A stretch of DNA of 64,000 nt from IMG/VR virus record IMGVR_UViG_3300044641_005643, one strand, 5' to 3'. Shown here one piece after another: positions 1 to 64,000 of this stretch. The position numbers were made by a program, and so were the translations under genes. Origin of the DNA: a virus. Numbering within the stretch: the stretch's first letter is position 1; the number at the start of each line of letters is the position of its first letter. The notes under the pieces are model-generated. The model was not told the origin of the DNA and made no database searches. It was given only the letters and a program-made list of their open reading frames with translations.

Positions 1-9027: not shown

Positions 9028-9600
9028 TTAAATTAAATTTGCAATTTTTTTTAGATCTTGTTCTTGAAATGTTACCAAATGTTTTAAATTAAAACTAACA
9101 GTAGGTAACATTTGTTGTTCTAAATCTAAAAGTTGTTGTTTACTCAGCTTGTTCAGCATTTCTATTTGAGACACAATTCCATCTATACGATCGCCTATAT
9201 TCTTTTTTGAATCATAACTTTCATCCCACCATTTGTCAAAAGTTTTGAATCCCATAGCCTTTAACAAATCCAAACTACCAGGTGCTCCTAATAACATAAA
9301 TGGCTTTTGATTTACTATTGCTTTCCATGTTTTTTCTGTTAGATATGGATACGGATATTCGCCTACAGTTTCGGTTATCAAATAAATTAAAACTTGTGAA
9401 AAAAAATTGTCCCGGTGCTGAGTAATTACATGCCACCCTTTATCAGATAAAGTTGGATCTGCCCAAGTTTGACCATCAAATCTATGATGATGTCGAATAA
9501 GAATATCTCTTTGTTCAGCGGATAATCCGATCAATTGATCATTAAATTTAGTAAATGGAAAAGTCGTTCTATAATATGTATTAGACACTTTTCTCACCAA
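9028..9600 (-). CDS. Hypothetical protein, possible GT-B (GT10-like) nucleotide-sugar-binding half
   Basis: ETV...YLTEKTWKAI...PFMLLG...GFKTF...DESYD resembles the YxTEK motif of GT10 fucosyltransferase-like proteins. Start (TTG/GTG) uncertain. Confidence 0.45.
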   Translation of the reverse strand: MVRKVSNTYYRTTFPFTKFNDQLIGLSAEQRDILIRHHHRFDGQTWADPTLSDKGWHVITQHRDNFFSQVLIYLITETVGEYPYPYLTEKTWKAIVNQKPFMLLGAPGSLDLLKAMGFKTFDKWWDESYDSKKNIGDRIDGIVSQIEMLNKLSKQQLLDLEQQMLPTVSFNLKHLVTFQEQDLKKIANLI

Positions 9601-10126
9601 AATGATATGATATTATTCCTTGATCCAACAATGACTTTTCATTTAAATTACATAGCATAGCCATTCTGTGTTGTCTTTGAATACCGTTTAAACAGCAATA
9701 CAATTTTTGAAACCGAGAAGGTTTAGGCTCCTCAATGATAATGTTTTCGGGAAAATCGTACCATTGAGAAGTATATATTACTTTGAATGCTTGTGAATTG
9801 CTAAAAGTATTGAATTGATTTTGAATCTCTTTTTTTATGCCATAATGATTAGTAAGCATGATTAGAAATTCGTTAGGTATATTTAATTGGTGTAAAATTG
9901 ATACTAAGTTGTACATGGTAAAGCCGCAAACATTAGACGACACATAATAATCAATATCGTGGTGTAAAATTAAAATACGTTCATCAGGAGCAAAAGTATA
10001 GTTTTCGTACTTTGACAATAACTCATGCAATTTTGTTATTTGGTAGTCATAAAAAACTAAATCAATGATTTCCAGTATTTTGTATTTTTTTGTAATGATA
10101 TCTAAAACTTTTTTTTGCAAAGACAT
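9581..10126 (-). CDS. Hypothetical protein, possible N-terminal partner of 9028-9600
   Basis: 181 aa ORF in the operon. KLYCCLNG..R.HR motif normally precedes TEK-type domains. Confidence 0.5.
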   Translation of the reverse strand: MSLQKKVLDIITKKYKILEIIDLVFYDYQITKLHELLSKYENYTFAPDERILILHHDIDYYVSSNVCGFTMYNLVSILHQLNIPNEFLIMLTNHYGIKKEIQNQFNTFSNSQAFKVIYTSQWYDFPENIIIEEPKPSRFQKLYCCLNGIQRQHRMAMLCNLNEKSLLDQGIISYHFGEKSV

Positions 10127-10144
10127 TTTTTTGACAATACTTAC

Positions 10145-11137
10145 TTAATTGCTTTTCCGAACAATATCCAATGTTACACAATGAAATCCTCCGCCTAGAG
10201 TACGTTGTTGTCTGCCAGGTAACATAGCACAATCTATTTTATATTTTTCTAATTGTCTTCTAAGATTATGTTGTGTTTGCTCCATAACAACAAGATTTGG
10301 ATTGATGCTGAATAAATTGATGTTTAGCCACGCACTTGAGCCACAAAATCCTGGATAGTAACCAATGTCTTCGGGATCAGCAGCCCAAATAGCATCCCAA
10401 CTTTGTAATGGTTTTGGCAGTTGATCTTTGCTTTTTACTCTAGCGGGATTCAACAGCATTAGGCCTTCTCGTAACAAAGCAATAGTGCTATCAATGTGCA
10501 TAAAACTATATAAACCTTCAATAGGCCAAACTTTCTTGCCTGTACCTACTATTTCTTGTAGGTACGCAGCACCTAATTTATTTCCGCTATTACTGACCAA
10601 ATAATACAAGTTGTCATTATCTCTCAAAATGTTGGCTGCGTCAAAACAAGGTTCAACATTGGTTAAAGCAAGAGTATTTTTGTCTCTAATACAGTCAGTG
10701 TTATATAATTCATCTTTTTTTTCTGCCTGTTTGACTATGTATCTGGCACCTTGTTTTTTTTCCATTTTAAAAAACTGATTCATTGCCATGTATTCATTAT
10801 GGCGTGATCTCAAAGGTTGAGGAGTTGCTAGTATTAAATCATCATGTACTAAAACGCTGTCTCTTGGACAATAGTTATAATAGGCCGGAGCCACTGAACG
10901 ATCAACACGCAGTACCTCTACTCCCTGCTGAATTAAAAAATTACAAAATAGATCTAAATCCTCGTTGGCTTCATCAATCACTTGTTGTGGATATGGACCT
11001 TGCGGAATTTCATTATCATCTGTTACATGTGCATAATTGACTGTTCGCAAACTTAGATCAAGTGGCGGAATAGTGGCTCCATCGGCTACTCCTACTATCA
11101 CTTTTTGTAGAGGATCCCATTCGTTTTTACTTAGCAT
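10145..11137 (-). CDS. Amidinotransferase (glycine/inosamine-phosphate amidinotransferase family)
   Basis: NEWDPL.KVIVG, CPRD, FDAAN, HIDST, and C-terminal catalytic LGGGFHCVTLD. Confidence 0.92.
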   Translation of the reverse strand: MLSKNEWDPLQKVIVGVADGATIPPLDLSLRTVNYAHVTDDNEIPQGPYPQQVIDEANEDLDLFCNFLIQQGVEVLRVDRSVAPAYYNYCPRDSVLVHDDLILATPQPLRSRHNEYMAMNQFFKMEKKQGARYIVKQAEKKDELYNTDCIRDKNTLALTNVEPCFDAANILRDNDNLYYLVSNSGNKLGAAYLQEIVGTGKKVWPIEGLYSFMHIDSTIALLREGLMLLNPARVKSKDQLPKPLQSWDAIWAADPEDIGYYPGFCGSSAWLNINLFSINPNLVVMEQTQHNLRRQLEKYKIDCAMLPGRQQRTLGGGFHCVTLDIVRKSN

Positions 11138-11631
11138 TTTGTTCCTGTTATTTGAATAGCATATCTATCAACCATGCTGAAATTATAAAATGCATGAAGC
11201 TCATTTCCTGACCATTCAAACCAATCTCCTGCTATCCAGTTCCCAACAACACGATTTTCAATCTGAAGTATTTGTCCAGGACTAGAATCTTCTAACATCA
11301 ATATTATTCTAGTAATTTTTTCAGACCCATTTAGTTTAAAAACTGATCGATATTGTTGATATAGATCATAATGTAATGGCAAATACTGTCCGGGAGTGAA
11401 TAAATTTACAGCCAATGCCAAATTATCTAGTGATTTAAAATGATTGCGTATATAGGTATTATTCACCGATGAAAGTTGATTTTCAAAACAATAGCGCATT
11501 TGCATAGATTTTGAATCATGACCGGCCGCCACATACTTATCAATTAACTGTGTATCTTTATGATGATCTAACGTATAATTCAAACTTTTGAATTGATCAA
11601 TATTCCAGTTTGGATTTAAATGTCCTTGCAT
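11131..11631 (-). CDS. 2OG-Fe(II) oxygenase/cupin-fold protein
   Basis: PGQYLPLHYD (HxD), distal LHAFYN, RYAIQITG. Alternative TTG start at 11646. Confidence 0.65.
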   Translation of the reverse strand: MQGHLNPNWNIDQFKSLNYTLDHHKDTQLIDKYVAAGHDSKSMQMRYCFENQLSSVNNTYIRNHFKSLDNLALAVNLFTPGQYLPLHYDLYQQYRSVFKLNGSEKITRIILMLEDSSPGQILQIENRVVGNWIAGDWFEWSGNELHAFYNFSMVDRYAIQITGTKC

Positions 11632-11635
11632 GGTT

Positions 11636-12220
11636 TTAAATTTCAAGCATTTGTGTAAGATCAGGATAATCTAAATAGTTCCAAATTCTTGGCGAAGTGT
11701 CGATGGCAGTTGGTAATTTATCTAATCCAAGTTGTGCTGTTTCTGGCGTCATATAATAATGATATCCTATTGAATTAATATGTAGCTTGGTCCACGATTC
11801 TCCTCGAACTCTTCCATCATAACTCATTTTTGTAAGGTTGTTGTGTGCGTCTTTGTCATTTAATAGAATCATTCCGCCCCGGCCAAGACTCAAATGTTTT
11901 TTATTTTGAAAACTAATACACATAAAGGTGTCCGGAATATAACTGTTTTTACGCCATAATACAGCAGCATCAATTATGCGAGTCTTGGATAGACAATAAT
12001 AATCCTGCCAAGGTATATCTTGCCAATCCCATGAGATATTTAATTTTTTGAATGTCATTGGAACAGAAAGATATGTACGATTAGGACAACTAGTGTGCTT
12101 GACTTCAAAATATCGTAAACATAGTTCAAGTGCGTGTGTGCAACAATCAGTAGCTACCGCATAACGAGCTCCAAAAAAGTCAGCTATTGCATCTTCGAAT
12201 TTTGTAACAATATCAAACAC
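11636..12220 (-). CDS. Short DegT/DnrJ/EryC1/StrS PLP-dependent aminotransferase
   Basis: FEDAIADFFGARYAVATDCCTHALEL, IIDAA, SFQNKKHLSLGRGGMI (PLP Lys). Only 194 aa. GTG start. Confidence 0.85.
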   Translation of the reverse strand: MFDIVTKFEDAIADFFGARYAVATDCCTHALELCLRYFEVKHTSCPNRTYLSVPMTFKKLNISWDWQDIPWQDYYCLSKTRIIDAAVLWRKNSYIPDTFMCISFQNKKHLSLGRGGMILLNDKDAHNNLTKMSYDGRVRGESWTKLHINSIGYHYYMTPETAQLGLDKLPTAIDTSPRIWNYLDYPDLTQMLEI

Positions 12221-13239
12221 TAAAGATTCCTATAGATGTCTAACAATAAATTCTTATTGTATTGTTCGCTTTGAATATTTGTGAGTTGATTGGTAACAAT
12301 GGTATCTACACTTTCAAACATGATGTTTCCGGTAATATCGTAATTGATATCTTCGCTCACTGTTTTTTGCGGTATTAAAGTTATCTCTCTAAGATTGTAA
12401 GTATTAACAAATGTTTCTTTGATAAAAGTTGCTTCTTCGTAACTGATATCCACGTCAAGATTGACACGCACATGCATGCCGGGACTCAATAATTTTTCCG
12501 TGTTTGTTAATACATCACTTAGTTGATAAACACGATATCTAGGTTGATCAGGCCAAGCATGATATTCAGGTTCTGCTCCCCACTCTAGTATCATCATGCC
12601 ACGCTCATCGTCGTGATTGTCTGCGTAGTTGTGTGGGAAGCAGTTTCCTATGTAAGTGATATTTTTATGTGTTTGTCGTTTGTGAAAATGTCCGGTAAAC
12701 ACATGTTCAATACCTGTAAAATCTTCACGCTTGACGTCACCGTGATCAGGCATCTGAACCATGGCATTCATGTAAAAGTGCGGCAGTTCAAAATGTCCAA
12801 ACATGTATTTTGCATTCAGCTTAGGGATCCGCTTATAATCATCACCAACCAACCAAGGAGCAATAACCACGTCGCCACTGTGATACCAATCATTACAAAT
12901 ATGAATGTTAGGTAAGTTCCGTGCCCACGCCACACTTTGGACATCGCGTTTGTCGCGATAATAAAGATCGTGATTGCCAGGAATAAAATAAACAGCTTCA
13001 AAATTGTCATTCAAATGCTCCAGGGCCTTGAGGCTATAGTTCAGAGTAACAATGTTAATACTAGCCCTATTGTTGTGCCAATCACCTAAAAAGAAAGCAG
13101 TTTCACATCCTTCTTCTTTGGCCTTTTGAGTAAACCATTTTATGAAATTCAAACAATCATCATTGTGTGTTTGACTGTTGCTTTTTAAACCAAAATGTAT
13201 ATCTGTGCAGACTGCTGCTCGTTTGAATAAGTTAGACAT
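12220..13239 (-). CDS. gp47: Recombination endonuclease nuclease subunit (T4 gp47/SbcD/Mre11)
   Basis: Metallophosphoesterase motifs DIHFG, LGDW, GNHD, GHFE, GHFH. Confidence 0.95.
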   Translation of the reverse strand: MSNLFKRAAVCTDIHFGLKSNSQTHNDDCLNFIKWFTQKAKEEGCETAFFLGDWHNNRASINIVTLNYSLKALEHLNDNFEAVYFIPGNHDLYYRDKRDVQSVAWARNLPNIHICNDWYHSGDVVIAPWLVGDDYKRIPKLNAKYMFGHFELPHFYMNAMVQMPDHGDVKREDFTGIEHVFTGHFHKRQTHKNITYIGNCFPHNYADNHDDERGMMILEWGAEPEYHAWPDQPRYRVYQLSDVLTNTEKLLSPGMHVRVNLDVDISYEEATFIKETFVNTYNLREITLIPQKTVSEDINYDITGNIMFESVDTIVTNQLTNIQSEQYNKNLLLDIYRNL

Positions 13240-13245
13240 CTGTGT

Positions 13246-13275
13246 AGTTTACACTTTTATAATCGGCGAAGTCAA
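13246..13275 (-). promoter_or_regulatory. Sigma70-like promoter for gp47
   Basis: TTGACT-18 nt-TAAACT, ending 6 nt before the ATG. Confidence 0.55.
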
Positions 13276-13277
13276 GT

Positions 13278-14168
13278 TCAATCGTCGTTGTAATCACCCG
13301 AGGGCGAACCACCACCCCACGATCCCATGCCTTGTCTGGTATAACTAGGAGTCAATCCGTTCATCTCAAGGATATCGTCCCGGAGATTTTGATTACGCTT
13401 TTCAATATTGAGTACTCGAGTGAAGCTATTAGTGATAGCAGCAGTATAGTAGGCAAAAGGATTTTGACTCTTGCTTTCGTCAAATTGTAGTCCGATCTGT
13501 GATAATTGTAGCAGAGCTTGACTACGCATTTCGTCGTTGTATGTATATCCACGCCAGTTTGAACGTGTAGCATAACGTTCGCATAGTTTCATAAACATGT
13601 GTGCTAGTGTGCGGGTCATTGTGCCGTGATCTCGATTGAATTGGCCCTTGATCAAATCACCTTGCCAGTGACTTTTTCCCACACAGTAAGGCACGCCTGC
13701 CTCATCAATCCGGTAGTGGTGAAACGGCGGAAAATTCACTTTAACGTATTTGCTAGGGGCAACATCGTCGTTTTGATCATCGTATTCTGTAGATAAATCT
13801 TCACTATCTTCAATGATCAATTGAGGTTTTGCTTTTTTTGGCTTGGGAGTATCCATTGGTATATGTTCCCAGGTCATTACACGAAACACTATGTCTGTGA
13901 CTGGAATTTTACTAGGTTTGATAGAAAAATCATCTAGTTTTAGCTTGACTGTACTTGTGCTTTGAGCTTGATCAAATGCCGCTCTAGCCAGTCTTTCTGC
14001 TCGCAATTTGCGACCTTCGGCAGTATTTTTTTTGTTAATTTTATCTACACTTGGTAAAATTATATCATAATATGCATCTTCGGGCGAAGCAAAGCTACAA
14101 TAAGTCATTTTACTTTTGTGTATTTCTTTTAAAATATCACGATTATTAAGATAGTTGTGTTTCATCAT
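13278..14168 (-). CDS. gp55: Late transcription sigma factor, T4 gp55-like
   Basis: NYLNNRD, NWRGYTYNDEM, FDESKSQNPFAYYT...NSF..R match gp55 conserved blocks. Located upstream of gp47 as in T4. Confidence 0.88.
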   Translation of the reverse strand: MMKHNYLNNRDILKEIHKSKMTYCSFASPEDAYYDIILPSVDKINKKNTAEGRKLRAERLARAAFDQAQSTSTVKLKLDDFSIKPSKIPVTDIVFRVMTWEHIPMDTPKPKKAKPQLIIEDSEDLSTEYDDQNDDVAPSKYVKVNFPPFHHYRIDEAGVPYCVGKSHWQGDLIKGQFNRDHGTMTRTLAHMFMKLCERYATRSNWRGYTYNDEMRSQALLQLSQIGLQFDESKSQNPFAYYTAAITNSFTRVLNIEKRNQNLRDDILEMNGLTPSYTRQGMGSWGGGSPSGDYNDD

Positions 14169-14197
14169 TTTCCTTAAAATACGCTGTTAATTTAGCA

Positions 14198-14205
14198 AAT
14201 AAATA
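14198..14205 (+). promoter_or_regulatory. Putative late promoter for the baseplate operon
   Basis: AATAAATA followed by GAGG SD and ATG 14231. The region is AT-rich, so a chance match is possible. Confidence 0.5.
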
Positions 14206-14230
14206 ATAAAAAAGCAAGAGGAATTTAATT

Positions 14231-15277
14231 ATGGCAGTAGTAAATGGTGGCGGCTTTGGTCGTGGTAATTTTGGAAGTGTGGGTACGGTACAGGAAAACA
14301 TAGCCGAAGCCGCCAAACAATTGGCCAATGGTGGAAGTGGAATTTTTAGTAATTTTTTACCGCAGAACGGTAACCAAATTACTTTGCCTGGCAGTATAGA
14401 CCCCAAAGACAGTAGAATGCTTAAAGCAGGGTTTTTACCAGGCAGTGTCAAAGCTGACTCACAAGATCCTTCGGTCCAGTTTGGTGCTAGTACCGACTCG
14501 GGCAACGATTGGAGAGTGCGTATAAGTGTAAGTCCTTCTAGTAAAATTTTATATTGGGATCCTAATGCATCTGGTAATATGTCTGGTCTAATTGCACCCT
14601 TAAAACAAACTGATGGATTTATTTTTCCTTATGTACCGTCTGTTACAGTGTCACACACCGCAAACTATCAAACAGTTGCTCTTACACACAGCAACTATGC
14701 TCAATACTTTTATGAATCCAGTGCTGTTTCGGCCATAAACATAAGTGGTGATTTTACTGTACAAAACATAGATGAAGCACGTTATTTCTTGGCAGGTTTA
14801 TATTTTTTTAGAGCGGCTACAAAAATGTTTTATGGGTCTAGTACCAGTTACCCTGGTAGCCCGCCTCCTATAGTTTATCTTGATGGTTATGGACAACACT
14901 ATTTACCACATGTGGCCTGTGTAGTTACAAGCTTTAGTCATACCATGCCCAGTGACGTTGATTATTTAGAAGTTAATACTCCACAATCAGTAAGCACAAC
15001 AGTTGAAAATAGAACTGCACCAGGAGCTTTACTGTCAAATGGAGCTCGCGGTCCTAGTATTACTTTGCCGTCAATAAGCGGAACAAATGCAGGCAATGAA
15101 ATAATTTCACAAACAATTAACACAGCGTTTAACAGAGTGCCCACTTCCAGCACATTTAGTTTGACTTTACAACCTGTAGTCAGCAGAGCACAAGGACTCT
15201 CATGGAGTTTTGATAGATTTGCTCGAGGTGAGCTGATTGTAGGTAAAAATAGCGGACGCACCGGAGGATTCCTATAA
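14231..15277 (+). CDS. Baseplate/tail-tube initiator-like structural protein
   Basis: DWRVRIS, FIFPYVP, GSPPPIVYLDGYG, CVVTSFS are tube-fold like. Directly precedes the LysM wedge gene. Confidence 0.55.
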   Translation: MAVVNGGGFGRGNFGSVGTVQENIAEAAKQLANGGSGIFSNFLPQNGNQITLPGSIDPKDSRMLKAGFLPGSVKADSQDPSVQFGASTDSGNDWRVRISVSPSSKILYWDPNASGNMSGLIAPLKQTDGFIFPYVPSVTVSHTANYQTVALTHSNYAQYFYESSAVSAINISGDFTVQNIDEARYFLAGLYFFRAATKMFYGSSTSYPGSPPPIVYLDGYGQHYLPHVACVVTSFSHTMPSDVDYLEVNTPQSVSTTVENRTAPGALLSNGARGPSITLPSISGTNAGNEIISQTINTAFNRVPTSSTFSLTLQPVVSRAQGLSWSFDRFARGELIVGKNSGRTGGFL

Positions 15278-15579
15278 TGGCTGCACAGTACAGTATAACT
15301 AGCCCGTACTATCAAACAAAAACATTTGGTAAATTTTTAGATGTAATGACTCCTCGGCCTTTTACTAAACGTGCCGACGATGTACTGTATGAAATTGATA
15401 GTGTTTATGAATTTAGACCCGACTTGCTGGCATCAGATTTGTACGGAACAAGTTCGTTATGGTGGGTGTTTGCACAGCGGAATCCTAATGTATTAGTTGA
15501 TCCTTTGAGAGACTTTGTGGCAGGCGCAAGAATTTATATACCAAAACTAGATACACTCAAACAAGATTTAGGGGTCTAA
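15277..15579 (+). CDS. gp53: Baseplate wedge LysM-like protein (gp53-like)
   Basis: RPDLLASDLYGTSSLWWVFA..N...G..IYIP. Confidence 0.75.
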   Translation: MAAQYSITSPYYQTKTFGKFLDVMTPRPFTKRADDVLYEIDSVYEFRPDLLASDLYGTSSLWWVFAQRNPNVLVDPLRDFVAGARIYIPKLDTLKQDLGV

Positions 15580-15582
15580 TCA

Positions 15583-18546
15583 GTGGCATATCAAGAACAA
15601 GTGTCTCAAATTGACAGCAAAATTTCTGCCCTTGAATCACGGAAAGTAGCCGCAGAAAATCTTGGATTTACCAATAATGCTGAGATTCTTCAAAGAGAAA
15701 TAGATGCACTACAAGAACAAAGAAATCAAACACAAGTACAGTTGTCTGCACAAAATTCTGCTGCTGGACAAACAGCCGATGCAGCAGTGGAAAATCAAAG
15801 TGCACCAAATCAAACACCGGCTGCTTTAAGTGCAGAAGAAAAAAACAAACTTGATCAAGCCAAATCTGGACAACTGTCTGCACAAGTACAGCAAAGTCAA
15901 GATGCCACCGCGCAATCTAAACAAAATGCTGCCGGCATCAATCAAAATAAATCAGAATCTGACTTCAATGAAGGCACAACTGTAAATCAAAATAACTCAG
16001 TGGTTGGTGCAGACGTTTCCGGTAATTCGTCTCTGCGAACGGAAATAAGTGGTACAAGGCCTGAAAATATTCTACACTCATATTCTAGTTACACTTATAG
16101 AATAACTTTATTTTTTCTTACTTCAAAAGATTATAATCAGCTGAGTGCCAGCCCAACAACTTTTGTGCCAAAGTACTCTCTTATCAGCAGTGCAGGTGGG
16201 TTTAATACAACCATGGGCGATTTGGTCGCACAAGAAACAAGAACAGGAAAAGCAGATTACTCACAAACTACTAGACATCCTGATTTTCAGACTGATTTTT
16301 TTATTGACAATTTATCAATAGAAACTGTTGTGGGACTGAATGCAAAAAACAAGGCATCCAATGCCATAGATATTAGTTTTACTATTACTGAACCGTACGG
16401 ATTGAGTTTGCTTGATAGATTGTTAAGTGCCTGCGAAACATCAGAAGATGCTGCCACCAACTATATGTCGCAACCATATCTATTACAAGTAGATTTGTTA
16501 TCAAATCCATCTGACAAAGAAATGTCAGGATCGTTATCAAACAATGTTATTGTCTCTAAAAAAATAGCAATAAAGTTGCTGGAAATGAAAATTAAACCCA
16601 CTGGCAGCGGAACAACCTACGCAGTAAATGCCATTCCGTATAATCATGCAGCGTTTGAAATTACAACTGCTTCTTTGCCAGTACCAATTAATGTTGTTGC
16701 AAGCACTGTGGGAGAATTTTTTAGTGGCGAAAACAATGAAGAAACAATAAAACTATTCTCAGATCAAGTCAAAGCCGAAGAAGAAAGAATCGAATCTGAA
16801 ATCAGTAAAATAACAACGCAAAGACCAGACACGTATTTTTGGGTCAATAGAAAGCCAACCGAAGAACAAATTGCCAATGAAAGGCGTGCATTAAGACAAG
16901 GTTACATTTATAGCGTAAAAAATCTAGCAGCGGCCTATAACACCTACATGGAAAGTATAGCCAAACAAAAAAAATTGGCCAAGCATGTGCCTACAAAAAT
17001 TGCCTTTAACATTCCCAACGACACAATAGCAAAAGCATTGATTGTAAATCAATTTGATAGTTCTACCACAGACGTGGGGATGCAATCTACCAATACAGCA
17101 GTGGGAAAACCAGACAGTACTGGTTTTAAAAAGAAACAAAATTTTACATTGAGAGAAGGTACCAGCATCATTGATGTGATTGACATGGTAGTGTCCAAAA
17201 GTGAATATATCAAAAGCCAATTAAAAAATCGTGGAACGGAACAAAATCAAACCAATGCTGCCAATGAATCTGATGGGAATAGCACTAGATCACAAACTCA
17301 AACTTTACCACAGCAGTTGAACTGGTACAAAATACTTCCAACTGTGGTATTAAACGATTTTGATGCAAGCACCAATACCTACAGCAAAACAGTTTTATAT
17401 TCGATACTGCCTTATAAGGCAGCTAACACTTATCATCCAAATTTTGTGAAGGTCAATTCTAGTAATGTTAAAGATTTTGTAGTAAGAAAATACAATTATC
17501 TTTATACTGGAGAGAATCAAGACATTATAAGGTTAGATATTGATTTTGATACTTCTTTTTACACATTGATTACCACAAAAGGCGAACAAGTTGAGCGTGC
17601 GGCCAATCATGCTGACACAGATTTTGAGGATGTAGATAAAAGAAAAGATACATATCAGCAACAAGGAAATGCTACCAACAATCCTCCTGTGGTAAAAGGA
17701 TTTTCTGCTTCAAACAAACAATCAGTGGCTACATCTAAAGCTACAGATCCTGATGAACAGGTTATAGCAGATTTGAAAACCAGCATTTATACAAGACAGC
17801 GCGGCGATGCATTAAACATCAAACTTCAAATATTAGGAGATCCTGCTTTTATTAAACAAGATGATATATTTTATAATCCTGGTAGTCCTGACCAATATGC
17901 CGAATTTATATCAAATAGAACCAGTAACAATTCACAAACGCCAATTGGCCAAAACGGTCAGATTCTGTTTGACGCAGAACAAGTGTATGTAGAATTAAAT
18001 GTGAAAAATGCAGTTGATATTGATGACAGCATAGGAATAGTCAATAAACAGGATATATTAACCAATGGGCGTAGCACCAACGGAACGTTTTCAGGAATTT
18101 ACAAAGTTTTATCTGTCACTAGTGAATTCAATCGCGGTCAGTTCACTCAAACATTAGATCTAGTTAGAATACCTGATGCACTTGATCCACCGCCAGTACC
18201 TGCTGTAAATGCTACAAAAATTACTAGTAATGATAGCACTCCTTCAGAAGACAGTGATGCTTTGGCCAAAAAAGGTATATTTGCTAGACCAAATATACCA
18301 ATAAATCCACCTTCTCCTGTTGCGCCGCCTGCTGAGCCGCCGCTTGTTGTACCAGATCAATCCAGTGACGTTGGCAATCTGAACACACCGCTCACGTTCA
18401 ACGAGGCATTTGCTCAGGCAAGAAGAGACTTTGGAAACAAACCTGGCGGCGTATTTGAATGGCGCGGCAAACTTTATCAAACCAATCTTAGAAATGAAGA
18501 CTTTGTATCAAATCCTGTACCTGTATATCCTGGAGCTAATCAATAA
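15583..18546 (+). CDS. Baseplate hub protein (gp27/VgrG-like, inferred), 987 aa
   Basis: Lies between the LysM wedge and gp5. Contains ITEPYG, ILGDPAFI and SGIYKVLSVTSEFNRGQFTQTLDLVR, typical of hub C-termini. Confidence 0.6.
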   Translation: MAYQEQVSQIDSKISALESRKVAAENLGFTNNAEILQREIDALQEQRNQTQVQLSAQNSAAGQTADAAVENQSAPNQTPAALSAEEKNKLDQAKSGQLSAQVQQSQDATAQSKQNAAGINQNKSESDFNEGTTVNQNNSVVGADVSGNSSLRTEISGTRPENILHSYSSYTYRITLFFLTSKDYNQLSASPTTFVPKYSLISSAGGFNTTMGDLVAQETRTGKADYSQTTRHPDFQTDFFIDNLSIETVVGLNAKNKASNAIDISFTITEPYGLSLLDRLLSACETSEDAATNYMSQPYLLQVDLLSNPSDKEMSGSLSNNVIVSKKIAIKLLEMKIKPTGSGTTYAVNAIPYNHAAFEITTASLPVPINVVASTVGEFFSGENNEETIKLFSDQVKAEEERIESEISKITTQRPDTYFWVNRKPTEEQIANERRALRQGYIYSVKNLAAAYNTYMESIAKQKKLAKHVPTKIAFNIPNDTIAKALIVNQFDSSTTDVGMQSTNTAVGKPDSTGFKKKQNFTLREGTSIIDVIDMVVSKSEYIKSQLKNRGTEQNQTNAANESDGNSTRSQTQTLPQQLNWYKILPTVVLNDFDASTNTYSKTVLYSILPYKAANTYHPNFVKVNSSNVKDFVVRKYNYLYTGENQDIIRLDIDFDTSFYTLITTKGEQVERAANHADTDFEDVDKRKDTYQQQGNATNNPPVVKGFSASNKQSVATSKATDPDEQVIADLKTSIYTRQRGDALNIKLQILGDPAFIKQDDIFYNPGSPDQYAEFISNRTSNNSQTPIGQNGQILFDAEQVYVELNVKNAVDIDDSIGIVNKQDILTNGRSTNGTFSGIYKVLSVTSEFNRGQFTQTLDLVRIPDALDPPPVPAVNATKITSNDSTPSEDSDALAKKGIFARPNIPINPPSPVAPPAEPPLVVPDQSSDVGNLNTPLTFNEAFAQARRDFGNKPGGVFEWRGKLYQTNLRNEDFVSNPVPVYPGANQ

Positions 18547-20042
18547 TGGCACAAAATAAATCAAGTCAAGGCAGAATTCCAGACTGGGCAGGTACTTCTG
18601 GTTACTACAGTTCAATATCAGGTGTCAAATTTGACCCTGGTCCCTTTTTAGGTATAATCAAAAATAATGCTGATCCTGCTAGAGCCGGGCGTCTGGCAGT
18701 ATGGGTTCCAGCCATTGGCGGTGACGAGTCAGAAGCAGACAAATGGTTCATAGTAAGATATGCCAGTCCGTTTTTTGGAAGCACGCTGGGACTATCCAGT
18801 GATGACACAAAAAATTTCAATGTGTCGCAACAGACTTATGGCTTTTGGGCGGTACCACCAGACATTGGTAACCATGTGTTAATTACATTTGTCATGGGCG
18901 ATCCCAATCAGGGATTTTGGTTTGCTTGCGTACCTAATCTTCCCACTACAGCGATGGTACCGGCAATTTCCAGACCTGATGGCAAAAATATTGGCACCAC
19001 AAAAATAACTGAAGATCCTATATTTGGTGCAGGTAGAATTTCAAGTGACAGCTATTTGCCCACTTCAGAATTGGTGGCACAAAATCAAAAAAGTGACACA
19101 GATCCTAAGTTTTTTGAACTGCCTAGGGTAGTTCATACCTATCAGGCCAACATAGTGCTAGAACAAGGTCTAGACAAAGATCCCATACGCGGTACAGTCA
19201 CAAGCAGTAGTCAAAGAGAAACTCCCAGTCAAGTGGTTGGTTTGAGTAGCCCAGGTCGCAGCATCCCCGACACAGCCGAATTTCCCAATCTGGAAACTTT
19301 GTTAAAAGAAGACGGATTAAAGGTAGCCACGGTTCAACAGTTTCCAAATAGAAAAGGCGGCCATTCGCTTGTGATGGACGATGGCGATATTTTTGGAAAC
19401 AGTAGGCTAACTAGATTGAGAAGCAGTGGCGGACATCAAATATTAATGCATGATACTGAGAATATCATGTACATCAGCAACAGTCTTGGAACCAGCTGGG
19501 TGGAATTGACGCCCGATGGCAGTATCAACATTTTTAGCAACAGCAATGTAAGCATACGTGCGCAACAAGATATAAATTTTCATGCTGACAACAACATAAA
19601 CATTCACAGTGGCAATGAATTAAAAATTTTTGCAGCCAAGCAGTTTATTAATGAAACACAAAGTTATCAACTTACGGCTGACAAAAATATATCAATGAAC
19701 GCAGGTAATATTGGACTTAAAAGTGGTACCACACTGTTGATGGAAGCAGTAACAGGCGGATGGAAAACTTCTGGGGACATTGTGTTGAAAGGAAGAAACA
19801 TTTATCTAAACACATATGATCCCGAGTTACCTCTTACCAATCAACCTTTAGAATTCTACAAACAGGCAAATGTCAGTTACAGTACGGATAAAAAGTTGTG
19901 GGAACCATCAGATGAAACATTTGAGAGCTTATCTCCGTATGCGCCAACACATGAACCTTGGACAAGACAATCAGGTCAATTGAAGAAAAATGATGGCACG
20001 GTAGTAGAACCATCACCACAAACTCCAGGACCAGCAGCATGA
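18546..20042 (+). CDS. gp5: Baseplate central spike (gp5/VgrG OB-fold with beta-helix), no internal lysozyme
   Basis: DPARAGRLAVWVP, YGFWAVPPDIGNHVLITF..GDP, RSSGGHQILMHD, followed by beta-helix-like repeats. Confidence 0.8.
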   Translation: MAQNKSSQGRIPDWAGTSGYYSSISGVKFDPGPFLGIIKNNADPARAGRLAVWVPAIGGDESEADKWFIVRYASPFFGSTLGLSSDDTKNFNVSQQTYGFWAVPPDIGNHVLITFVMGDPNQGFWFACVPNLPTTAMVPAISRPDGKNIGTTKITEDPIFGAGRISSDSYLPTSELVAQNQKSDTDPKFFELPRVVHTYQANIVLEQGLDKDPIRGTVTSSSQRETPSQVVGLSSPGRSIPDTAEFPNLETLLKEDGLKVATVQQFPNRKGGHSLVMDDGDIFGNSRLTRLRSSGGHQILMHDTENIMYISNSLGTSWVELTPDGSINIFSNSNVSIRAQQDINFHADNNINIHSGNELKIFAAKQFINETQSYQLTADKNISMNAGNIGLKSGTTLLMEAVTGGWKTSGDIVLKGRNIYLNTYDPELPLTNQPLEFYKQANVSYSTDKKLWEPSDETFESLSPYAPTHEPWTRQSGQLKKNDGTVVEPSPQTPGPAA

Positions 20043-21628
20043 GCAACGTAGGCATAGAACTTGCAACCAATTATGCAGTCTCAAGCCCGGCTTCAAGAGC
20101 ATTATTGGCAAATGTTAATGCTCCTGTGGGCATAAATCTCAGCCAGTTTCAATCCGGAATACCAACTCTCAGTCGATTTGATATCAAGTGCTTGTTGGTT
20201 CAACTAGGAGAACTAGAAAGCAATTCAAATTCAACACTGGTCACAGTTGGCTATCCTCAACAAGGTGTGTTTGTTGGCAATGTTACTGCCGGCCAAACTC
20301 AAGTGACCATATCTAATTTAGATAATACCAAGATCAAAATTGGAACAGTGGCAAATTTAACTGTGAGTAGTGATGGTAGTTTCGGCAATAACACGTTGAT
20401 AGTAGGCAAATCTGTTGGTGGTAATATAGTGGCTGGTAATTTTGTTGTTGGATGTACATATACTGTAACCAGCATTGGCAACACAGACTTTGGGACAGTT
20501 GGAGGTCAAAATATAATTGGTAATGTGTTTATTGCTAACACATCAGGAACTGGCACAGGTACTGCTAGTACTAGCAACAATCAAATTATTTTAGCCAGTA
20601 ATAACACAGTTACAGGTACTGTGAGGTTTTTTGTTAATCCGTTAAAACTTGGCAAGTATCAAGTTTCACAAACGCTTCTAATCAATGCTGGTTATTTACA
20701 GGCCAATGGTGCATGGTCAGGCAAGGATGGTATAGATAGTAACGAAATATTTTTGTCAGCCGCTTATATTCAAGATTTAATAGTTAAAAATTACATTGAA
20801 GAAAAATACATAGAACTGATAAGAACCAAAGCCATACGAGCAGGAGACACTAGAGACGTAGTTGCTGGAATGTTGGCACTGGCGTACCAATATCAAGATT
20901 TTGGCAATCCAGACCTGGCACAAAACGTTCTTAACACCGATGGTACAGTAAATGTTGAAAACTATTCGGTTGGTCATAGAGCTAATGTATGGAGAAACAC
21001 AGGACAAACTGTAGATAGTCAAGGTCGTCCGGGACATATCTATTTTAATGCAGGTAGATATGCTGTAACTACACTTGGTGCAGATGTAATAGGTGGAGAC
21101 ACACCAGGCGAAGTTACAGCACCAATACCACAAGTTTTAACACCACCAATCACGCCTAGCGTTGTAATTAGCACCAGCATTGATGCTTCGGTTGTAGGTA
21201 ATCTTACTGTTGGTGGTAATATTATTGCTAGTGGAAACATCCTAACCACTGGAAACATCCTAACCACTGGAAACATCCTAACCACTGGTAATATCACTGC
21301 TTCTACCGGCAACTTAATTATTAACGGAAACATCATTCCGGGTTCAAATGTAATTTACAATTTAGGAAATACAACCAATCGTTTCAAAGATTTGTGGTTG
21401 TCAGGTACGTCAATTTATTTAGGCAACTCTAACATCAGTAGAGTTGGATCAAATATTACTCTCTCTAGTGCAGAAGGAGATAGGGCCAATTTATTACTTG
21501 GTAACGTATTTTCTAATATAACTTACATTAGCGAAGGACTACGCTGGTCAGGGAACGGAGCATCCTTTAGTGAAGGAACTTCTACCGCTATAGTTTATGC
21601 ATACAATATGTTTTATGGAGGTTTTTAA
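20039..21628 (+). CDS. Virion protein: interrupted lysozyme-like domain plus beta-rich fibre-like tail
   Basis: LGELES...LGKYQ...W.GKDGI...FL....QD pattern. C-terminal GNI repeats and YNLGNTTNRFKDLWLSG. Confidence 0.45.
   Translation: MSNVGIELATNYAVSSPASRALLANVNAPVGINLSQFQSGIPTLSRFDIKCLLVQLGELESNSNSTLVTVGYPQQGVFVGNVTAGQTQVTISNLDNTKIKIGTVANLTVSSDGSFGNNTLIVGKSVGGNIVAGNFVVGCTYTVTSIGNTDFGTVGGQNIIGNVFIANTSGTGTGTASTSNNQIILASNNTVTGTVRFFVNPLKLGKYQVSQTLLINAGYLQANGAWSGKDGIDSNEIFLSAAYIQDLIVKNYIEEKYIELIRTKAIRAGDTRDVVAGMLALAYQYQDFGNPDLAQNVLNTDGTVNVENYSVGHRANVWRNTGQTVDSQGRPGHIYFNAGRYAVTTLGADVIGGDTPGEVTAPIPQVLTPPITPSVVISTSIDASVVGNLTVGGNIIASGNILTTGNILTTGNILTTGNITASTGNLIINGNIIPGSNVIYNLGNTTNRFKDLWLSGTSIYLGNSNISRVGSNITLSSAEGDRANLLLGNVFSNITYISEGLRWSGNGASFSEGTSTAIVYAYNMFYGGF
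21233..21286 (+). repeat. Exact 18 bp tandem repeat x3 (GGAAACATCCTAACCACT = GNILTT)
   Basis: Three identical copies read directly from the sequence. Confidence 0.95.
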
Positions 21629-22021
21629 ATGTCAGCACCAAATGTTTTAAATATTAAGACAGTGTTAAGCAAACGTAATTATTTGAACTTAACCACAACT
21701 CTTACTAATGTCATAGTAAATTCGAGCACATCAGGAAATCTAATTAAAGTGAGCGAACTTTCTATTTCAAATACCACAGCCAGTGCCATTACTACAAACG
21801 TGACCGTTGGACGTAGCACAACTATAAGTTATCTAGCGGGTAACATGTCTATTCCGGCTAATTCAACTCTAACTTTAGTTGCTAGAGATAATGCTTTTTA
21901 TATGGAAGAAGGAGATTATCTTGGTGCTAATACAACGTCAGCTGGGGCTAGTTCGCTATTTGGAACATGGCTTTCGTGTTCGTTTGAAGTCACTTCAATG
22001 AACGCATTTTTAGGTTATTAA
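21629..22021 (+). CDS. Small beta-rich virion-associated hypothetical protein
   Basis: MSAPNVLN..., SIPANSTL, FYMEEGD. Typical small gene preceding Gly-rich fibre genes. Confidence 0.6.
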   Translation: MSAPNVLNIKTVLSKRNYLNLTTTLTNVIVNSSTSGNLIKVSELSISNTTASAITTNVTVGRSTTISYLAGNMSIPANSTLTLVARDNAFYMEEGDYLGANTTSAGASSLFGTWLSCSFEVTSMNAFLGY

Positions 22022-22025
22022 TCAA

Positions 22026-22988
22026 ATGCGATCTAGAGCTAATTTTGGAATAATAGGTCAGCAAAGACCGCTTTATACTGGAGTTGGTGGTTTAGTATCC
22101 CCTTCGGATTTATTTTTATCAAGCGGACAAGTGCCAATTGAAATTTTTTGTTGGGGAGGCGGAGGTGGAGGTGGCACAGTGGGCGGATGGACTTTTGGAG
22201 CCCCGGGCGGTGGCGGGGGTGCTGCCTATGGAATATATGCTTTGACCGCACCAATTTCTTTTACAATAATGGTAGGCGGAGGCGGAGCAGTCAATACCAC
22301 AGTCGGAGCAGCCGGAGGTGGTGGAGCCAGCTCCAACGGAAACGACAACCAATATGGATCCGGAGGGGGTGGATTAAGCGGCGTTTTTTTCAGTAGTGTT
22401 GGATATAGTCAAGCCGGCGCTTTACTGATTGCTGGTGGCGGCGGTGGTGGTGGATCAAGTCGTGCAGGCACAGGAAATCAAGGTGGTGGCGGTGGCGGCA
22501 CCAACGGAGAAAATGGTTACAGTCCATATGACGGTAAGACAGCATTTGGCGGCGGAGGCGGAACACAGTCTGCAGGTGGCACTGCAACAGGAGGAAATCC
22601 TGGAACAGCATTGCAGGGCGGCACACCTGGCTTAAGCAGTTATGGAGGCGGAGGCGGTGGCGGTTATTGGGGCGGTGCCGGTGGTGGATATTCAGAATCT
22701 AATACAATGGGTGGTGGAGGTGGCGGGTCTGGATTTGGTAGAACCGCATCACTTTTGACCTTTTTATTAACTGTTGGAAGTGCAACCACTCCTGGAGATA
22801 ATGGAAATAGTTTGAGAGGCAGCTATGGAAATGCTGGAGCAGTTGCTAGCGCAGGCACGCAAGGAGTTGTAATTATAAGATATCCTGGCTCACCGCGTAG
22901 TAGCAGCGGAACTATTACTCAGTCAAACAATTTAACAACTCACACTTTTACCACTGTGGGAATTAATAGTATGATTCTTGCATTTTAA
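22026..22988 (+). CDS. Glycine-rich tail fibre/adhesin-like protein
   Basis: CWGGGGGGG, many poly-Gly runs, C-terminal GVVIIRYP...HTFT. Confidence 0.7.
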   Translation: MRSRANFGIIGQQRPLYTGVGGLVSPSDLFLSSGQVPIEIFCWGGGGGGGTVGGWTFGAPGGGGGAAYGIYALTAPISFTIMVGGGGAVNTTVGAAGGGGASSNGNDNQYGSGGGGLSGVFFSSVGYSQAGALLIAGGGGGGGSSRAGTGNQGGGGGGTNGENGYSPYDGKTAFGGGGGTQSAGGTATGGNPGTALQGGTPGLSSYGGGGGGGYWGGAGGGYSESNTMGGGGGGSGFGRTASLLTFLLTVGSATTPGDNGNSLRGSYGNAGAVASAGTQGVVIIRYPGSPRSSSGTITQSNNLTTHTFTTVGINSMILAF

Positions 22989-23005
22989 TCAGCAAGAAAT
23001 CCAAA

Positions 23006-23011
23006 TAAATA
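23006..23011 (+). promoter_or_regulatory. Putative late promoter core for gp25
   Basis: AATAAATA ending 5 nt before ATG 23017. Confidence 0.5.
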
Positions 23012-23016
23012 CAGAT

Positions 23017-23397
23017 ATGGCCATTAATAGATACCGTGGTTTTAGCACTATAAATCAATACAAAAAATTCAGATTAACTGATTTGGAATTGATAAAACGT
23101 GATTTACTCAATACTTTTTCTATCAGAAAAGGTGAAAAACTTATGAATCCAAATTTTGGCAGCATAATTTGGAACGTGTTATTCGAACCTTTAACAGCAG
23201 ATGTCAAAGCACTTGTAGTTGCTGATATTCAGCGTGTGGTCAGCTATGATCCTAGATTGAGAGTGGACAATGTGCTGGTTGATCAATTTGAATACGGCTT
23301 ACAAATTCAAATTGAACTTACTTTTCTACCCGACAATCTCAGTGATGTACTAGCAATACAGTTTGATCGCGATAGTAACAGTTTAGCAGCCACATAA
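23017..23397 (+). CDS. gp25: Baseplate wedge subunit, gp25-like
   Basis: DLELIKRDLLN...RKGEKLMNPNFGSIIW..LFEP...YDPR. Start corrected to ATG 23017. Confidence 0.9.
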   Translation: MAINRYRGFSTINQYKKFRLTDLELIKRDLLNTFSIRKGEKLMNPNFGSIIWNVLFEPLTADVKALVVADIQRVVSYDPRLRVDNVLVDQFEYGLQIQIELTFLPDNLSDVLAIQFDRDSNSLAAT

Positions 23398-23419
23398 AAG
23401 TACCATATAAATTTCCAGA

Positions 23420-23425
23420 TAAATA
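23420..23425 (+). promoter_or_regulatory. Putative late promoter core for gp6
   Basis: GATAAATA upstream of AGGT SD and ATG 23446. Confidence 0.5.
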
Positions 23426-23445
23426 TTAAACAATAGGTATCAACA

Positions 23446-26400
23446 ATGGCAATCACTACAAGGCAAACAAGTTTATTAGTTCAACAAGATTGGACTAAAA
23501 TTTATCAAACTTTCAGAGAAGCAGATTTTCAAAGTTTTGACTACGAAACTTTGCGAAAATCCATGATCGAGTATCTGCGTACTTACTACCCAGAAGATTT
23601 CAACGATTTCACTGACAGTTCCGAATACATTGCCCTGATTGATTTGATTGCGTTTTTGGGTCAAAGTCTGGCATTTAGAACCGATCTTAATGCTAGAGAA
23701 AATTTTATTGATACTGCAGAACGTAGAGACAGCATTTTAAAACTGGCAAGATTGGTAAGTTATAACCCAAAACGCAGCATTCCAGCATCAGGATTTTTAA
23801 AATTTGATAGTGTAAGCACAACAGAAACAATATTTGATACCACTGGTATCAATTTAAGCAACACAATTGTGAATTGGAACGATAGTGCAAATGAAAATTG
23901 GTTAGAACAATTCACAACAATTCTCAACTTGGCCTTGGTGCCATCGCAAGCGATAGGCAAGCCAGCATCATCAAAAACCTTGAACAATGTCAAAGTTGAT
24001 GAATATACAGTATCTACACTGTCTGGTTTAATACCAACATATCCATTCACGGCAGCTGTATCTGGTGTAAATTATCCATTTGAAATTGTAAGCGCAACCA
24101 GTGTAAATCAAGAGTATATCTACGAAGCTGCACCTATTCCTGGTGGCAATTTTAATATTTTATATAAAAATGATAATCAAGGAAATGCCAGCAATAACAC
24201 AGGTTTCTTTTTCTTTTTTAAACAAGGAAGCTTGAACAATCTTGATTTTGTTATTACAGAAAATTTACCAAATAGAATCGTCAATATTAACTTTGACAAC
24301 ATCAACAACACAGATGTGTGGTTGTATAGTCTTGCCTCTAACGGATTCTTGGACACAATTTGGACACAGGTTCCGGCGGTCAATGGAACCAACGTAATTT
24401 ACAACAACACTGCCGAGAGAAATCTTTATAGTGTTGCATCAAGAGCAAATGATCAAATTGATTTAGTTTTTGGCGACGGAAGTTTTACCAATTCGCCAGT
24501 GGGTAATTTTAGAGTTTATTATAGAACTGGAAATAACTTAACATACAAGATTACTCCTGATGAAATGTCTGGAGTAACTATCACTATTCCTTACAGAGGC
24601 CGAACTGGTAGAGCAGAAACTTTGACTGTCAGAGTCAGCCTACAATATACCGTATCTAACGCAATATCAAGAGAATCTCTAGACAGCATTAGAACAAACG
24701 CTCCTCAGCAGTATTATACGCAGAATCGTATGGTAACTGGAGAGGATTATAATATATTACCATTCACTACATTCAGCAATATCCTAAAGCTCAAAGCTGT
24801 TAACAGAACAAGTTCTGGAACAAGTAGATATCTTGATGTGATTGACACTACAGGAAAATATTCAAGCACAAATATTTTTGCAGAGGATGGCATAATTTAC
24901 AAAGACACATCATATGCAGAAACAGAATATTTTCAATTTACCAGCAGTATTGAAGTCAATGCAATTGTTAGAAATGTTTTAAAGCCTCTTATCAGCAGCA
25001 AAACCAGTAGTCACCTTTATTATGATACTGCCACTAGATCCAGTCCAATTGGAGCTACTATAAATGCCACCAGCATGGTAGCAGGAAACAGTTATAAAAT
25101 TGTATCAACCGGAACCACTCTATTTACAACAGTGGGTGCAACTAGCAATGCGGTAGGAACATTGTTCCAGGCAACAGCAGCGGGAACTGGCACCGGAACA
25201 GTTGCAATTATGCCAAGTTGGACACAAACACAAGTGGCCAGTGGGCGCAGCTTGGGAACATTCTCTAGTCCTTCCTATACATTTCTTGTGCAAGGCAGTC
25301 TAATAAAGTTTGTGCCACCCACTGGCAAGTACTTTGATGCTCAAAATCAAATACAGACTGGAACTCCTACCACGGAATATCAACGCACTGAATTATGGGC
25401 CAGCGTTATAAATTATGACACACCGGGTCCTGCAGAAACAGCCACATTGAGTGTGGTGGTTCCCACTGGGGCTATTATAAGTCAAATTGTTCCTGTGTTT
25501 GCCAACGACTGGTCAGAATCTTTAATAGCAGATATCGTGGCGCAAATATTAAGTTTTAAAACCTTTGGCCTACGTTATGATGTACCATCAATGTCATGGA
25601 AAATTATTGAAAGTCAGAATTTAGGCACAGGAGATTTCAGTTTGACCAATGCTGGTAGTACAGCAGGAACAGCATTAGACAACAGTTGGTTTTTAAATCT
25701 TTCATATTTAAACGGGCAATATACCGCAGTCAGTAGAGGCATAGATTATTACTTCCAAAGCGAAAGAGAAACAAGATTTTACTTTGATCCAGATATAAGA
25801 GTTTATGACAGTAGAACAGCTACAACTCTTGTTGATAGTATCAAAGTATTGCGTACCAACACTTTGCCAGATTCTAGCGATGCTTTGTATTACAGTCAAA
25901 CTTATCGTATTTGGGAAAGAGCATTTGGACCAAATGGAACAGAAGATAATAGAAAAATAAGAGTTACCTTTCCTGATGACAATTTGGATGAAGTACCAGA
26001 CAATCCAGATCTTTTCGTTACGCTGATCGAGCCCTCAGTAAATGCACGTAACAAATTAATTTATTTTGTACAAAATAGAAATCAATATGATTTCTTGCAG
26101 TACGATCCATTGGATCAAAGCAATGTTGTCAGTGAGTATGACACAGAAAATGAAATCTTAAATTTTATTTCTTTGTATGCATCAGGAACAATTTTTTATG
26201 CATTTGAAGAGCAATTATTTTATGTATCTAATGGTACATCTTTGACTCAATCAGATTCCTACATAGCTTTTGTTGGCAGACAAAATTTACAATTTCAATA
26301 TAGACACAATGCACCTAACACAAGAAGAATTGATCCAAGTCCCAACAACTTGATTGATTTTTATATTCTTACAAAAAGTTATTCTGATGATTATTTTGCC

Positions 26401-26907
26401 TATATCAATGATACCAGCGGAAAAATTACAGAACCAACACCGCCATCAGCTGCTGAACTCAAAACTGAGTTTAGTTCAATTGAATCTTACAAAACTGTTA
26501 GTGACAGTATAATTTATAATCCTGCGGTGTTTAAACCTTTATTTGGTAACAAAGCACAAGCAAGTTTGCGAGCAACTTTCAAAGTAATTAAAAACCCAAA
26601 CATTATTATTAGCGACAATGAAATTAAAAGTCAGGTAATTGCAGCAATAAATGATTATTTTAATATTAACAATTGGGATTTTGGCGAAACTTTTTATTTC
26701 AGTGAGTTGAGTGCATATCTACACACGTCGTTGGTCCCCAATGTAAGCAGCATTGTAATTGTTCCTGCCGATACAAGCTCGCAATTTGGAAATTTATATC
26801 AAATTAACGCAGACCCAGATGAAATTTTGGTAAGTGCTGCCACAGTAGATAGTGTACAAGTCATTTCAGCGATAACAGCATCACAATTAAACATTAATGT
26901 AACGTAG
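23446..26907 (+). CDS. gp6: Baseplate wedge subunit, gp6-like (1153 aa)
   Basis: DYETLR..MIEYL...F.DF..SS, ENFIDTAERRDSILKLA..VSYNPKR, FGDG, ESLDSIRTNAP..Y.TQNRMVTGEDY. Confidence 0.88.
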   Translation: MAITTRQTSLLVQQDWTKIYQTFREADFQSFDYETLRKSMIEYLRTYYPEDFNDFTDSSEYIALIDLIAFLGQSLAFRTDLNARENFIDTAERRDSILKLARLVSYNPKRSIPASGFLKFDSVSTTETIFDTTGINLSNTIVNWNDSANENWLEQFTTILNLALVPSQAIGKPASSKTLNNVKVDEYTVSTLSGLIPTYPFTAAVSGVNYPFEIVSATSVNQEYIYEAAPIPGGNFNILYKNDNQGNASNNTGFFFFFKQGSLNNLDFVITENLPNRIVNINFDNINNTDVWLYSLASNGFLDTIWTQVPAVNGTNVIYNNTAERNLYSVASRANDQIDLVFGDGSFTNSPVGNFRVYYRTGNNLTYKITPDEMSGVTITIPYRGRTGRAETLTVRVSLQYTVSNAISRESLDSIRTNAPQQYYTQNRMVTGEDYNILPFTTFSNILKLKAVNRTSSGTSRYLDVIDTTGKYSSTNIFAEDGIIYKDTSYAETEYFQFTSSIEVNAIVRNVLKPLISSKTSSHLYYDTATRSSPIGATINATSMVAGNSYKIVSTGTTLFTTVGATSNAVGTLFQATAAGTGTGTVAIMPSWTQTQVASGRSLGTFSSPSYTFLVQGSLIKFVPPTGKYFDAQNQIQTGTPTTEYQRTELWASVINYDTPGPAETATLSVVVPTGAIISQIVPVFANDWSESLIADIVAQILSFKTFGLRYDVPSMSWKIIESQNLGTGDFSLTNAGSTAGTALDNSWFLNLSYLNGQYTAVSRGIDYYFQSERETRFYFDPDIRVYDSRTATTLVDSIKVLRTNTLPDSSDALYYSQTYRIWERAFGPNGTEDNRKIRVTFPDDNLDEVPDNPDLFVTLIEPSVNARNKLIYFVQNRNQYDFLQYDPLDQSNVVSEYDTENEILNFISLYASGTIFYAFEEQLFYVSNGTSLTQSDSYIAFVGRQNLQFQYRHNAPNTRRIDPSPNNLIDFYILTKSYSDDYFAYINDTSGKITEPTPPSAAELKTEFSSIESYKTVSDSIIYNPAVFKPLFGNKAQASLRATFKVIKNPNIIISDNEIKSQVIAAINDYFNINNWDFGETFYFSELSAYLHTSLVPNVSSIVIVPADTSSQFGNLYQINADPDEILVSAATVDSVQVISAITASQLNINVT

Positions 26908-26915
26908 GAATAATA

Positions 26916-29900
26916 ATGGCGGTTTTTAAAACTTTACAATTTTTACCAGAAGTTTTTAGGACAGAAACTAACAAAAAGTTTCTAAATGCTACCACGGATC
27001 AACTTTTAAGTGAGCCAAACCTAGTCAAAGTTTCTGGCTATATTGGAAGAAAATTAGCACCTTCATTCAAAGTTACTGACAGTTACATCACTGAGCCCAC
27101 TCAAGATAGACAAAACTATCAAGTGGAACCTACTATAGTTATTAAAAATCCAGTTTCTAACAAGTTAGAGTTTGCAACTACATACGCAGACATCACTAAC
27201 AAAATTAGTTATTACGGCGGATTTGATAACAATCACAATCGCCTGTTTGACAACGAATACTATTCTTATGATCCTCAAATTGATTTAGACAAATTTGTTA
27301 ATTTTGTTCAATACTATTGGTTAGAAAATGGTCCAGATGAAATTATAATCAGTGCTGCCGATGTGCCAACTGAAGCCACCTTCAATGTTACCTACGACGC
27401 TACAAAAAGATCATATTCAGTAAGTGGCTTTGATGCCATTACCAATCCATTGATAACTTTGGCTCGCGGTGGCTCCTATACGTTTAATATCAATGAACCT
27501 GGAAATAAATTTTTCATCCAGTCCAAACCAGGAGTGTCTGGATTTGATCCAAACTTAAACAATTTAGAAACTAGAACCGTGTTGGGAGTTTCAAACAACG
27601 GGCAGGATGCAGGTGCAGTGACTTTTGATGTGCCGTCGGCTACCGCTCAAATTGAATGGACATTGATGCCAATAGTGGATCAAGTTAACTATGCAACCAG
27701 TTTGAGTTATCAAGATTTACAAGGTTGTTTGATAAGTGATCTTGAAAATCTAGGAGGGTTTGATGGTCCTTCAACATCGTTTGACAACTTGTCAATTGTA
27801 TTTGTTAATAATGAATACATTGATGAACAATACTGGCACAATACTGCAAGAGTGCTCGATGACGTAATCTATCTTGATCAAGATGTTGTGATACCTCTAG
27901 AGCAAAGAACCAGCATTTATCAGACAAGTGTTTATCCTGATGCACAAGGCAATATGCGTTTGTATCTAGCAACAAAATTTAGTGTGCCTAACGAGAACAA
28001 GGTGCGAATTGTATCTGGTTTAGAAAACACTGGTAGAGAATTTTATAAAAGATCAAATATTTTTAATCAGGTACCGTCATTGACAGCAGCTTTGGATTTT
28101 TTGTATTATCAGAGTGATCAATCTGACAATGCTGTTGGGGTTATTAGATTAATTGATTATAATGCATTTACTATTGATCCTGCCACGGAAATTGTAGGAC
28201 AAAAAAATTATGTAAGTCCCAATGGTGTCACATTTACAAATGGACTCAAGGTAACTTTTGATTCAACTGCTGTGGCTCCTTATACAAACAATACCTATTA
28301 TGTAGAAGGTGTTGGTACTTCTATCAAACTCGTAGAAGCAAGCACATTATTTTCTACAGAGTTGGATAACGATTTATCCAATCCTGACTATATTACCATT
28401 AATAGAAGTTCTATTGACAATAACGCATGGTCAAGAAGTAATAGATGGTTTCATGTAAATATTTTAGAAAAAACAGCAGAGTATAACAATACTCAATTGT
28501 TAATTGATCAGAATTTGAGGGCACAACGGCCAATCATAGAATTCAATTCTAATCTACAATTGTTTAACTATGGCACACAAGCAAAAGCTGCCATTGATGT
28601 TTTAGATGATGTAGTCACAAATGCCTACCAACAGATTCAAGGCGTAATAATAAATTATTCGCCTCCCACTGCCCCTACTCAGGCCACATTTAGTATTACA
28701 GTCAATTCTGAATTTTTGAGACCAGGAAGAACGTATAAAATCACTTCGCTAGGAAATACAAATTGGGCCGCTGCAGGAGCTCCTAGCGGATTTGGATTGA
28801 ACACAGAATTTATTGCCATACAAGGTGTACCAGGTACCGGTCAGGCTCAAGATACAGAAACTGTGACTTTTGCTGACGGTGATAGAATCGTTTTTACCGC
28901 AGATGAAGATTTAAATGTTAGAAATAAAATCTACAATTTCAGTATTGAATTATTTTCTACCAATCCTGCTAATGTTTATAAAGCCTATTTTGAAGAAGCT
29001 GAAGATTCTACTATAGAAGATGGCCACACAGTGCCAGTCAATTATGGCAGTAACGGAGCCAAGCAATGGCACTTCAATGGTGTAAGCTGGGTTGATTCAC
29101 AACAAAAGACTTCGATAAATCAACCACCAAAATTTGATATCATTGACAATAATGGTGTCAGTTTAGGTGACAACAACGTGTATCCCCAGTCAAATTTTCA
29201 AGGCACAAAATTATTTTCATACAAGGTAGGTACTGGTACCAATGATACTGTTTTAGGGTTTCCTATCAGTTATAGAAACTTGGCAACTCAAGGCGATATA
29301 ATTTTTGAAAATAATTTTGATATAGACGCCTTTACCTATAGGTCGTCGGCCGGACTTGAATTGACCGGAACTATCAATTCTGGTTTATTGCAAAAAAATA
29401 TTACAAGAACGACCAGTAGTAGAATTAACATTTGGCAAATAAATTTAAATTTCAGCCAACAATATCAGATTTTCAATTTTATCTATGATGGAACTACCAA
29501 TCTGTTCCCCATTGATATTTTGCCTGATGTAACACTAGATAGTCCCAATATCAAAGTAACTATTAATAATGTTAGAGTAGAAAATGGAAATTTTGCCATT
29601 ACTCAAATAAATGAAAGATTGGCAATTTTAATAAATCCTAGTCTTTTACAAGTTAATGATGCAGTTTTTGTCAGCATTTTTAACTCACAAGAAACATCAA
29701 GAGATGCCTTTTACGAAGTTCCACTAAACTTAGATAACAATTCTTTAAACATCAACACCACAGAGCTTACTCTTGGACAAATGCGTAATCATTTGATTGC
29801 ATTTAAAAACAATAGTCTTGACATAGTGGGAACAGTACCAGGTAAGAGCAATTTAAGAGATATTTTCTACACCAATCGTGGCGGTGCAATCCTACAGCAC

Positions 29901-32900
29901 AGTGCCCCAGTAGTATATCCTGGTTTGTTCTTGAATCATCCAACCATGAGTTTTGTTGATAGTTTGAGGTTGGCATCAAGAGAATATTCAAAATTCAAAC
30001 AAAAATTCTTAGAATACGCAGCCAATCTGGAGTTAGATAGACAGAACACTGCCGCCGCTGTTGATACAATTTTACAGAGAATAAACAGTGTAAAAAATAG
30101 CAATTTCCCTTGGCAGTTCAGTGACATGGTGCCTTACGGAGAAAGTAACAAAGTCACGTTGCCAAGCTACACGGTTTTTGATCCAGAAATTAGAACCTAT
30201 GAAATAACTAATATTTTCCAAGACACTGTGATCAGTAACAAAGCAGTTTTGGTTTATCTCACACGAACACTTGATAACATTACCACTACTGAGCTATTGA
30301 TCAAAGGAAGAGATTATACATTTGATCAAACTCGTGCAGCAATTAATATTGTAGAATCTTTTACATTATTGATAGACGATATAATCTCAATAGTAGAATA
30401 CAGTAGTACAGATGGAAGTTATATTCCCGAAACTCCTACTAAGTTGGGAATGTATCCCAAGTATATACCAGAAATTTATACTGACAACACCTATAGAACT
30501 CCTGTGCCTGTCATACAAGGGCACGACGGAAGTCTTACTGTGGCATTTGGGGATTTTAGAGACAATTTACTGCTAGAGTTAGAAAAAAGAATTTATAATA
30601 ATATTAAAGTAGAATATGATGTAAATTTGTTTAATATTAACGATTATATTCCGGGTAAATTCAGAGTTGTAGATTACAATTTGCAAGAAATTAATCAATT
30701 GCTCAGTCAGGATTTTCTGAGATGGGCAGGTACCAATCGTGTCAATTACACTACAAACAATACATTCTCTGCTAGTGATCCATTTACTTGGAATTTAAAA
30801 AAATTCCGAGATATAGTGAATGGGGAAAATTTTCCAGGCACCTGGCGTAGTATATATCGTTATTTCTTTGACACCGACAGGCCGCATACGCATCCTTGGG
30901 AAATGCTGGGTTTCAGTGAAAAACCAGACTACTGGAACGACAGATACGGTCCTGCACCCTACACCGGCGGTAACTTTGTGTTATGGAGTGATCTAGAAGC
31001 AGGTTACATTCATGCTGGCCCAAGAGCTGGTTTAGATCTAAGATACAGCAGACCCAGTTTAACTTCTATTATTCCAGTTGATGATAATGGAAATTTACGT
31101 AGTCCTACAGAATTTTTGGCCACAGATTACGACAGCCTATCTGCAAATTTGAGTTTTGCAGTAGGAGACATAGGCCCCACTGAATTGGCTTGGCGTAGAA
31201 GTTCAGAATTTCCTTTCGCTTTGCATTTTGCACTTGCAATTACCAAGCCTGCTAGATATTTTGGATTGCTTTTAGATATTGAAAATTACAAGAGAAATCT
31301 GGCCACTTCTCAATTTTTAGTAGAAAGCGACGGACACATAACGCCCAGCATTATAAAGATCAACGGATATATTAATGCAGACAATACCATTGACAGAGCT
31401 GCTGGATATATCAACTGGATTGTTGATTATGCAAAAAATCTTGGTATCAATGATGCCAGCACATATGTCAAAGATAACTTAGAACTATTGAACATTCAAC
31501 TGAGTTATAAAATGGCAGGATTTTCTGACAAAAGTATTATAAATCTACTGGCTGAACAATTTAGCCCCAGCAGTATTAATGCCAGTGTTGTTATTCCTGA
31601 CGAAAACTACAGCATTGAATTATATAAAGGAGCTCCATTAGACAAATTGTCATATTCAGCTGTGGTAATTGAAAAAACAGAAAATGGCTACACTGTCAGT
31701 GGATATGATATAGGAAATCCCTACTTTGTAATTGTGCCAAGTCTTGCAAACAATAATTCGTATAATATTCAAGTTGGTGATTCAACTGCTGTGGTATATC
31801 AGGATTTCAAGAATCAAAGATTGGCCATACCGTATGGATTTGAATTTAGTAAAAAACAACAGGTAGTTGATTTTTTAATAGGTTATCAGCGTTATCTTAC
31901 ACTTCAAGGCTTTGTGTTTGACGAAAGAGATAATTTACTAAAAGAAAAGAAAGATTGGGCATTGAGTTCCAAGGAATTTTTACATTGGACCAATCAAGGT
32001 TGGAAAACTGGCAATGTGTTGGTTCTGAGTCCTGTCAGTGACTATATAACAATTTTTAATCCAACTGCAATCATTGATGAAGTGACCGGTTCTGCATACG
32101 GTAGTAGAATTTTAGATATAAACTCTAAAGCCATTAGAAAAAACAGTTTTACTGTAACAAGAGATAATGGACTGTTCACTATCAAGTGTATTGCAAATGA
32201 AACTATCGGGTTTGCCACGTTTGATTTTGTTCAATACGAACATTTACTTTTATTAGATAATACAACAGTTTTCAATGATGTAATTTATGTGCCTGAAACT
32301 GGAAGCAGACAATCAAGATTGAAACTTGTTGGTAATAAAACAGGATTATGGAATGGCAGTTTGGAATTACCAGGATACATTTACAGCAACGAAACAGTTC
32401 CAGAATGGCTTGCTGGTAGTGATTATCTCAAAGGCTCCTTGGTAACTTATAAATCTTCACTATACACTGCATTACAAAACATTATAGCTGCTGACACTTT
32501 CCAGATTGCTTTTTGGCAAAAAATAGATAATAACGAATTACGCTCGGGATTGATAAACAATTTTGCCACTAACGCTTCTCAATCATTGAGATACTATGAC
32601 ATTAATGATCAACCAATCAACGAAGAAATACAGTTGTTCAGTAATGGGTTAATAGGTTTCAGACCTAGAGAATATTTTACAAATCTAGGAATTGATGTCA
32701 CAACTCAATCAAAATTTTATCAAGGATTGATAAAACAAGGAGGAACTCTTAACGCAATTGATGCATTGCAAGGTTCGCAATTCAACAATTTAGGCACGCA
32801 ACCGCTGACTGTTTATGAAAATTGGGCCATTCGAGTAGGTGAATACGGTGCTTTAGAAACAAATAATTTTCTTGAATTTGTTTTACCTGAGCAATTTTTT

Positions 32901-35900
32901 AGAAATAATCCGTCAGTGTTCCAACTTGCTGATGTCGAATCAAACACTGACGTAGATATCAAAACATTTACGCAGCAGTCTGTATATAGGCAAAGTAGCG
33001 CATTTCAAGTTGATTTCCTAAAAACAGTTGATTACAACGAACCAGTAGAATTTAAACCATTACCAGTGGCCGGCTTTGTGCATTTAGATGATATCAATAA
33101 CACAGTGTTTGATATCAAAAATTATGAAAGCTATAGAGAAATTGCTGACGAAATTGGAATAGGTTATACTATTTGGACTGCTCGAGATCTAAACGATGAA
33201 TGGAATGTTTATAGAGCCACCCCAGTTCCGGGTTTGATTTTTATTCTACGTTACCATCTAAATTCACAAGCAGAATTCGTGTCCAACGCACCTCATGGTC
33301 TCCAGGAAAATGATATAGTTGCTTTGAAAAATTTTGATCCAAGATACAATGGTATGTATCTTGTTCAATCTATCGTGGATGACACAAGATTTTTAGCCAC
33401 AATATACAGCAACTTACAAGAATTAATTGAAAGTCAAGCCGTTCTTGGACAGGGTTTGCTATACAAATTAACAAGCAGTAAGTTTGCTACTCCATTGGAT
33501 ATTGTAAATTATGCACCTAATTCGGGGCTGATAAGAAATGACAAGGTGTGGGTTGAGACTGTTGATGACAAAGACAACTGGGGCGTATATACCAAAACTG
33601 ATCCTTGGATCTATAGAGAAACCATACAGCTAGATCAATATTCAGGTTTTGATCATTTTGGTAGTGCAATTGCACTGGATTTTACATCAACATATCTTTA
33701 TGCATCAGCTCCCGATTCCGGATCAGGAAGAATAGGTGTTTATTCAAGAGATTCTCAGGATGAATTCACTTTAAGAGCTTCATTGTTTAGTAATCACATT
33801 TATTCTCAGATCAATCAGTTCGGCAAGGTTATTGCTACTGGAACAAAGAATAACGTCAATAGCTACTTAATAGCAAGTGATCCAACAGCAACCAACGACA
33901 CTGGTGTGGTGTATGTTTTTAAAGACAGACTTCTACAGTGTATATTAACTGCTGAGTCAGGTGTCTCGGGCGACATGTTTGGTCACTCGTTGGCCTTAAG
34001 CGATGATGCTCAGTATCTATATGTTGGGGCACCAGGTGCCAATAAAGTTTATTGTTATGCAATCGATTACGAAAGACAGTCGGCAGTGCAAGAACTAATA
34101 CAACCAGACAATGGTTCTATTACAACCTTGAGTTTGACTGCCTTGATTGATAATGCAACTGATATTGTTGTATCAGCATCTATTATTGCATCGCAGTTTC
34201 TTCCCTACATTGATTACAATCTTGATAACACCATTGATGCTTCTATTGAAACATTTACATTTTCAGGAACCGCAGCATCGGGAACTGCAAATTACATCAA
34301 TGTTTCAGCCGTCGGGGGCAGTGGCACTGGTGCAACCTTTGATGTAGCTAGATCAGGCGGCGTATATACAGTAACTCTGAACAATCCTGGAAAAGGATAT
34401 GTGTTAAATGATACCATTAGTATTCTTGGTGAAGAGCTAGGAGGGTCTTCTCTAACCAACGGTCTAACTATTAACATCACAAAAGTTTTGGTTGGAATAA
34501 CTGGTTATACTCAAACTGGAGACAGACCCGCTGCAGGTACGGAAGTATTTTATTACAATCGAACAGCAACAGGCGGCACTGGTACCGGAGCCAAGTTCAG
34601 AGTTTCATATAGTTCTGCATCAGATTTTTACACATTGGTTTTAGAAAATGCAGGTGTTGATTATTTGATAGGAGATGTTCTAACGATTGATGGTGCCACT
34701 GTTGGTGGTTCAACTGGAGTTCATGATATTACAATTACTGTTACTGCCGTGGGCGCAGTAACAAACTTGGTATTTGCAACTCCACCAGCCAGTTTCCTTA
34801 TCATGTCAGTGGTCAAACCAGCAGAAAAATATATATTTTTAGAAACTTTACCCAAGTCTTCTGAAGTTGCTATTAACAGTGAATTTGGATCAGCTGTAGT
34901 TTGTAATTCAGATGGATCGGTAATTGCAGTTGGTGCCAGTAACACAACTGTCAATGATGTGAGCGGTGCAGGAGCTGTATTTGTTTATCATAGAACAAAA
35001 ACTGAATTAACTACCACTGGCTCTTCGAACACATTTACACTACCTGATCCTTTTGGTAATTTTTACAGAGTTTATTTAGATGGAGTTTTGCAGTACGATT
35101 TTACAAACAAACCAGAAGATGTTGATGCAGATTACACAATAACTAGTATTAACCCATCTCAGATTACTTTTGGAGATCCTGGGTCATCGTTCCTAGAACC
35201 ACGTAGAAAATTATTTGTTGAGACTAATCAATTTGTTTATGATCAGGTTTTATATTCAAACCTGACAGGCTCATTAAGTGACAATTTTGGTAGCGGCTTG
35301 GCCATGTGTAACACCGGGTGCAACATTTATGTTGTAAGTTCAAAATATATTGAGGCCGACTATTCTCAAGGTCTGGTCACTAGATTTTTAAACGTGGGCA
35401 GAATCTATGGAACTATTTTGTCCACTAAAACCAATCCAACAGTGACTCCTGGCCAAAGTATTATTATCAATGACAGATTGGTACAATTTTCAGGATCACA
35501 GTTGGCCAATGTGATTGCAGATATCAACCAAGCACTTATTCCGGGAGTAACTGCTAGCAATGAAAGCGGCAAACTGAGAATCACCAGTGATGTTACTGTT
35601 GTAGGAAACCGGTTAAACATATTGAATGGAAATCAAGGTACTCCATTAGCGGATCTTGGTCTAGAAGATTATAAATTTGTACAAGTGTTTAAACATCCTG
35701 AAACTGAACAACAATTTTACGGAACCAGCATAGCAGTTGATCAAACTACCGGAGTTTTAGTTATTGGAAGTGAGGGCGGAGATTACGATTTGCCTATAAG
35801 TTTTGATCAAGGGTTGCCACTAATTACAACCTTTGATGGAAATACAACAAACTTTATAGATGTTCTTAAAGACAGCGGAGCTGTGTATGTTTATGATTTA

Positions 35901-38900
35901 TTAGAAAACCCCAATGAAGACATAGACAATCCTTCACTGTTTGCCTACAGTCAAAAACTTTTTGGACCAGCACTAGATGACAATGTGAATTTTGGATCAA
36001 GTGTGGTTTTGAACGGAAAATATTTAATAGCCGGATTATCAAATGCAAGAACTATATCAAGTGAAAATGGAGAACTTTTTTATTTTTACAATGAAGATGA
36101 ACAAAGCGGATGGGCATTGTCAAGATTCCGTCAGCCAAGAGTTGATACCAACGCTGTTTTAAGTAGTTTTTTATATAATGTAAATTCACAACAAATTTTA
36201 GATTTTTTTGATTATCTTGACCCAGCCAAAGGAAAACTATTAGGCGTAGTAGATCAAGAATTGGATTATAAAGAAGAATATGACCCCGCTAGTTACAATC
36301 AATCCAATAGAGCTGACACAATCAATAACACAAATTTTTATTGGTCAGACAAACAGGTTGGTAGAATCTGGTGGGATTTGAGCACAATTAGTTTTATTGA
36401 TTATGAACAAGACGAAATAACTTACAGAATTAAAAACTGGGGCTCTTTATTTCCAGGCAGTCTAGTAACAATTTACGAATGGGTAGAAAGCGACTTTTTA
36501 CCAAGTCAGTACGTAGATTCGGTAGGTGATGGTGCTCCTAGATATGCCGACAATTCTGCATATTCATCCGTAACTTTTATTGATCCAGTTACTGGAATTG
36601 TAACTCAAAAGTATTACTACTGGGTGGTAGGAAAATCCAACGTTGATGTTCTTAAAACCAAACGAACTATCAGTGCGCTGGCTCTGCAGAATTATATTAC
36701 CAGTCCCAAAGATCAAAATATACCTTATCTAGCTTTGTTGGCTCCTAATGCAGTTGGTCTATACAACATAGCAGATAAACTGTCAGGCGAGAACGTTGCT
36801 ATTCATTTTGATCTTGCTCAAATAAGAAATACAAATCTGATACACACTGAATGGCAGCTTGTACAGCAAGGAGCTTCGCTTACCAATTTGCCAACAAAAA
36901 TAATTAACAAACTGAAAGACAGTTTGGCCGGGTTCGATGAACTAGGAGCTATTGTTCCAGATCCGGCGTTGAGTGCTCAAGACAAGCCGGGTGTCAGTCT
37001 TCTACCTAGACAATCTATGGTGATTCATAGAAACACAGCTATTACCACCTATGTAGAAACACTCAATTTGATTCTAGTAGAATATCCTATTTTATTATTA
37101 AGCACTCCTACTTCATTAAAGTCAGAAGAACCATTGCCAGTGTCGGGATTTGATGAACAAACAGACAGTGTTGATAATTTAAATTATATTGATACAACCA
37201 CACTGCCAAACGGTTACAAAATATTAGTTCCTTCCGATACCAATCATAACGGAAAATGGACAATTTATTCGTACAATAGTAGCACTGGGGAATTTGATCT
37301 AGTAAGAATACAAAGCTACAAATCAACACTATACTGGACTGCGATTGACTGGTACGATACTGTTTATCAACCTGGTACCACAATAGCCTATACTCTGAAT
37401 ACCTATGCAGAGATACAGACCATAAGTCCAATTGCAGGCGATTATATCAAAATCCTAGATGGCGGTAACGGAACTTGGATATTGTATGAGACACAGGATG
37501 ACCTGAGCTTGACTTTGATTGGTGCACAAAATGGCACACTGCAATTAAACAGAGCATTATACGATCCATCACTTGGCGGAGGATATGATACTACAACCTA
37601 TGATGTATCAGGCTATGATCCTATTCCTACTGAAGAATTTAGATTGATTTATGACGGAATGGTTCAGCAGATTCTAGTGGGCGAACTCAGTGTTGAATTC
37701 AACAATTTGTTCTTTGCGATGTTGAACTACATTTTTACCGAACAAAAGAGTCCGGACTGGGTAATAAAAACAAGTTTGATTGACGTCGTGCATGGTCTCA
37801 GATCTTTAGAGCAATTTCCAAACTTCACAAGAGACAACCAGGTCTTTTATCAGGACTATATCAACGAGGTAAAACCGTATAGGACTCAAATAAAAGAATA
37901 TATTCCTAATTATTTTAAACAAGATAATTTAGATAGCAATATAACTGATTTTGATTTGCCAAGTGCATATGATGCTCGCTTTGATCAATTTAGAAGCCCC
38001 AGTTTAAGCAATCAATTTGACAATGAATTATTTGAGCAACCAATCTATTCTGACTGGGCGAATAATTACAAATTTCAAATTGTAGATTTTATACTTGGAA
38101 ATATTGGTTTAGATTATACATTCCCTCCAAATGTTGAAATAACAGGAGGTGGTGGATCAGGTGCATCTGCAATCACTACATTGTATTCAAACGGATCCAT
38201 ATCGGGTATCACAATCATCAATCCTGGCGTGGGATATACATCTGCGCCTGACGTTACAATCAACGGCGATGGTATAGGTGGTCAAGCATACCCAATTTTA
38301 AAAAATCAATATTATTCATTACAAAGCAATCTAAGTTATAATTTGGTCAAAAATATTTTCACTACTTTAAAATTTGATCGAACCACTTATAGCAGTAACC
38401 TGGTAACTTGGACACCAAATACTTCTTATTCAAACATTGTAATATCCAGCGACACTTTAGATCCAGGTAATTTGTATATTGTATCTGGAAATTTAGTTGT
38501 ACATGAAAATGAAGTTTATCTTCCACAGAATGCGAATGCAACACCTTGGTTGGTCAATACTTTGTATCCTATAAACAGTTACATTTCATTTAGTAACAAT
38601 GTTTATTCAACATCGGGTAATGTTTATGCAAGTAGTTTTGCTGCTGCTTCTGTGCAGGCAAACGTAGAAATTGTTTCACAATTTGACTTTACAAGATTTT
38701 CTATAATTCAAGATGGAAATGTTTTACTCAACGCACTAGATAGAATAACAGCATACTATGAACCTACCGTAGGAATGCCTGGAAAAAATATTGACGAGTT
38801 ACTGTCGGGTACAAAATACCCAGCATCAAAGGTAACTGGACCTACGTTTAGAGCCAATGCTTTTGAAGTTTCAAGCAATATCATTTCTTTCAATTATGAT

Positions 38901-41606
38901 GGTTTAACAATTAACAGTGGAAACACAGCACAGTTTGACTTTTTAGATTTGGGATTTGATCTAGACAAAACCATTAGAATCGAAGCCAACGTGCCTTTTG
39001 ACTTTCAAAATAATGGATATTTTAGAATCGTGGGAGTTGATAGAGACACCATGATTTTGACAGGTCAGCCTGTTGAAACAACATTTAAAGTCACATTGAG
39101 TCAAAACATCAATGCCAATGTTGGTGATTATCTTACTCAGGCCAATTCTAGTGGAAATGCCTGGGTGTTACAGTCTGTAACCAATTCTAATCAAGTTGAT
39201 ATCATTTATATTACACCTGGATTTTTAACTGTCCCGAGTGGTAATGTATATGCCAATTTACAAATTAGTAAAAATGGCACACCTTTAAACGCAAATGTAA
39301 CGTCAATATCTAATTTTGATAAAACATTTACACCAATTGCATCAGGCGGAAATGTTGAAGTAACTATTGCTTATCTTGATCAAGATTACATTGTTGATTC
39401 AAATATTTACAGCACATATTTAGATACTGAATTAGGCACAAGACCTGAAGATATCAATATAGTAGGCGGAGCCTATTTTGACATTTATTCAAGTCATGCT
39501 CCGGAAGAACTTGTGCCTGGTAGAATGTATGACGCCATGGAAATGCGTGTGTTTAGTAACACCGCTGGTAACACAGCCACTTACGGTTACAGAGTGTTCC
39601 AACCAATGAGCGCCAATATAACCTACAGTAGAATTAGTGCCAATGCTACCACAACACTCGCTAACAATTTGCTTTATTCAGATCAAGAAATTTTAGTAAG
39701 TGATGTGACCAAGTTACCTGAGCCAAATGTACCAGCTGGTATTCCTGGAGTGGTCTATATCAATGGTGAAAAAATTCATTATTACCAAAGATACGATGCA
39801 GTCAAACTGAGCACAGCAGTGGCCTGGACAGCAAACACTGAAATTGCAAAAAATTCTTTGATTGTGATCAACAGTAATACATTCTTAACACTAGGCAACG
39901 TATATGCAAATTCCGAGTCATATATTAATTCGGCAAATATACAATTAGTGAAAAATAATTCTTTGCGTCAATTGCGCAGAGGTGTAGATGGTACGGGCAT
40001 AAGTGCAAATGTTAGTAGTGGAAATTTAGTATCCGACGGTAGTGTGATTCAAACTATACCAGAGGCTCAAATAACCAGCGCACAAACTATCACCGGTAAT
40101 CTACATGTTACATCAAACGCCACTTACAGAGCAGTGCTATCCAGCCCAATCACAGCAAGCATAGGTGATTACATTACACAATTTGCAGGGAATACAGGTA
40201 ATGCAAGAATAGTAGGCGGAAATGTAAAAGGTTACAGATTGTTCTTGTCAGGAAATACCAGTCAGCTTGAAGGGAATGTTATTACTCAATTTGGTACTTC
40301 GAATGCCACAGCTACAATTGTTGAAACTGTCAATAACTCTACCACATTGATTGTGACACCAAACAGTAAATTTATCAGTTCTTTGGTTGATCCTGTGTAT
40401 GTCAATAACAAACTGACAGGTCTTTACATCACCAGAGTTGAAAAAGATATAATAGAAGATGATGTTGTAGCTGTTGATATTGTATCCCCAGGACTATGGG
40501 CAACTGCAAATCTTGATTATACTTTGACTTTGAGTAATGCAATTAGTGCTGCCAAGAACGATATAATAACACAGTTCTATGATCCAGATACTTACTTAGT
40601 GGAGTTTTCAAGTCCTATTACATCTAATGTGGGCGACTACATAACTCAGTTCCAAGGCAACACATACAGATTACAATTGGATAAGACTATAAGCGCAAAC
40701 ATCGGGGACTACATTACTCAATTTGTAGGTAATGTATCAAATCTTCAAGTTATTGATGCAAATGTAGTTTCAAATTTTGTTAATGTACAATTTGTCACGG
40801 GCAATGTAGAAAATCTAAAATTTGCTACCAATATTGGCACCAGAGTCAATATTGCTAACTTGTACAGTTTTGGTGGATCGGTGTTTAGCAATACTTCGGC
40901 CAACATTGTCAGTATCTATCAAAAAGCATTCTCACCGAGCGTTGTAAATGTTGGCAATGCCAACTTGCGTGTTACAAGAAGCAGTTTTAACAGTAATGTT
41001 ATACCAGTTCAATTTATTACCGGCGATGTTAATGTAATTAAGACAGCTGCCAATGTAGGCACTAGGGCCAATATTGCCAATTTGCAAGCAAATACATTTA
41101 ATTTTACAACAGCAAACATAGTTAGTATAACAATTGCACCTAATGTTAAAACTGTGTTTAGAGTGCGTTCAAATGTAAGCTCTTCATTTACAGTTCCAGT
41201 AGAATTCATATCTGGTAACACTGCCACGTTGAAACTGGCCACTAACGTTGCTACCAGAATTATTGATTCAACTAACTTTATAACCAATGCAAATGTTGTG
41301 TCTATAAGTTTAGACGGATTCGGAAGCAATACCTTTGGTAATGCTGACACAAGAATCAGCGTAGCAAGTAAAACTATTGGTGTAGTTAGCACAACTGCTA
41401 ACATTTTAACTTTACAACCAATTGGAGATATTACATTTACCAATAATTTACAGTATCCGAGAAGTTTGTTGTCGAATGGAAATGTAGTTCTAAACGGTGT
41501 AACAACTTTAAAGAGTAACATTTGGGAACAGTTTGGTGTCACATTACAAAATAGCACCACTGCGGCAGCACAATTTATTAGAGAGCAGACTAGTTATATA
41601 CCATGA
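26916..41606 (+). CDS. Giant baseplate/virion structural protein (4896 aa; gp7-like position)
   Basis: Follows gp6. N-terminal FLPEVF and DKFVNF.QYYW. Contains FG-GAP-like blades, GGGSGA..I.NPG.GY repeats, EVKPYRT and C-terminal Asn-rich repeats. Confidence 0.75.
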   Translation: MAVFKTLQFLPEVFRTETNKKFLNATTDQLLSEPNLVKVSGYIGRKLAPSFKVTDSYITEPTQDRQNYQVEPTIVIKNPVSNKLEFATTYADITNKISYYGGFDNNHNRLFDNEYYSYDPQIDLDKFVNFVQYYWLENGPDEIIISAADVPTEATFNVTYDATKRSYSVSGFDAITNPLITLARGGSYTFNINEPGNKFFIQSKPGVSGFDPNLNNLETRTVLGVSNNGQDAGAVTFDVPSATAQIEWTLMPIVDQVNYATSLSYQDLQGCLISDLENLGGFDGPSTSFDNLSIVFVNNEYIDEQYWHNTARVLDDVIYLDQDVVIPLEQRTSIYQTSVYPDAQGNMRLYLATKFSVPNENKVRIVSGLENTGREFYKRSNIFNQVPSLTAALDFLYYQSDQSDNAVGVIRLIDYNAFTIDPATEIVGQKNYVSPNGVTFTNGLKVTFDSTAVAPYTNNTYYVEGVGTSIKLVEASTLFSTELDNDLSNPDYITINRSSIDNNAWSRSNRWFHVNILEKTAEYNNTQLLIDQNLRAQRPIIEFNSNLQLFNYGTQAKAAIDVLDDVVTNAYQQIQGVIINYSPPTAPTQATFSITVNSEFLRPGRTYKITSLGNTNWAAAGAPSGFGLNTEFIAIQGVPGTGQAQDTETVTFADGDRIVFTADEDLNVRNKIYNFSIELFSTNPANVYKAYFEEAEDSTIEDGHTVPVNYGSNGAKQWHFNGVSWVDSQQKTSINQPPKFDIIDNNGVSLGDNNVYPQSNFQGTKLFSYKVGTGTNDTVLGFPISYRNLATQGDIIFENNFDIDAFTYRSSAGLELTGTINSGLLQKNITRTTSSRINIWQINLNFSQQYQIFNFIYDGTTNLFPIDILPDVTLDSPNIKVTINNVRVENGNFAITQINERLAILINPSLLQVNDAVFVSIFNSQETSRDAFYEVPLNLDNNSLNINTTELTLGQMRNHLIAFKNNSLDIVGTVPGKSNLRDIFYTNRGGAILQHSAPVVYPGLFLNHPTMSFVDSLRLASREYSKFKQKFLEYAANLELDRQNTAAAVDTILQRINSVKNSNFPWQFSDMVPYGESNKVTLPSYTVFDPEIRTYEITNIFQDTVISNKAVLVYLTRTLDNITTTELLIKGRDYTFDQTRAAINIVESFTLLIDDIISIVEYSSTDGSYIPETPTKLGMYPKYIPEIYTDNTYRTPVPVIQGHDGSLTVAFGDFRDNLLLELEKRIYNNIKVEYDVNLFNINDYIPGKFRVVDYNLQEINQLLSQDFLRWAGTNRVNYTTNNTFSASDPFTWNLKKFRDIVNGENFPGTWRSIYRYFFDTDRPHTHPWEMLGFSEKPDYWNDRYGPAPYTGGNFVLWSDLEAGYIHAGPRAGLDLRYSRPSLTSIIPVDDNGNLRSPTEFLATDYDSLSANLSFAVGDIGPTELAWRRSSEFPFALHFALAITKPARYFGLLLDIENYKRNLATSQFLVESDGHITPSIIKINGYINADNTIDRAAGYINWIVDYAKNLGINDASTYVKDNLELLNIQLSYKMAGFSDKSIINLLAEQFSPSSINASVVIPDENYSIELYKGAPLDKLSYSAVVIEKTENGYTVSGYDIGNPYFVIVPSLANNNSYNIQVGDSTAVVYQDFKNQRLAIPYGFEFSKKQQVVDFLIGYQRYLTLQGFVFDERDNLLKEKKDWALSSKEFLHWTNQGWKTGNVLVLSPVSDYITIFNPTAIIDEVTGSAYGSRILDINSKAIRKNSFTVTRDNGLFTIKCIANETIGFATFDFVQYEHLLLLDNTTVFNDVIYVPETGSRQSRLKLVGNKTGLWNGSLELPGYIYSNETVPEWLAGSDYLKGSLVTYKSSLYTALQNIIAADTFQIAFWQKIDNNELRSGLINNFATNASQSLRYYDINDQPINEEIQLFSNGLIGFRPREYFTNLGIDVTTQSKFYQGLIKQGGTLNAIDALQGSQFNNLGTQPLTVYENWAIRVGEYGALETNNFLEFVLPEQFFRNNPSVFQLADVESNTDVDIKTFTQQSVYRQSSAFQVDFLKTVDYNEPVEFKPLPVAGFVHLDDINNTVFDIKNYESYREIADEIGIGYTIWTARDLNDEWNVYRATPVPGLIFILRYHLNSQAEFVSNAPHGLQENDIVALKNFDPRYNGMYLVQSIVDDTRFLATIYSNLQELIESQAVLGQGLLYKLTSSKFATPLDIVNYAPNSGLIRNDKVWVETVDDKDNWGVYTKTDPWIYRETIQLDQYSGFDHFGSAIALDFTSTYLYASAPDSGSGRIGVYSRDSQDEFTLRASLFSNHIYSQINQFGKVIATGTKNNVNSYLIASDPTATNDTGVVYVFKDRLLQCILTAESGVSGDMFGHSLALSDDAQYLYVGAPGANKVYCYAIDYERQSAVQELIQPDNGSITTLSLTALIDNATDIVVSASIIASQFLPYIDYNLDNTIDASIETFTFSGTAASGTANYINVSAVGGSGTGATFDVARSGGVYTVTLNNPGKGYVLNDTISILGEELGGSSLTNGLTINITKVLVGITGYTQTGDRPAAGTEVFYYNRTATGGTGTGAKFRVSYSSASDFYTLVLENAGVDYLIGDVLTIDGATVGGSTGVHDITITVTAVGAVTNLVFATPPASFLIMSVVKPAEKYIFLETLPKSSEVAINSEFGSAVVCNSDGSVIAVGASNTTVNDVSGAGAVFVYHRTKTELTTTGSSNTFTLPDPFGNFYRVYLDGVLQYDFTNKPEDVDADYTITSINPSQITFGDPGSSFLEPRRKLFVETNQFVYDQVLYSNLTGSLSDNFGSGLAMCNTGCNIYVVSSKYIEADYSQGLVTRFLNVGRIYGTILSTKTNPTVTPGQSIIINDRLVQFSGSQLANVIADINQALIPGVTASNESGKLRITSDVTVVGNRLNILNGNQGTPLADLGLEDYKFVQVFKHPETEQQFYGTSIAVDQTTGVLVIGSEGGDYDLPISFDQGLPLITTFDGNTTNFIDVLKDSGAVYVYDLLENPNEDIDNPSLFAYSQKLFGPALDDNVNFGSSVVLNGKYLIAGLSNARTISSENGELFYFYNEDEQSGWALSRFRQPRVDTNAVLSSFLYNVNSQQILDFFDYLDPAKGKLLGVVDQELDYKEEYDPASYNQSNRADTINNTNFYWSDKQVGRIWWDLSTISFIDYEQDEITYRIKNWGSLFPGSLVTIYEWVESDFLPSQYVDSVGDGAPRYADNSAYSSVTFIDPVTGIVTQKYYYWVVGKSNVDVLKTKRTISALALQNYITSPKDQNIPYLALLAPNAVGLYNIADKLSGENVAIHFDLAQIRNTNLIHTEWQLVQQGASLTNLPTKIINKLKDSLAGFDELGAIVPDPALSAQDKPGVSLLPRQSMVIHRNTAITTYVETLNLILVEYPILLLSTPTSLKSEEPLPVSGFDEQTDSVDNLNYIDTTTLPNGYKILVPSDTNHNGKWTIYSYNSSTGEFDLVRIQSYKSTLYWTAIDWYDTVYQPGTTIAYTLNTYAEIQTISPIAGDYIKILDGGNGTWILYETQDDLSLTLIGAQNGTLQLNRALYDPSLGGGYDTTTYDVSGYDPIPTEEFRLIYDGMVQQILVGELSVEFNNLFFAMLNYIFTEQKSPDWVIKTSLIDVVHGLRSLEQFPNFTRDNQVFYQDYINEVKPYRTQIKEYIPNYFKQDNLDSNITDFDLPSAYDARFDQFRSPSLSNQFDNELFEQPIYSDWANNYKFQIVDFILGNIGLDYTFPPNVEITGGGGSGASAITTLYSNGSISGITIINPGVGYTSAPDVTINGDGIGGQAYPILKNQYYSLQSNLSYNLVKNIFTTLKFDRTTYSSNLVTWTPNTSYSNIVISSDTLDPGNLYIVSGNLVVHENEVYLPQNANATPWLVNTLYPINSYISFSNNVYSTSGNVYASSFAAASVQANVEIVSQFDFTRFSIIQDGNVLLNALDRITAYYEPTVGMPGKNIDELLSGTKYPASKVTGPTFRANAFEVSSNIISFNYDGLTINSGNTAQFDFLDLGFDLDKTIRIEANVPFDFQNNGYFRIVGVDRDTMILTGQPVETTFKVTLSQNINANVGDYLTQANSSGNAWVLQSVTNSNQVDIIYITPGFLTVPSGNVYANLQISKNGTPLNANVTSISNFDKTFTPIASGGNVEVTIAYLDQDYIVDSNIYSTYLDTELGTRPEDINIVGGAYFDIYSSHAPEELVPGRMYDAMEMRVFSNTAGNTATYGYRVFQPMSANITYSRISANATTTLANNLLYSDQEILVSDVTKLPEPNVPAGIPGVVYINGEKIHYYQRYDAVKLSTAVAWTANTEIAKNSLIVINSNTFLTLGNVYANSESYINSANIQLVKNNSLRQLRRGVDGTGISANVSSGNLVSDGSVIQTIPEAQITSAQTITGNLHVTSNATYRAVLSSPITASIGDYITQFAGNTGNARIVGGNVKGYRLFLSGNTSQLEGNVITQFGTSNATATIVETVNNSTTLIVTPNSKFISSLVDPVYVNNKLTGLYITRVEKDIIEDDVVAVDIVSPGLWATANLDYTLTLSNAISAAKNDIITQFYDPDTYLVEFSSPITSNVGDYITQFQGNTYRLQLDKTISANIGDYITQFVGNVSNLQVIDANVVSNFVNVQFVTGNVENLKFATNIGTRVNIANLYSFGGSVFSNTSANIVSIYQKAFSPSVVNVGNANLRVTRSSFNSNVIPVQFITGDVNVIKTAANVGTRANIANLQANTFNFTTANIVSITIAPNVKTVFRVRSNVSSSFTVPVEFISGNTATLKLATNVATRIIDSTNFITNANVVSISLDGFGSNTFGNADTRISVASKTIGVVSTTANILTLQPIGDITFTNNLQYPRSLLSNGNVVLNGVTTLKSNIWEQFGVTLQNSTTAAAQFIREQTSYIP

Positions 41607-41626
41607 ATACCTCACTAAATAGTAAT

Positions 41627-42301
41627 ATGGAATCAAAAATGGAAAATTTACAACAAGATAAAGACAATAATACGAAGCCAGATGAAATAGGTGGCTTAAA
41701 TGTACAGGGTCACATCAAGATTTTTGACCCCGAATCAGGTGAAATTTTTATCGAAAAACGTAACGCCATTCATTATGAAAATATAAGTGAAGCGATTGGT
41801 TACACATTGGCCAACAAAGGACAAAGCTATATTTTTGAAATGCATTTTGGCAATGGTGGAACAAGTGTAGATCCTACTGGAATTATTAACTATTTGCCAC
41901 CAAACACAAACACAGGTAACAGTAATCTTTACAATCCAACTTTTGCCAAAATTGTAGATAATACCAGTGCTTTAAATGCTGACCCTACTAGAAACAAAAT
42001 GGAAGTCAGACATGTTCCTGGCCGTGTGTATAGCGATATTGTGGTCAGTTGTTTATTGGATTATGGCGAACCTCCGGGGCAAAGTGCATTTGATAATAGC
42101 ACAACCTTGGAAGATACCTACACGTTTGATGAACTTGGTCTAAAAGCCAGAAGTAATGATGGTACGTCGGGATTGACAACTACAGGAAAATTACTAACGC
42201 ATGTTATTTTCCATCCAGTACAAAAAAGTTTAAATCGATTGATACAGATTGATTACACAATTAGAATACAAACTTTAACCAATTTAAGTAGCATAGGATA
42301 A
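41627..42301 (+). CDS. Conserved virion structural protein (baseplate/fibre attachment)
   Basis: GHIKIFDP, KRNAIHYEN, FGNGG, LDYGEP, FDELGL, LLTHVIFHPVQKS. Start could be 41603, 41627 or 41639. TAAATA at 41616-41621 favours 41627 or later. Confidence 0.65.
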   Translation: MESKMENLQQDKDNNTKPDEIGGLNVQGHIKIFDPESGEIFIEKRNAIHYENISEAIGYTLANKGQSYIFEMHFGNGGTSVDPTGIINYLPPNTNTGNSNLYNPTFAKIVDNTSALNADPTRNKMEVRHVPGRVYSDIVVSCLLDYGEPPGQSAFDNSTTLEDTYTFDELGLKARSNDGTSGLTTTGKLLTHVIFHPVQKSLNRLIQIDYTIRIQTLTNLSSIG

Positions 42302-42305
42302 TATA

Positions 42306-43421
42306 ATGCCATATTTTGTGTCAAAAACAGATGGTACTGTTATAACTGTACAAGACGGTACTAAAGATACCACCAGCACCAGCTTAACCTTAATTGGCAG
42401 ATTGGCACAAAATTATGGTGATCAAACCAATGAGAATTTTGTAAGATTATTAGAAAATTTTAGTGCAAATACCGAACCGGCCTTTCCGATTACTGGTCAG
42501 TTGTATTTTGATAAAGGTAATACCAGTTTAAAAATTTATTCAATCAACAACACATGGATACCAGTTGGTAGCGTGATACAAGGTAATGTTGATATTTCTG
42601 GAAATTTAGAAATTGGTTCTAGCGGTTTCCGTATAAACGACACCAACGGCAATGTTCAAATTACCAACTCTTCTAACATTGGTAATGTAAGTGTTTTTGC
42701 TAATGTATCTGGGGTTAGCACAAGAGTGCTGCACATTAACGGTAGTAACGGTCAAGTTGAAGTGGCAGCTAATGCCACAAACAATTTTGGTTTAACAACC
42801 AAAATTTATGTTGATAGTCAATTGGCTTCTGTGTTAGCAAATACCACAAGCAGTTTTAATGCAAATATTAATGCAATCAATTCAAATCTGGCAGCTAGGA
42901 TTTCAGAAGAAGATCAACTGCGAGCCAATATTACTGCTGCCAATGCTCAGATAGCTCTTAGAGATACCATATCTCGAGTAGATACAATAAACAATACAAT
43001 TAATTCGTCTATTATTTCTAATGTAAATGTTATTAACTCCAACTTGGCATCAAGACTAAATCAAACAGTTGCAGTTGAAACAGCAATGTTGGCAAATGTT
43101 GGCGCTGCTAATCTTAGAGTAAATGCAGCCAACATCGATATCGCCGCCTTGAATACCAAGATAGATAACAACACAGTAGATCTTAACATAGCAATTTTAA
43201 ACAATGTTGCGACCAAGTCTGATTTAGTAAGTCCTGTTTTCACTGGAACTCCCGTCGCACCTACCGCATCCTTTGGTGCAAATACAACACAGATAGCCAC
43301 CACTGAATATGTAATGACCAGAAGCACCTTCTGGGACGGTAGCAGAAAGTTTGTTAGCACATCTGATCCTACTGTGAGCGATGGTAACAATGGCGATATT
43401 TGGTTCAAGTATATTCCGTAA
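42306..43421 (+). CDS. Tail fibre-related protein
   Basis: N-terminal DGT.D.TSTSLTL.G...ENF...P..GQL shared with 44486. Coiled-coil middle. SPVFTGTPVAPTA...TTQIATTEYV fibre motif. Confidence 0.7.
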   Translation: MPYFVSKTDGTVITVQDGTKDTTSTSLTLIGRLAQNYGDQTNENFVRLLENFSANTEPAFPITGQLYFDKGNTSLKIYSINNTWIPVGSVIQGNVDISGNLEIGSSGFRINDTNGNVQITNSSNIGNVSVFANVSGVSTRVLHINGSNGQVEVAANATNNFGLTTKIYVDSQLASVLANTTSSFNANINAINSNLAARISEEDQLRANITAANAQIALRDTISRVDTINNTINSSIISNVNVINSNLASRLNQTVAVETAMLANVGAANLRVNAANIDIAALNTKIDNNTVDLNIAILNNVATKSDLVSPVFTGTPVAPTASFGANTTQIATTEYVMTRSTFWDGSRKFVSTSDPTVSDGNNGDIWFKYIP

Positions 43422-43424
43422 AGT

Positions 43425-44429
43425 ATGCCAACAAAATTAATTTCTCGCGAATTTACAATTACATCAACTGGTAGGTTCGTGATCGAAATGCCATTCAAAG
43501 CAAATATCACTGCACACCTCTGGGGTGGCGGAGGCGGAGGTGGCGGATTTGATTCTGACAGTCCCTGGGGTGGAGTAGGATCGCCAGGTTTATATAATAC
43601 CACAACTTTTTCTGTTAATCGAGGCGACATACTTGAAGTGGTTGTCGGACAGGGAGGAAATGGAGGCGGGTCTATCAATGGCAGTTCGCCTGGTGGCAGA
43701 GCTGGAAATAGTAGAATACAAATAAATGGTAACAACAATTTAAGTTTTAATGGCGGCCAAGGAGGAAATTCAGGGCCAATTGGTAGCGGTGGTGCAGGCG
43801 GCGGTGGCGGCGGTGCATCAGCTATCTTGATCAATAGTGCTCTGGCTATTGTTGCAGCCGGGGGAGGTGGCGGCGGCGGTGCAGGCGATGGCGGTCAAAG
43901 TCAAGGACAAATAAGCAACGCATCTATACAGAACAACGCTACTGGGGAAGCAGCCACTGACTACAGAGGTGAAAACGGTCAAAATAAAACCGGAAATGGC
44001 GGCGGTGGCGGTGCTGGAGGTGGCGGTTACCCAGGTGGTCAGGGAGGTGCAATAGTTGGTTTAGATAGAACTGCTTATGCAGGACAATGCGGTGGTAACT
44101 TTCCAATATTTTCAGCCAATACTGGAGTGAATACACCCTACTATAAAGCCGGGTTCGCTGCCGGCGGCAGCAGCGGAGGCGGCAATGGGCAAAATGGTAG
44201 AGTGTTTGTACAGATTGAACCAACGGGCTTGTTTGGTATCAAAACTGGTGGCGAGTGGAGTCAAGTAAGCGAAGCATTTGTCAAAATAAGCGGCGCCTGG
44301 AAAGATATAGAAAAAATTTTTATAAAAGTTGATGATAATTGGAGAGAAGTGCAAGGGGCAGGACAAAGAAATTTAGATTTTGTAGCTAACACACAACTTT
44401 ACAGTACATCAATTCGAAGCTTTACCTAA
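43425..44429 (+). CDS. Glycine-rich tail fibre/adhesin-like protein
   Basis: LWGGGGGGG and poly-Gly runs. C-terminal (I/V)KxxGxWx repeats. Confidence 0.7.
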   Translation: MPTKLISREFTITSTGRFVIEMPFKANITAHLWGGGGGGGGFDSDSPWGGVGSPGLYNTTTFSVNRGDILEVVVGQGGNGGGSINGSSPGGRAGNSRIQINGNNNLSFNGGQGGNSGPIGSGGAGGGGGGASAILINSALAIVAAGGGGGGGAGDGGQSQGQISNASIQNNATGEAATDYRGENGQNKTGNGGGGGAGGGGYPGGQGGAIVGLDRTAYAGQCGGNFPIFSANTGVNTPYYKAGFAAGGSSGGGNGQNGRVFVQIEPTGLFGIKTGGEWSQVSEAFVKISGAWKDIEKIFIKVDDNWREVQGAGQRNLDFVANTQLYSTSIRSFT

Positions 44430-44454
44430 GCTTTTGGCGGCAAATTTTAATTCA

Positions 44455-44460
44455 TAAATA
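44455..44460 (+). promoter_or_regulatory. Putative late promoter core
   Basis: CATAAATA, then GGAG SD and ATG 44486. Confidence 0.55.
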
Positions 44461-44485
44461 ATAAACAGTTGGAGATTTTTTAAAA

Positions 44486-46141
44486 ATGGCATATAATATA
44501 ACCTTAACAAACGGATCTGCTTTGATTACCGGCGGATTAGTTGACGGCACTATTGACATCACATCAACAAGCTTGACTTTGGTAGGTAAAAACTATCCCG
44601 GATACGGTATATTTTTAAACCAAAATATGGTAAGATTGATGGAAAATTTTGCCAATGGATCGCAACCAACTGCACCTTTGCCAGGCCAACTTTGGTGGAA
44701 TTCTTCAACAAAATACTTGAATATTAATACAGCCACAACCAAAGGCACAGCAAATGCAATATGGAAAACTATTGCAACAATGACTTATGCTGGCAGTTTT
44801 ACTACTACACCGGTAGCAGGAGAGCAATGGTTTGATACAATCAACCAACAATTAAAAGTATGGAATGGAACTGCATGGGTTGTTATTGGCCCAGTATCTG
44901 CTACTGCATTGGGTAACACTGGTGCTATTCCTGACACGTTACAATCTGTATTGCCCGGCGGCGGAGCAGGACCAACCTATGTTGTACTAAAGTTTTTTAT
45001 TGATGGTACACTGGTTGGTATTTGGAGCAAAGATGTTCAGTTTAATACTAATGTATCTGGTTTTGCTACTGTGTCGCGTGGTTTAAATTTAAATACAGAT
45101 CTTAACCAACAGTTTTATGGAAATACAGCACTAGCCCTAGCTTTAAGTGTAAGTGGTGCCAGTGTGCCAGCAACATCTTTTTTAAGAAACGATCAGTCAG
45201 GTACAATTAACGGTTTCTTGGTAGTAGATGATGACAATGGAATTACAGTAGGCGAGGCAGGAGAATTTGTTGCATCCGTTGATACTGGTGTTGTAAAATT
45301 AAGGAATACATCAAACAATAAAGATCTTGTTTTAGGAGTTAAAAAAAGTGGAGTTGATCAAAACGTATTAAGATTAAATTACGATACCGGATTGCCAGAA
45401 GCGTATAGCAATCCTGTTTCATCATCCCCTGATTTAAGCCTTGCCACAAAGTTTTATGTTGATAGATTGTTGGGCGGTGGTACGTTTATCAGTACCTTTA
45501 ATGCAAGCTTGAATCCAGCTGCAAACGTTACCTTTACTTTAGGAAACACTACTAACAGATGGAGTAATGTTTTTACTCAAAGCATGCTGGTAGGTAATGT
45601 GTTTGCTGCCAATACATTTACTCATCAATCAAATATTACCGGAACAGTATTTGTGTCGTCTGACATCATGCCTGTGTCTAATACTACTTCTAATCTGGGC
45701 AGTATTGGTATGTGGTTTAATACAATTCACGGAAAATCAGTGCAAGCCCAATACGCTGACTTGGCAGAAAGATTTGCGGCAGATATGCCTTATGACCCAG
45801 GAACAGTTGTAGCCATTGGCGGTATTAAAGAAATCACAGCTGAAAAGAAAGAACTAAGTGAAGATGTATTTGGAGTTATTAGCACTAGAGCAGCCTATTT
45901 GATGAACGGCGCAGCGGGTCCAAACTCAACACATCCGCCAGTGGCTGTAAATGGTAGAGTTCCAGTTAAGGTGATAGGTTCAGTGAGAAAAGGAGACAGA
46001 CTTGTAAGTGCAGGCGATGGTTTGGCTAGAGCAGGTGCTAAACATGAACTTTCTCCTTGGAACGTTATTGGACGCAGTTTAGAAGATAAATTAGATACCG
46101 GCGAAGGCATAGTTGAAGCCATCGTAAAATTAAACAGTTAA
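44486..46141 (+). CDS. Tail fibre protein with C-terminal intramolecular chaperone/peptidase G2-like domain
   Basis: N-terminus paralogous to 42306. C-terminal AQYADLAE...GVIST..AYLMN...GRVPVKV.G...KGD.LV. Confidence 0.7.
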   Translation: MAYNITLTNGSALITGGLVDGTIDITSTSLTLVGKNYPGYGIFLNQNMVRLMENFANGSQPTAPLPGQLWWNSSTKYLNINTATTKGTANAIWKTIATMTYAGSFTTTPVAGEQWFDTINQQLKVWNGTAWVVIGPVSATALGNTGAIPDTLQSVLPGGGAGPTYVVLKFFIDGTLVGIWSKDVQFNTNVSGFATVSRGLNLNTDLNQQFYGNTALALALSVSGASVPATSFLRNDQSGTINGFLVVDDDNGITVGEAGEFVASVDTGVVKLRNTSNNKDLVLGVKKSGVDQNVLRLNYDTGLPEAYSNPVSSSPDLSLATKFYVDRLLGGGTFISTFNASLNPAANVTFTLGNTTNRWSNVFTQSMLVGNVFAANTFTHQSNITGTVFVSSDIMPVSNTTSNLGSIGMWFNTIHGKSVQAQYADLAERFAADMPYDPGTVVAIGGIKEITAEKKELSEDVFGVISTRAAYLMNGAAGPNSTHPPVAVNGRVPVKVIGSVRKGDRLVSAGDGLARAGAKHELSPWNVIGRSLEDKLDTGEGIVEAIVKLNS

Positions 46142-46150
46142 GGATTAGCA

Positions 46151-47116
46151 ATGACATACGTGCAAGGTGGTTTAATTGAAGCCCAAGATTATAACAATCT
46201 ATTGGGAGGTAATGCAACATCTAATTCTAATACCTTAGATGCAGTATGGGCATGGGGGAATGGTAGTCGAGGATACGGTCAGGCCAACCTTGCCAATGTT
46301 GCAGTGACAGGCACAGTTACAGCTACAAACTGGGCTTCGCTAATAAACATTTTGAATAGTGCTAACTTACATATTAGGAATACCACATCTGGTTTAACTG
46401 CAAATACTGCAGGACAATTGATTGGACATTCAGGTTTTTTAACTACAGCTATCCAACGACTCAATCAAGATAGGTTACTGTTTGCAACCAATTCCGCGGT
46501 AATTGCCAATCATAATAGTCTAACATCATATCCCGCATGGCAAGTGGCAGATCCACTTGCTACACAAACTGTAACACGTAGTTTTGGTGCTAATGTGGCA
46601 TTTCAGAGTCCTGACAGAGCCAGATTCTTTTTCAACGCCGGCGGTCGTTTGAAGTTCAATGTATCTGCCACCAATAATCTTGGTGCAGGAGTTGCCGGAC
46701 AAAGATCCCAATCTATTGTCAATTTGTTTACCAATTTGGGTGGAGTGGCATTGATTGCAGCTAACACCAATGCTGGCAGAACTGGAGCTGGCGGAACCTT
46801 GGTGACTAATAATACTGCTTTAGGATATTACCAAGCCACAATTGCAAACACAGCTATAGTTTCAGTTACAGGAACTACAGCGGAATACACTACTGACTCG
46901 GCCACTATAACTTATCGTACCAATGGCAGACAAGGGCAACACAACGACAACGGATCTATATTGAGTTTTTGGGTGAACGTAACCAATACCACTGGAACCG
47001 GTACCGGATACAATGACGCAATTGATGTTACGGCAACAGTAACAGTAGATGTTTCCTACCCAGAAGTAACCAATCTCGCCAATACCTGGGGTGCCGTCAC
47101 TGTTACCAGACAGTAA
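46151..47116 (+). CDS. Virion structural protein (fibre/baseplate associated)
   Basis: MTY..GGLIEA.DYN, GYGQ, ARFFFNAGG. Thr/Asn/Ala-rich. Confidence 0.6.
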   Translation: MTYVQGGLIEAQDYNNLLGGNATSNSNTLDAVWAWGNGSRGYGQANLANVAVTGTVTATNWASLINILNSANLHIRNTTSGLTANTAGQLIGHSGFLTTAIQRLNQDRLLFATNSAVIANHNSLTSYPAWQVADPLATQTVTRSFGANVAFQSPDRARFFFNAGGRLKFNVSATNNLGAGVAGQRSQSIVNLFTNLGGVALIAANTNAGRTGAGGTLVTNNTALGYYQATIANTAIVSVTGTTAEYTTDSATITYRTNGRQGQHNDNGSILSFWVNVTNTTGTGTGYNDAIDVTATVTVDVSYPEVTNLANTWGAVTVTRQ

Positions 47117-47125
47117 CAAAAAAAA

Positions 47126-47154
47126 TTTACTTTTGTCAATTTTTATTGTAAAAT
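47126..47154 (+). promoter_or_regulatory. Sigma70/T4-early-like promoter heading the modification cluster
   Basis: A-tract (UP-like), TTTACT-17 nt-TAAAAT, upstream of ATG 47183. Confidence 0.5.
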
Positions 47155-47182
47155 TTAAGTATTTTACCTTTGAAAGAAAATC

Positions 47183-47497
47183 ATGACAGACGTAGATTCA
47201 TTAGTCCAAGAAGTCAAGTTGGCCACTGATTTCCAGATTAACAAAAAAATTCTAAAAGAAAAAATTCAGACTGATTTACATCTGACACACAACGGTGGCA
47301 TGTTCAAAATTACACCAGAGTTGTTGGCTTTTGTTCAAACTTGGCCGGTTGATGAATTATATTTAGAAGATGTTTATGAAAGTCCAATCAAGATTGATCG
47401 GCAAGCTTTTTTAATCACAGCACAACAACATTATCAAACAGTAATGAACAGATGGCATCAAGCATATGCAGAACTCAAACAAATTAGAAAAATCTAG
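47183..47497 (+). CDS. Hypothetical protein (104 aa)
   Basis: First ORF of the cluster, overlapping the next gene. No recognised motif. Confidence 0.7.
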   Translation: MTDVDSLVQEVKLATDFQINKKILKEKIQTDLHLTHNGGMFKITPELLAFVQTWPVDELYLEDVYESPIKIDRQAFLITAQQHYQTVMNRWHQAYAELKQIRKI

Positions 47498-48248
47498 AGG
47501 AATTTTGGCGTTTGCATACAATGTTGATACAATTGATTACGAATCAATTGCATACAAAACTCTTGAAGTTGCAAGTCAAAAATTACAATTGCCCTACACT
47601 CTGATTACAGACAAAGAATTATCAAACCATACAGAAAATATTAGATACAGTATTGATGAACACGCATTTATAAAATGGAGAAATGTTGGCAGATATCATG
47701 CTTTTGAACTTTCACCTTATGATGAGACATTGGTAATTGATGTTGATTATTTAATTTTAGAAAATAATTTAAACAAGATATTTGACTGCGATTGGGATTA
47801 TCTATTACAGAGACACAGTTTTGCTCTCACACAACAATGGCCAAAACTAATGGGTACTTCGAGCTTGCCGTATATATGGGCAACAGTTTTTGCATTTAGA
47901 AAAACTAAAAAATCAAAATTATTTTTTGATCTAGTTGGTAAAATTCAAAGGAATTATTCCTATTATTATTCTTTGTTTAATGTCAATGAAAGAAACTATA
48001 GAAATGACTATGCGTTTTCAATAGCGGACATTATACTTAATGGTTATAACCTAGAAAGTCATACCATTCCAGGAAACATGCTGGCTGTGAACCAAGTCAT
48101 TGATACTATAAAATTATTCAATAACAGTTTAATAATTAAAGATTCTAAAAAATCCTATGTTGTTCCTAAAATGAATTTGCATATAATGAGCAAGGCATAT
48201 TTACAAAGTGACAATTTTGAAACATTCATAAACGAGATACTAGAATGA
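47466..48248 (+). CDS. GT-A fold glycosyltransferase (GT8-like)
   Basis: GILAFAYN..IDY, SPYDETLVIDVDY (DxD), RNDYAF, late His. Confidence 0.65.
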   Translation: MQNSNKLEKSRGILAFAYNVDTIDYESIAYKTLEVASQKLQLPYTLITDKELSNHTENIRYSIDEHAFIKWRNVGRYHAFELSPYDETLVIDVDYLILENNLNKIFDCDWDYLLQRHSFALTQQWPKLMGTSSLPYIWATVFAFRKTKKSKLFFDLVGKIQRNYSYYYSLFNVNERNYRNDYAFSIADIILNGYNLESHTIPGNMLAVNQVIDTIKLFNNSLIIKDSKKSYVVPKMNLHIMSKAYLQSDNFETFINEILE

Positions 48249-49066
48249 ATCATAAAGAACAATTGGGTTTTTTGACAGTGGCATGTAATAATGATATTGA
48301 TTATTTGCAATTGGCTTATGTACAGGCGTTGAATATTAAAAAAACTCAGAAACACAATAAATTTGCAGTGGTGGTAGATAATCATACCAAAAAATTTATC
48401 ACAAAAAAGCACGAACAAATATTTGATTATGTTATCCAGGCACCTGATCACGATTTTGGAAAATTTGGAACTGAAGCATTTTTATTTGAATTAACCCCAT
48501 TCAAAGAAACAATCAAAATTGAAAGCGATTTGTTATTCACAAGAAGTATAGATCATTGGGTTAATGCATTTAGATTACGAGACGTAGTTTTAAGTGTTGG
48601 GTGTAAAAATTATCGGCAAGAAACATCAGACGTAAGATATTATAGAAAAACATTTGATGATAACAATTTGCCAGATGTTTATAATGGTTTGATGTATTTT
48701 AGATTTACGCAGACTGCCAAAAGTTTTTTTGATAAAGTGAAATTAATTTTCGACAATTGGGTTCATATTCAAAGTTGTTTAAGAAATTGTAGAGAAGATA
48801 CTGCCAGTACAGATTTAGTTTTTGCCATAGCCGCAAGAATGATTGGTGAAGAATTATGCACTTTGCCTAGTGCAGATTTTATAAATTTTGTGCATATGAA
48901 ACCTGCTATTAATGAATTTGATCACAGTCTTGTTTTTAAAGAAGTTTTTGTTACTGAATTCAACGAAGGGATGATCAAAATAAACAATATCAATCAATAT
49001 CATCCATTACATTACTATGATAAAAATTTTATTACTCAGGAAATGATTGAATACTATGAACGATAA
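48245..49066 (+). CDS. GT-A fold glycosyltransferase, paralog of 47466
   Basis: GFLTVA.N..IDY, TPFKETIKIESD, YNGLMYF, STDLVFA, FVHMKP. Confidence 0.65.
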   Translation: MNHKEQLGFLTVACNNDIDYLQLAYVQALNIKKTQKHNKFAVVVDNHTKKFITKKHEQIFDYVIQAPDHDFGKFGTEAFLFELTPFKETIKIESDLLFTRSIDHWVNAFRLRDVVLSVGCKNYRQETSDVRYYRKTFDDNNLPDVYNGLMYFRFTQTAKSFFDKVKLIFDNWVHIQSCLRNCREDTASTDLVFAIAARMIGEELCTLPSADFINFVHMKPAINEFDHSLVFKEVFVTEFNEGMIKINNINQYHPLHYYDKNFITQEMIEYYER

Positions 49067-49427
49067 CTTTTGGGATGAAGTTTTTAAACTAGTAGAAGAA
49101 TTTGATGCCCAGCGACCTGTAGTTTGTAAGCAAAATAGGTTATACTATAACAATGATGGCAGTGTAATAGGTTACTATGAGACCAATCATCCTGCGGGTG
49201 ATAATTATATTATTCTAGATGATCCAAACCTATTCTTCAAAAACAACACTCATTTACTAAGAGTTAAAAATAAAAAATTAACCTTGTTAGATGTCAAACG
49301 GCCCAATAAAGTTAGATTGAAACGTGCTAGTTCGGGATTTAGCACAGTTAAAGGGCACTCTGCAATACTATTAGAACAAAACGAAACTTATAATGACGTA
49401 GATTATTATGACTACCAAAACGATTGA
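49047..49427 (+). CDS. Hypothetical protein (126 aa)
   Basis: Overlaps both neighbours in the operon. Confidence 0.65.
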   Translation: MNTMNDNFWDEVFKLVEEFDAQRPVVCKQNRLYYNNDGSVIGYYETNHPAGDNYIILDDPNLFFKNNTHLLRVKNKKLTLLDVKRPNKVRLKRASSGFSTVKGHSAILLEQNETYNDVDYYDYQND

Positions 49428-50337
49428 TATAGCAGATTTAGATTGTATTTTTTTAACATATGACGAACCTAAAAAAGAAGAGTTTTGGATACGTATTCAA
49501 AACATGGTACCGTGGGCAAAGAGAGTGGATGGCGTTAAAGGATCTGACGCTGCACACAAAGCAGCCGCTGCCGCAAGTGACACAGAAAGATTTGTTCTGA
49601 TTGATGGAGACAACATACCTGATCCTGGATTTTTTAACTTACAACTCCGGCTGGACGAAAGGAATCATGACCATGTTTTTAGATGGAAGGCACGTAACAT
49701 AATAAATGGTTTGCGTTATGGCAATGGCGGTGTAAGTTGCTGGACTCGAGAGTTTGTTTATAACATGCGCACTCACGAAGCAAGCGACGGCACAGAAGAA
49801 ACGGCTGTGGAGTTTTGTTTTAATCCAAAATACACAGCCATGCACAATTGTTATAGTACAACCTATCCTAATGGTAGTGCCAAACAAGCATGGCGTGCTG
49901 GCTTTCGTGAAGGTGTAAAGATGTGTCTTGATCGAGGTCACAAACCTTCCTTACAGGAATTTGAAGAGGGTGTGAATAAAAGAAACTACGATCACTTGTG
50001 TATATGGCAAAGCGTAGGCGCTGATGTGGAAAACGGTTATTGGGCCATGTACGGAGCCAGACTAGGCACATACATGATCATGCTAGAAGGTTGGGATCAT
50101 CATCAAGTACAAGATTTTGACATGTTAGAAAAGTTATGGTCAAGCTTCGGTAAAGAAGATCCTGCGGAAGGATGCGAACAAATTGCAAATTCATTAACTA
50201 CTAGATTAGGATTACCTATTGTCACTTATACCCCAGAACAGAGTCAATTTTTTAAACATCATTATTCAACTGGTCAAAGAAATAGTGAAATCATGATGAC
50301 TGAAATTGATGTTATTCGCAGGATCGAAGGATGGTAA
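49408..50337 (+). CDS. GT-A (GT2-like) glycosyltransferase
   Basis: IFLTYDEP, RVDGVKG...AH.AAA, FVLIDGDN (DxD), AWRAGFRE. Confidence 0.6.
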   Translation: MTTKTIDIADLDCIFLTYDEPKKEEFWIRIQNMVPWAKRVDGVKGSDAAHKAAAAASDTERFVLIDGDNIPDPGFFNLQLRLDERNHDHVFRWKARNIINGLRYGNGGVSCWTREFVYNMRTHEASDGTEETAVEFCFNPKYTAMHNCYSTTYPNGSAKQAWRAGFREGVKMCLDRGHKPSLQEFEEGVNKRNYDHLCIWQSVGADVENGYWAMYGARLGTYMIMLEGWDHHQVQDFDMLEKLWSSFGKEDPAEGCEQIANSLTTRLGLPIVTYTPEQSQFFKHHYSTGQRNSEIMMTEIDVIRRIEGW

Positions 50338-51707
50338 GCGATTTTCTATCTGCAGCAGAAAAAATGAAAGACCAATTGGGTCATAGTCTATGCTTGGCCA
50401 AGTGGCAACAGGTCAGTCTGCACCTTCCTACAGGATTGACCAACAGTTGTTATCATCCACCGTTACACGAAATAGATGCTACATTATTAAAGGACAATCC
50501 CAGTGCCTTACACAACACACCATATAAAAAAGAACAGCGTAAGATTATGTTACGTAATGAAAGACCGCAAGAATGTAGCTATTGCTGGACGCAAGAAGAT
50601 TTAGGAAATCTAAGTGACAGACATTACAGATCAGGTGAGCCCTGGGCCGCAGAGCATTTTGAAACAATCACAAATTTGTCGGGCAATGAAGACGCAATTC
50701 CAAGCTATGTGGAGGTCAATTTCAATCATGCTTGCAATCTCAAGTGTTCCTATTGTAGCCCTCAGTTTAGTAGTAGCTGGGATAATGAAATTAGACGTTA
50801 TGGAGGATATCCCACTAGTACTACTCATAATGATCCATCTCATTTTACCGGTCGTAGACGACCTATCCCCACTAGAGAAAACAATCCATATGTTGATGCA
50901 TTCTGGGAGTGGTGGCCAAGTTTATATCCAAAACTGAAACATTTTAGAATGACCGGCGGCGAGCCATTAATGGATCGTAATACCTATCGAGTGTTTGACT
51001 ATGTGTTGGCGTTTCCTAAATCAGATTTGCACATCGATGTCACCAGCAATTTCAGTGTAGAAGAAAAGTTGTGGGATCAATATTTAAATTATGTCAAGCA
51101 ACTATGTAATACAAATATTGAACATTTCATGCAATATGTTAGTTTAGATTCCTGGGGCGAACATGCAGAATACATTAGACATGGTATGGATTTTTGGAAG
51201 GTGGTTAAACGAGTAGATCATTATTTAGAAGAGATTCCTTCTCGTAACAGTTTAACTTTTATAATCACCATGAGTAATTTGAATATATTAGGACTGCGTC
51301 GTTTATTAGAACTGGTTTTAGATTTACGAGACATACACAGCAAAACGTATCAACGAGTTTGGTTTGATACTCCAATCTTGAGACAACCCACTTGGCAAAG
51401 TTTACAAATATTACCGCCGGTGTACACCAAACGATTACAAGATGTAGTTGATTGGATGCAAGCCAATTTGGAAAAACCACAACGCCCATTTCAAGGATTC
51501 AAAGATTACGAAGTGCAAAGAATGCAACGAGTACTAGATTGGATGCAACAAGGTAGCAAATTAGATCAAGAATATGTTACAATACAAAGAGCAGATTTTT
51601 TTAGATTTTTTAACGAACACGACAAACGCAGAGAAACCAACTTTTTAAATACATTCCCAGAAATGCGAGAATTCTGGGACCAGTGTAAATATTACGCCAT
51701 TAACTAA
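50331..51707 (+). CDS. Radical SAM protein, N-terminal Twitch-like domain
   Basis: CLAKW...SCYHP...CSYC, then CNLKCSYC, TGGEP. Confidence 0.9.
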   Translation: MVSDFLSAAEKMKDQLGHSLCLAKWQQVSLHLPTGLTNSCYHPPLHEIDATLLKDNPSALHNTPYKKEQRKIMLRNERPQECSYCWTQEDLGNLSDRHYRSGEPWAAEHFETITNLSGNEDAIPSYVEVNFNHACNLKCSYCSPQFSSSWDNEIRRYGGYPTSTTHNDPSHFTGRRRPIPTRENNPYVDAFWEWWPSLYPKLKHFRMTGGEPLMDRNTYRVFDYVLAFPKSDLHIDVTSNFSVEEKLWDQYLNYVKQLCNTNIEHFMQYVSLDSWGEHAEYIRHGMDFWKVVKRVDHYLEEIPSRNSLTFIITMSNLNILGLRRLLELVLDLRDIHSKTYQRVWFDTPILRQPTWQSLQILPPVYTKRLQDVVDWMQANLEKPQRPFQGFKDYEVQRMQRVLDWMQQGSKLDQEYVTIQRADFFRFFNEHDKRRETNFLNTFPEMREFWDQCKYYAIN

Positions 51708-51710
51708 ATT

Positions 51711-52832
51711 ATGTCCGAAACTTTTTGTATAAAACCATGGGAGCATACTTGTATAAGAACTAATGGCAATTTTACACTCTGCTGTTTTAGTTCAGAATTG
51801 GCAAATCATAATATAAAAAGTTCTACTTTAGAGCAATGGTGGAATAGTGATTTTGTTAAAAACGTAAGACAACGGATGCTGGCAGGAGAACGTCCACATG
51901 CTTGTAATGTCTGTTATATACAAGAAGATAATGGAGTAGAAAGTTTTAGAATACGTTCAAATAGAGAATATAAAATTTTTGATGATGCAGTAGAGCACAA
52001 GCTCAAATTACTTAAATATCCAAAAAATCTTCCTGTTAATATAGAGATGCAACTTACAAACCTATGTAATCTTAAGTGTGTAAGTTGTAACGAGAGTGAA
52101 AGCAGCAGCATCCTGCATGAAAACAAAATATTAAAAATAAACTTAGAAAACCAATCGCAGTTTGACATTACTGATAATGAATTACATGTTTTGAAAGAAT
52201 TGTTACACACAGGATTGAGAAAATTGGTATTAAGAGGAGGGGAACCTTTGATTGTACCACAAGTCAAAGCCCTGCTAAAATATGCTGTAGATAATCATTT
52301 AATAGATAATACCATTATAGTGTTAGTTACAAATGGAACTAGATTTAATCAAGAATGGTTTGATATACTTTCAAAAATTAAAAAACTAAAAATACACATG
52401 AGTGTAGATGGTGTAGGCAAGTTAAATGATTATTTGCGATTTGGTAGCAATTGGAATCATGTTGAACAAAATTGTAAATTGATGTCAATGATACCAAATG
52501 TAAATTTTTTTATTCATGCTGCTATTTCAAATATGAATATTTTACATATAGATAAATTGATAGATTGGTGTGCGGAAAACAAATATTATTTAAATTATGA
52601 TTTAATTACTCAACCAGTAGAATTTGAAGTAACAAATTTGCCAGATGAATTAAAAACACTGGCTATAGAACGGTTAAAAAACAAAAAAGAAATGAGCAAT
52701 ATAATTAATAAATTAAAGAATAGTTTGGTTATTCGTAATTGGGAAAAATTTAAAAATACTATAAGCCTAAGAGAACGTGTTAGAAAAAATAGTATAATAG
52801 AAGTGGTACCTGAATTAAAAAATTACTTGTAA
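51711..52832 (+). CDS. Radical SAM protein, N-terminal SPASM/Twitch domain
   Basis: CIKPW...LCC...CNVC, then CNLKCVSC, GGEP, TNGT, SVDG. Confidence 0.9.
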   Translation: MSETFCIKPWEHTCIRTNGNFTLCCFSSELANHNIKSSTLEQWWNSDFVKNVRQRMLAGERPHACNVCYIQEDNGVESFRIRSNREYKIFDDAVEHKLKLLKYPKNLPVNIEMQLTNLCNLKCVSCNESESSSILHENKILKINLENQSQFDITDNELHVLKELLHTGLRKLVLRGGEPLIVPQVKALLKYAVDNHLIDNTIIVLVTNGTRFNQEWFDILSKIKKLKIHMSVDGVGKLNDYLRFGSNWNHVEQNCKLMSMIPNVNFFIHAAISNMNILHIDKLIDWCAENKYYLNYDLITQPVEFEVTNLPDELKTLAIERLKNKKEMSNIINKLKNSLVIRNWEKFKNTISLRERVRKNSIIEVVPELKNYL

Positions 52833-52838
52833 TTTGTT

Positions 52839-54179
52839 ATGACCGAAACCAATTTAGAATACAAAATTAGAGTCATTGATAGTAAATCAAAATCATTTTG
52901 TGGCGCGAAATGGTACAATGCAACTATATGGTTAGGAAGTGGTATGACAACCAGTTGCCATCATCCATTGCCTCATAAAATTGATCTGGATGACATTAAA
53001 AAAACGCCTTCAGCTTTACACAATACTCAGCAAAAGAAAATAGAGCGCGAACAAATGCAGCGCGGTGAGAAGCCAAAAGGTTGCGAATATTGTTGGAAAA
53101 TAGAGGACATTGGCAGAGATAACATTAGTGATCGGGTCTATAAAACTAAAATTTTTTCTGAAGAGGATTTAAATTATGCATTTAGAACATCAGCCTCAGA
53201 AGATATCAATCTTCGCACTCTTGAAATCAGTTTTGATCGTACTTGTCAGTTTGCTTGCTCTTATTGCAACCCTGCATTCAGCAGTACTTGGGTCAAAGAC
53301 ATTAATACCAATGGGCCTTATGTGGAACTTGAGTCTGACGGTAGGAACCATTTTACTCATAGTCATGATAGTGCTCAGTTGTTTAAATTTGGTCAAGATA
53401 ACCCATACGTCACGGCATTCTTCCAGTGGTGGGAATCAGATCTCCACCGAACCTTAGATGAATTGCGTATAACCGGCGGCGAACCACTCATGTCAGGTTA
53501 TACCTGGCAATTGCTTGATTGGTTTAAGGCCAACAAAGGAAAATCTAAAACCAGACTTGCAATCAACAGTAACCTAGGAACTCAAGTTGATCTCGATCGT
53601 TTATTTTCAAGTGTGGACGCACCCATTGACTTATACACTAGTAATGAAAGCGTCGGCGCTCATGCAGAGTATATTAGAAATGGATTGGCCTGGGACGATT
53701 GGGCTAGTACTGTAGAACTTGTTTGTGATAATTATAGTGGAAACAAATTGCGTGGCCTACACATAATGTGCACCATTAATGCTCTATGTTTAGAAAGTCT
53801 TACAGAGTTTTTAGATTTTATTGTTGATTGCAAAATGTGTTATGGAAAAAACTTTCCTAGCTTTACACTTAATATCTTACGATTTCCTTCTTTTCAAAGT
53901 CCTTTGATATTACCAGATGATATCAAAACTAAGTATAAATTAAACTTAGAAAAATGGTTAAGTTCGAATAATACAGAGTGGTTGCATGAACACGAAGTTA
54001 ATCACCTACAAAGACTAATTGATTATCTTGACGTAGTGAAAACGCCTCATGCTAATTCTGCTGAACAAATAATTTTACAAAAAGATTTTAAAAAATTTTA
54101 CGCTCAGTACGATCAACGAAGAAATAAAAATTTTTGCACCACGTTTACGGGTTTAGCAGATTGGTATAAAAGTATATGA
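52839..54179 (+). CDS. Radical SAM protein, N-terminal Twitch-like domain
   Basis: CGAKW...SCHHP...CEYC, then CQFACSYC, TGGEP. Confidence 0.9.
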   Translation: MTETNLEYKIRVIDSKSKSFCGAKWYNATIWLGSGMTTSCHHPLPHKIDLDDIKKTPSALHNTQQKKIEREQMQRGEKPKGCEYCWKIEDIGRDNISDRVYKTKIFSEEDLNYAFRTSASEDINLRTLEISFDRTCQFACSYCNPAFSSTWVKDINTNGPYVELESDGRNHFTHSHDSAQLFKFGQDNPYVTAFFQWWESDLHRTLDELRITGGEPLMSGYTWQLLDWFKANKGKSKTRLAINSNLGTQVDLDRLFSSVDAPIDLYTSNESVGAHAEYIRNGLAWDDWASTVELVCDNYSGNKLRGLHIMCTINALCLESLTEFLDFIVDCKMCYGKNFPSFTLNILRFPSFQSPLILPDDIKTKYKLNLEKWLSSNNTEWLHEHEVNHLQRLIDYLDVVKTPHANSAEQIILQKDFKKFYAQYDQRRNKNFCTTFTGLADWYKSI

Positions 54180-55615
54180 ATAAATTAAACAAAACAGCTT
54201 ATGAATCTCTTGCTGGGGAAAATTGGCCAACTTATGAAGATTATTTAGAAGACAAAATTAATGACAACATTATCCGTTTAGAATTGAAACATCTCGAAAA
54301 AGAATCAGCAGAAATAAACAGAGGGTACGATTATAATTCTTTGAAGCCATTATATATAAATTTTAATGAATTGTCTGCTGATCAAAAATACAAATTGACT
54401 GAAAGTAAAACATTTTGTATGATGCCGTGGGTGCATATGCATGGTTTTCCGGACGGTCGTGCATATGTTTGTTGTTTTAGTGATTATTGGCATCCCGTTG
54501 GTGATTTTAGAAAAAATACCATGAAGGAAATTTGGAATTCAGATGGATACAAAGCACTTCGAAAAAATATGATAAATGACCAGCAATCAAAGGAATGTTC
54601 AAAATGTTACGAACAGGAAAAAAATGGATTTTTTAGTTTGCGAAATGATGCAAACAAAACTTATGGTCATCATATTAATGATATTCAAAAAACTAACGAA
54701 TCTGGAAATCATCCGGAATTTAAAATCAGGTATTGGGACGTAAGATTTAGTAATCTCTGTAATTTTAGTTGTAGATCGTGTGGGCCGGTGTTCAGTTCAA
54801 ATTGGTTTAATGATCATGTTAAACTTTACAATAGAAAACCAGATGTTCTTGGAAGGGAGATGTTAAGAGTAGAATACATTGCCGGTGACGAAGATGCAAT
54901 GATAGAACAAATGCTACCACACATTCCATATCTTGAACAAGTATATTTTGCCGGCGGCGAACCACTAATAATGAAAGAACATTATTTTTTATTGGAAAAA
55001 CTATTAGAACATGGGAAAACAGATATCCGTATTTTATATAACACAAATTTTAGTGAATTAAGATATAAAGATAAACACGTATTTGATTATTGGAAACACT
55101 TTAAAAATGTAGGAGTAGGTGCAAGTCTGGATGCTAGTGGTGCCAGAGGAGAACTGATGCGTAAAGGACAAAATTGGAAACAAACTTTAGAAAATCGTAA
55201 GTTGATGATTGAACAAGTGCCTCATGTTAATTTTTATATTAGTGCAACTTTAAGTGCAATGAATATTCTTCACATACTTGATTTTCATAAAGAATGGGTA
55301 GAGTTGGGCTTGATTGAACCAAAGGATTTTAACGTTAATATTTGTCAAAGTCCTGAATGGTATAGAATAGATATACTTCCAGAAGATTTTAAAAACAATG
55401 TTGTTATTCCTGCCTTTGAAAAACATATTGCTTGGTTGCAACCACATGATAAATTAGAACGTGCTACTAATGGATACAAAGCCGCTCTTAATTTTATTGC
55501 AGCAAATGATAACAGTCATTTGCTTCCTACATTTATCCAAGAAGTTGAAAAATTAGACTATGTTCGTAAAGAAAATTTTTGGAATACATTTTCTGAATTG
55601 CAATTTTTAAAATGA
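54176..55615 (+). CDS. Radical SAM protein, N-terminal SPASM/Twitch domain and WP leader
   Basis: CMMPW...VCC...CSKC, then CNFSCRSC, AGGEP, YNTN. Confidence 0.9.
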   Translation: MNKLNKTAYESLAGENWPTYEDYLEDKINDNIIRLELKHLEKESAEINRGYDYNSLKPLYINFNELSADQKYKLTESKTFCMMPWVHMHGFPDGRAYVCCFSDYWHPVGDFRKNTMKEIWNSDGYKALRKNMINDQQSKECSKCYEQEKNGFFSLRNDANKTYGHHINDIQKTNESGNHPEFKIRYWDVRFSNLCNFSCRSCGPVFSSNWFNDHVKLYNRKPDVLGREMLRVEYIAGDEDAMIEQMLPHIPYLEQVYFAGGEPLIMKEHYFLLEKLLEHGKTDIRILYNTNFSELRYKDKHVFDYWKHFKNVGVGASLDASGARGELMRKGQNWKQTLENRKLMIEQVPHVNFYISATLSAMNILHILDFHKEWVELGLIEPKDFNVNICQSPEWYRIDILPEDFKNNVVIPAFEKHIAWLQPHDKLERATNGYKAALNFIAANDNSHLLPTFIQEVEKLDYVRKENFWNTFSELQFLK

Positions 55616-56823
55616 ATTTACCAAGTACAATATGTATGTTACCTTGGATTAGCATAGAAACTAGTCCAATTGGCACTGCTAGACCCTGTTGTCTGGCTAG
55701 AGAAGAAATTACCAATAATGAAGGTGTCAAATTTGATCTCAATCAAGATAATCTGGAAACTATATACAACAGTGATTACATGCAAAAATTACGCAAGCAG
55801 TTTCGTGCAGGTCAAAAACCAGAAACATGCAAGTTATGTTGGGACGAGGAAGCTGCAGGAAGAACAAGTAAACGTATCAATAGTAGAATTAGATTAAAAG
55901 AATTATATTCAGAGGTTGATTGGGAAAATGATAAACCAAATCAACTTTGGTTCTTAGATCTCAAGCTAGGAAACATTTGCAATTTAAAATGCCGTATATG
56001 CGGATCCTGGTCTAGTAGTAAATGGGCTGCAGAAGAACTAGATTACATTCCAAAAAGTGCTGACAAAAAACAACATATTGCTTATCAATGGTTAAAACAA
56101 GGAGCATGGCCTCGGAATCAAGATACAAATTTTTGGAACAATTTAAAAGAATTGTTGCCTAATATTAAATATCTGGAATTTACCGGCGGAGAACCGTTCC
56201 TCATCCAGGAACATTTTGATTTGCTAAAATTTGCAGTTGATAATGGATATAGCAAAAATATAGATATCCATTACAATACAAATGGCACAGTAGATCCGGA
56301 CGAATCTCACTTATGGCAACATTTTGGTCGTGTTGATATTGCGTTTAGCATTGATAATGTTGGTAAGCGTTTTGAATACGAACGATATGGCGCTAAATGG
56401 GAAGAAGTAAACGATAACATTATATGGATTAGTTCCTACAAACAACATAACAACAACATTACTACTCAACTTTGCTTAACTGTGAATATACAAAATGTGT
56501 ATTATTTAGATGAATTATTAGCCTGGGCAGATAGTAAACCGTTTGATAACATTTATTTCAATATGATGCACAGCCCAGATCATATGAATATACAGCACAT
56601 GACCCCAGCCGCAAAGGAATTAGTTTTGAATAAACTAAAAACAACATTTTGGACTGCTAAACATTACCAACGTGAAATAGATAATATTATAAAATTTATA
56701 GAATTAGGTACAGGTAGCGATGGCGCAGAATTTTTACAAAGAATGAAACAAACGGATCTTTATAGAAATCAAAATTTTTCTGATACTCACCCAGAAATAG
56801 CACGAGCGATGGGTTATGATTAA
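55612..56823 (+). CDS. Radical SAM protein, N-terminal SPASM/Twitch domain
   Basis: CMLPW...PCC...CKLC, then CNLKCRIC, TGGEP, NTNGT. Confidence 0.9.
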   Translation: MNLPSTICMLPWISIETSPIGTARPCCLAREEITNNEGVKFDLNQDNLETIYNSDYMQKLRKQFRAGQKPETCKLCWDEEAAGRTSKRINSRIRLKELYSEVDWENDKPNQLWFLDLKLGNICNLKCRICGSWSSSKWAAEELDYIPKSADKKQHIAYQWLKQGAWPRNQDTNFWNNLKELLPNIKYLEFTGGEPFLIQEHFDLLKFAVDNGYSKNIDIHYNTNGTVDPDESHLWQHFGRVDIAFSIDNVGKRFEYERYGAKWEEVNDNIIWISSYKQHNNNITTQLCLTVNIQNVYYLDELLAWADSKPFDNIYFNMMHSPDHMNIQHMTPAAKELVLNKLKTTFWTAKHYQREIDNIIKFIELGTGSDGAEFLQRMKQTDLYRNQNFSDTHPEIARAMGYD

Positions 56824-58091
56824 TGCAAAATTTAAAGTTAATTACAGACGAAAAAATTTATAGAACATGGAAAGGTGCAGATTGGCCCTCTTATGATGAT
56901 TTTGTTAATCAGAATTACATAGTAAGTGACACTATACAAAAAGAAATAGAAAACTTTATAGATGTCATTTCAAAAAAATACAAAGATTTAACTGAGGCAA
57001 GAACTGAAGAATTATCTATAGCAAATCAAAAAAGACAAGGTCAAATATTTTTTAATAAAAAATACAAAGGGAATACCTATTGCAGGATACCATGGGATAC
57101 CATTGGTATTAATGCAAATGGGAATGTTTATATTTGTCAAAGCCCGTCCTGGGTGCCAATTTTTGTAGGTAACATTCTAGAGACAAATGATATATTTGAA
57201 ATTTTAAATTCAGAAATAGCTAGGAAAATTAGATTTCAAATTCTTAATAAGACATACCACTATTGTAATAGTACAATATGCAGTTATTTTCAAAAAATAG
57301 ATAAAAATAGATATGAAACATTTCCTACTAACAAGGAAGATTTAGTCAAAAAAGATTTTGTTGATTCTCCAGAATTATACCTTGCTAATATACCTAAAGA
57401 AATTATTTTTGATTTTGACTACACATGTAATCTTAAATGTCCCAGTTGCAGAACAGAAAATATTAATTGGAATAATGATTACGTAATCAGACCAACAAAC
57501 AATAAGATAGTAAAAAAAATTAAAGAATTAATAATAGATAAAATAGATAATAGTTTGACTACTATTCGTTGGTGCGGAGGGGAACCTTTCATGAGCGAAG
57601 TTTATTTAGATCTACTCGATTACATATCGAATAGTAATAAAACTAATATACAGAATGTAATACAAACAAATGGAAGTTTGTTTCAAGCAAAAGAAAAGTT
57701 AGTTTTAAAATTATTACCTTATATTTCTACACTTCGTATTAGTTATGATGCTGGATGCGAAGAAACTTATAAATTAACAAGAGTTGGCGGAGATTGGAAA
57801 AGACTTTTAGAAAATACAAATTTTGTTTTAACGCTCATTAAAGACAATAATTTTAGAACTTCTGTTCAAGCAGATTTTGTAGTTCAAAAAAATAATTATA
57901 AAGATATTCCTGAATTTATTAGTATTTGTAAAAATTTTAATATTACTCCCAATTTACAAAAAATGTGGAATTGGGGCACATGGGATGATGAGATTTTTGA
58001 AGAACAAAATATTTATAACGTGAATCATTCTTTATATAACAATTTAAAACAAATTTTTGAAATAGTCAATATACCTATTGCAAAAAATTAA
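56823..58091 (+). CDS. Radical SAM protein, N-terminal SPASM/Twitch domain and WP leader
   Basis: CRIPW...YIC...CNSTIC, then CNLKCPSC, GGEP, QTNG. Confidence 0.9.
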   Translation: MQNLKLITDEKIYRTWKGADWPSYDDFVNQNYIVSDTIQKEIENFIDVISKKYKDLTEARTEELSIANQKRQGQIFFNKKYKGNTYCRIPWDTIGINANGNVYICQSPSWVPIFVGNILETNDIFEILNSEIARKIRFQILNKTYHYCNSTICSYFQKIDKNRYETFPTNKEDLVKKDFVDSPELYLANIPKEIIFDFDYTCNLKCPSCRTENINWNNDYVIRPTNNKIVKKIKELIIDKIDNSLTTIRWCGGEPFMSEVYLDLLDYISNSNKTNIQNVIQTNGSLFQAKEKLVLKLLPYISTLRISYDAGCEETYKLTRVGGDWKRLLENTNFVLTLIKDNNFRTSVQADFVVQKNNYKDIPEFISICKNFNITPNLQKMWNWGTWDDEIFEEQNIYNVNHSLYNNLKQIFEIVNIPIAKN

Positions 58092-58092
58092 T

Positions 58093-59388
58093 ATGAATAG
58101 ACCTGAAACACTTTGCATGGCACCCTGGACTCATACGTATCTTAGCCCACAAACAGAAAGGCGGATGTGCTGCGCTAGTCGCGAACCCGCACAAAACTTC
58201 GAACAGTATATTGATACAAAATCAGGCACAGGGCGATATATTCCTATTACGTTAGAAGAACATTGGAATGGGGAACATATGCGTTCAGTTCGCAGACGTA
58301 TGTTATCTGGAGAAATATTACCTGAATGTGAAGTTTGTAATAATAAGCTGTTAAATACAGACATTTACCGCAGTTATTTTAATTCTCTATTTGGACATAA
58401 GTACAAGCAAGTACTAGAACATACTGATGCGAGTGGTTATACTACTATGAAGCCGATCAGTTGGGACTACCGGTTCAGTAACTTATGTAATTTCAAATGC
58501 CGTATGTGCGGCGACATGTTGTCTAGTAGTTGGGAAAGTGAGCAACGACAAAACAACATGATCAATTGGTCAAATCCAAAGAACAATTGGATGCAACCTG
58601 AAATCAAGAAACAAATTGAACAGTTCCAGACTACTCAGATTGAAGCCGAGTTTGCAGCAGCAGTAGAGGACCACCGTGTAGAGGAAGTGTATTGGGTGGG
58701 AGGAGAACCGTTAATGTACGAACAACATTGGCGGTACATGCAGCGAATTATAGAACTGGGAGATGGACCACGTGTTTATGCTAGATACAATACTAATCTT
58801 AGCCGCATTGATTTTAGAGGTTGTAATCTTTATAGCGATATACTTGCTCATCTGCGCGACTGGCAAATCTGCGCAAGTATTGATGGTACAGGCCGAATTG
58901 GAGAATATATCCGAACAGGCCTTGATTATGAAACGTGGCTTGCAAACTTTAAGGCAGGAGTTGCATTTGCTCGCCACCGGCGACAAATGAGATTGGACTT
59001 CACACTTACCCTTCCGGGTATGTTTGAAGTGATCAAAATACAACGGTTAGCCAAGGAGTTAGGCGTTGATGTATTGGCCAAGGTTGTGTTTAGTTTTAGC
59101 CCGGACATAGTTATGTCACCTTTGGCTCTGCCTAGATCCGTTTTAGATTCCTGGCTAAATGAATTAATAGCCCAGATTGAAACAGGCACACTCAAAAACA
59201 TGTTAGTTCAACTCAAAACACGCCCTACCTTTCAAGAACAATATGGTAAGGATGCTTATTTTGAAGGGGTTGCTCGAGGCAAGTCTCGTATGTTACAATT
59301 AGAATCTATTCGTAGTCAATCTATAACTATGGATGAAATACTATCAAAGAGAGCTGATGTATATGAGTGGTGGACGGCCATCAATTAA
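58093..59388 (+). CDS. Radical SAM protein, N-terminal SPASM/Twitch domain
   Basis: CMAPW...MCC...CEVC, then CNFKCRMC, VGGEP, SIDG. ATG start 58093 just after the upstream stop. Confidence 0.9.
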   Translation: MNRPETLCMAPWTHTYLSPQTERRMCCASREPAQNFEQYIDTKSGTGRYIPITLEEHWNGEHMRSVRRRMLSGEILPECEVCNNKLLNTDIYRSYFNSLFGHKYKQVLEHTDASGYTTMKPISWDYRFSNLCNFKCRMCGDMLSSSWESEQRQNNMINWSNPKNNWMQPEIKKQIEQFQTTQIEAEFAAAVEDHRVEEVYWVGGEPLMYEQHWRYMQRIIELGDGPRVYARYNTNLSRIDFRGCNLYSDILAHLRDWQICASIDGTGRIGEYIRTGLDYETWLANFKAGVAFARHRRQMRLDFTLTLPGMFEVIKIQRLAKELGVDVLAKVVFSFSPDIVMSPLALPRSVLDSWLNELIAQIETGTLKNMLVQLKTRPTFQEQYGKDAYFEGVARGKSRMLQLESIRSQSITMDEILSKRADVYEWWTAIN

Positions 59389-60457
59389 AGTTGTACTTCG
59401 AAATCCTTTAAATTATAATGATAAAATTGATTACAATATATTACCTCACGACAACAGCCTTGCTCAAGATTGGATTGATGCCTTAAAACAGTTATTGAGA
59501 AATAAAAATTTAATAGAAAAAGATTTTTGTTTTTTAGGTTTTCCACATACAGCTCGTACCACTGAATATCTATGTAATGAACTTAATCAGGCAGTAAGCA
59601 CTATTAACAATTTTTTTAGTGATTATAAAATACACGATTACTTTACTCCAGATAATGTTTTGGCATATGATTATGCGCCAAATGGTCCTAATCATGAATT
59701 GTTAAATCAATTACATAATCATTTTGAAATACTACAAGGAACAGTATGGGAATTGAGTGATTACTATATTAGGGGAGATTACGAAACCAAATATGCTATC
59801 AGACAACTTAACACACTGTGTCACGAATTAGAATCCTTAATTTTAAGCAAAAGAAAATTTGCCACAATACCACAATGGGTAAGACCCAGTCAAATAACCA
59901 CTTTTATAAATGCCGCTCGATACGATTTAAAATTTACACATAGACAACTGTTTGCTATTAATGGATATGATAGAGTGTTAGGTGGAGTTTATATGCATTG
60001 GTCGCAAATTGGTAAAACATTATTTGAAGTATTTAGAGATGAAAATGCACCAGACCTAACAGAAACGGTGTGCCAAAGTATCACTGAATTAAAATATTAC
60101 AGTGGTGAATTTGACGTTGAATGGGGTAATAGTGTTGTTTATGGCAACAAAGATGTTTCGTGGCATACAGAAGAACAAAACAATTTTAGAGAGTGGTTGA
60201 GCAAGAATGGCAGAGATTATAAAGATGTTTCATTGAGTTGTGGTTATTTGCCAATTGGTCAAGTTGATTTACAAGGCAGTTTTGGTAACACAGATGGCGA
60301 AACAATATGGAAAATATTAGGCAATTATTTAGACATCTACAGCGTAGAAGTTGATGGTGTGACCAATATATTTGATTACAGTTGGGCCGATGCTGATTAT
60401 AAACAGATACAAATTAATAGGATGAAACCAGGATATGATTATAGTAGCCGGCGGTGA
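59363..60457 (+). CDS. Hypothetical protein within the modification cluster
   Basis: LNQLHNHFE, LNTLCHELE, W.QIGKT..E.F.D motifs. Start could be 59333, 59357 or 59363. Confidence 0.65.
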   Translation: MSGGRPSIKVVLRNPLNYNDKIDYNILPHDNSLAQDWIDALKQLLRNKNLIEKDFCFLGFPHTARTTEYLCNELNQAVSTINNFFSDYKIHDYFTPDNVLAYDYAPNGPNHELLNQLHNHFEILQGTVWELSDYYIRGDYETKYAIRQLNTLCHELESLILSKRKFATIPQWVRPSQITTFINAARYDLKFTHRQLFAINGYDRVLGGVYMHWSQIGKTLFEVFRDENAPDLTETVCQSITELKYYSGEFDVEWGNSVVYGNKDVSWHTEEQNNFREWLSKNGRDYKDVSLSCGYLPIGQVDLQGSFGNTDGETIWKILGNYLDIYSVEVDGVTNIFDYSWADADYKQIQINRMKPGYDYSSRR

Positions 60458-61274
60458 TAGTTTTGTATTTGGATCAGAATTAAAAGATCAATTTGGTATA
60501 GAGCCGAGTAAATTCACTTATCCTGCTTTATTAGCAAAGGAATGTAATTTTGAGTATAGGTGCATAGCCCGGCCAGGTAGCGCAAATAATGCTATTAGTA
60601 GATTAATAATTTCCGAGTGCGAAAAAATAAAAGAAAATAATATTGGCGTTATTGTAACTTGGACTTTTACACACCGTTACGAATTTAGATTTAATTACGA
60701 TACTCAACAAAGATACAGTCCTTGGTATAGCATAAACTCTTGGGTTACACTTGACGATCATGGTGAGATCTTGGACGAGTACCGCACTAAGAATTTATCT
60801 GAGTTAGAAATGCAAAAATCCTATTTTGAGCGAGCAAAAAAAATAGGAATATCTGATTTTGCAAAAACTTTTTATAAACATGTGGGTGCTAGCGAATATT
60901 ACGAATTATATACAAGTCTTAGAGAGATATTGTTCTTACAATTGTATTTTGAACAAAATAACATTCCTTATTTGTTTTTGCCAGCAGACAATCATTTTTT
61001 TGATCATCCAAATTATTATAGACAACGAGATGAGTATATAGATAGTTTATACAAACAAATAAAATGGAACCATTGGTTCTTTTTTGAATCAGGTACTCAA
61101 GCAAATGAAACTAAAGAACCAAGAGGTTTTTATCAATGGGCAATAGAAAATAAATATCCGGTAGGAGTAACACATCCGTTAGAAGCAGCTCATGCCGATG
61201 CTGCAAAATTAATTAAGGAAAAATTCAATGAACTGGTTAAAAAACCTTTGGAACAGAATTCAATTAGAAATTAA
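60435..61274 (+). CDS. SGNH/GDSL hydrolase-fold protein
   Basis: GDSFVFG block I, G.AN, C-terminal THPLEAAH. Confidence 0.75.
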   Translation: MIIVAGGDSFVFGSELKDQFGIEPSKFTYPALLAKECNFEYRCIARPGSANNAISRLIISECEKIKENNIGVIVTWTFTHRYEFRFNYDTQQRYSPWYSINSWVTLDDHGEILDEYRTKNLSELEMQKSYFERAKKIGISDFAKTFYKHVGASEYYELYTSLREILFLQLYFEQNNIPYLFLPADNHFFDHPNYYRQRDEYIDSLYKQIKWNHWFFFESGTQANETKEPRGFYQWAIENKYPVGVTHPLEAAHADAAKLIKEKFNELVKKPLEQNSIRN

Positions 61275-61329
61275 ATATAGACGAAAACTACGAGAATTAC
61301 GTAAACGAGATCCTTTTATCTATAAATGA
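61228..61329 (+). CDS. 33 aa basic micropeptide MNWLKNLWNRIQLEIKYRRKLRELRKRDPFIYK
   Basis: Below the ORF-track cutoff. AAGGA SD upstream. Fills the gap between the two SGNH genes and ends in an ATGA overlap with 61326. Confidence 0.7.
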   Translation: MNWLKNLWNRIQLEIKYRRKLRELRKRDPFIYK

Positions 61330-61973
61330 TTTATGCAATAGGAGACAGTTTCACATACGGTGATGAATTGTCATCACAGGATTTGGCTTGGCCGGCTTTG
61401 TTATCAAAAAAATTAGGTAATCAAGTTATTAATAAAGGCCGATCTGCTACTGGAAATCATCGCATGGTCAAACGAGCATTAGATGCGGTAATCAATAATG
61501 CCAACTGTATTATTATTGGTTGGAGCAACTGTAATAGACAAGAGTTTGCAGATGATATAGGAATTTATGATATATGGCCCGGAAGAGACTATAGAGCATT
61601 TCAGCTCGATGATCCCACACATCGTATTACTCAAATAAAGTATATGACAGCCTACCACACGCCAAAATATTATTATGCCAATTGGCTAAGACAGATTATT
61701 CTAATACAGAATTTGTGTAAATCAAATAGTATACCTTGTGTCATGTTTATTGCTTGCGGTGCGCATAATGATCACAAAAGTTATTCTAGTGAATTTCCTA
61801 AACTTGTAAATGCAATCGATCATTCTGTTTTTGTTGACAATATGTTCACAAGTGTTGCAGAATGGACCTGGGGCACACCACATGGACCTAACGATCATCC
61901 TTTAGAAGCCGGGCACGAAATAATAGCGCAAAAAATTTATGAACATATTAGGAATAAGTGCCGGATTCCATGA
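61326..61973 (+). CDS. SGNH/GDSL hydrolase-fold protein
   Basis: IGDSFTYG, N.G...TGN, C-terminal DHPLEAGH. Confidence 0.78.
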   Translation: MIYAIGDSFTYGDELSSQDLAWPALLSKKLGNQVINKGRSATGNHRMVKRALDAVINNANCIIIGWSNCNRQEFADDIGIYDIWPGRDYRAFQLDDPTHRITQIKYMTAYHTPKYYYANWLRQIILIQNLCKSNSIPCVMFIACGAHNDHKSYSSEFPKLVNAIDHSVFVDNMFTSVAEWTWGTPHGPNDHPLEAGHEIIAQKIYEHIRNKCRIP

Positions 61974-63417
61974 TGCCGCGGCCACAGTTATTAACACACA
62001 AGGCGATATACTTTTTGCTGGTCATAGCGAACGATACAGTAAAAAGAAAAATGATCAAAATTTTTGTCAAGGACTACTTGATGATGTTTTACCCTACGGT
62101 CCAGAAACGGTTGCATATTACGAACGACCTTGGAAAAAGCAATTACGCAGATTTTATTCAGGCGAAGGTGTCAATTGGAATTCGCTAACAGTTAAACAAA
62201 TTCTAAAACAACAACTAGGTGGTTGGATAGAACCTGACCGTGTTTGTAGTTTTAATCATCACCTAAGTCATGCAGCAGCGGGTTTTCAAACTAGCCCATA
62301 TGATCGTGCAACAGTGGTTGTTATTGATGCCATAGGTGAATGGGATACGATTAGCATATGGGGTGCAGAATATGATAGTAGAGGTTATGCACACTATAAA
62401 CGTCTATGGGGACAACGATATCCTCATAGTATAGGTTTATTTTATAGTGCAATGACCAAACGAGTGGGTCTCAAACCCAACGAAGATGAATATATTCTGA
62501 TGGGTATGAGTGCATATGGTCGTAATAGCTATGCGACCTCTTTACAAGATTTGTATGTTGATAACGAATGGACAGCTACATTTAAACAAAATTTGCATAT
62601 AGGCTCAGATGAAAAATTTATACCAGACATACATGACTCGGATTTAGCACAAGCTGCACAAAAAGTTTTAGAAAGATTAGTGTATAATATAATGCGTCGT
62701 GCTAGAGACTTTGCGTGGAGCACCAATCTAGTATACATGGGTGGCGTGGCCTTAAACTGTTTAGCAAATAGAAACTTAGGAGAGTATTTTGAAAACATTT
62801 GGATTATGCCTAATCCTGGTGATGCTGGTAGCAGCCTTGGTGCTGCCGCACTTGAATATGGGCGTCGTGTTAATTGGGTTAATGCTTATCTTGGTCACCG
62901 TATACCGGGACCATATCCCGTTACGCCTATTCTTGACGCTTTGTTATCTGACGGGATTTGCGGTGTTGCTAGCGGTCGCGCTGAGTTCGGGCCTCGTGCG
63001 TTAGGTAATAGAAGTCTATTGGCTGATCCAAGAGGACCCAATATAAAGGATAGAGTAAATGAAATCAAACGCAGACAAAAATTTAGACCCTTTGCCCCTG
63101 TCATACTGGAAGAGATGGCTGATCAGTATTTTATTTTCCGCAACGGGTGGCATAATAGCCGTTACATGCAGTCAGTCGCTCAGTGTAGGTATCCTAACCG
63201 TTTTCCTGCTATATGTCATTATGATGGCACCAGTAGAGTACAAACAGTTCCGCGAGATGATTCAGGAATCAGAGAACTGTTAGAAAAATGGTTCATGCTG
63301 ACCGATTGCCCTATGTTGCTAAACACAAGTTTAAACATAAAAGGTGAGCCTATGGTCAATGATAGAGCTGATGCAGATAGATTTGAAAGTAAATACCATG
63401 TACAGGTGTTTTCATGA
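61939..63417 (+). CDS. O-carbamoyltransferase (NodU/CmcH/TobZ family)
   Basis: ILGIS.GFHDAAA, HHLSHAA, GGVALNC, GDAG, EFGPRALGNRS, FRPFAP, DGTSRVQTV, LLNTSLN. Confidence 0.95.
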   Translation: MNILGISAGFHDAAATVINTQGDILFAGHSERYSKKKNDQNFCQGLLDDVLPYGPETVAYYERPWKKQLRRFYSGEGVNWNSLTVKQILKQQLGGWIEPDRVCSFNHHLSHAAAGFQTSPYDRATVVVIDAIGEWDTISIWGAEYDSRGYAHYKRLWGQRYPHSIGLFYSAMTKRVGLKPNEDEYILMGMSAYGRNSYATSLQDLYVDNEWTATFKQNLHIGSDEKFIPDIHDSDLAQAAQKVLERLVYNIMRRARDFAWSTNLVYMGGVALNCLANRNLGEYFENIWIMPNPGDAGSSLGAAALEYGRRVNWVNAYLGHRIPGPYPVTPILDALLSDGICGVASGRAEFGPRALGNRSLLADPRGPNIKDRVNEIKRRQKFRPFAPVILEEMADQYFIFRNGWHNSRYMQSVAQCRYPNRFPAICHYDGTSRVQTVPRDDSGIRELLEKWFMLTDCPMLLNTSLNIKGEPMVNDRADADRFESKYHVQVFS

Positions 63418-63845
63418 CAACTAGAATACTTATAATGGGGTTACCAGGTGCAGGAAAGACTACATTGGCCCTTAACTTACTCAATTACTTTAGTCCTGAT
63501 GTTCTTTGGCTTAATGCAGACGAAATTAGAAGAAAGTTTAATGATTGGGATTTTAGCTATAAAGGAAGAATTCGTCAAAGTCGGCGTATGCGAGAAATAG
63601 CAGATGTGTCAAATAGAGATTACATTATTGCAGATTTTGTTTGCCCACTTGAAGAAATGCGTGAAATCTTTGATCCTGATTTTCTAATATGGGTCGATAC
63701 AATCTCAGAAGGAAGATTTGAAGATACTAATCGAGCATTTGTACCACCTGATCAGTATGATGTTAGAGTAACAGAACAAGATGCAGATAAATGGGCAAAA
63801 ATAATTTATGAACAAATATCACATAAGATTCAATCACGAACATAA
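63414..63845 (+). CDS. Adenylylsulfate (APS) kinase-like P-loop protein
   Basis: GLPGAGKTT, LNADEIR, WDFS..GRIRQ, DFVCP. Shorter than CysC. Confidence 0.7.
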   Translation: MTTRILIMGLPGAGKTTLALNLLNYFSPDVLWLNADEIRRKFNDWDFSYKGRIRQSRRMREIADVSNRDYIIADFVCPLEEMREIFDPDFLIWVDTISEGRFEDTNRAFVPPDQYDVRVTEQDADKWAKIIYEQISHKIQSRT

Positions 63846-63999
63846 CGGCACTGGCCTAGTATGGAGAGTGTTTGAAAATGGTGTTGAACATTTGGTAAAA
63901 CATTTAAATATTCAGGTACCAATGTCTGATGCCATAACTTACGAAAATGATATTGAAAAATTTAATGTATATTGTGAAGGATTTTTAAATATACAGAGC
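63808..63999 (+). CDS. Hypothetical protein (partial, runs off the window)
   Basis: Manual translation MNKYHIRFNHEHNGTGLVWRVFENGVEHLVK..., open to the window end. Confidence 0.6.
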   Translation, partial: MNKYHIRFNHEHNGTGLVWRVFENGVEHLVKHLNIQVPMSDAITYENDIEKFNVYCEGFLNIQS

Positions 64000-64000
64000 A

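Follow-up and report, generated by a model that had tools for sequence, protein, structure and literature searches.

An ordered Ala/Gly/Ser-Asn-Val/Ile/Leu motif in three tail proteins of an uncultured giant phage most likely marks loop entry into beta-strands of repeated fibre modules

Short sequence repeats with a structural role are familiar from phage fibres and related folds. Examples include the His-x-His iron sites of T4 gp37, the VxGxxxxx rungs of T4 gp5, and the hexapeptide rungs of left-handed beta-helices. Virion proteins can also be targets of modification. Mycobacteriophage virions are said to be glycosylated by phage-encoded glycosyltransferases (GTs) in the work of Freeman et al. 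in 2023, and in this system the sugars are reportedly O-linked and carried by capsid and tail-tube proteins. The idea that phage GTs glycosylate virions has been echoed elsewhere (PMC11256854). In the chlorovirus PBCV-1, the sequons of the capsid protein Vp54 are NTXT and NIPG (PMC9614988; PMC7318305).

The locus described here lies in 64,000 nt of DNA from an uncultured giant phage (IMG/VR record IMGVR_UViG_3300044641_005643), hereafter called the window. In three of its tail proteins, the tripeptide Ala/Gly/Ser-Asn-Val/Ile/Leu ([AGS]-N-[VIL]) is present in three- to fivefold excess. As in the structural repeats of other phage fibres, trimeric tail proteins here carry a short, ordered, and conserved motif at intervals that match a structural period, with z values of about 5 or more. 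Unlike those repeats, a single tripeptide is used in at least three module types and in three non-homologous proteins, and the bias is missing from the related jumbo phages tested.

The likeness to Vp54 is that a GT-A-like enzyme of viral origin is encoded near structural genes and that the Asn residues, which here are only candidates, fall outside N-X-S/T. In addition, the best Foldseek matches of ORF 49408, although weak, are to the PBCV-1 enzyme A64R (top rows 2p73, 2p6w, and 2p72; E 0.012-0.029). However, the NTXT and NIPG sequons are not enriched here, the host and type of virus differ, and each Vp54 has four sites whereas each fibre has dozens of motif sites. The mycobacteriophages resemble this phage in being tailed and in having GT genes (here candidates) beside structural genes, but their modification is O-linked on capsid and tail tube, whereas the acceptor proposed here would be Asn in fibre modules. 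Finally, one hairpin repeat family of the giant protein (Table 1) has the W...Y...Y spacing of CBM5/12 domains and matches their fold (Z 5.0-6.1). It differs in having an extra 'GNVY' strand and, in place of the canonical Asn-Gly hairpin turn of CBM5/12, Ser/Gly-Asn and then Val or Thr plus an aromatic residue.

Table 1. Positions in the window of the tail and fibre features and of the cassette downstream
Feature	Positions	Strand	Remarks
529-aa protein, follows gp5-like hub gene (ORF 20039)	20039..21628	+	PHROG baseplate hub match; GN hexapeptide repeats (GNILTT x3 and neighbours) at aa ~387-470
C-terminal ~1146 aa (aa 3751-4896) of 4896-aa giant baseplate/virion protein (ORF 26916-41606)	38166..41606	+	75 [AGS]N sites; small beta modules in mosaic
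Hairpin repeat family, 'SGNVY/LGNVYAN' type, CBM5/12-like	38466..38690 (aa 3851-3925)	+	hhalign 88-98.7% between segments; VIA matches
Nested repeat units A ('I.AN.GDYITQF.GN') and B ('ATN.GTR.NIAN')	40098..41315 (aa ~4395-4800)	+	hhalign 90-99%
371-aa tail fibre protein (ORF 42306)	42306..43421	+	PHROG tail fibre families; AN[IVL]-rich heptad segment at aa ~150-300
551-aa fibre protein, no motif excess (ORF 44486)	44486..46141	+	weak C-terminal Pfam Peptidase_G2 (IMC autoproteolytic cleavage domain) match
321-aa protein, family not assigned, no motif excess (ORF 46151)	46151..47116	+	z=0.7
Three GT-A-like candidate sugar transferases (ORFs 47466, 48245, 49408)	47466..50337	+	cassette head, directly after fibre genes
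Seven tandem N_Twi_rSAM radical SAM genes	50331..59388	+	Pfam Radical_SAM and N-terminal SPASM domain; NCBIfam NF033640, 325-392 bits

An ordered tripeptide excess at the protein level

The initial annotation had described [AGS]-Asn as saturating the C-terminus of the giant protein and ORFs 20039, 42306, 44486, and 46151. Counts against whole-protein shuffles bear this out for the giant C-terminus (75 sites versus 29.9 expected, z=10.0), for ORF 20039 (36 versus 15.8, z=6.3), and for ORF 42306 (22 versus 12.8, z=3.2). By the same measure, there is no excess in ORF 44486 (14 versus 12.5, z=0.5) or ORF 46151 (13 versus 11.2, z=0.7), and the description had to be withdrawn for these two. The giant C-terminus is indeed far denser in the motif than the rest of the protein, as had been suspected: aa 1-3750 hold 51 sites versus 62.0 expected (z=-1.7). 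The four peptides that had been quoted as illustrations are all present, and all lie within the giant ORF: SGNVYANLQ at aa 4108, SANVSSGNLV at aa 4363, RANIANLQANTF at aa 4717, and AGNTGNAR at aa 4424.

The bias had been placed at the residue before Asn. An order-specific [AGS]N excess does exist, and it extends to Val, Ile, or Leu at +1. When residues are shuffled only within 20-aa blocks, [AGS]N[VIL] is found 44 times in the giant C-terminus versus 8.3 expected (z=13.7); the z values for ORF 20039 and ORF 42306 are 8.8 and 5.4. Reversing the pattern, to N[AGS] or [VIL]N[AGS], gives counts at chance level. Composition and local low complexity are ruled out as explanations by these local shuffles and reversed patterns, which settles the composition control that had been proposed. 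Among all 400 dipeptides in the giant C-terminus, AN (z 7.1), GN (z 5.7), and NV (z 5.1) rank highest.

Read in frame, the DNA of the same region has 75 matches, whereas the two alternative frames have 3 and 8, and 13 different codons stand at the position before the motif Asn. The bias therefore exists at the level of protein. The in-frame signal, the diverse codons, and an Asn that is conserved rather than variable also rule out a DNA-level motif or DGR-type AAY targets. Pentapeptide repeats of the A(D/N)LXX type were likewise rejected, for a spacing of 5 occurs once in the giant C-terminus versus 3.8 expected.

The absence of N-X-S/T enrichment, suspected earlier from a hand count of ORF 46151, was confirmed in the giant C-terminus (N[^P][ST], 21 versus 25.1 expected, z=-1.0), and the other proteins reach at most z~2. 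Counts of NT.T are 2 versus 1.4 in the giant C-terminus, 1 versus 0.6 in ORF 20039, and 0 versus 0.6 in ORF 42306. Non-virion proteins of the phage show no depletion of the motif (112 versus 119.6 expected).

Repeated modules, predicted structure, and relatives

Two-thirds of the sites in the giant C-terminus (50 of 75) fall within three internal repeat families (hhalign, 88-99% probability). About one-third lie outside detected repeats, where the motif is still enriched ~1.7-fold. The hairpin family, with more copies at aa 4101-4130 and aa 4276-4345, holds 14 motif sites in 175 aa; the nested A/B units, with one more intact unit at aa ~4050-4135, hold 36 in 402 aa. The nested units are confined to 4 of 12 orthologues (those of the window, L002, L003, and L006). 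The other orthologues are ~420 aa shorter, and those without these units are still enriched (z 5.6-8). Motif spacing peaks at 4, 7, and 11 in the giant C-terminus, at 6 and 12 in ORF 20039, and at 7-8 in ORF 42306. Alignment of the GN hexads in ORF 20039 to serine acetyltransferase, at its hexapeptide rungs, is weak and not significant (E 0.84).

The AF2 model of the giant C-terminus is a monomer with a mean pLDDT of 62, and its motif-densest region (aa 4440-4830) falls below pLDDT 55. In the confident parts of this model, 19 of 36 motif Asn residues (53%) are placed 0-3 residues ahead of a strand start, versus 25% of other residues (Fisher p=6e-4), and 2 of 36 (6%) lie within strands, versus 28% (p=0.0016). 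VIA searches match the hairpin modules to the chitin-binding domains 1ed7, 4tx8, 4ny2, and 8yug (Z 5.0-6.1, 43-46 residues, 2.0-2.6 A rmsd), the segments of this type being residues 125-170 and 544-595 of the model. Residues 491-626 are modeled as a small beta-barrel whose fold resembles decoration or insertion domains of phages (Z 8-10.3). A Pfam search returned no CBM5/12 match for the hairpin modules, and Foldseek returned no significant match for the whole 1146-aa model. No PDB sequence homologues of the motif-bearing modules were found, and no solved structure contains them. The N-terminal 2000 aa of the giant protein are homologous to PA5oct gp355, whose record annotates it as a virion protein with detection by ESI-MS/MS.

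Among ~80 environmental relatives, the [AGS]N excess recurs in orthologues of ORF 20039 (median z 5.7) and ORF 42306 (median z 2.6). Orthologues of ORF 46151 (median z -0.6), the 88 ORFs that match ORF 44486 at the relatives' loci (median z 0.2), and the fibre-region proteins 41603 and 43425 are without bias across this clade. In divergent orthologues, identity is 86% at the motif Asn, 65% at other Asn, and 60% at residues other than Asn, the motif Asn being conserved about as well as Gly, Tyr, and Trp. The preceding residue exchanges freely among A, G, and S. In one relative (G002), 13 of 256 ORFs are enriched, mostly fibre-like or structural by PHROG; 8 of 10 scanned have tail, fibre, or structural matches, and several share modules as judged by BLAST. 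No bias is present in T4 gp34-37, PA5oct gp354-360, Atu_ph07 gp176-180, or SCTP-2 gp137-140, and none of 76 control ORFs exceeds z=4. A generic property of fibres is ruled out by these four phages together with Vibrio phage K566. A search of cultured phages yielded practically no homologues of the enriched proteins.

A conserved cassette after the fibre genes

The neighbouring GT/radical SAM cluster, to which the initial annotation had assigned the modification of these sites, was recovered as GT-A-like genes just downstream with seven radical SAM genes, although the identification as GTs is weak. ORFs 47466 and 48245 are paralogues, and none of the three candidate transferases has a Pfam or NCBIfam match above threshold. 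Language-model (Atlas) leads point weakly to Nucleotid_trans/GT8 and GT2-like clusters. For residues 4-143 of ORF 49408, only GT-A and nucleotidyl-transferase folds match (VIA Z 5.4-6.9, AF2 model pLDDT 70), and a DGD sequence is invariant.

In the window, as in every relative whose flank is long enough, the cassette comes after the fibre genes; within the clade, its enzymes show stronger conservation than the fibres. As a whole it covers 47183-63845 of the window. GT genes at first seemed absent from two relatives (L075/G002 and L082/G003), in which the cassette sits further downstream; the whole cassette is shown for G002 and the radical SAM array for both G002 and G003. Motif bias and cassette occur together across the ~80 relatives, except that L067 and L069, which keep cassette genes, have giant C-termini that are not enriched (z 0.8 and 0.5). 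The expectation that enrichment would track the GT cluster holds to the extent that the four outgroup phages (T4, PA5oct, Atu_ph07, and SCTP-2) have neither the bias nor the cassette beside these genes. However, no clade member without the cassette was found among relatives with enough sequence, and the co-occurrence therefore represents a single phylogenetic event that is inseparable from ancestry.

Atu_ph07 has two radical SAM genes near its fibre genes, and no N_Twi_rSAM-like match was found in the outgroup phages. Vibrio phage K566 carries distant N_Twi-like radical SAM clusters, which stand among metabolic genes rather than fibre genes. In the stretch that separates fibre genes from cassette, scans for promoters and terminators gave chance-level results, with no T4-type late promoters.

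What the motif may mark

We consider it probable that [AGS]-N-[VIL] is a lineage-specific structural signature, for a turn or a strand cap, of repeated fibre modules in the outermost tail proteins across this clade of jumbo phages. Judged from the predicted model, the motif most likely marks loop entry into beta-strands. We infer a mechanism in which the small residue would close a tight loop, the Asn side chain would cap the following strand by the Asx-type capping familiar from protein structures, and Val, Ile, or Leu would be the first core-facing residue of a strand, rung, or heptad. The modules concerned would be the CBM5/12-like hairpins, small beta-barrels, nested A/B units, hexapeptide rungs of ORF 20039, and heptad segments of ORF 42306. 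We propose that the motif recurs because these modules arose by duplication and were then shuffled among fibre genes.

Several findings argue for this structural role. The spacing follows structural periods (hexad, heptad, or hairpin), and the motif is limited to certain module types, with 44486, 46151, 41603, and 43425 lacking it. The Asn residues belong to repeats, are conserved, and are modeled at loop-to-strand positions, and neither N-X-S/T nor NTXT is in excess. There is also precedent for an ordered dipeptide excess of z~5 in other fibres, such as HS in T4 gp37 (z 5.1), which we take to reflect its structural His-x-His iron sites. Other findings fit less well. The fibres of T4, PA5oct, Atu_ph07, and SCTP-2 lack the bias, one tripeptide serves three structural settings that a single fold cannot explain, and sites outside repeats are enriched too. 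Asp replaces the motif Asn in 2% of cases, versus 6% for other Asn. The biased clade is the one with a conserved sugar/radical-SAM cassette directly after its fibre genes, and the structural model is a low-confidence monomer in which the densest motif region scores poorly.

Some of these same findings would suit a modification sequon, in which enzymes encoded downstream (three GT-A-like transferases, possibly with radical SAM, SGNH, carbamoyl, and kinase enzymes) attach a sugar or other group to the Asn of selected fibre modules and so coat or harden them. The signal is ordered, conserved, and Asn-specific, it appears in three unrelated structural settings, and it is missing from outgroup phages that have no such cassette beside these genes. 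Clade-wide synteny of the well-conserved cassette with the fibre genes, the GT-A-like fold and invariant DGD of ORF 49408 with its A64R matches, and the mycobacteriophage precedent point in the same direction, and predicted loop and turn positions could be accessible to an enzyme. We nevertheless regard a sequon as unlikely. The known N-glycosylation sequons (N-X-S/T and NTXT) are not in excess, the candidate GTs fall below every curated family threshold with fold scores no higher than common arrangements give (Z<8), and the excess is specific to modules rather than surface-wide. Cytoplasmic phage proteins are not depleted of the motif, L067 and L069 keep cassette genes without an enriched giant C-terminus, and the link between motif and cassette is one event. 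Moreover, the K566 clusters show N_Twi-like enzymes in a metabolic setting, and sugar chemistry on DNA or at the cell surface would be an equally possible role for the cassette. By the criteria of the initial annotation, turn residues would speak against glycosylation, and loop-to-strand junctions are where the model puts the Asn. Its proposal that these Asn residues are acceptors for the GT-A-like/radical SAM cassette, here widened from an N-linked sugar to any change at Asn, seems to us rather improbable, and sugar attachment is not favoured.

Binding rather than carrying carbohydrate is another possible role, in which the hairpins and small beta-barrels would be lectin-like modules whose loop Asn residues hydrogen-bond host polysaccharide receptors. 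These are distal tail proteins, the hairpins match chitin-binding domains, and a homologue in a PA5oct-group relative is annotated as a chitin-binding type-3 domain protein. This role is quite doubtful, however: the fold scores are weak, receptor contacts usually vary fastest whereas the motif Asn residues are the best-conserved positions, and the motif also occurs in the shaft-like rungs of ORF 20039 and heptads of ORF 42306. It is very improbable that the tripeptide is a mere echo of duplication, with copies of one unit counted repeatedly and no selection on the motif. Membership of 50 sites in three repeat families would agree with such an echo, as would the recent insertion of the nested units in 4 of 12 orthologues. 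Against it, the repeats have diverged around a motif that they retain and the excess extends beyond repeats, and this explanation is largely refuted because short-form orthologues and the non-homologous proteins 20039 and 42306 are enriched.

If the motif is structural, it would be useful for recognising one family of uncharacterised fibre modules from sequence, and would be a caution that an ordered tripeptide excess in fibres need not mean a sequon. If instead the Asn residues were modified, the clade would make an Asn-linked decoration of its host-recognition proteins. Bacteriophages would then have their first example of an Asn-directed virion modification, its sequon set at -1 and +1, and the unstudied N_Twi radical SAM family would have a first substrate, as would the transferases next to it. 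Motif-rich fragments of 80-140 aa are small enough for co-expression. The motif-bearing modules are widespread in freshwater jumbo phages, with 429 representative proteins matching them at E<=0.001.

Extent and direction of the motif excess

The window derives from an uncultured jumbo myovirus; its closest record, a 32-kb IMG/VR fragment, matches it at 99% identity. The gp6-like baseplate wedge protein of the window shares 34-38% identity with counterparts from PA5oct, Phosso, SCTP-2, XaC1, and the PBECO4 group. The next ORF encodes a 4896-aa protein (hereafter the giant); over its first ~2000 aa it matches the giant proteins that these phages encode. The PA5oct counterpart, gp355, was detected in virions by ESI-MS/MS according to its record annotation.

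The initial annotation described the distal virion proteins as saturated with Asn residues preceded by Ala, Gly, or Ser ([AGS]N). Against shuffled controls, this description holds for the giant C-terminus (aa 3751-4896; 75 sites vs 29.9 expected, z = 10), ORF 20039 (z = 6.3), and ORF 42306 (z = 3.2), but not for ORFs 44486 and 46151, whose counts are at chance. The motif was indeed denser in the C-terminal than in the N-terminal part of the giant, as had been noticed by eye, with aa 1-3750 falling slightly below expectation. The suspected lack of N-X-S/T enrichment was also confirmed in the giant C-terminus. In this region, the 400 possible dipeptides are led in over-representation by AN, GN, and NV. 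The excess survives even shuffling within 20-aa blocks, under which the tripeptide [AGS]N[VIL] is found 44 times vs 8.3 expected (z = 13.7) and the reversed patterns N[AGS] and [VIL]N[AGS] stay at chance level. The excess has a direction. It is also restricted to the reading frame, and the -1 residue is encoded by 13 different codons. The window's 32 non-fibre proteins show no motif depletion (112 vs 119.6).

Features of the window and its relatives (window coordinates unless stated)
Feature	Location	Strand	Description
gp6-like gene	23446-26907		Baseplate wedge protein
Giant gene	26916-41606		4896 aa
Hairpin family	giant aa 3851-3925, 4101-4130, 4276-4345		Segment profile comparison
A unit	giant C-terminus		I.AN.GDYITQF.GN; segment profile comparison
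B unit	giant C-terminus		ATN.GTR.NIAN; segment profile comparison
Nested A/B units	giant aa 4440-4800 (nt ~40230-41315)		~420 aa
Hairpin block	giant aa ~3875-3916		42 aa
ORF 41603	1st 3' of giant		Conserved 232-aa protein
ORF 42306	2nd 3' of giant		Tail fibre
ORF 43425	3rd 3' of giant		Glycine-rich protein
ORF 44486	4th 3' of giant		Fibre; weak C-terminal Peptidase_G2-type (IMC autoproteolytic cleavage domain) match
ORF 46151	5th 3' of giant		321-aa protein
Cassette	last 3' of giant		3 GT-A-like candidates, 7 N_Twi_rSAM radical SAM genes, SGNH/GDSL-type gene, carbamoyltransferase, APS-kinase-like gene
ORF 49408	49408-50337		GT-A-like candidate, 309 aa
N_Twi_rSAM array	50331-59388		Seven genes in tandem
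Radical SAM pair	5373-7282	-	Different type, no SPASM hit
DegT/DnrJ/EryC1 match	11131-12220	-	194-aa ORF abutting 171-aa ORF
Separate motif-rich ORFs	L080:11350, L096:11299, L097:11293	+	434-901 aa, z 6-8
Repeat protein of G002	L104:7648-10068 (G002 27648-30068)		807 aa
Radical SAM genes of Atu_ph07	L100 (Atu_ph07 119224-123069)		Two annotated genes

Repeat modules and structural position

When 50-aa segments of the giant C-terminus were compared as profiles, three families of internal repeats emerged. Together they contain 50 of its 75 [AGS]N sites; outside them the motif is still ~1.7-fold enriched. In the giant C-terminus, the spacing between sites has maxima at 4, 7, and 11; the maxima are at 6 and 12 in ORF 20039 (three copies of GNILTT and their neighbours) and at 7-8 in ORF 42306. 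The giant C-terminus has grown by module insertion. Of the loci compared, just the window and its relatives L002, L003, and L006 have the nested A/B units; the hairpin block is confined to the window, L002, L003, and L007. With 41 tripeptides vs 8.0 expected (z = 12.5), an 807-aa protein of the 289-kb relative G002 has the highest excess observed; this protein consists mostly of ANLGTATTNIS-type repeats, which resemble a long coiled coil.

An AlphaFold2 model of the giant C-terminus (82 aligned sequences, mean pLDDT 62) is well predicted at model residues 75-400 and 455-680 and poor in the nested repeats. When the motif was mapped onto this model, as had been proposed, its Asn residues favoured loop-to-strand junctions: in blocks with pLDDT of at least 60, 19 of 36 lie 0-3 residues ahead of the start of a beta-strand, compared with 25% of other residues (p = 6e-4), and 2 of 36 lie within strands, compared with 28%. 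In VIA-align comparisons, model residues 491-626 resemble the small beta-barrels that phage structural proteins carry as insertion or decoration domains (Z 8-10.3), and residues 125-170 and 544-595 resemble chitin-binding domains (Z 5.0-6.1). Neither Foldseek with the whole model nor PDB sequence searches gave a significant match.

Searching with the giant C-terminus recovered relatives at 16 IMG/VR loci, with 45-99% identity. Nine of the orthologues are more divergent; in these, identity is 86% at motif Asn, 65% at other Asn, and 60% at non-Asn residues. Where motif Asn is replaced, the substitute is mostly Ser, Ala, or Thr, and Asp substitution is rarer there than at other Asn. The -1 residue varies among orthologues (Ala 143, Gly 96, Ser 66).

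Distribution across phages

No motif bias was found in T4 gp34-37, PA5oct gp354-360, Atu_ph07 gp176-180, or SCTP-2 gp137-140, and tripeptide z exceeds 4 in none of 76 ORFs from five control loci vs 3 of 38 in the window. For 28 giant homologues from a 1.8-billion-protein library, the C-terminal 1100 aa gave z values between -1.6 and 10.8. Across 80 IMG/VR loci gathered with a conserved domain as query, the giant C-terminus spans z 0.5 to 9.7; median z is 5.7 for ORF 20039 orthologues and 2.6 for those of ORF 42306, and orthologues of 44486, 46151, 41603, and 43425 lie near 0. Thirteen of 256 G002 ORFs exceed z = 4, grouped in four clusters; several have modules in common, and 8 of 10 scanned against PHROG have tail, fibre, or structural matches. 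Some distant relatives encode the motif-rich extension in an ORF of its own, directly after a shorter giant gene, which constitutes a fusion/fission polymorphism.

Structural motif or modification sequon

The tripeptide excess is genuine, conserved, and clade-specific, and only some of the repeated modules carry it. Given its placement at loop-to-strand junctions, periodic spacing, and repeat membership, the reading with the best support is a structural turn or strand-cap motif, which we consider reasonably likely. Structural motifs can yield such statistics, as illustrated by the HS dipeptide excess of T4 gp37 (z 5.1), which reflects its His-x-His iron sites.

The initial annotation instead proposed that the motif is a sequon modified by enzymes of the adjacent cassette, by analogy with chloroviruses. 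We regard this as improbable. Chlorovirus glycosylation occurs at NTGT, NTET, NTAT, and NIPG (PMC9614988; also PMC5408694, PMC7318305), whereas the motif-rich proteins of the window show no NT.T enrichment. The initial annotation also asked whether the bias tracks the glycosyltransferase genes. GT-like genes are present in every relative with enough downstream sequence, G002 carries the entire cassette in the same order farther downstream, and outgroup phages have neither the bias nor the cassette beside these genes; L067 and L069 keep cassette genes with short, unenriched giant C-termini. This co-occurrence is a single phylogenetic contrast and not independent evidence. In Atu_ph07, whose proteins are without motif bias, two genes annotated as radical SAM lie ~5 kb downstream of the giant structural gene.

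The cassette probably includes sugar transferases, albeit weakly supported ones. None of the candidates could be assigned to a family of Pfam or NCBIfam. Two of them, ORFs 47466 and 48245, are paralogues, and language-model neighbours place 48245 near Nucleotid_trans/GT8-like clusters and 49408 near GT2-like clusters. In the AlphaFold2 model of ORF 49408 (pLDDT 70), each of the best 50 VIA matches of the N-terminal 140-aa domain has a GT-A or nucleotidyl-transferase fold (Z 5.4-6.9), and the top Foldseek rows are weak matches (E 0.012) to the PBCV-1 capsid-glycan transferase A64R. Its D66-G-D68 is invariant across 13 orthologues. Within the fibre-proximal block, ORF 49408 is conserved more strongly than any other gene (66-97% identity vs 45-70% for fibres).

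The N_Twi_rSAM paralogue family is unusually large for a phage, with eight matches above the NCBIfam cut-off in G002 and ten in G003; both relatives carry a tandem array plus dispersed singles. Distant N_Twi-like genes of Vibrio phage K566 sit among metabolic genes. The upstream radical SAM pair of the window adjoins genes for an SMC/RecF-like ATPase and a PDDEXK nuclease. The upstream DegT/DnrJ/EryC1 aminotransferase match lies in the 194-aa ORF and is limited to profile positions 164-236 of 360; this gene may be split or truncated.

Follow-up and report, generated by a model that had tools for sequence, protein, structure and literature searches.

The question raised by this locus is which product an uncultured giant phage would make with seven consecutive radical SAM (rSAM) genes, accompanied by glycosyltransferase-like and tailoring genes and placed behind its tail-fibre genes. 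Most likely, the block builds an unusual sugar structure. The initial annotation had described a ~17 kb uninterrupted same-strand run right after the last tail-fibre gene and had read it as a glycan cassette; the observation could be confirmed, while the interpretation is partly supported.

Layout and conservation of the gene run

According to the ORF map, one unbroken run of overlapping plus-strand genes extends behind the tail-fibre genes from position 47183 to the end of the window, i.e. the whole analysed stretch of 64,000 nucleotides. It comprises 17 consecutive ORFs between 47183 and 63845 and an 18th that runs off the window end (Table 1). The ORFs overlap or are separated by a few bases; the largest gap (66 nt) lies directly before 47183, and a 51-nt gap (61274/61326) is occupied by a conserved ORF of 33 amino acids. 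Terminator-like or promoter-like signals within the run showed no excess over shuffled sequence. The cassette is located in the structural module, directly after the fibre genes. Among these, d has a homologue preceding the cassette in 29 loci; its N-terminal 81 aa share 43% identity with the fibre protein encoded at 42306-43421, and its C-terminus gives a weak match to the intramolecular chaperone Peptidase_G2. The adjacent protein e, whose gene immediately precedes f in 33 loci with a median identity of just 38%, is likely a distal fibre component and represents a candidate acceptor. Family searches gave no match for e, f and i. The product of the truncated gene w is unrelated to the dCMP deaminase that directly follows the v homologue in one relative (L157).

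Table 1. Coordinates and assignments of the cassette genes and their neighbours in the window (rSAM, radical SAM).
Gene	Position	Strand	Assignment	Evidence
d	44486..46141	+	Tail-fibre-like protein, 551 aa, conserved with the cassette	PHROG tail-fibre and virion matches
e	46151..47116	+	321 aa, T/N/G/A-rich, Cys-free	Composition
f	47183..47497	+	Conserved 104-aa protein	Homologues in 36 loci
g	47466..48248	+	GT8-like GT-A glycosyltransferase, DxD (D92-x-D94)	Paralogue of h
h	48245..49066	+	GT8/glycogenin-like GT-A glycosyltransferase, E-S-D variant of DxD	AF2 model, pLDDT 75
i	49047..49427	+	Conserved 126-aa protein	Homologues in 31 loci
j	49408..50337	+	Phage-specific, GT-A-like N-terminal half, invariant D66-G-D68	AF2 model, pLDDT 79
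k	50331..51707	+	N_Twi rSAM, core	NF033640 325 bits; Cys motifs
l	51711..52832	+	N_Twi rSAM, accessory	NF033640 297 bits
m	52839..54179	+	N_Twi rSAM, core	NF033640 292 bits; nearest paralogue of k (33%)
n	54176..55615	+	N_Twi rSAM, core, ~75-aa extra N-terminal extension	NF033640 392 bits
o	55612..56823	+	N_Twi rSAM, core	NF033640 349 bits; in 66 loci
p	56823..58091	+	Divergent rSAM, same permuted architecture, accessory	NF033640 101 bits, below cut-off
q	58078..59388	+	N_Twi rSAM, core	NF033640 282 bits
r	59333..60457	+	Conserved 374-aa protein	Invariant H128, N160, H164, K228; E132, E167 nearly so
s	60435..61274	+	SGNH-fold hydrolase/acyltransferase-like	Paralogue of t; GDS, G, N, H blocks
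micro-ORF	61228..61329	+	33 aa, basic (MNWLKNLW...RKRDPFIYK)	Overlaps s; ATGA coupling to t
t	61326..61973	+	SGNH/DUF6071 protein	DUF6071 39.5 bits (cut-off 27); Lipase_GDSL 23.3 bits
u	61939..63417	+	NodU/NovN/TobZ-type O-carbamoyltransferase	Carbam_trans_N 134 bits, Carbam_trans_C 160 bits
v	63414..63845	+	143-aa P-loop kinase	APS_kinase 30.5 bits, residues 4-84 only
w	63808..63999	+	Start of a further overlapping gene, truncated by window end	Homologues in 7 loci

The synteny survey suggested by the initial annotation finds the genes co-conserved in relatives: in 30 of the 70 related viral loci, the ten core genes g, h, j, k, m, n, o, q, r and u are all present and collinear. Median identities reach 66-75% for the rSAMs, j (70%) and u, compared to 38-39% for the neighbouring fibre proteins. 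Moreover, a hexapeptide acetyltransferase (Hexapep), an NDP-sugar epimerase/dehydratase (Epimerase/GDP_Man_Dehyd) and a DegT aminotransferase are inserted in arrays of relatives, and UDP-glucose dehydrogenase, SDRs, B12-rSAMs, DegT and a GT7 fused to ConA-like lectin domains occur in or beside them. In L067, the array adjoins a tail-sheath gene. On a Crocinitomicaceae chromosome (L150), three N_Twi rSAMs lie next to a UDP-glucose dehydrogenase, an epimerase and a UbiA-GT4-SGNH fusion; the same locus encodes a sulfotransferase and an SGNH protein, along with a carbamoyltransferase that is accompanied by SxtJ and DUF5989.

Enzymes encoded by the cassette

Three glycosyltransferases had been claimed, for none of which (g, h and j) a Pfam or PHROG match was obtained. 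The model of h retrieved glycogenin, UGGT, LARGE1 and LH3 from the PDB with Foldseek (best E 1.9e-7; 355 matches at E<=1e-3), its BFVD matches are giant-virus and phage GT8 proteins, and its sequence profile gives a weak glycogenin match, too. Protein g is linked to h by BLASTP (25%) and hhalign (97.3%, E 1.9e-11 over 191 columns), and D92 and D94 are invariant among its homologues. Hence, two of the claimed enzymes stand as GT8/glycogenin-like, h by fold and g as its paralogue, and GT-A folds are indeed present, while the third depends on weaker GT-A scores. For j, Foldseek returned PBCV-1 A64R, PcManGT and RmlT at E ~5e-3; GT-A and nucleotidyltransferase folds both match (VIA Z 7-8.7 over residues 5-175), and its Atlas neighbours are virus-only, some of them auto-named 'Glycosyltransferase 2-like'. 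Judged from its model, j is probably a glycosyltransferase.

All seven tandem rSAMs (50331-59388) recognised before could be verified. Each contains an N-terminal, permuted twitch cluster, and none of them departs from CxxxCxxC, GGEP or the N-terminal Cys ligands; six of the seven exceed the cut-off (170 bits) of the NCBIfam model NF033640 (N_Twi_rSAM). With 20-33% mutual identity they represent old paralogues. The permuted domain order is seen in l (SPASM 6-68, then Radical_SAM 114-286) as well as in p (SPASM 87-149, then Radical_SAM 201-336). Their distribution differs: n occurs in 69 loci and has more than 5,600 database homologues, k (51 loci, median identity 71%) and q (49 loci, 75%) are widespread, whereas l is restricted to 23 loci (33%) and p to 7. 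The array had been regarded as extraordinary for a virus, which applies to cultured phages (19 of 50,697 records, with weak matches) but not to uncultured ones, in which 70 loci carry 4-12 tandem copies; an array of seven is therefore not unique, as those of uncultured relatives reach 12 rSAMs. In the literature, we found neither a paper on the NF033640 family nor a characterised member.

Two parts of the cassette were missing from the initial annotation, the 374-aa protein r and the 33-aa micro-ORF. Searches of Pfam, PHROG, NCBIfam and the PDB found nothing similar to protein r, which has 660 representatives in a library of 1.8 billion proteins; in P0262 it is fused to an n-type N_Twi rSAM, and a functional tie of r to the rSAMs is predicted. 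The micro-ORF, which has no Pfam match, is kept in ~50 loci (42-94% identity) with an invariant W3 and D-P-F-x-Y end, and its N-terminal 17 aa align to DUF5989/SxtK of a bacterial carbamoyltransferase locus with an hhalign probability of 38%. Both annotated SGNH proteins hold up, since s and t keep GDS, G, N and H; distant arrays are also trailed by DUF6071 proteins. Likewise, the assignment of u as carbamoyltransferase is backed by both Pfam domains and by matches to NovN, GdmN and TobZ (E 6e-43 to 2e-33); its HHxxH, GGVALN and DAGSS motifs are invariant. In contrast, the name APS kinase for v had to be abandoned: only the N-terminal half matches, NCBIfam apsK gives 26 bits against a cut-off of 139, and PSTK (E 1.4e-4) ranks ahead of APS kinase (5e-3) in the PDB search. 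It is better described as a generic small P-loop kinase, which matches phrog_10255 'kinase' (E 1.7e-23) and has a homologue inside the cassette in L077. With a generic kinase and no sulfotransferase found in five relatives, the proposed PAPS step is not supported either.

Possible products and acceptors

With somewhat better than even confidence, we regard the block as a late-expressed, wholly cytoplasmic glycan assembly and tailoring line, whose likeliest acceptor would be the phage's own distal tail-fibre proteins encoded immediately upstream. The proposal of a sugar cassette gains support from the GT-A folds, the co-conservation, the sugar genes of relatives and the bacterial glycan locus, and the gene position makes the virion a plausible target. 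Transmembrane helices were predicted in none of the cassette proteins, and family scans of the cassette detected no flippase, polymerase or initiating transferase, which fits a cytoplasmic acceptor. In the order of chemical steps that we infer, g and h (GT8-type) and probably j (GT-A) would transfer sugars from nucleotide sugars to the acceptor. The core (k, m, n, o, q) and accessory (l, p) rSAMs would each use the CxxxCxxC cluster for SAM cleavage and remove a hydrogen from a carbon of the sugar, with the N-terminal BtrN-like twitch [4Fe-4S] cluster as putative electron relay; oxidation, dehydration, epimerisation or C-C/C-O bond formation could result at different positions, and r may work with these enzymes. 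Finally, s and t would add or remove O-acyl groups, u would O-carbamoylate a hydroxyl, perhaps aided by the SxtK-like micro-protein, and v would phosphorylate a hydroxyl or supply an activated donor. However, several observations count against this reading. NF033640 is without any member of established substrate, some arrays are without recognisable glycosyltransferases (L048, next to a DNA ligase), and in Bacteriovoracaceae an array is flanked by ribosomal protein genes on one side and lgt on the other, without any sugar gene. Furthermore, the fold evidence for j is modest, as a nucleotidyltransferase fits too, E-S-D replaces DxD in h, and the kinase borders a dCMP deaminase in one relative.

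The latter arrangement would also suit a hypermodification of phage DNA, e.g. by attaching a tailored glycan or a carbamoylated moiety to a base as protection against host nucleases, which we consider quite improbable. Phages that hypermodify their DNA employ glycosyltransferases and P-loop DNA kinases for this purpose, besides radical SAM enzymes and groups of the acyl or carbamoyl type, and pathways of this kind have reportedly been described. In the cassette, v is a P-loop kinase, and five relatives encode ThyA at a distance of 11-19 kb past the array; together with the deaminase, they weaken the argument that the initial annotation had drawn from missing nucleotide genes. However, ThyA is the sole gene of its family in those relatives and scores 352-365 bits over the full model, which would be more in line with an ordinary thymidylate synthase than with a hydroxymethylase. 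In addition, the cassette is without a base-hydroxymethylase or pyrophosphorylase-type gene, lies in the late structural and not in the replication module, and has its bacterial homologues in a glycan locus. Hypermodification pathways of phage DNA are treated by Pyle et al. (2024), as cited in PMC12619734. The bacterial counterpart L150 with its UbiA-GT4-SGNH fusion resembles a surface glycan/glycolipid locus, so the cassette might make modified nucleotide sugars or glycan pieces that the host envelope machinery puts on the cell surface, e.g. as superinfection block. We give this little credence, since none of the cassette genes codes for a membrane protein, a lipid-carrier transferase, a flippase or an exporter, and the window shows no lysogeny gene, while seroconversion is typical of temperate phages.

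The same chemistry could also yield a free, heavily tailored, aminoglycoside-like (pseudo)oligosaccharide released in the infected cell. This is unlikely in our view, although a BtrN-like twitch rSAM, a TobZ/NovN-type carbamoyltransferase and a small kinase parallel aminoglycoside pathways, relatives carry DegT aminotransferases, SDRs and B12-rSAM methylase-like genes, and all cassette proteins are soluble. Neither a 2-deoxy-scyllo-inosose synthase-like or other scaffold-forming enzyme nor an exporter or self-resistance gene was recognised, the GT8 matches of the cassette (glycogenin, UGGT, LH3, LARGE1) act on proteins or glycoproteins, and its position is fixed behind tail-fibre genes. We see even less reason to take the 33-aa peptide ending in DPFIYK for a RiPP-like precursor that is crosslinked or oxidised by the rSAMs and then glycosylated and carbamoylated, comparable to the glycosylated, peptide-derived mycofactocin. 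The peptide is more strongly conserved than the enzymes and ends in an invariant aromatic motif; it accompanies arrays of several types, some with the carbamoyltransferase 11-19 kb away, and l weakly matches peptide-modifying SPASM/twitch maturases such as SkfB, PapB and MftC. But family scans found no RRE/PqqD-like peptide-recognition domain in any of the proteins, and at each of its two ends the peptide is similar to DUF5989/SxtK, which accompanies carbamoyltransferases in bacteria. Moreover, the carbamoyltransferase follows directly 3' of it in L038, L039 and L091, arrays without a carbamoyltransferase in the record covered are also without the peptide, and it is missing from bacterial arrays.

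Comparison with known systems

Like the NodU/CmcH-family O-carbamoyltransferases NovN, GdmN and TobZ, u combines the two Pfam domains with the metal-binding HHxxH motif, but with 492 aa it does not reach the length of TobZ or NovN. The small ORF just upstream of it recalls the SxtK (DUF5989) partner by its similar N-terminus and PFIY end; however, DUF5989 has a transmembrane helix where the phage micro-protein has a basic helix, its Pfam model is not matched, and no homologue of the SxtJ partner was seen for the phage cassette. Six rSAMs match NF033640 end to end (282-392 bits), with an N-terminal twitch domain, a CxxxCxxC core and a C-terminal helical region, a family whose name itself implies no function; p differs by its low score, and n and p by the ~75-aa N-terminal extension. 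Searched against PDB sequences, the auxiliary-cluster domain (here the twitch domain of n) matches BtrN best (E 1e-5; PDB 4M7T/4M7S), a twitch radical SAM enzyme that serves butirosin biosynthesis as 2-deoxy-scyllo-inosamine dehydrogenase, and the comparison drawn earlier holds for this domain. In addition to the SAM cluster, both possess a single auxiliary [4Fe-4S] site, and the genes around the phage enzymes likewise point to a carbohydrate substrate. However, the twitch is C-terminal in BtrN, which has 250-270 aa compared to 370-480 aa in the phage rSAMs, and the phage core is not specifically BtrN-like.

With retaining GT8 enzymes (glycogenin, LgtC) and the catalytic domains of UGGT, LARGE1 and LH3, the cassette shares the fold of h, the DxD of g and a later conserved His/Lys motif. 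In contrast, g and h are without a Pfam Glyco_transf_8 match, h has E-S-D for DxD, and its identity to solved structures is 7-16%. Virions of mycobacteriophages, chloroviruses and mimiviruses are glycosylated by their own glycosyltransferases (Freeman et al., 2023, as cited in PMC12619734). The mycobacteriophage capsid/tail-tube, PBCV-1 A64R and mimivirus fibril systems resemble the phage cassette by own GT-A genes beside structural genes and by components that are all soluble and cytoplasmic; the top fold matches include A64R, the capsid glycosyltransferase of PBCV-1, for j and GT8 proteins of giant viruses for h. Radical SAM enzymes are known in none of these systems, whereas the phage cassettes contain 5-12 of them each, together with a carbamoyltransferase, an SGNH pair and a kinase as further additions.

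Genomic setting and gene content of the cassette

Judged from its gene content, the window belongs to a jumbo myophage. PHROG matches locate virion, baseplate hub, baseplate wedge and tail-fibre proteins at 14-46 kb, and the wedge protein shares 38% identity with its counterpart in Pseudomonas phage PA5oct, with other large myophages also matching. One ORF of 4896 aa separates the baseplate wedge gene from the tail-fibre genes. Behind the latter, the initial annotation had described an unbroken run of genes on the same strand. This run is indeed present, since 17 successive plus-strand ORFs (47183-63845) follow one another with overlaps or spacers of a few bases, and an 18th, gene w, extends past the end of the window. 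The single apparent gap (61274/61326) is filled by a 33-aa ORF, which overlaps the preceding gene and is ATGA-coupled to the next one. Promoter-like and terminator-like sites in the region showed no excess over shuffled sequence, hence nothing speaks against co-transcription with the upstream fibre genes.

Cassette genes and other features of the window
Feature	Position	Strand	Description
Long ORF	26916-41606	+	4896 aa
f	47183-47497	+	Conserved protein, function not assigned
g	47466-48248	+	Predicted GT8-like GT-A glycosyltransferase
h	48245-49066	+	Predicted GT8-like GT-A glycosyltransferase
i	49047-49427	+	Conserved protein, function not assigned
j	49408-50337	+	Probable GT-A glycosyltransferase
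k, l, m, n, o, p, q	50331-59388	+	Seven tandem radical SAM genes
n, N-terminal extension	54176-54400	+	Shared with p
p	56823-58091	+	Radical SAM protein, accessory
p, N-terminal extension	56823-57080	+	Shared with n
r	59333-60457	+	374-aa protein
33-aa ORF	61228-61329		Putative carbamoyltransferase partner, overlaps s
s, t		+	SGNH proteins
u		+	Predicted O-carbamoyltransferase
v		+	P-loop kinase, 143 aa
w			Gene cut by the window end

At the DNA level, no match to the region was found by megablast in 50,697 phage records, and no cultured phage matched it. The closest virus record (G001) is a 32-kb fragment that overlaps just the first 6 kb of the cassette region. Its identity to window positions 47126-53289 (loci L001 and L002) is 97% through the end of j and 75% from the first radical SAM gene onward, and this drop is suggestive of a recombination break where the glycosyltransferase genes give way to the array. 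For w, an assignment as dCMP deaminase, the gene that follows v in a relative, was rejected because comparison showed w to be unrelated. In that type of arrangement, found in locus L157, the dCMP deaminase is directly 3' of the kinase gene, and a convergent set of DegT, 2OG oxygenase and epimerase genes lies farther along.

The radical SAM array and its distribution

The presence of seven tandem radical SAM (rSAM) genes, as initially annotated, is well supported. The CxxxCxxC motif (C135, C139, C142), three N-terminal cysteines (C21, C82, C85) and a GGEP motif are invariant in all seven proteins. Membership in the NCBIfam family NF033640, i.e. radical SAM proteins with an N-terminal twitch domain (N_Twi rSAM), was defined by a whole-protein score of at least the curated 170 bits. 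Six of the proteins pass this cut-off (k 325, l 297, m 292, n 392, o 349 and q 282 bits), while p scores 101 bits. According to Pfam, the SPASM domain stands ahead of the Radical_SAM domain in five of the seven. Miscalled gene boundaries, which would conceal a true order of rSAM followed by SPASM, were considered and rejected: adjacent genes use different reading frames and overlap in ATGA fashion, and each ORF is covered by NF033640 from end to end, so that the permuted domain order is not an artefact of gene calling. The seven proteins share just 20-33% pairwise identity, and the duplications are therefore old. A common N-terminal extension of about 75 aa (Y..G..WP.Y.D) occurs in n and p and is absent from the other five; many n orthologues begin only at approximately residue 48.

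The initial annotation had likened these enzymes to BtrN. With regard to the auxiliary domain the comparison is apt, because the BtrN twitch domain is the top match of the n-orthologue profile across the whole PDB (positions 11-86 of the profile against BtrN residues 162-258, E 1e-5 and 3e-5). The array proteins and BtrN thus share a homologous twitch domain for an auxiliary cluster. The likeness does not extend to the domain order, since the twitch domain is C-terminal to the radical SAM core in BtrN but N-terminal in all seven array proteins.

Searching with n yielded 70 viral loci with arrays of 4-12 N_Twi rSAM genes. Conservation of the cassette among relatives, which had been named as a check, was clearly found: ten genes (g, h, j, k, m, n, o, q, r and u) are collinear and on a single strand in 30 of the 70 loci, and most of the remaining loci are cut at contig ends or represent more distant array types. 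Conservation is highest for j, u and the five core rSAMs (median 66-75% identity), compared with 38-39% for the upstream fibre proteins d and e, and l and p are accessories with a patchy distribution. Complete relatives of 340-375 kb encode 6-14 NF033640 members that pass the cut-off, including some at a distance from the array, and 14 control genomes gave no match above it. The distant arrays L049, L050 and L048 are mixed: B12-binding rSAMs (714-756 aa) and a shorter second rSAM type (325-330 aa) are encoded in between their N_Twi genes.

The family is abundant in metagenomes, n alone having more than 5,600 homologues in the databases, and only 19 of the 50,697 deposited phage records contain matches, all of them weak. 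A genome scan with n orthologues showed that family members occur commonly in genomes of Bdellovibrionota, Bacteroidota and Elusimicrobia and are expanded in predatory bacteria. Eight N_Twi rSAM genes are located between the ribosomal protein L21/L27/obg genes and lgt in the Bacteriovoracaceae MAG UBA6144 (L110/L155, 6055-18051), where no sugar gene was recognised nearby. The gene context of a standalone member in Agaribacillus was uninformative. Furthermore, a 2.5-kb phage-like contig (L076) in an uncultured Polynucleobacter bin carries m, n and o at 69% identity, and further phage contigs were binned with Legionellales, Haliscomenobacter and others. Such bins represent weak host hints or binning errors.

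Predicted glycosyltransferases and tailoring enzymes

Neither Pfam nor PHROG matches were obtained for g, h and j, the three putative glycosyltransferases (GTs). Orthologues from related loci were aligned, and structure models were made for h and j. The model of h (pLDDT 75) has 355 PDB matches at E<=1e-3 in Foldseek, led by glycogenin, UGGT, LARGE1 and LH3 with glycogenin-2 as the best (1.9e-7); its matches in the viral library are GT8 proteins from phages and giant viruses. Protein g, a homologue of h (hhalign 97.3%), has an invariant D92-x-D94, which aligns with E93-S94-D95 in h. At the level of sequence profiles, Pfam Glyco_transf_8 gave no match to g or h even at E<=10, and the PDB profile search returned a weak glycogenin match (E 0.4). 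The model of j (pLDDT 79) has weak matches over residues 5-175 (Foldseek E approximately 5e-3, VIA Z 7-8.7), all to GT-A or nucleotidyltransferase folds and including the PBCV-1 capsid glycosyltransferase. D66-G-D68 is invariant among j orthologues, Pfam Glyco_tranf_2_3 reached E 0.11 at best, and the Atlas fold search yielded unnamed virus-only clusters and nothing else. The GT-A fold, regarded as decisive for the GT-like ORFs, was hence found in the h model and extends to g by homology. Of the three GTs originally proposed, g and h are confirmed by predicted fold as GT8-like GT-A enzymes, and j is a probable third of GT-A type.

Among the presumed tailoring enzymes, the two SGNH proteins and the carbamoyltransferase were annotated correctly. 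The paralogous proteins s and t contain SGNH blocks I (GDS), II (G), III (N) and V (H), with G7-D8-S9, N51 and H247 invariant across both and their orthologues, and t passes the DUF6071 model (39.5 bits, cut-off 27). In u, Carbam_trans_N (134 bits) and Carbam_trans_C (160 bits) both exceed their gathering scores, and invariant H107, H108 and H111 form the HHxxH metal site. Matches to NovN, GdmN and TobZ range from E 6e-43 to 2e-33, and the NodU equivalog model is missed (131 bits versus 1000). By sequence, u is accordingly classified as an O-carbamoyltransferase of the NodU/NovN/TobZ type. The APS kinase, on the other hand, could not be upheld. The P-loop kinase v matches the APS kinase Pfam family over residues 4-84 only (30.5 bits), it scores 26 bits against TIGR00455 with a cut-off of 139, and PSTK outscores APS kinase in the PDB search. 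Family scans found no sulfotransferase in the cassette, and Sulfotransfer_3 gave no match in five relatives, four of which are at least 97% complete. The idea of PAPS supply is weak, because v falls far short of the APS kinase models and the five relatives lack Sulfotransfer_3.

Protein r matched no family, and PDB profile searches remained at chance level. It has 660 representatives in a large protein library, with H128, N160, H164 and K228 invariant; its Atlas model (pLDDT 0.33) is too poor for use. In the homologous protein P0262 (754 aa), residues 20-306 form an r-type domain and residues 332-746 an n-type N_Twi rSAM, and this natural fusion connects r with the radical enzymes. Other r homologues bear uncharacterised N-terminal domains of 130 or 400 aa.

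The 33-aa ORF is kept in about 50 loci with an invariant W3 and D-P-F-x-Y end. It had no Pfam match at E<=1, including PF19451 (DUF5989). In a bacterial locus, DUF5989 (SxtK) and SxtJ proteins adjoin a carbamoyltransferase. The N-terminal 17 aa of the phage peptide align with DUF5989 (hhalign 38%) and the PFIY end is also common to both, whereas the central transmembrane helix of DUF5989/SxtK is replaced by a basic segment in the phage peptide. The carbamoyltransferase gene is directly 3' of the ORF in L038, L039 and L091. Moreover, records without the peptide beside the array also lack the carbamoyltransferase, and peptide-bearing records have the enzyme somewhere in the island. Co-folding of both proteins scored 0.00, which speaks neither for nor against binding. 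With moderate confidence, we see in the peptide a putative carbamoyltransferase partner and not a precursor peptide.

Substrate, acceptor and relation to known systems

The genes inserted in the arrays of relatives encode a hexapeptide acetyltransferase, a NAD-dependent epimerase/dehydratase, a DegT aminotransferase, UDP-glucose dehydrogenase, SDRs, paired GT7 proteins with lectin domains and B12-dependent rSAMs. On a Crocinitomicaceae chromosome, three N_Twi rSAMs are found amid UDP-glucose dehydrogenase, an epimerase, a UbiA-GT4-SGNH fusion, a sulfotransferase, an SGNH protein and a carbamoyltransferase trio. The inserted nucleotide-sugar enzymes, this bacterial glycan-gene context and the BtrN-like auxiliary domain together point to carbohydrates as the substrate of the cassette. 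There are two exceptions to the sugar context, namely one array type that adjoins a DNA ligase and has no recognisable GT, and the eight-gene array of Bacteriovoracaceae.

The cassette proteins have no predicted membrane helix, and the scans revealed neither a flippase nor a polymerase nor a lipid-carrier transferase among them, for which reason the acceptor is probably cytoplasmic. We infer that virion proteins are the favoured acceptor because of the fixed place of the cassette behind the fibre genes, the tail-sheath gene adjoining the rSAM array in L067, the protein-directed GT8 matches and the precedent of virus-encoded virion glycosylation. The same enzymes could instead, though with low probability, decorate the host surface or serve hypermodification of DNA. 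Concerning DNA, the sole ThyA-family gene in five relatives is full length with 352-365 bits and is taken as an ordinary thymidylate synthase, which argues against this target. The full-length thymidylate synthase lies 11-19 kb past the array in five of five relatives (G002-G006; loci L007, L027, L072, L005 and L064).

Two further alternatives to a virion glycan concern the product itself. A RiPP-like product would call for a peptide substrate, but no RRE/PqqD-like peptide-recognition domain was found in any cassette protein with Pfam and NCBIfam, although f, i and r could contain a hidden one. Alternatively, the cassette might represent a viral secondary-metabolite pathway, in which the GTs would build a (pseudo)oligosaccharide that is remodelled by 5-12 permuted-twitch rSAMs and then carbamoylated, acylated and phosphorylated, giving a free aminoglycoside-like molecule used in infection. 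We consider this quite improbable; if true, jumbo phages would be natural-product producers with radical chemistry not yet described for carbohydrates.

No paper was found on the function of the N_Twi rSAM family, its N-terminal twitch domain or phage rSAM arrays. Twelve radical SAM genes were counted in a marine T4-like genome and not treated further (Nishimura et al., 2017, PMC5332604), and the 'moraphage' paper makes no mention of such genes (PMC12619734). Identifying even one substrate would break new ground in radical carbohydrate chemistry. It would also reveal if the fibres of large environmental phages carry a coat of exotic glycans, a point with consequences for how hosts are recognised and their defences evaded. 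The gene set is small enough for direct expression and testing. Virus-encoded glycosylation is known, as are single radical SAM steps on sugars, e.g. by BtrN. We found no characterised precedent for a conserved line of 5-12 different rSAMs tied to glycosyltransferases. Virus glycan machinery and radical SAM sugar tailoring are already known as kinds of system, and what is new here is their combination and scale.
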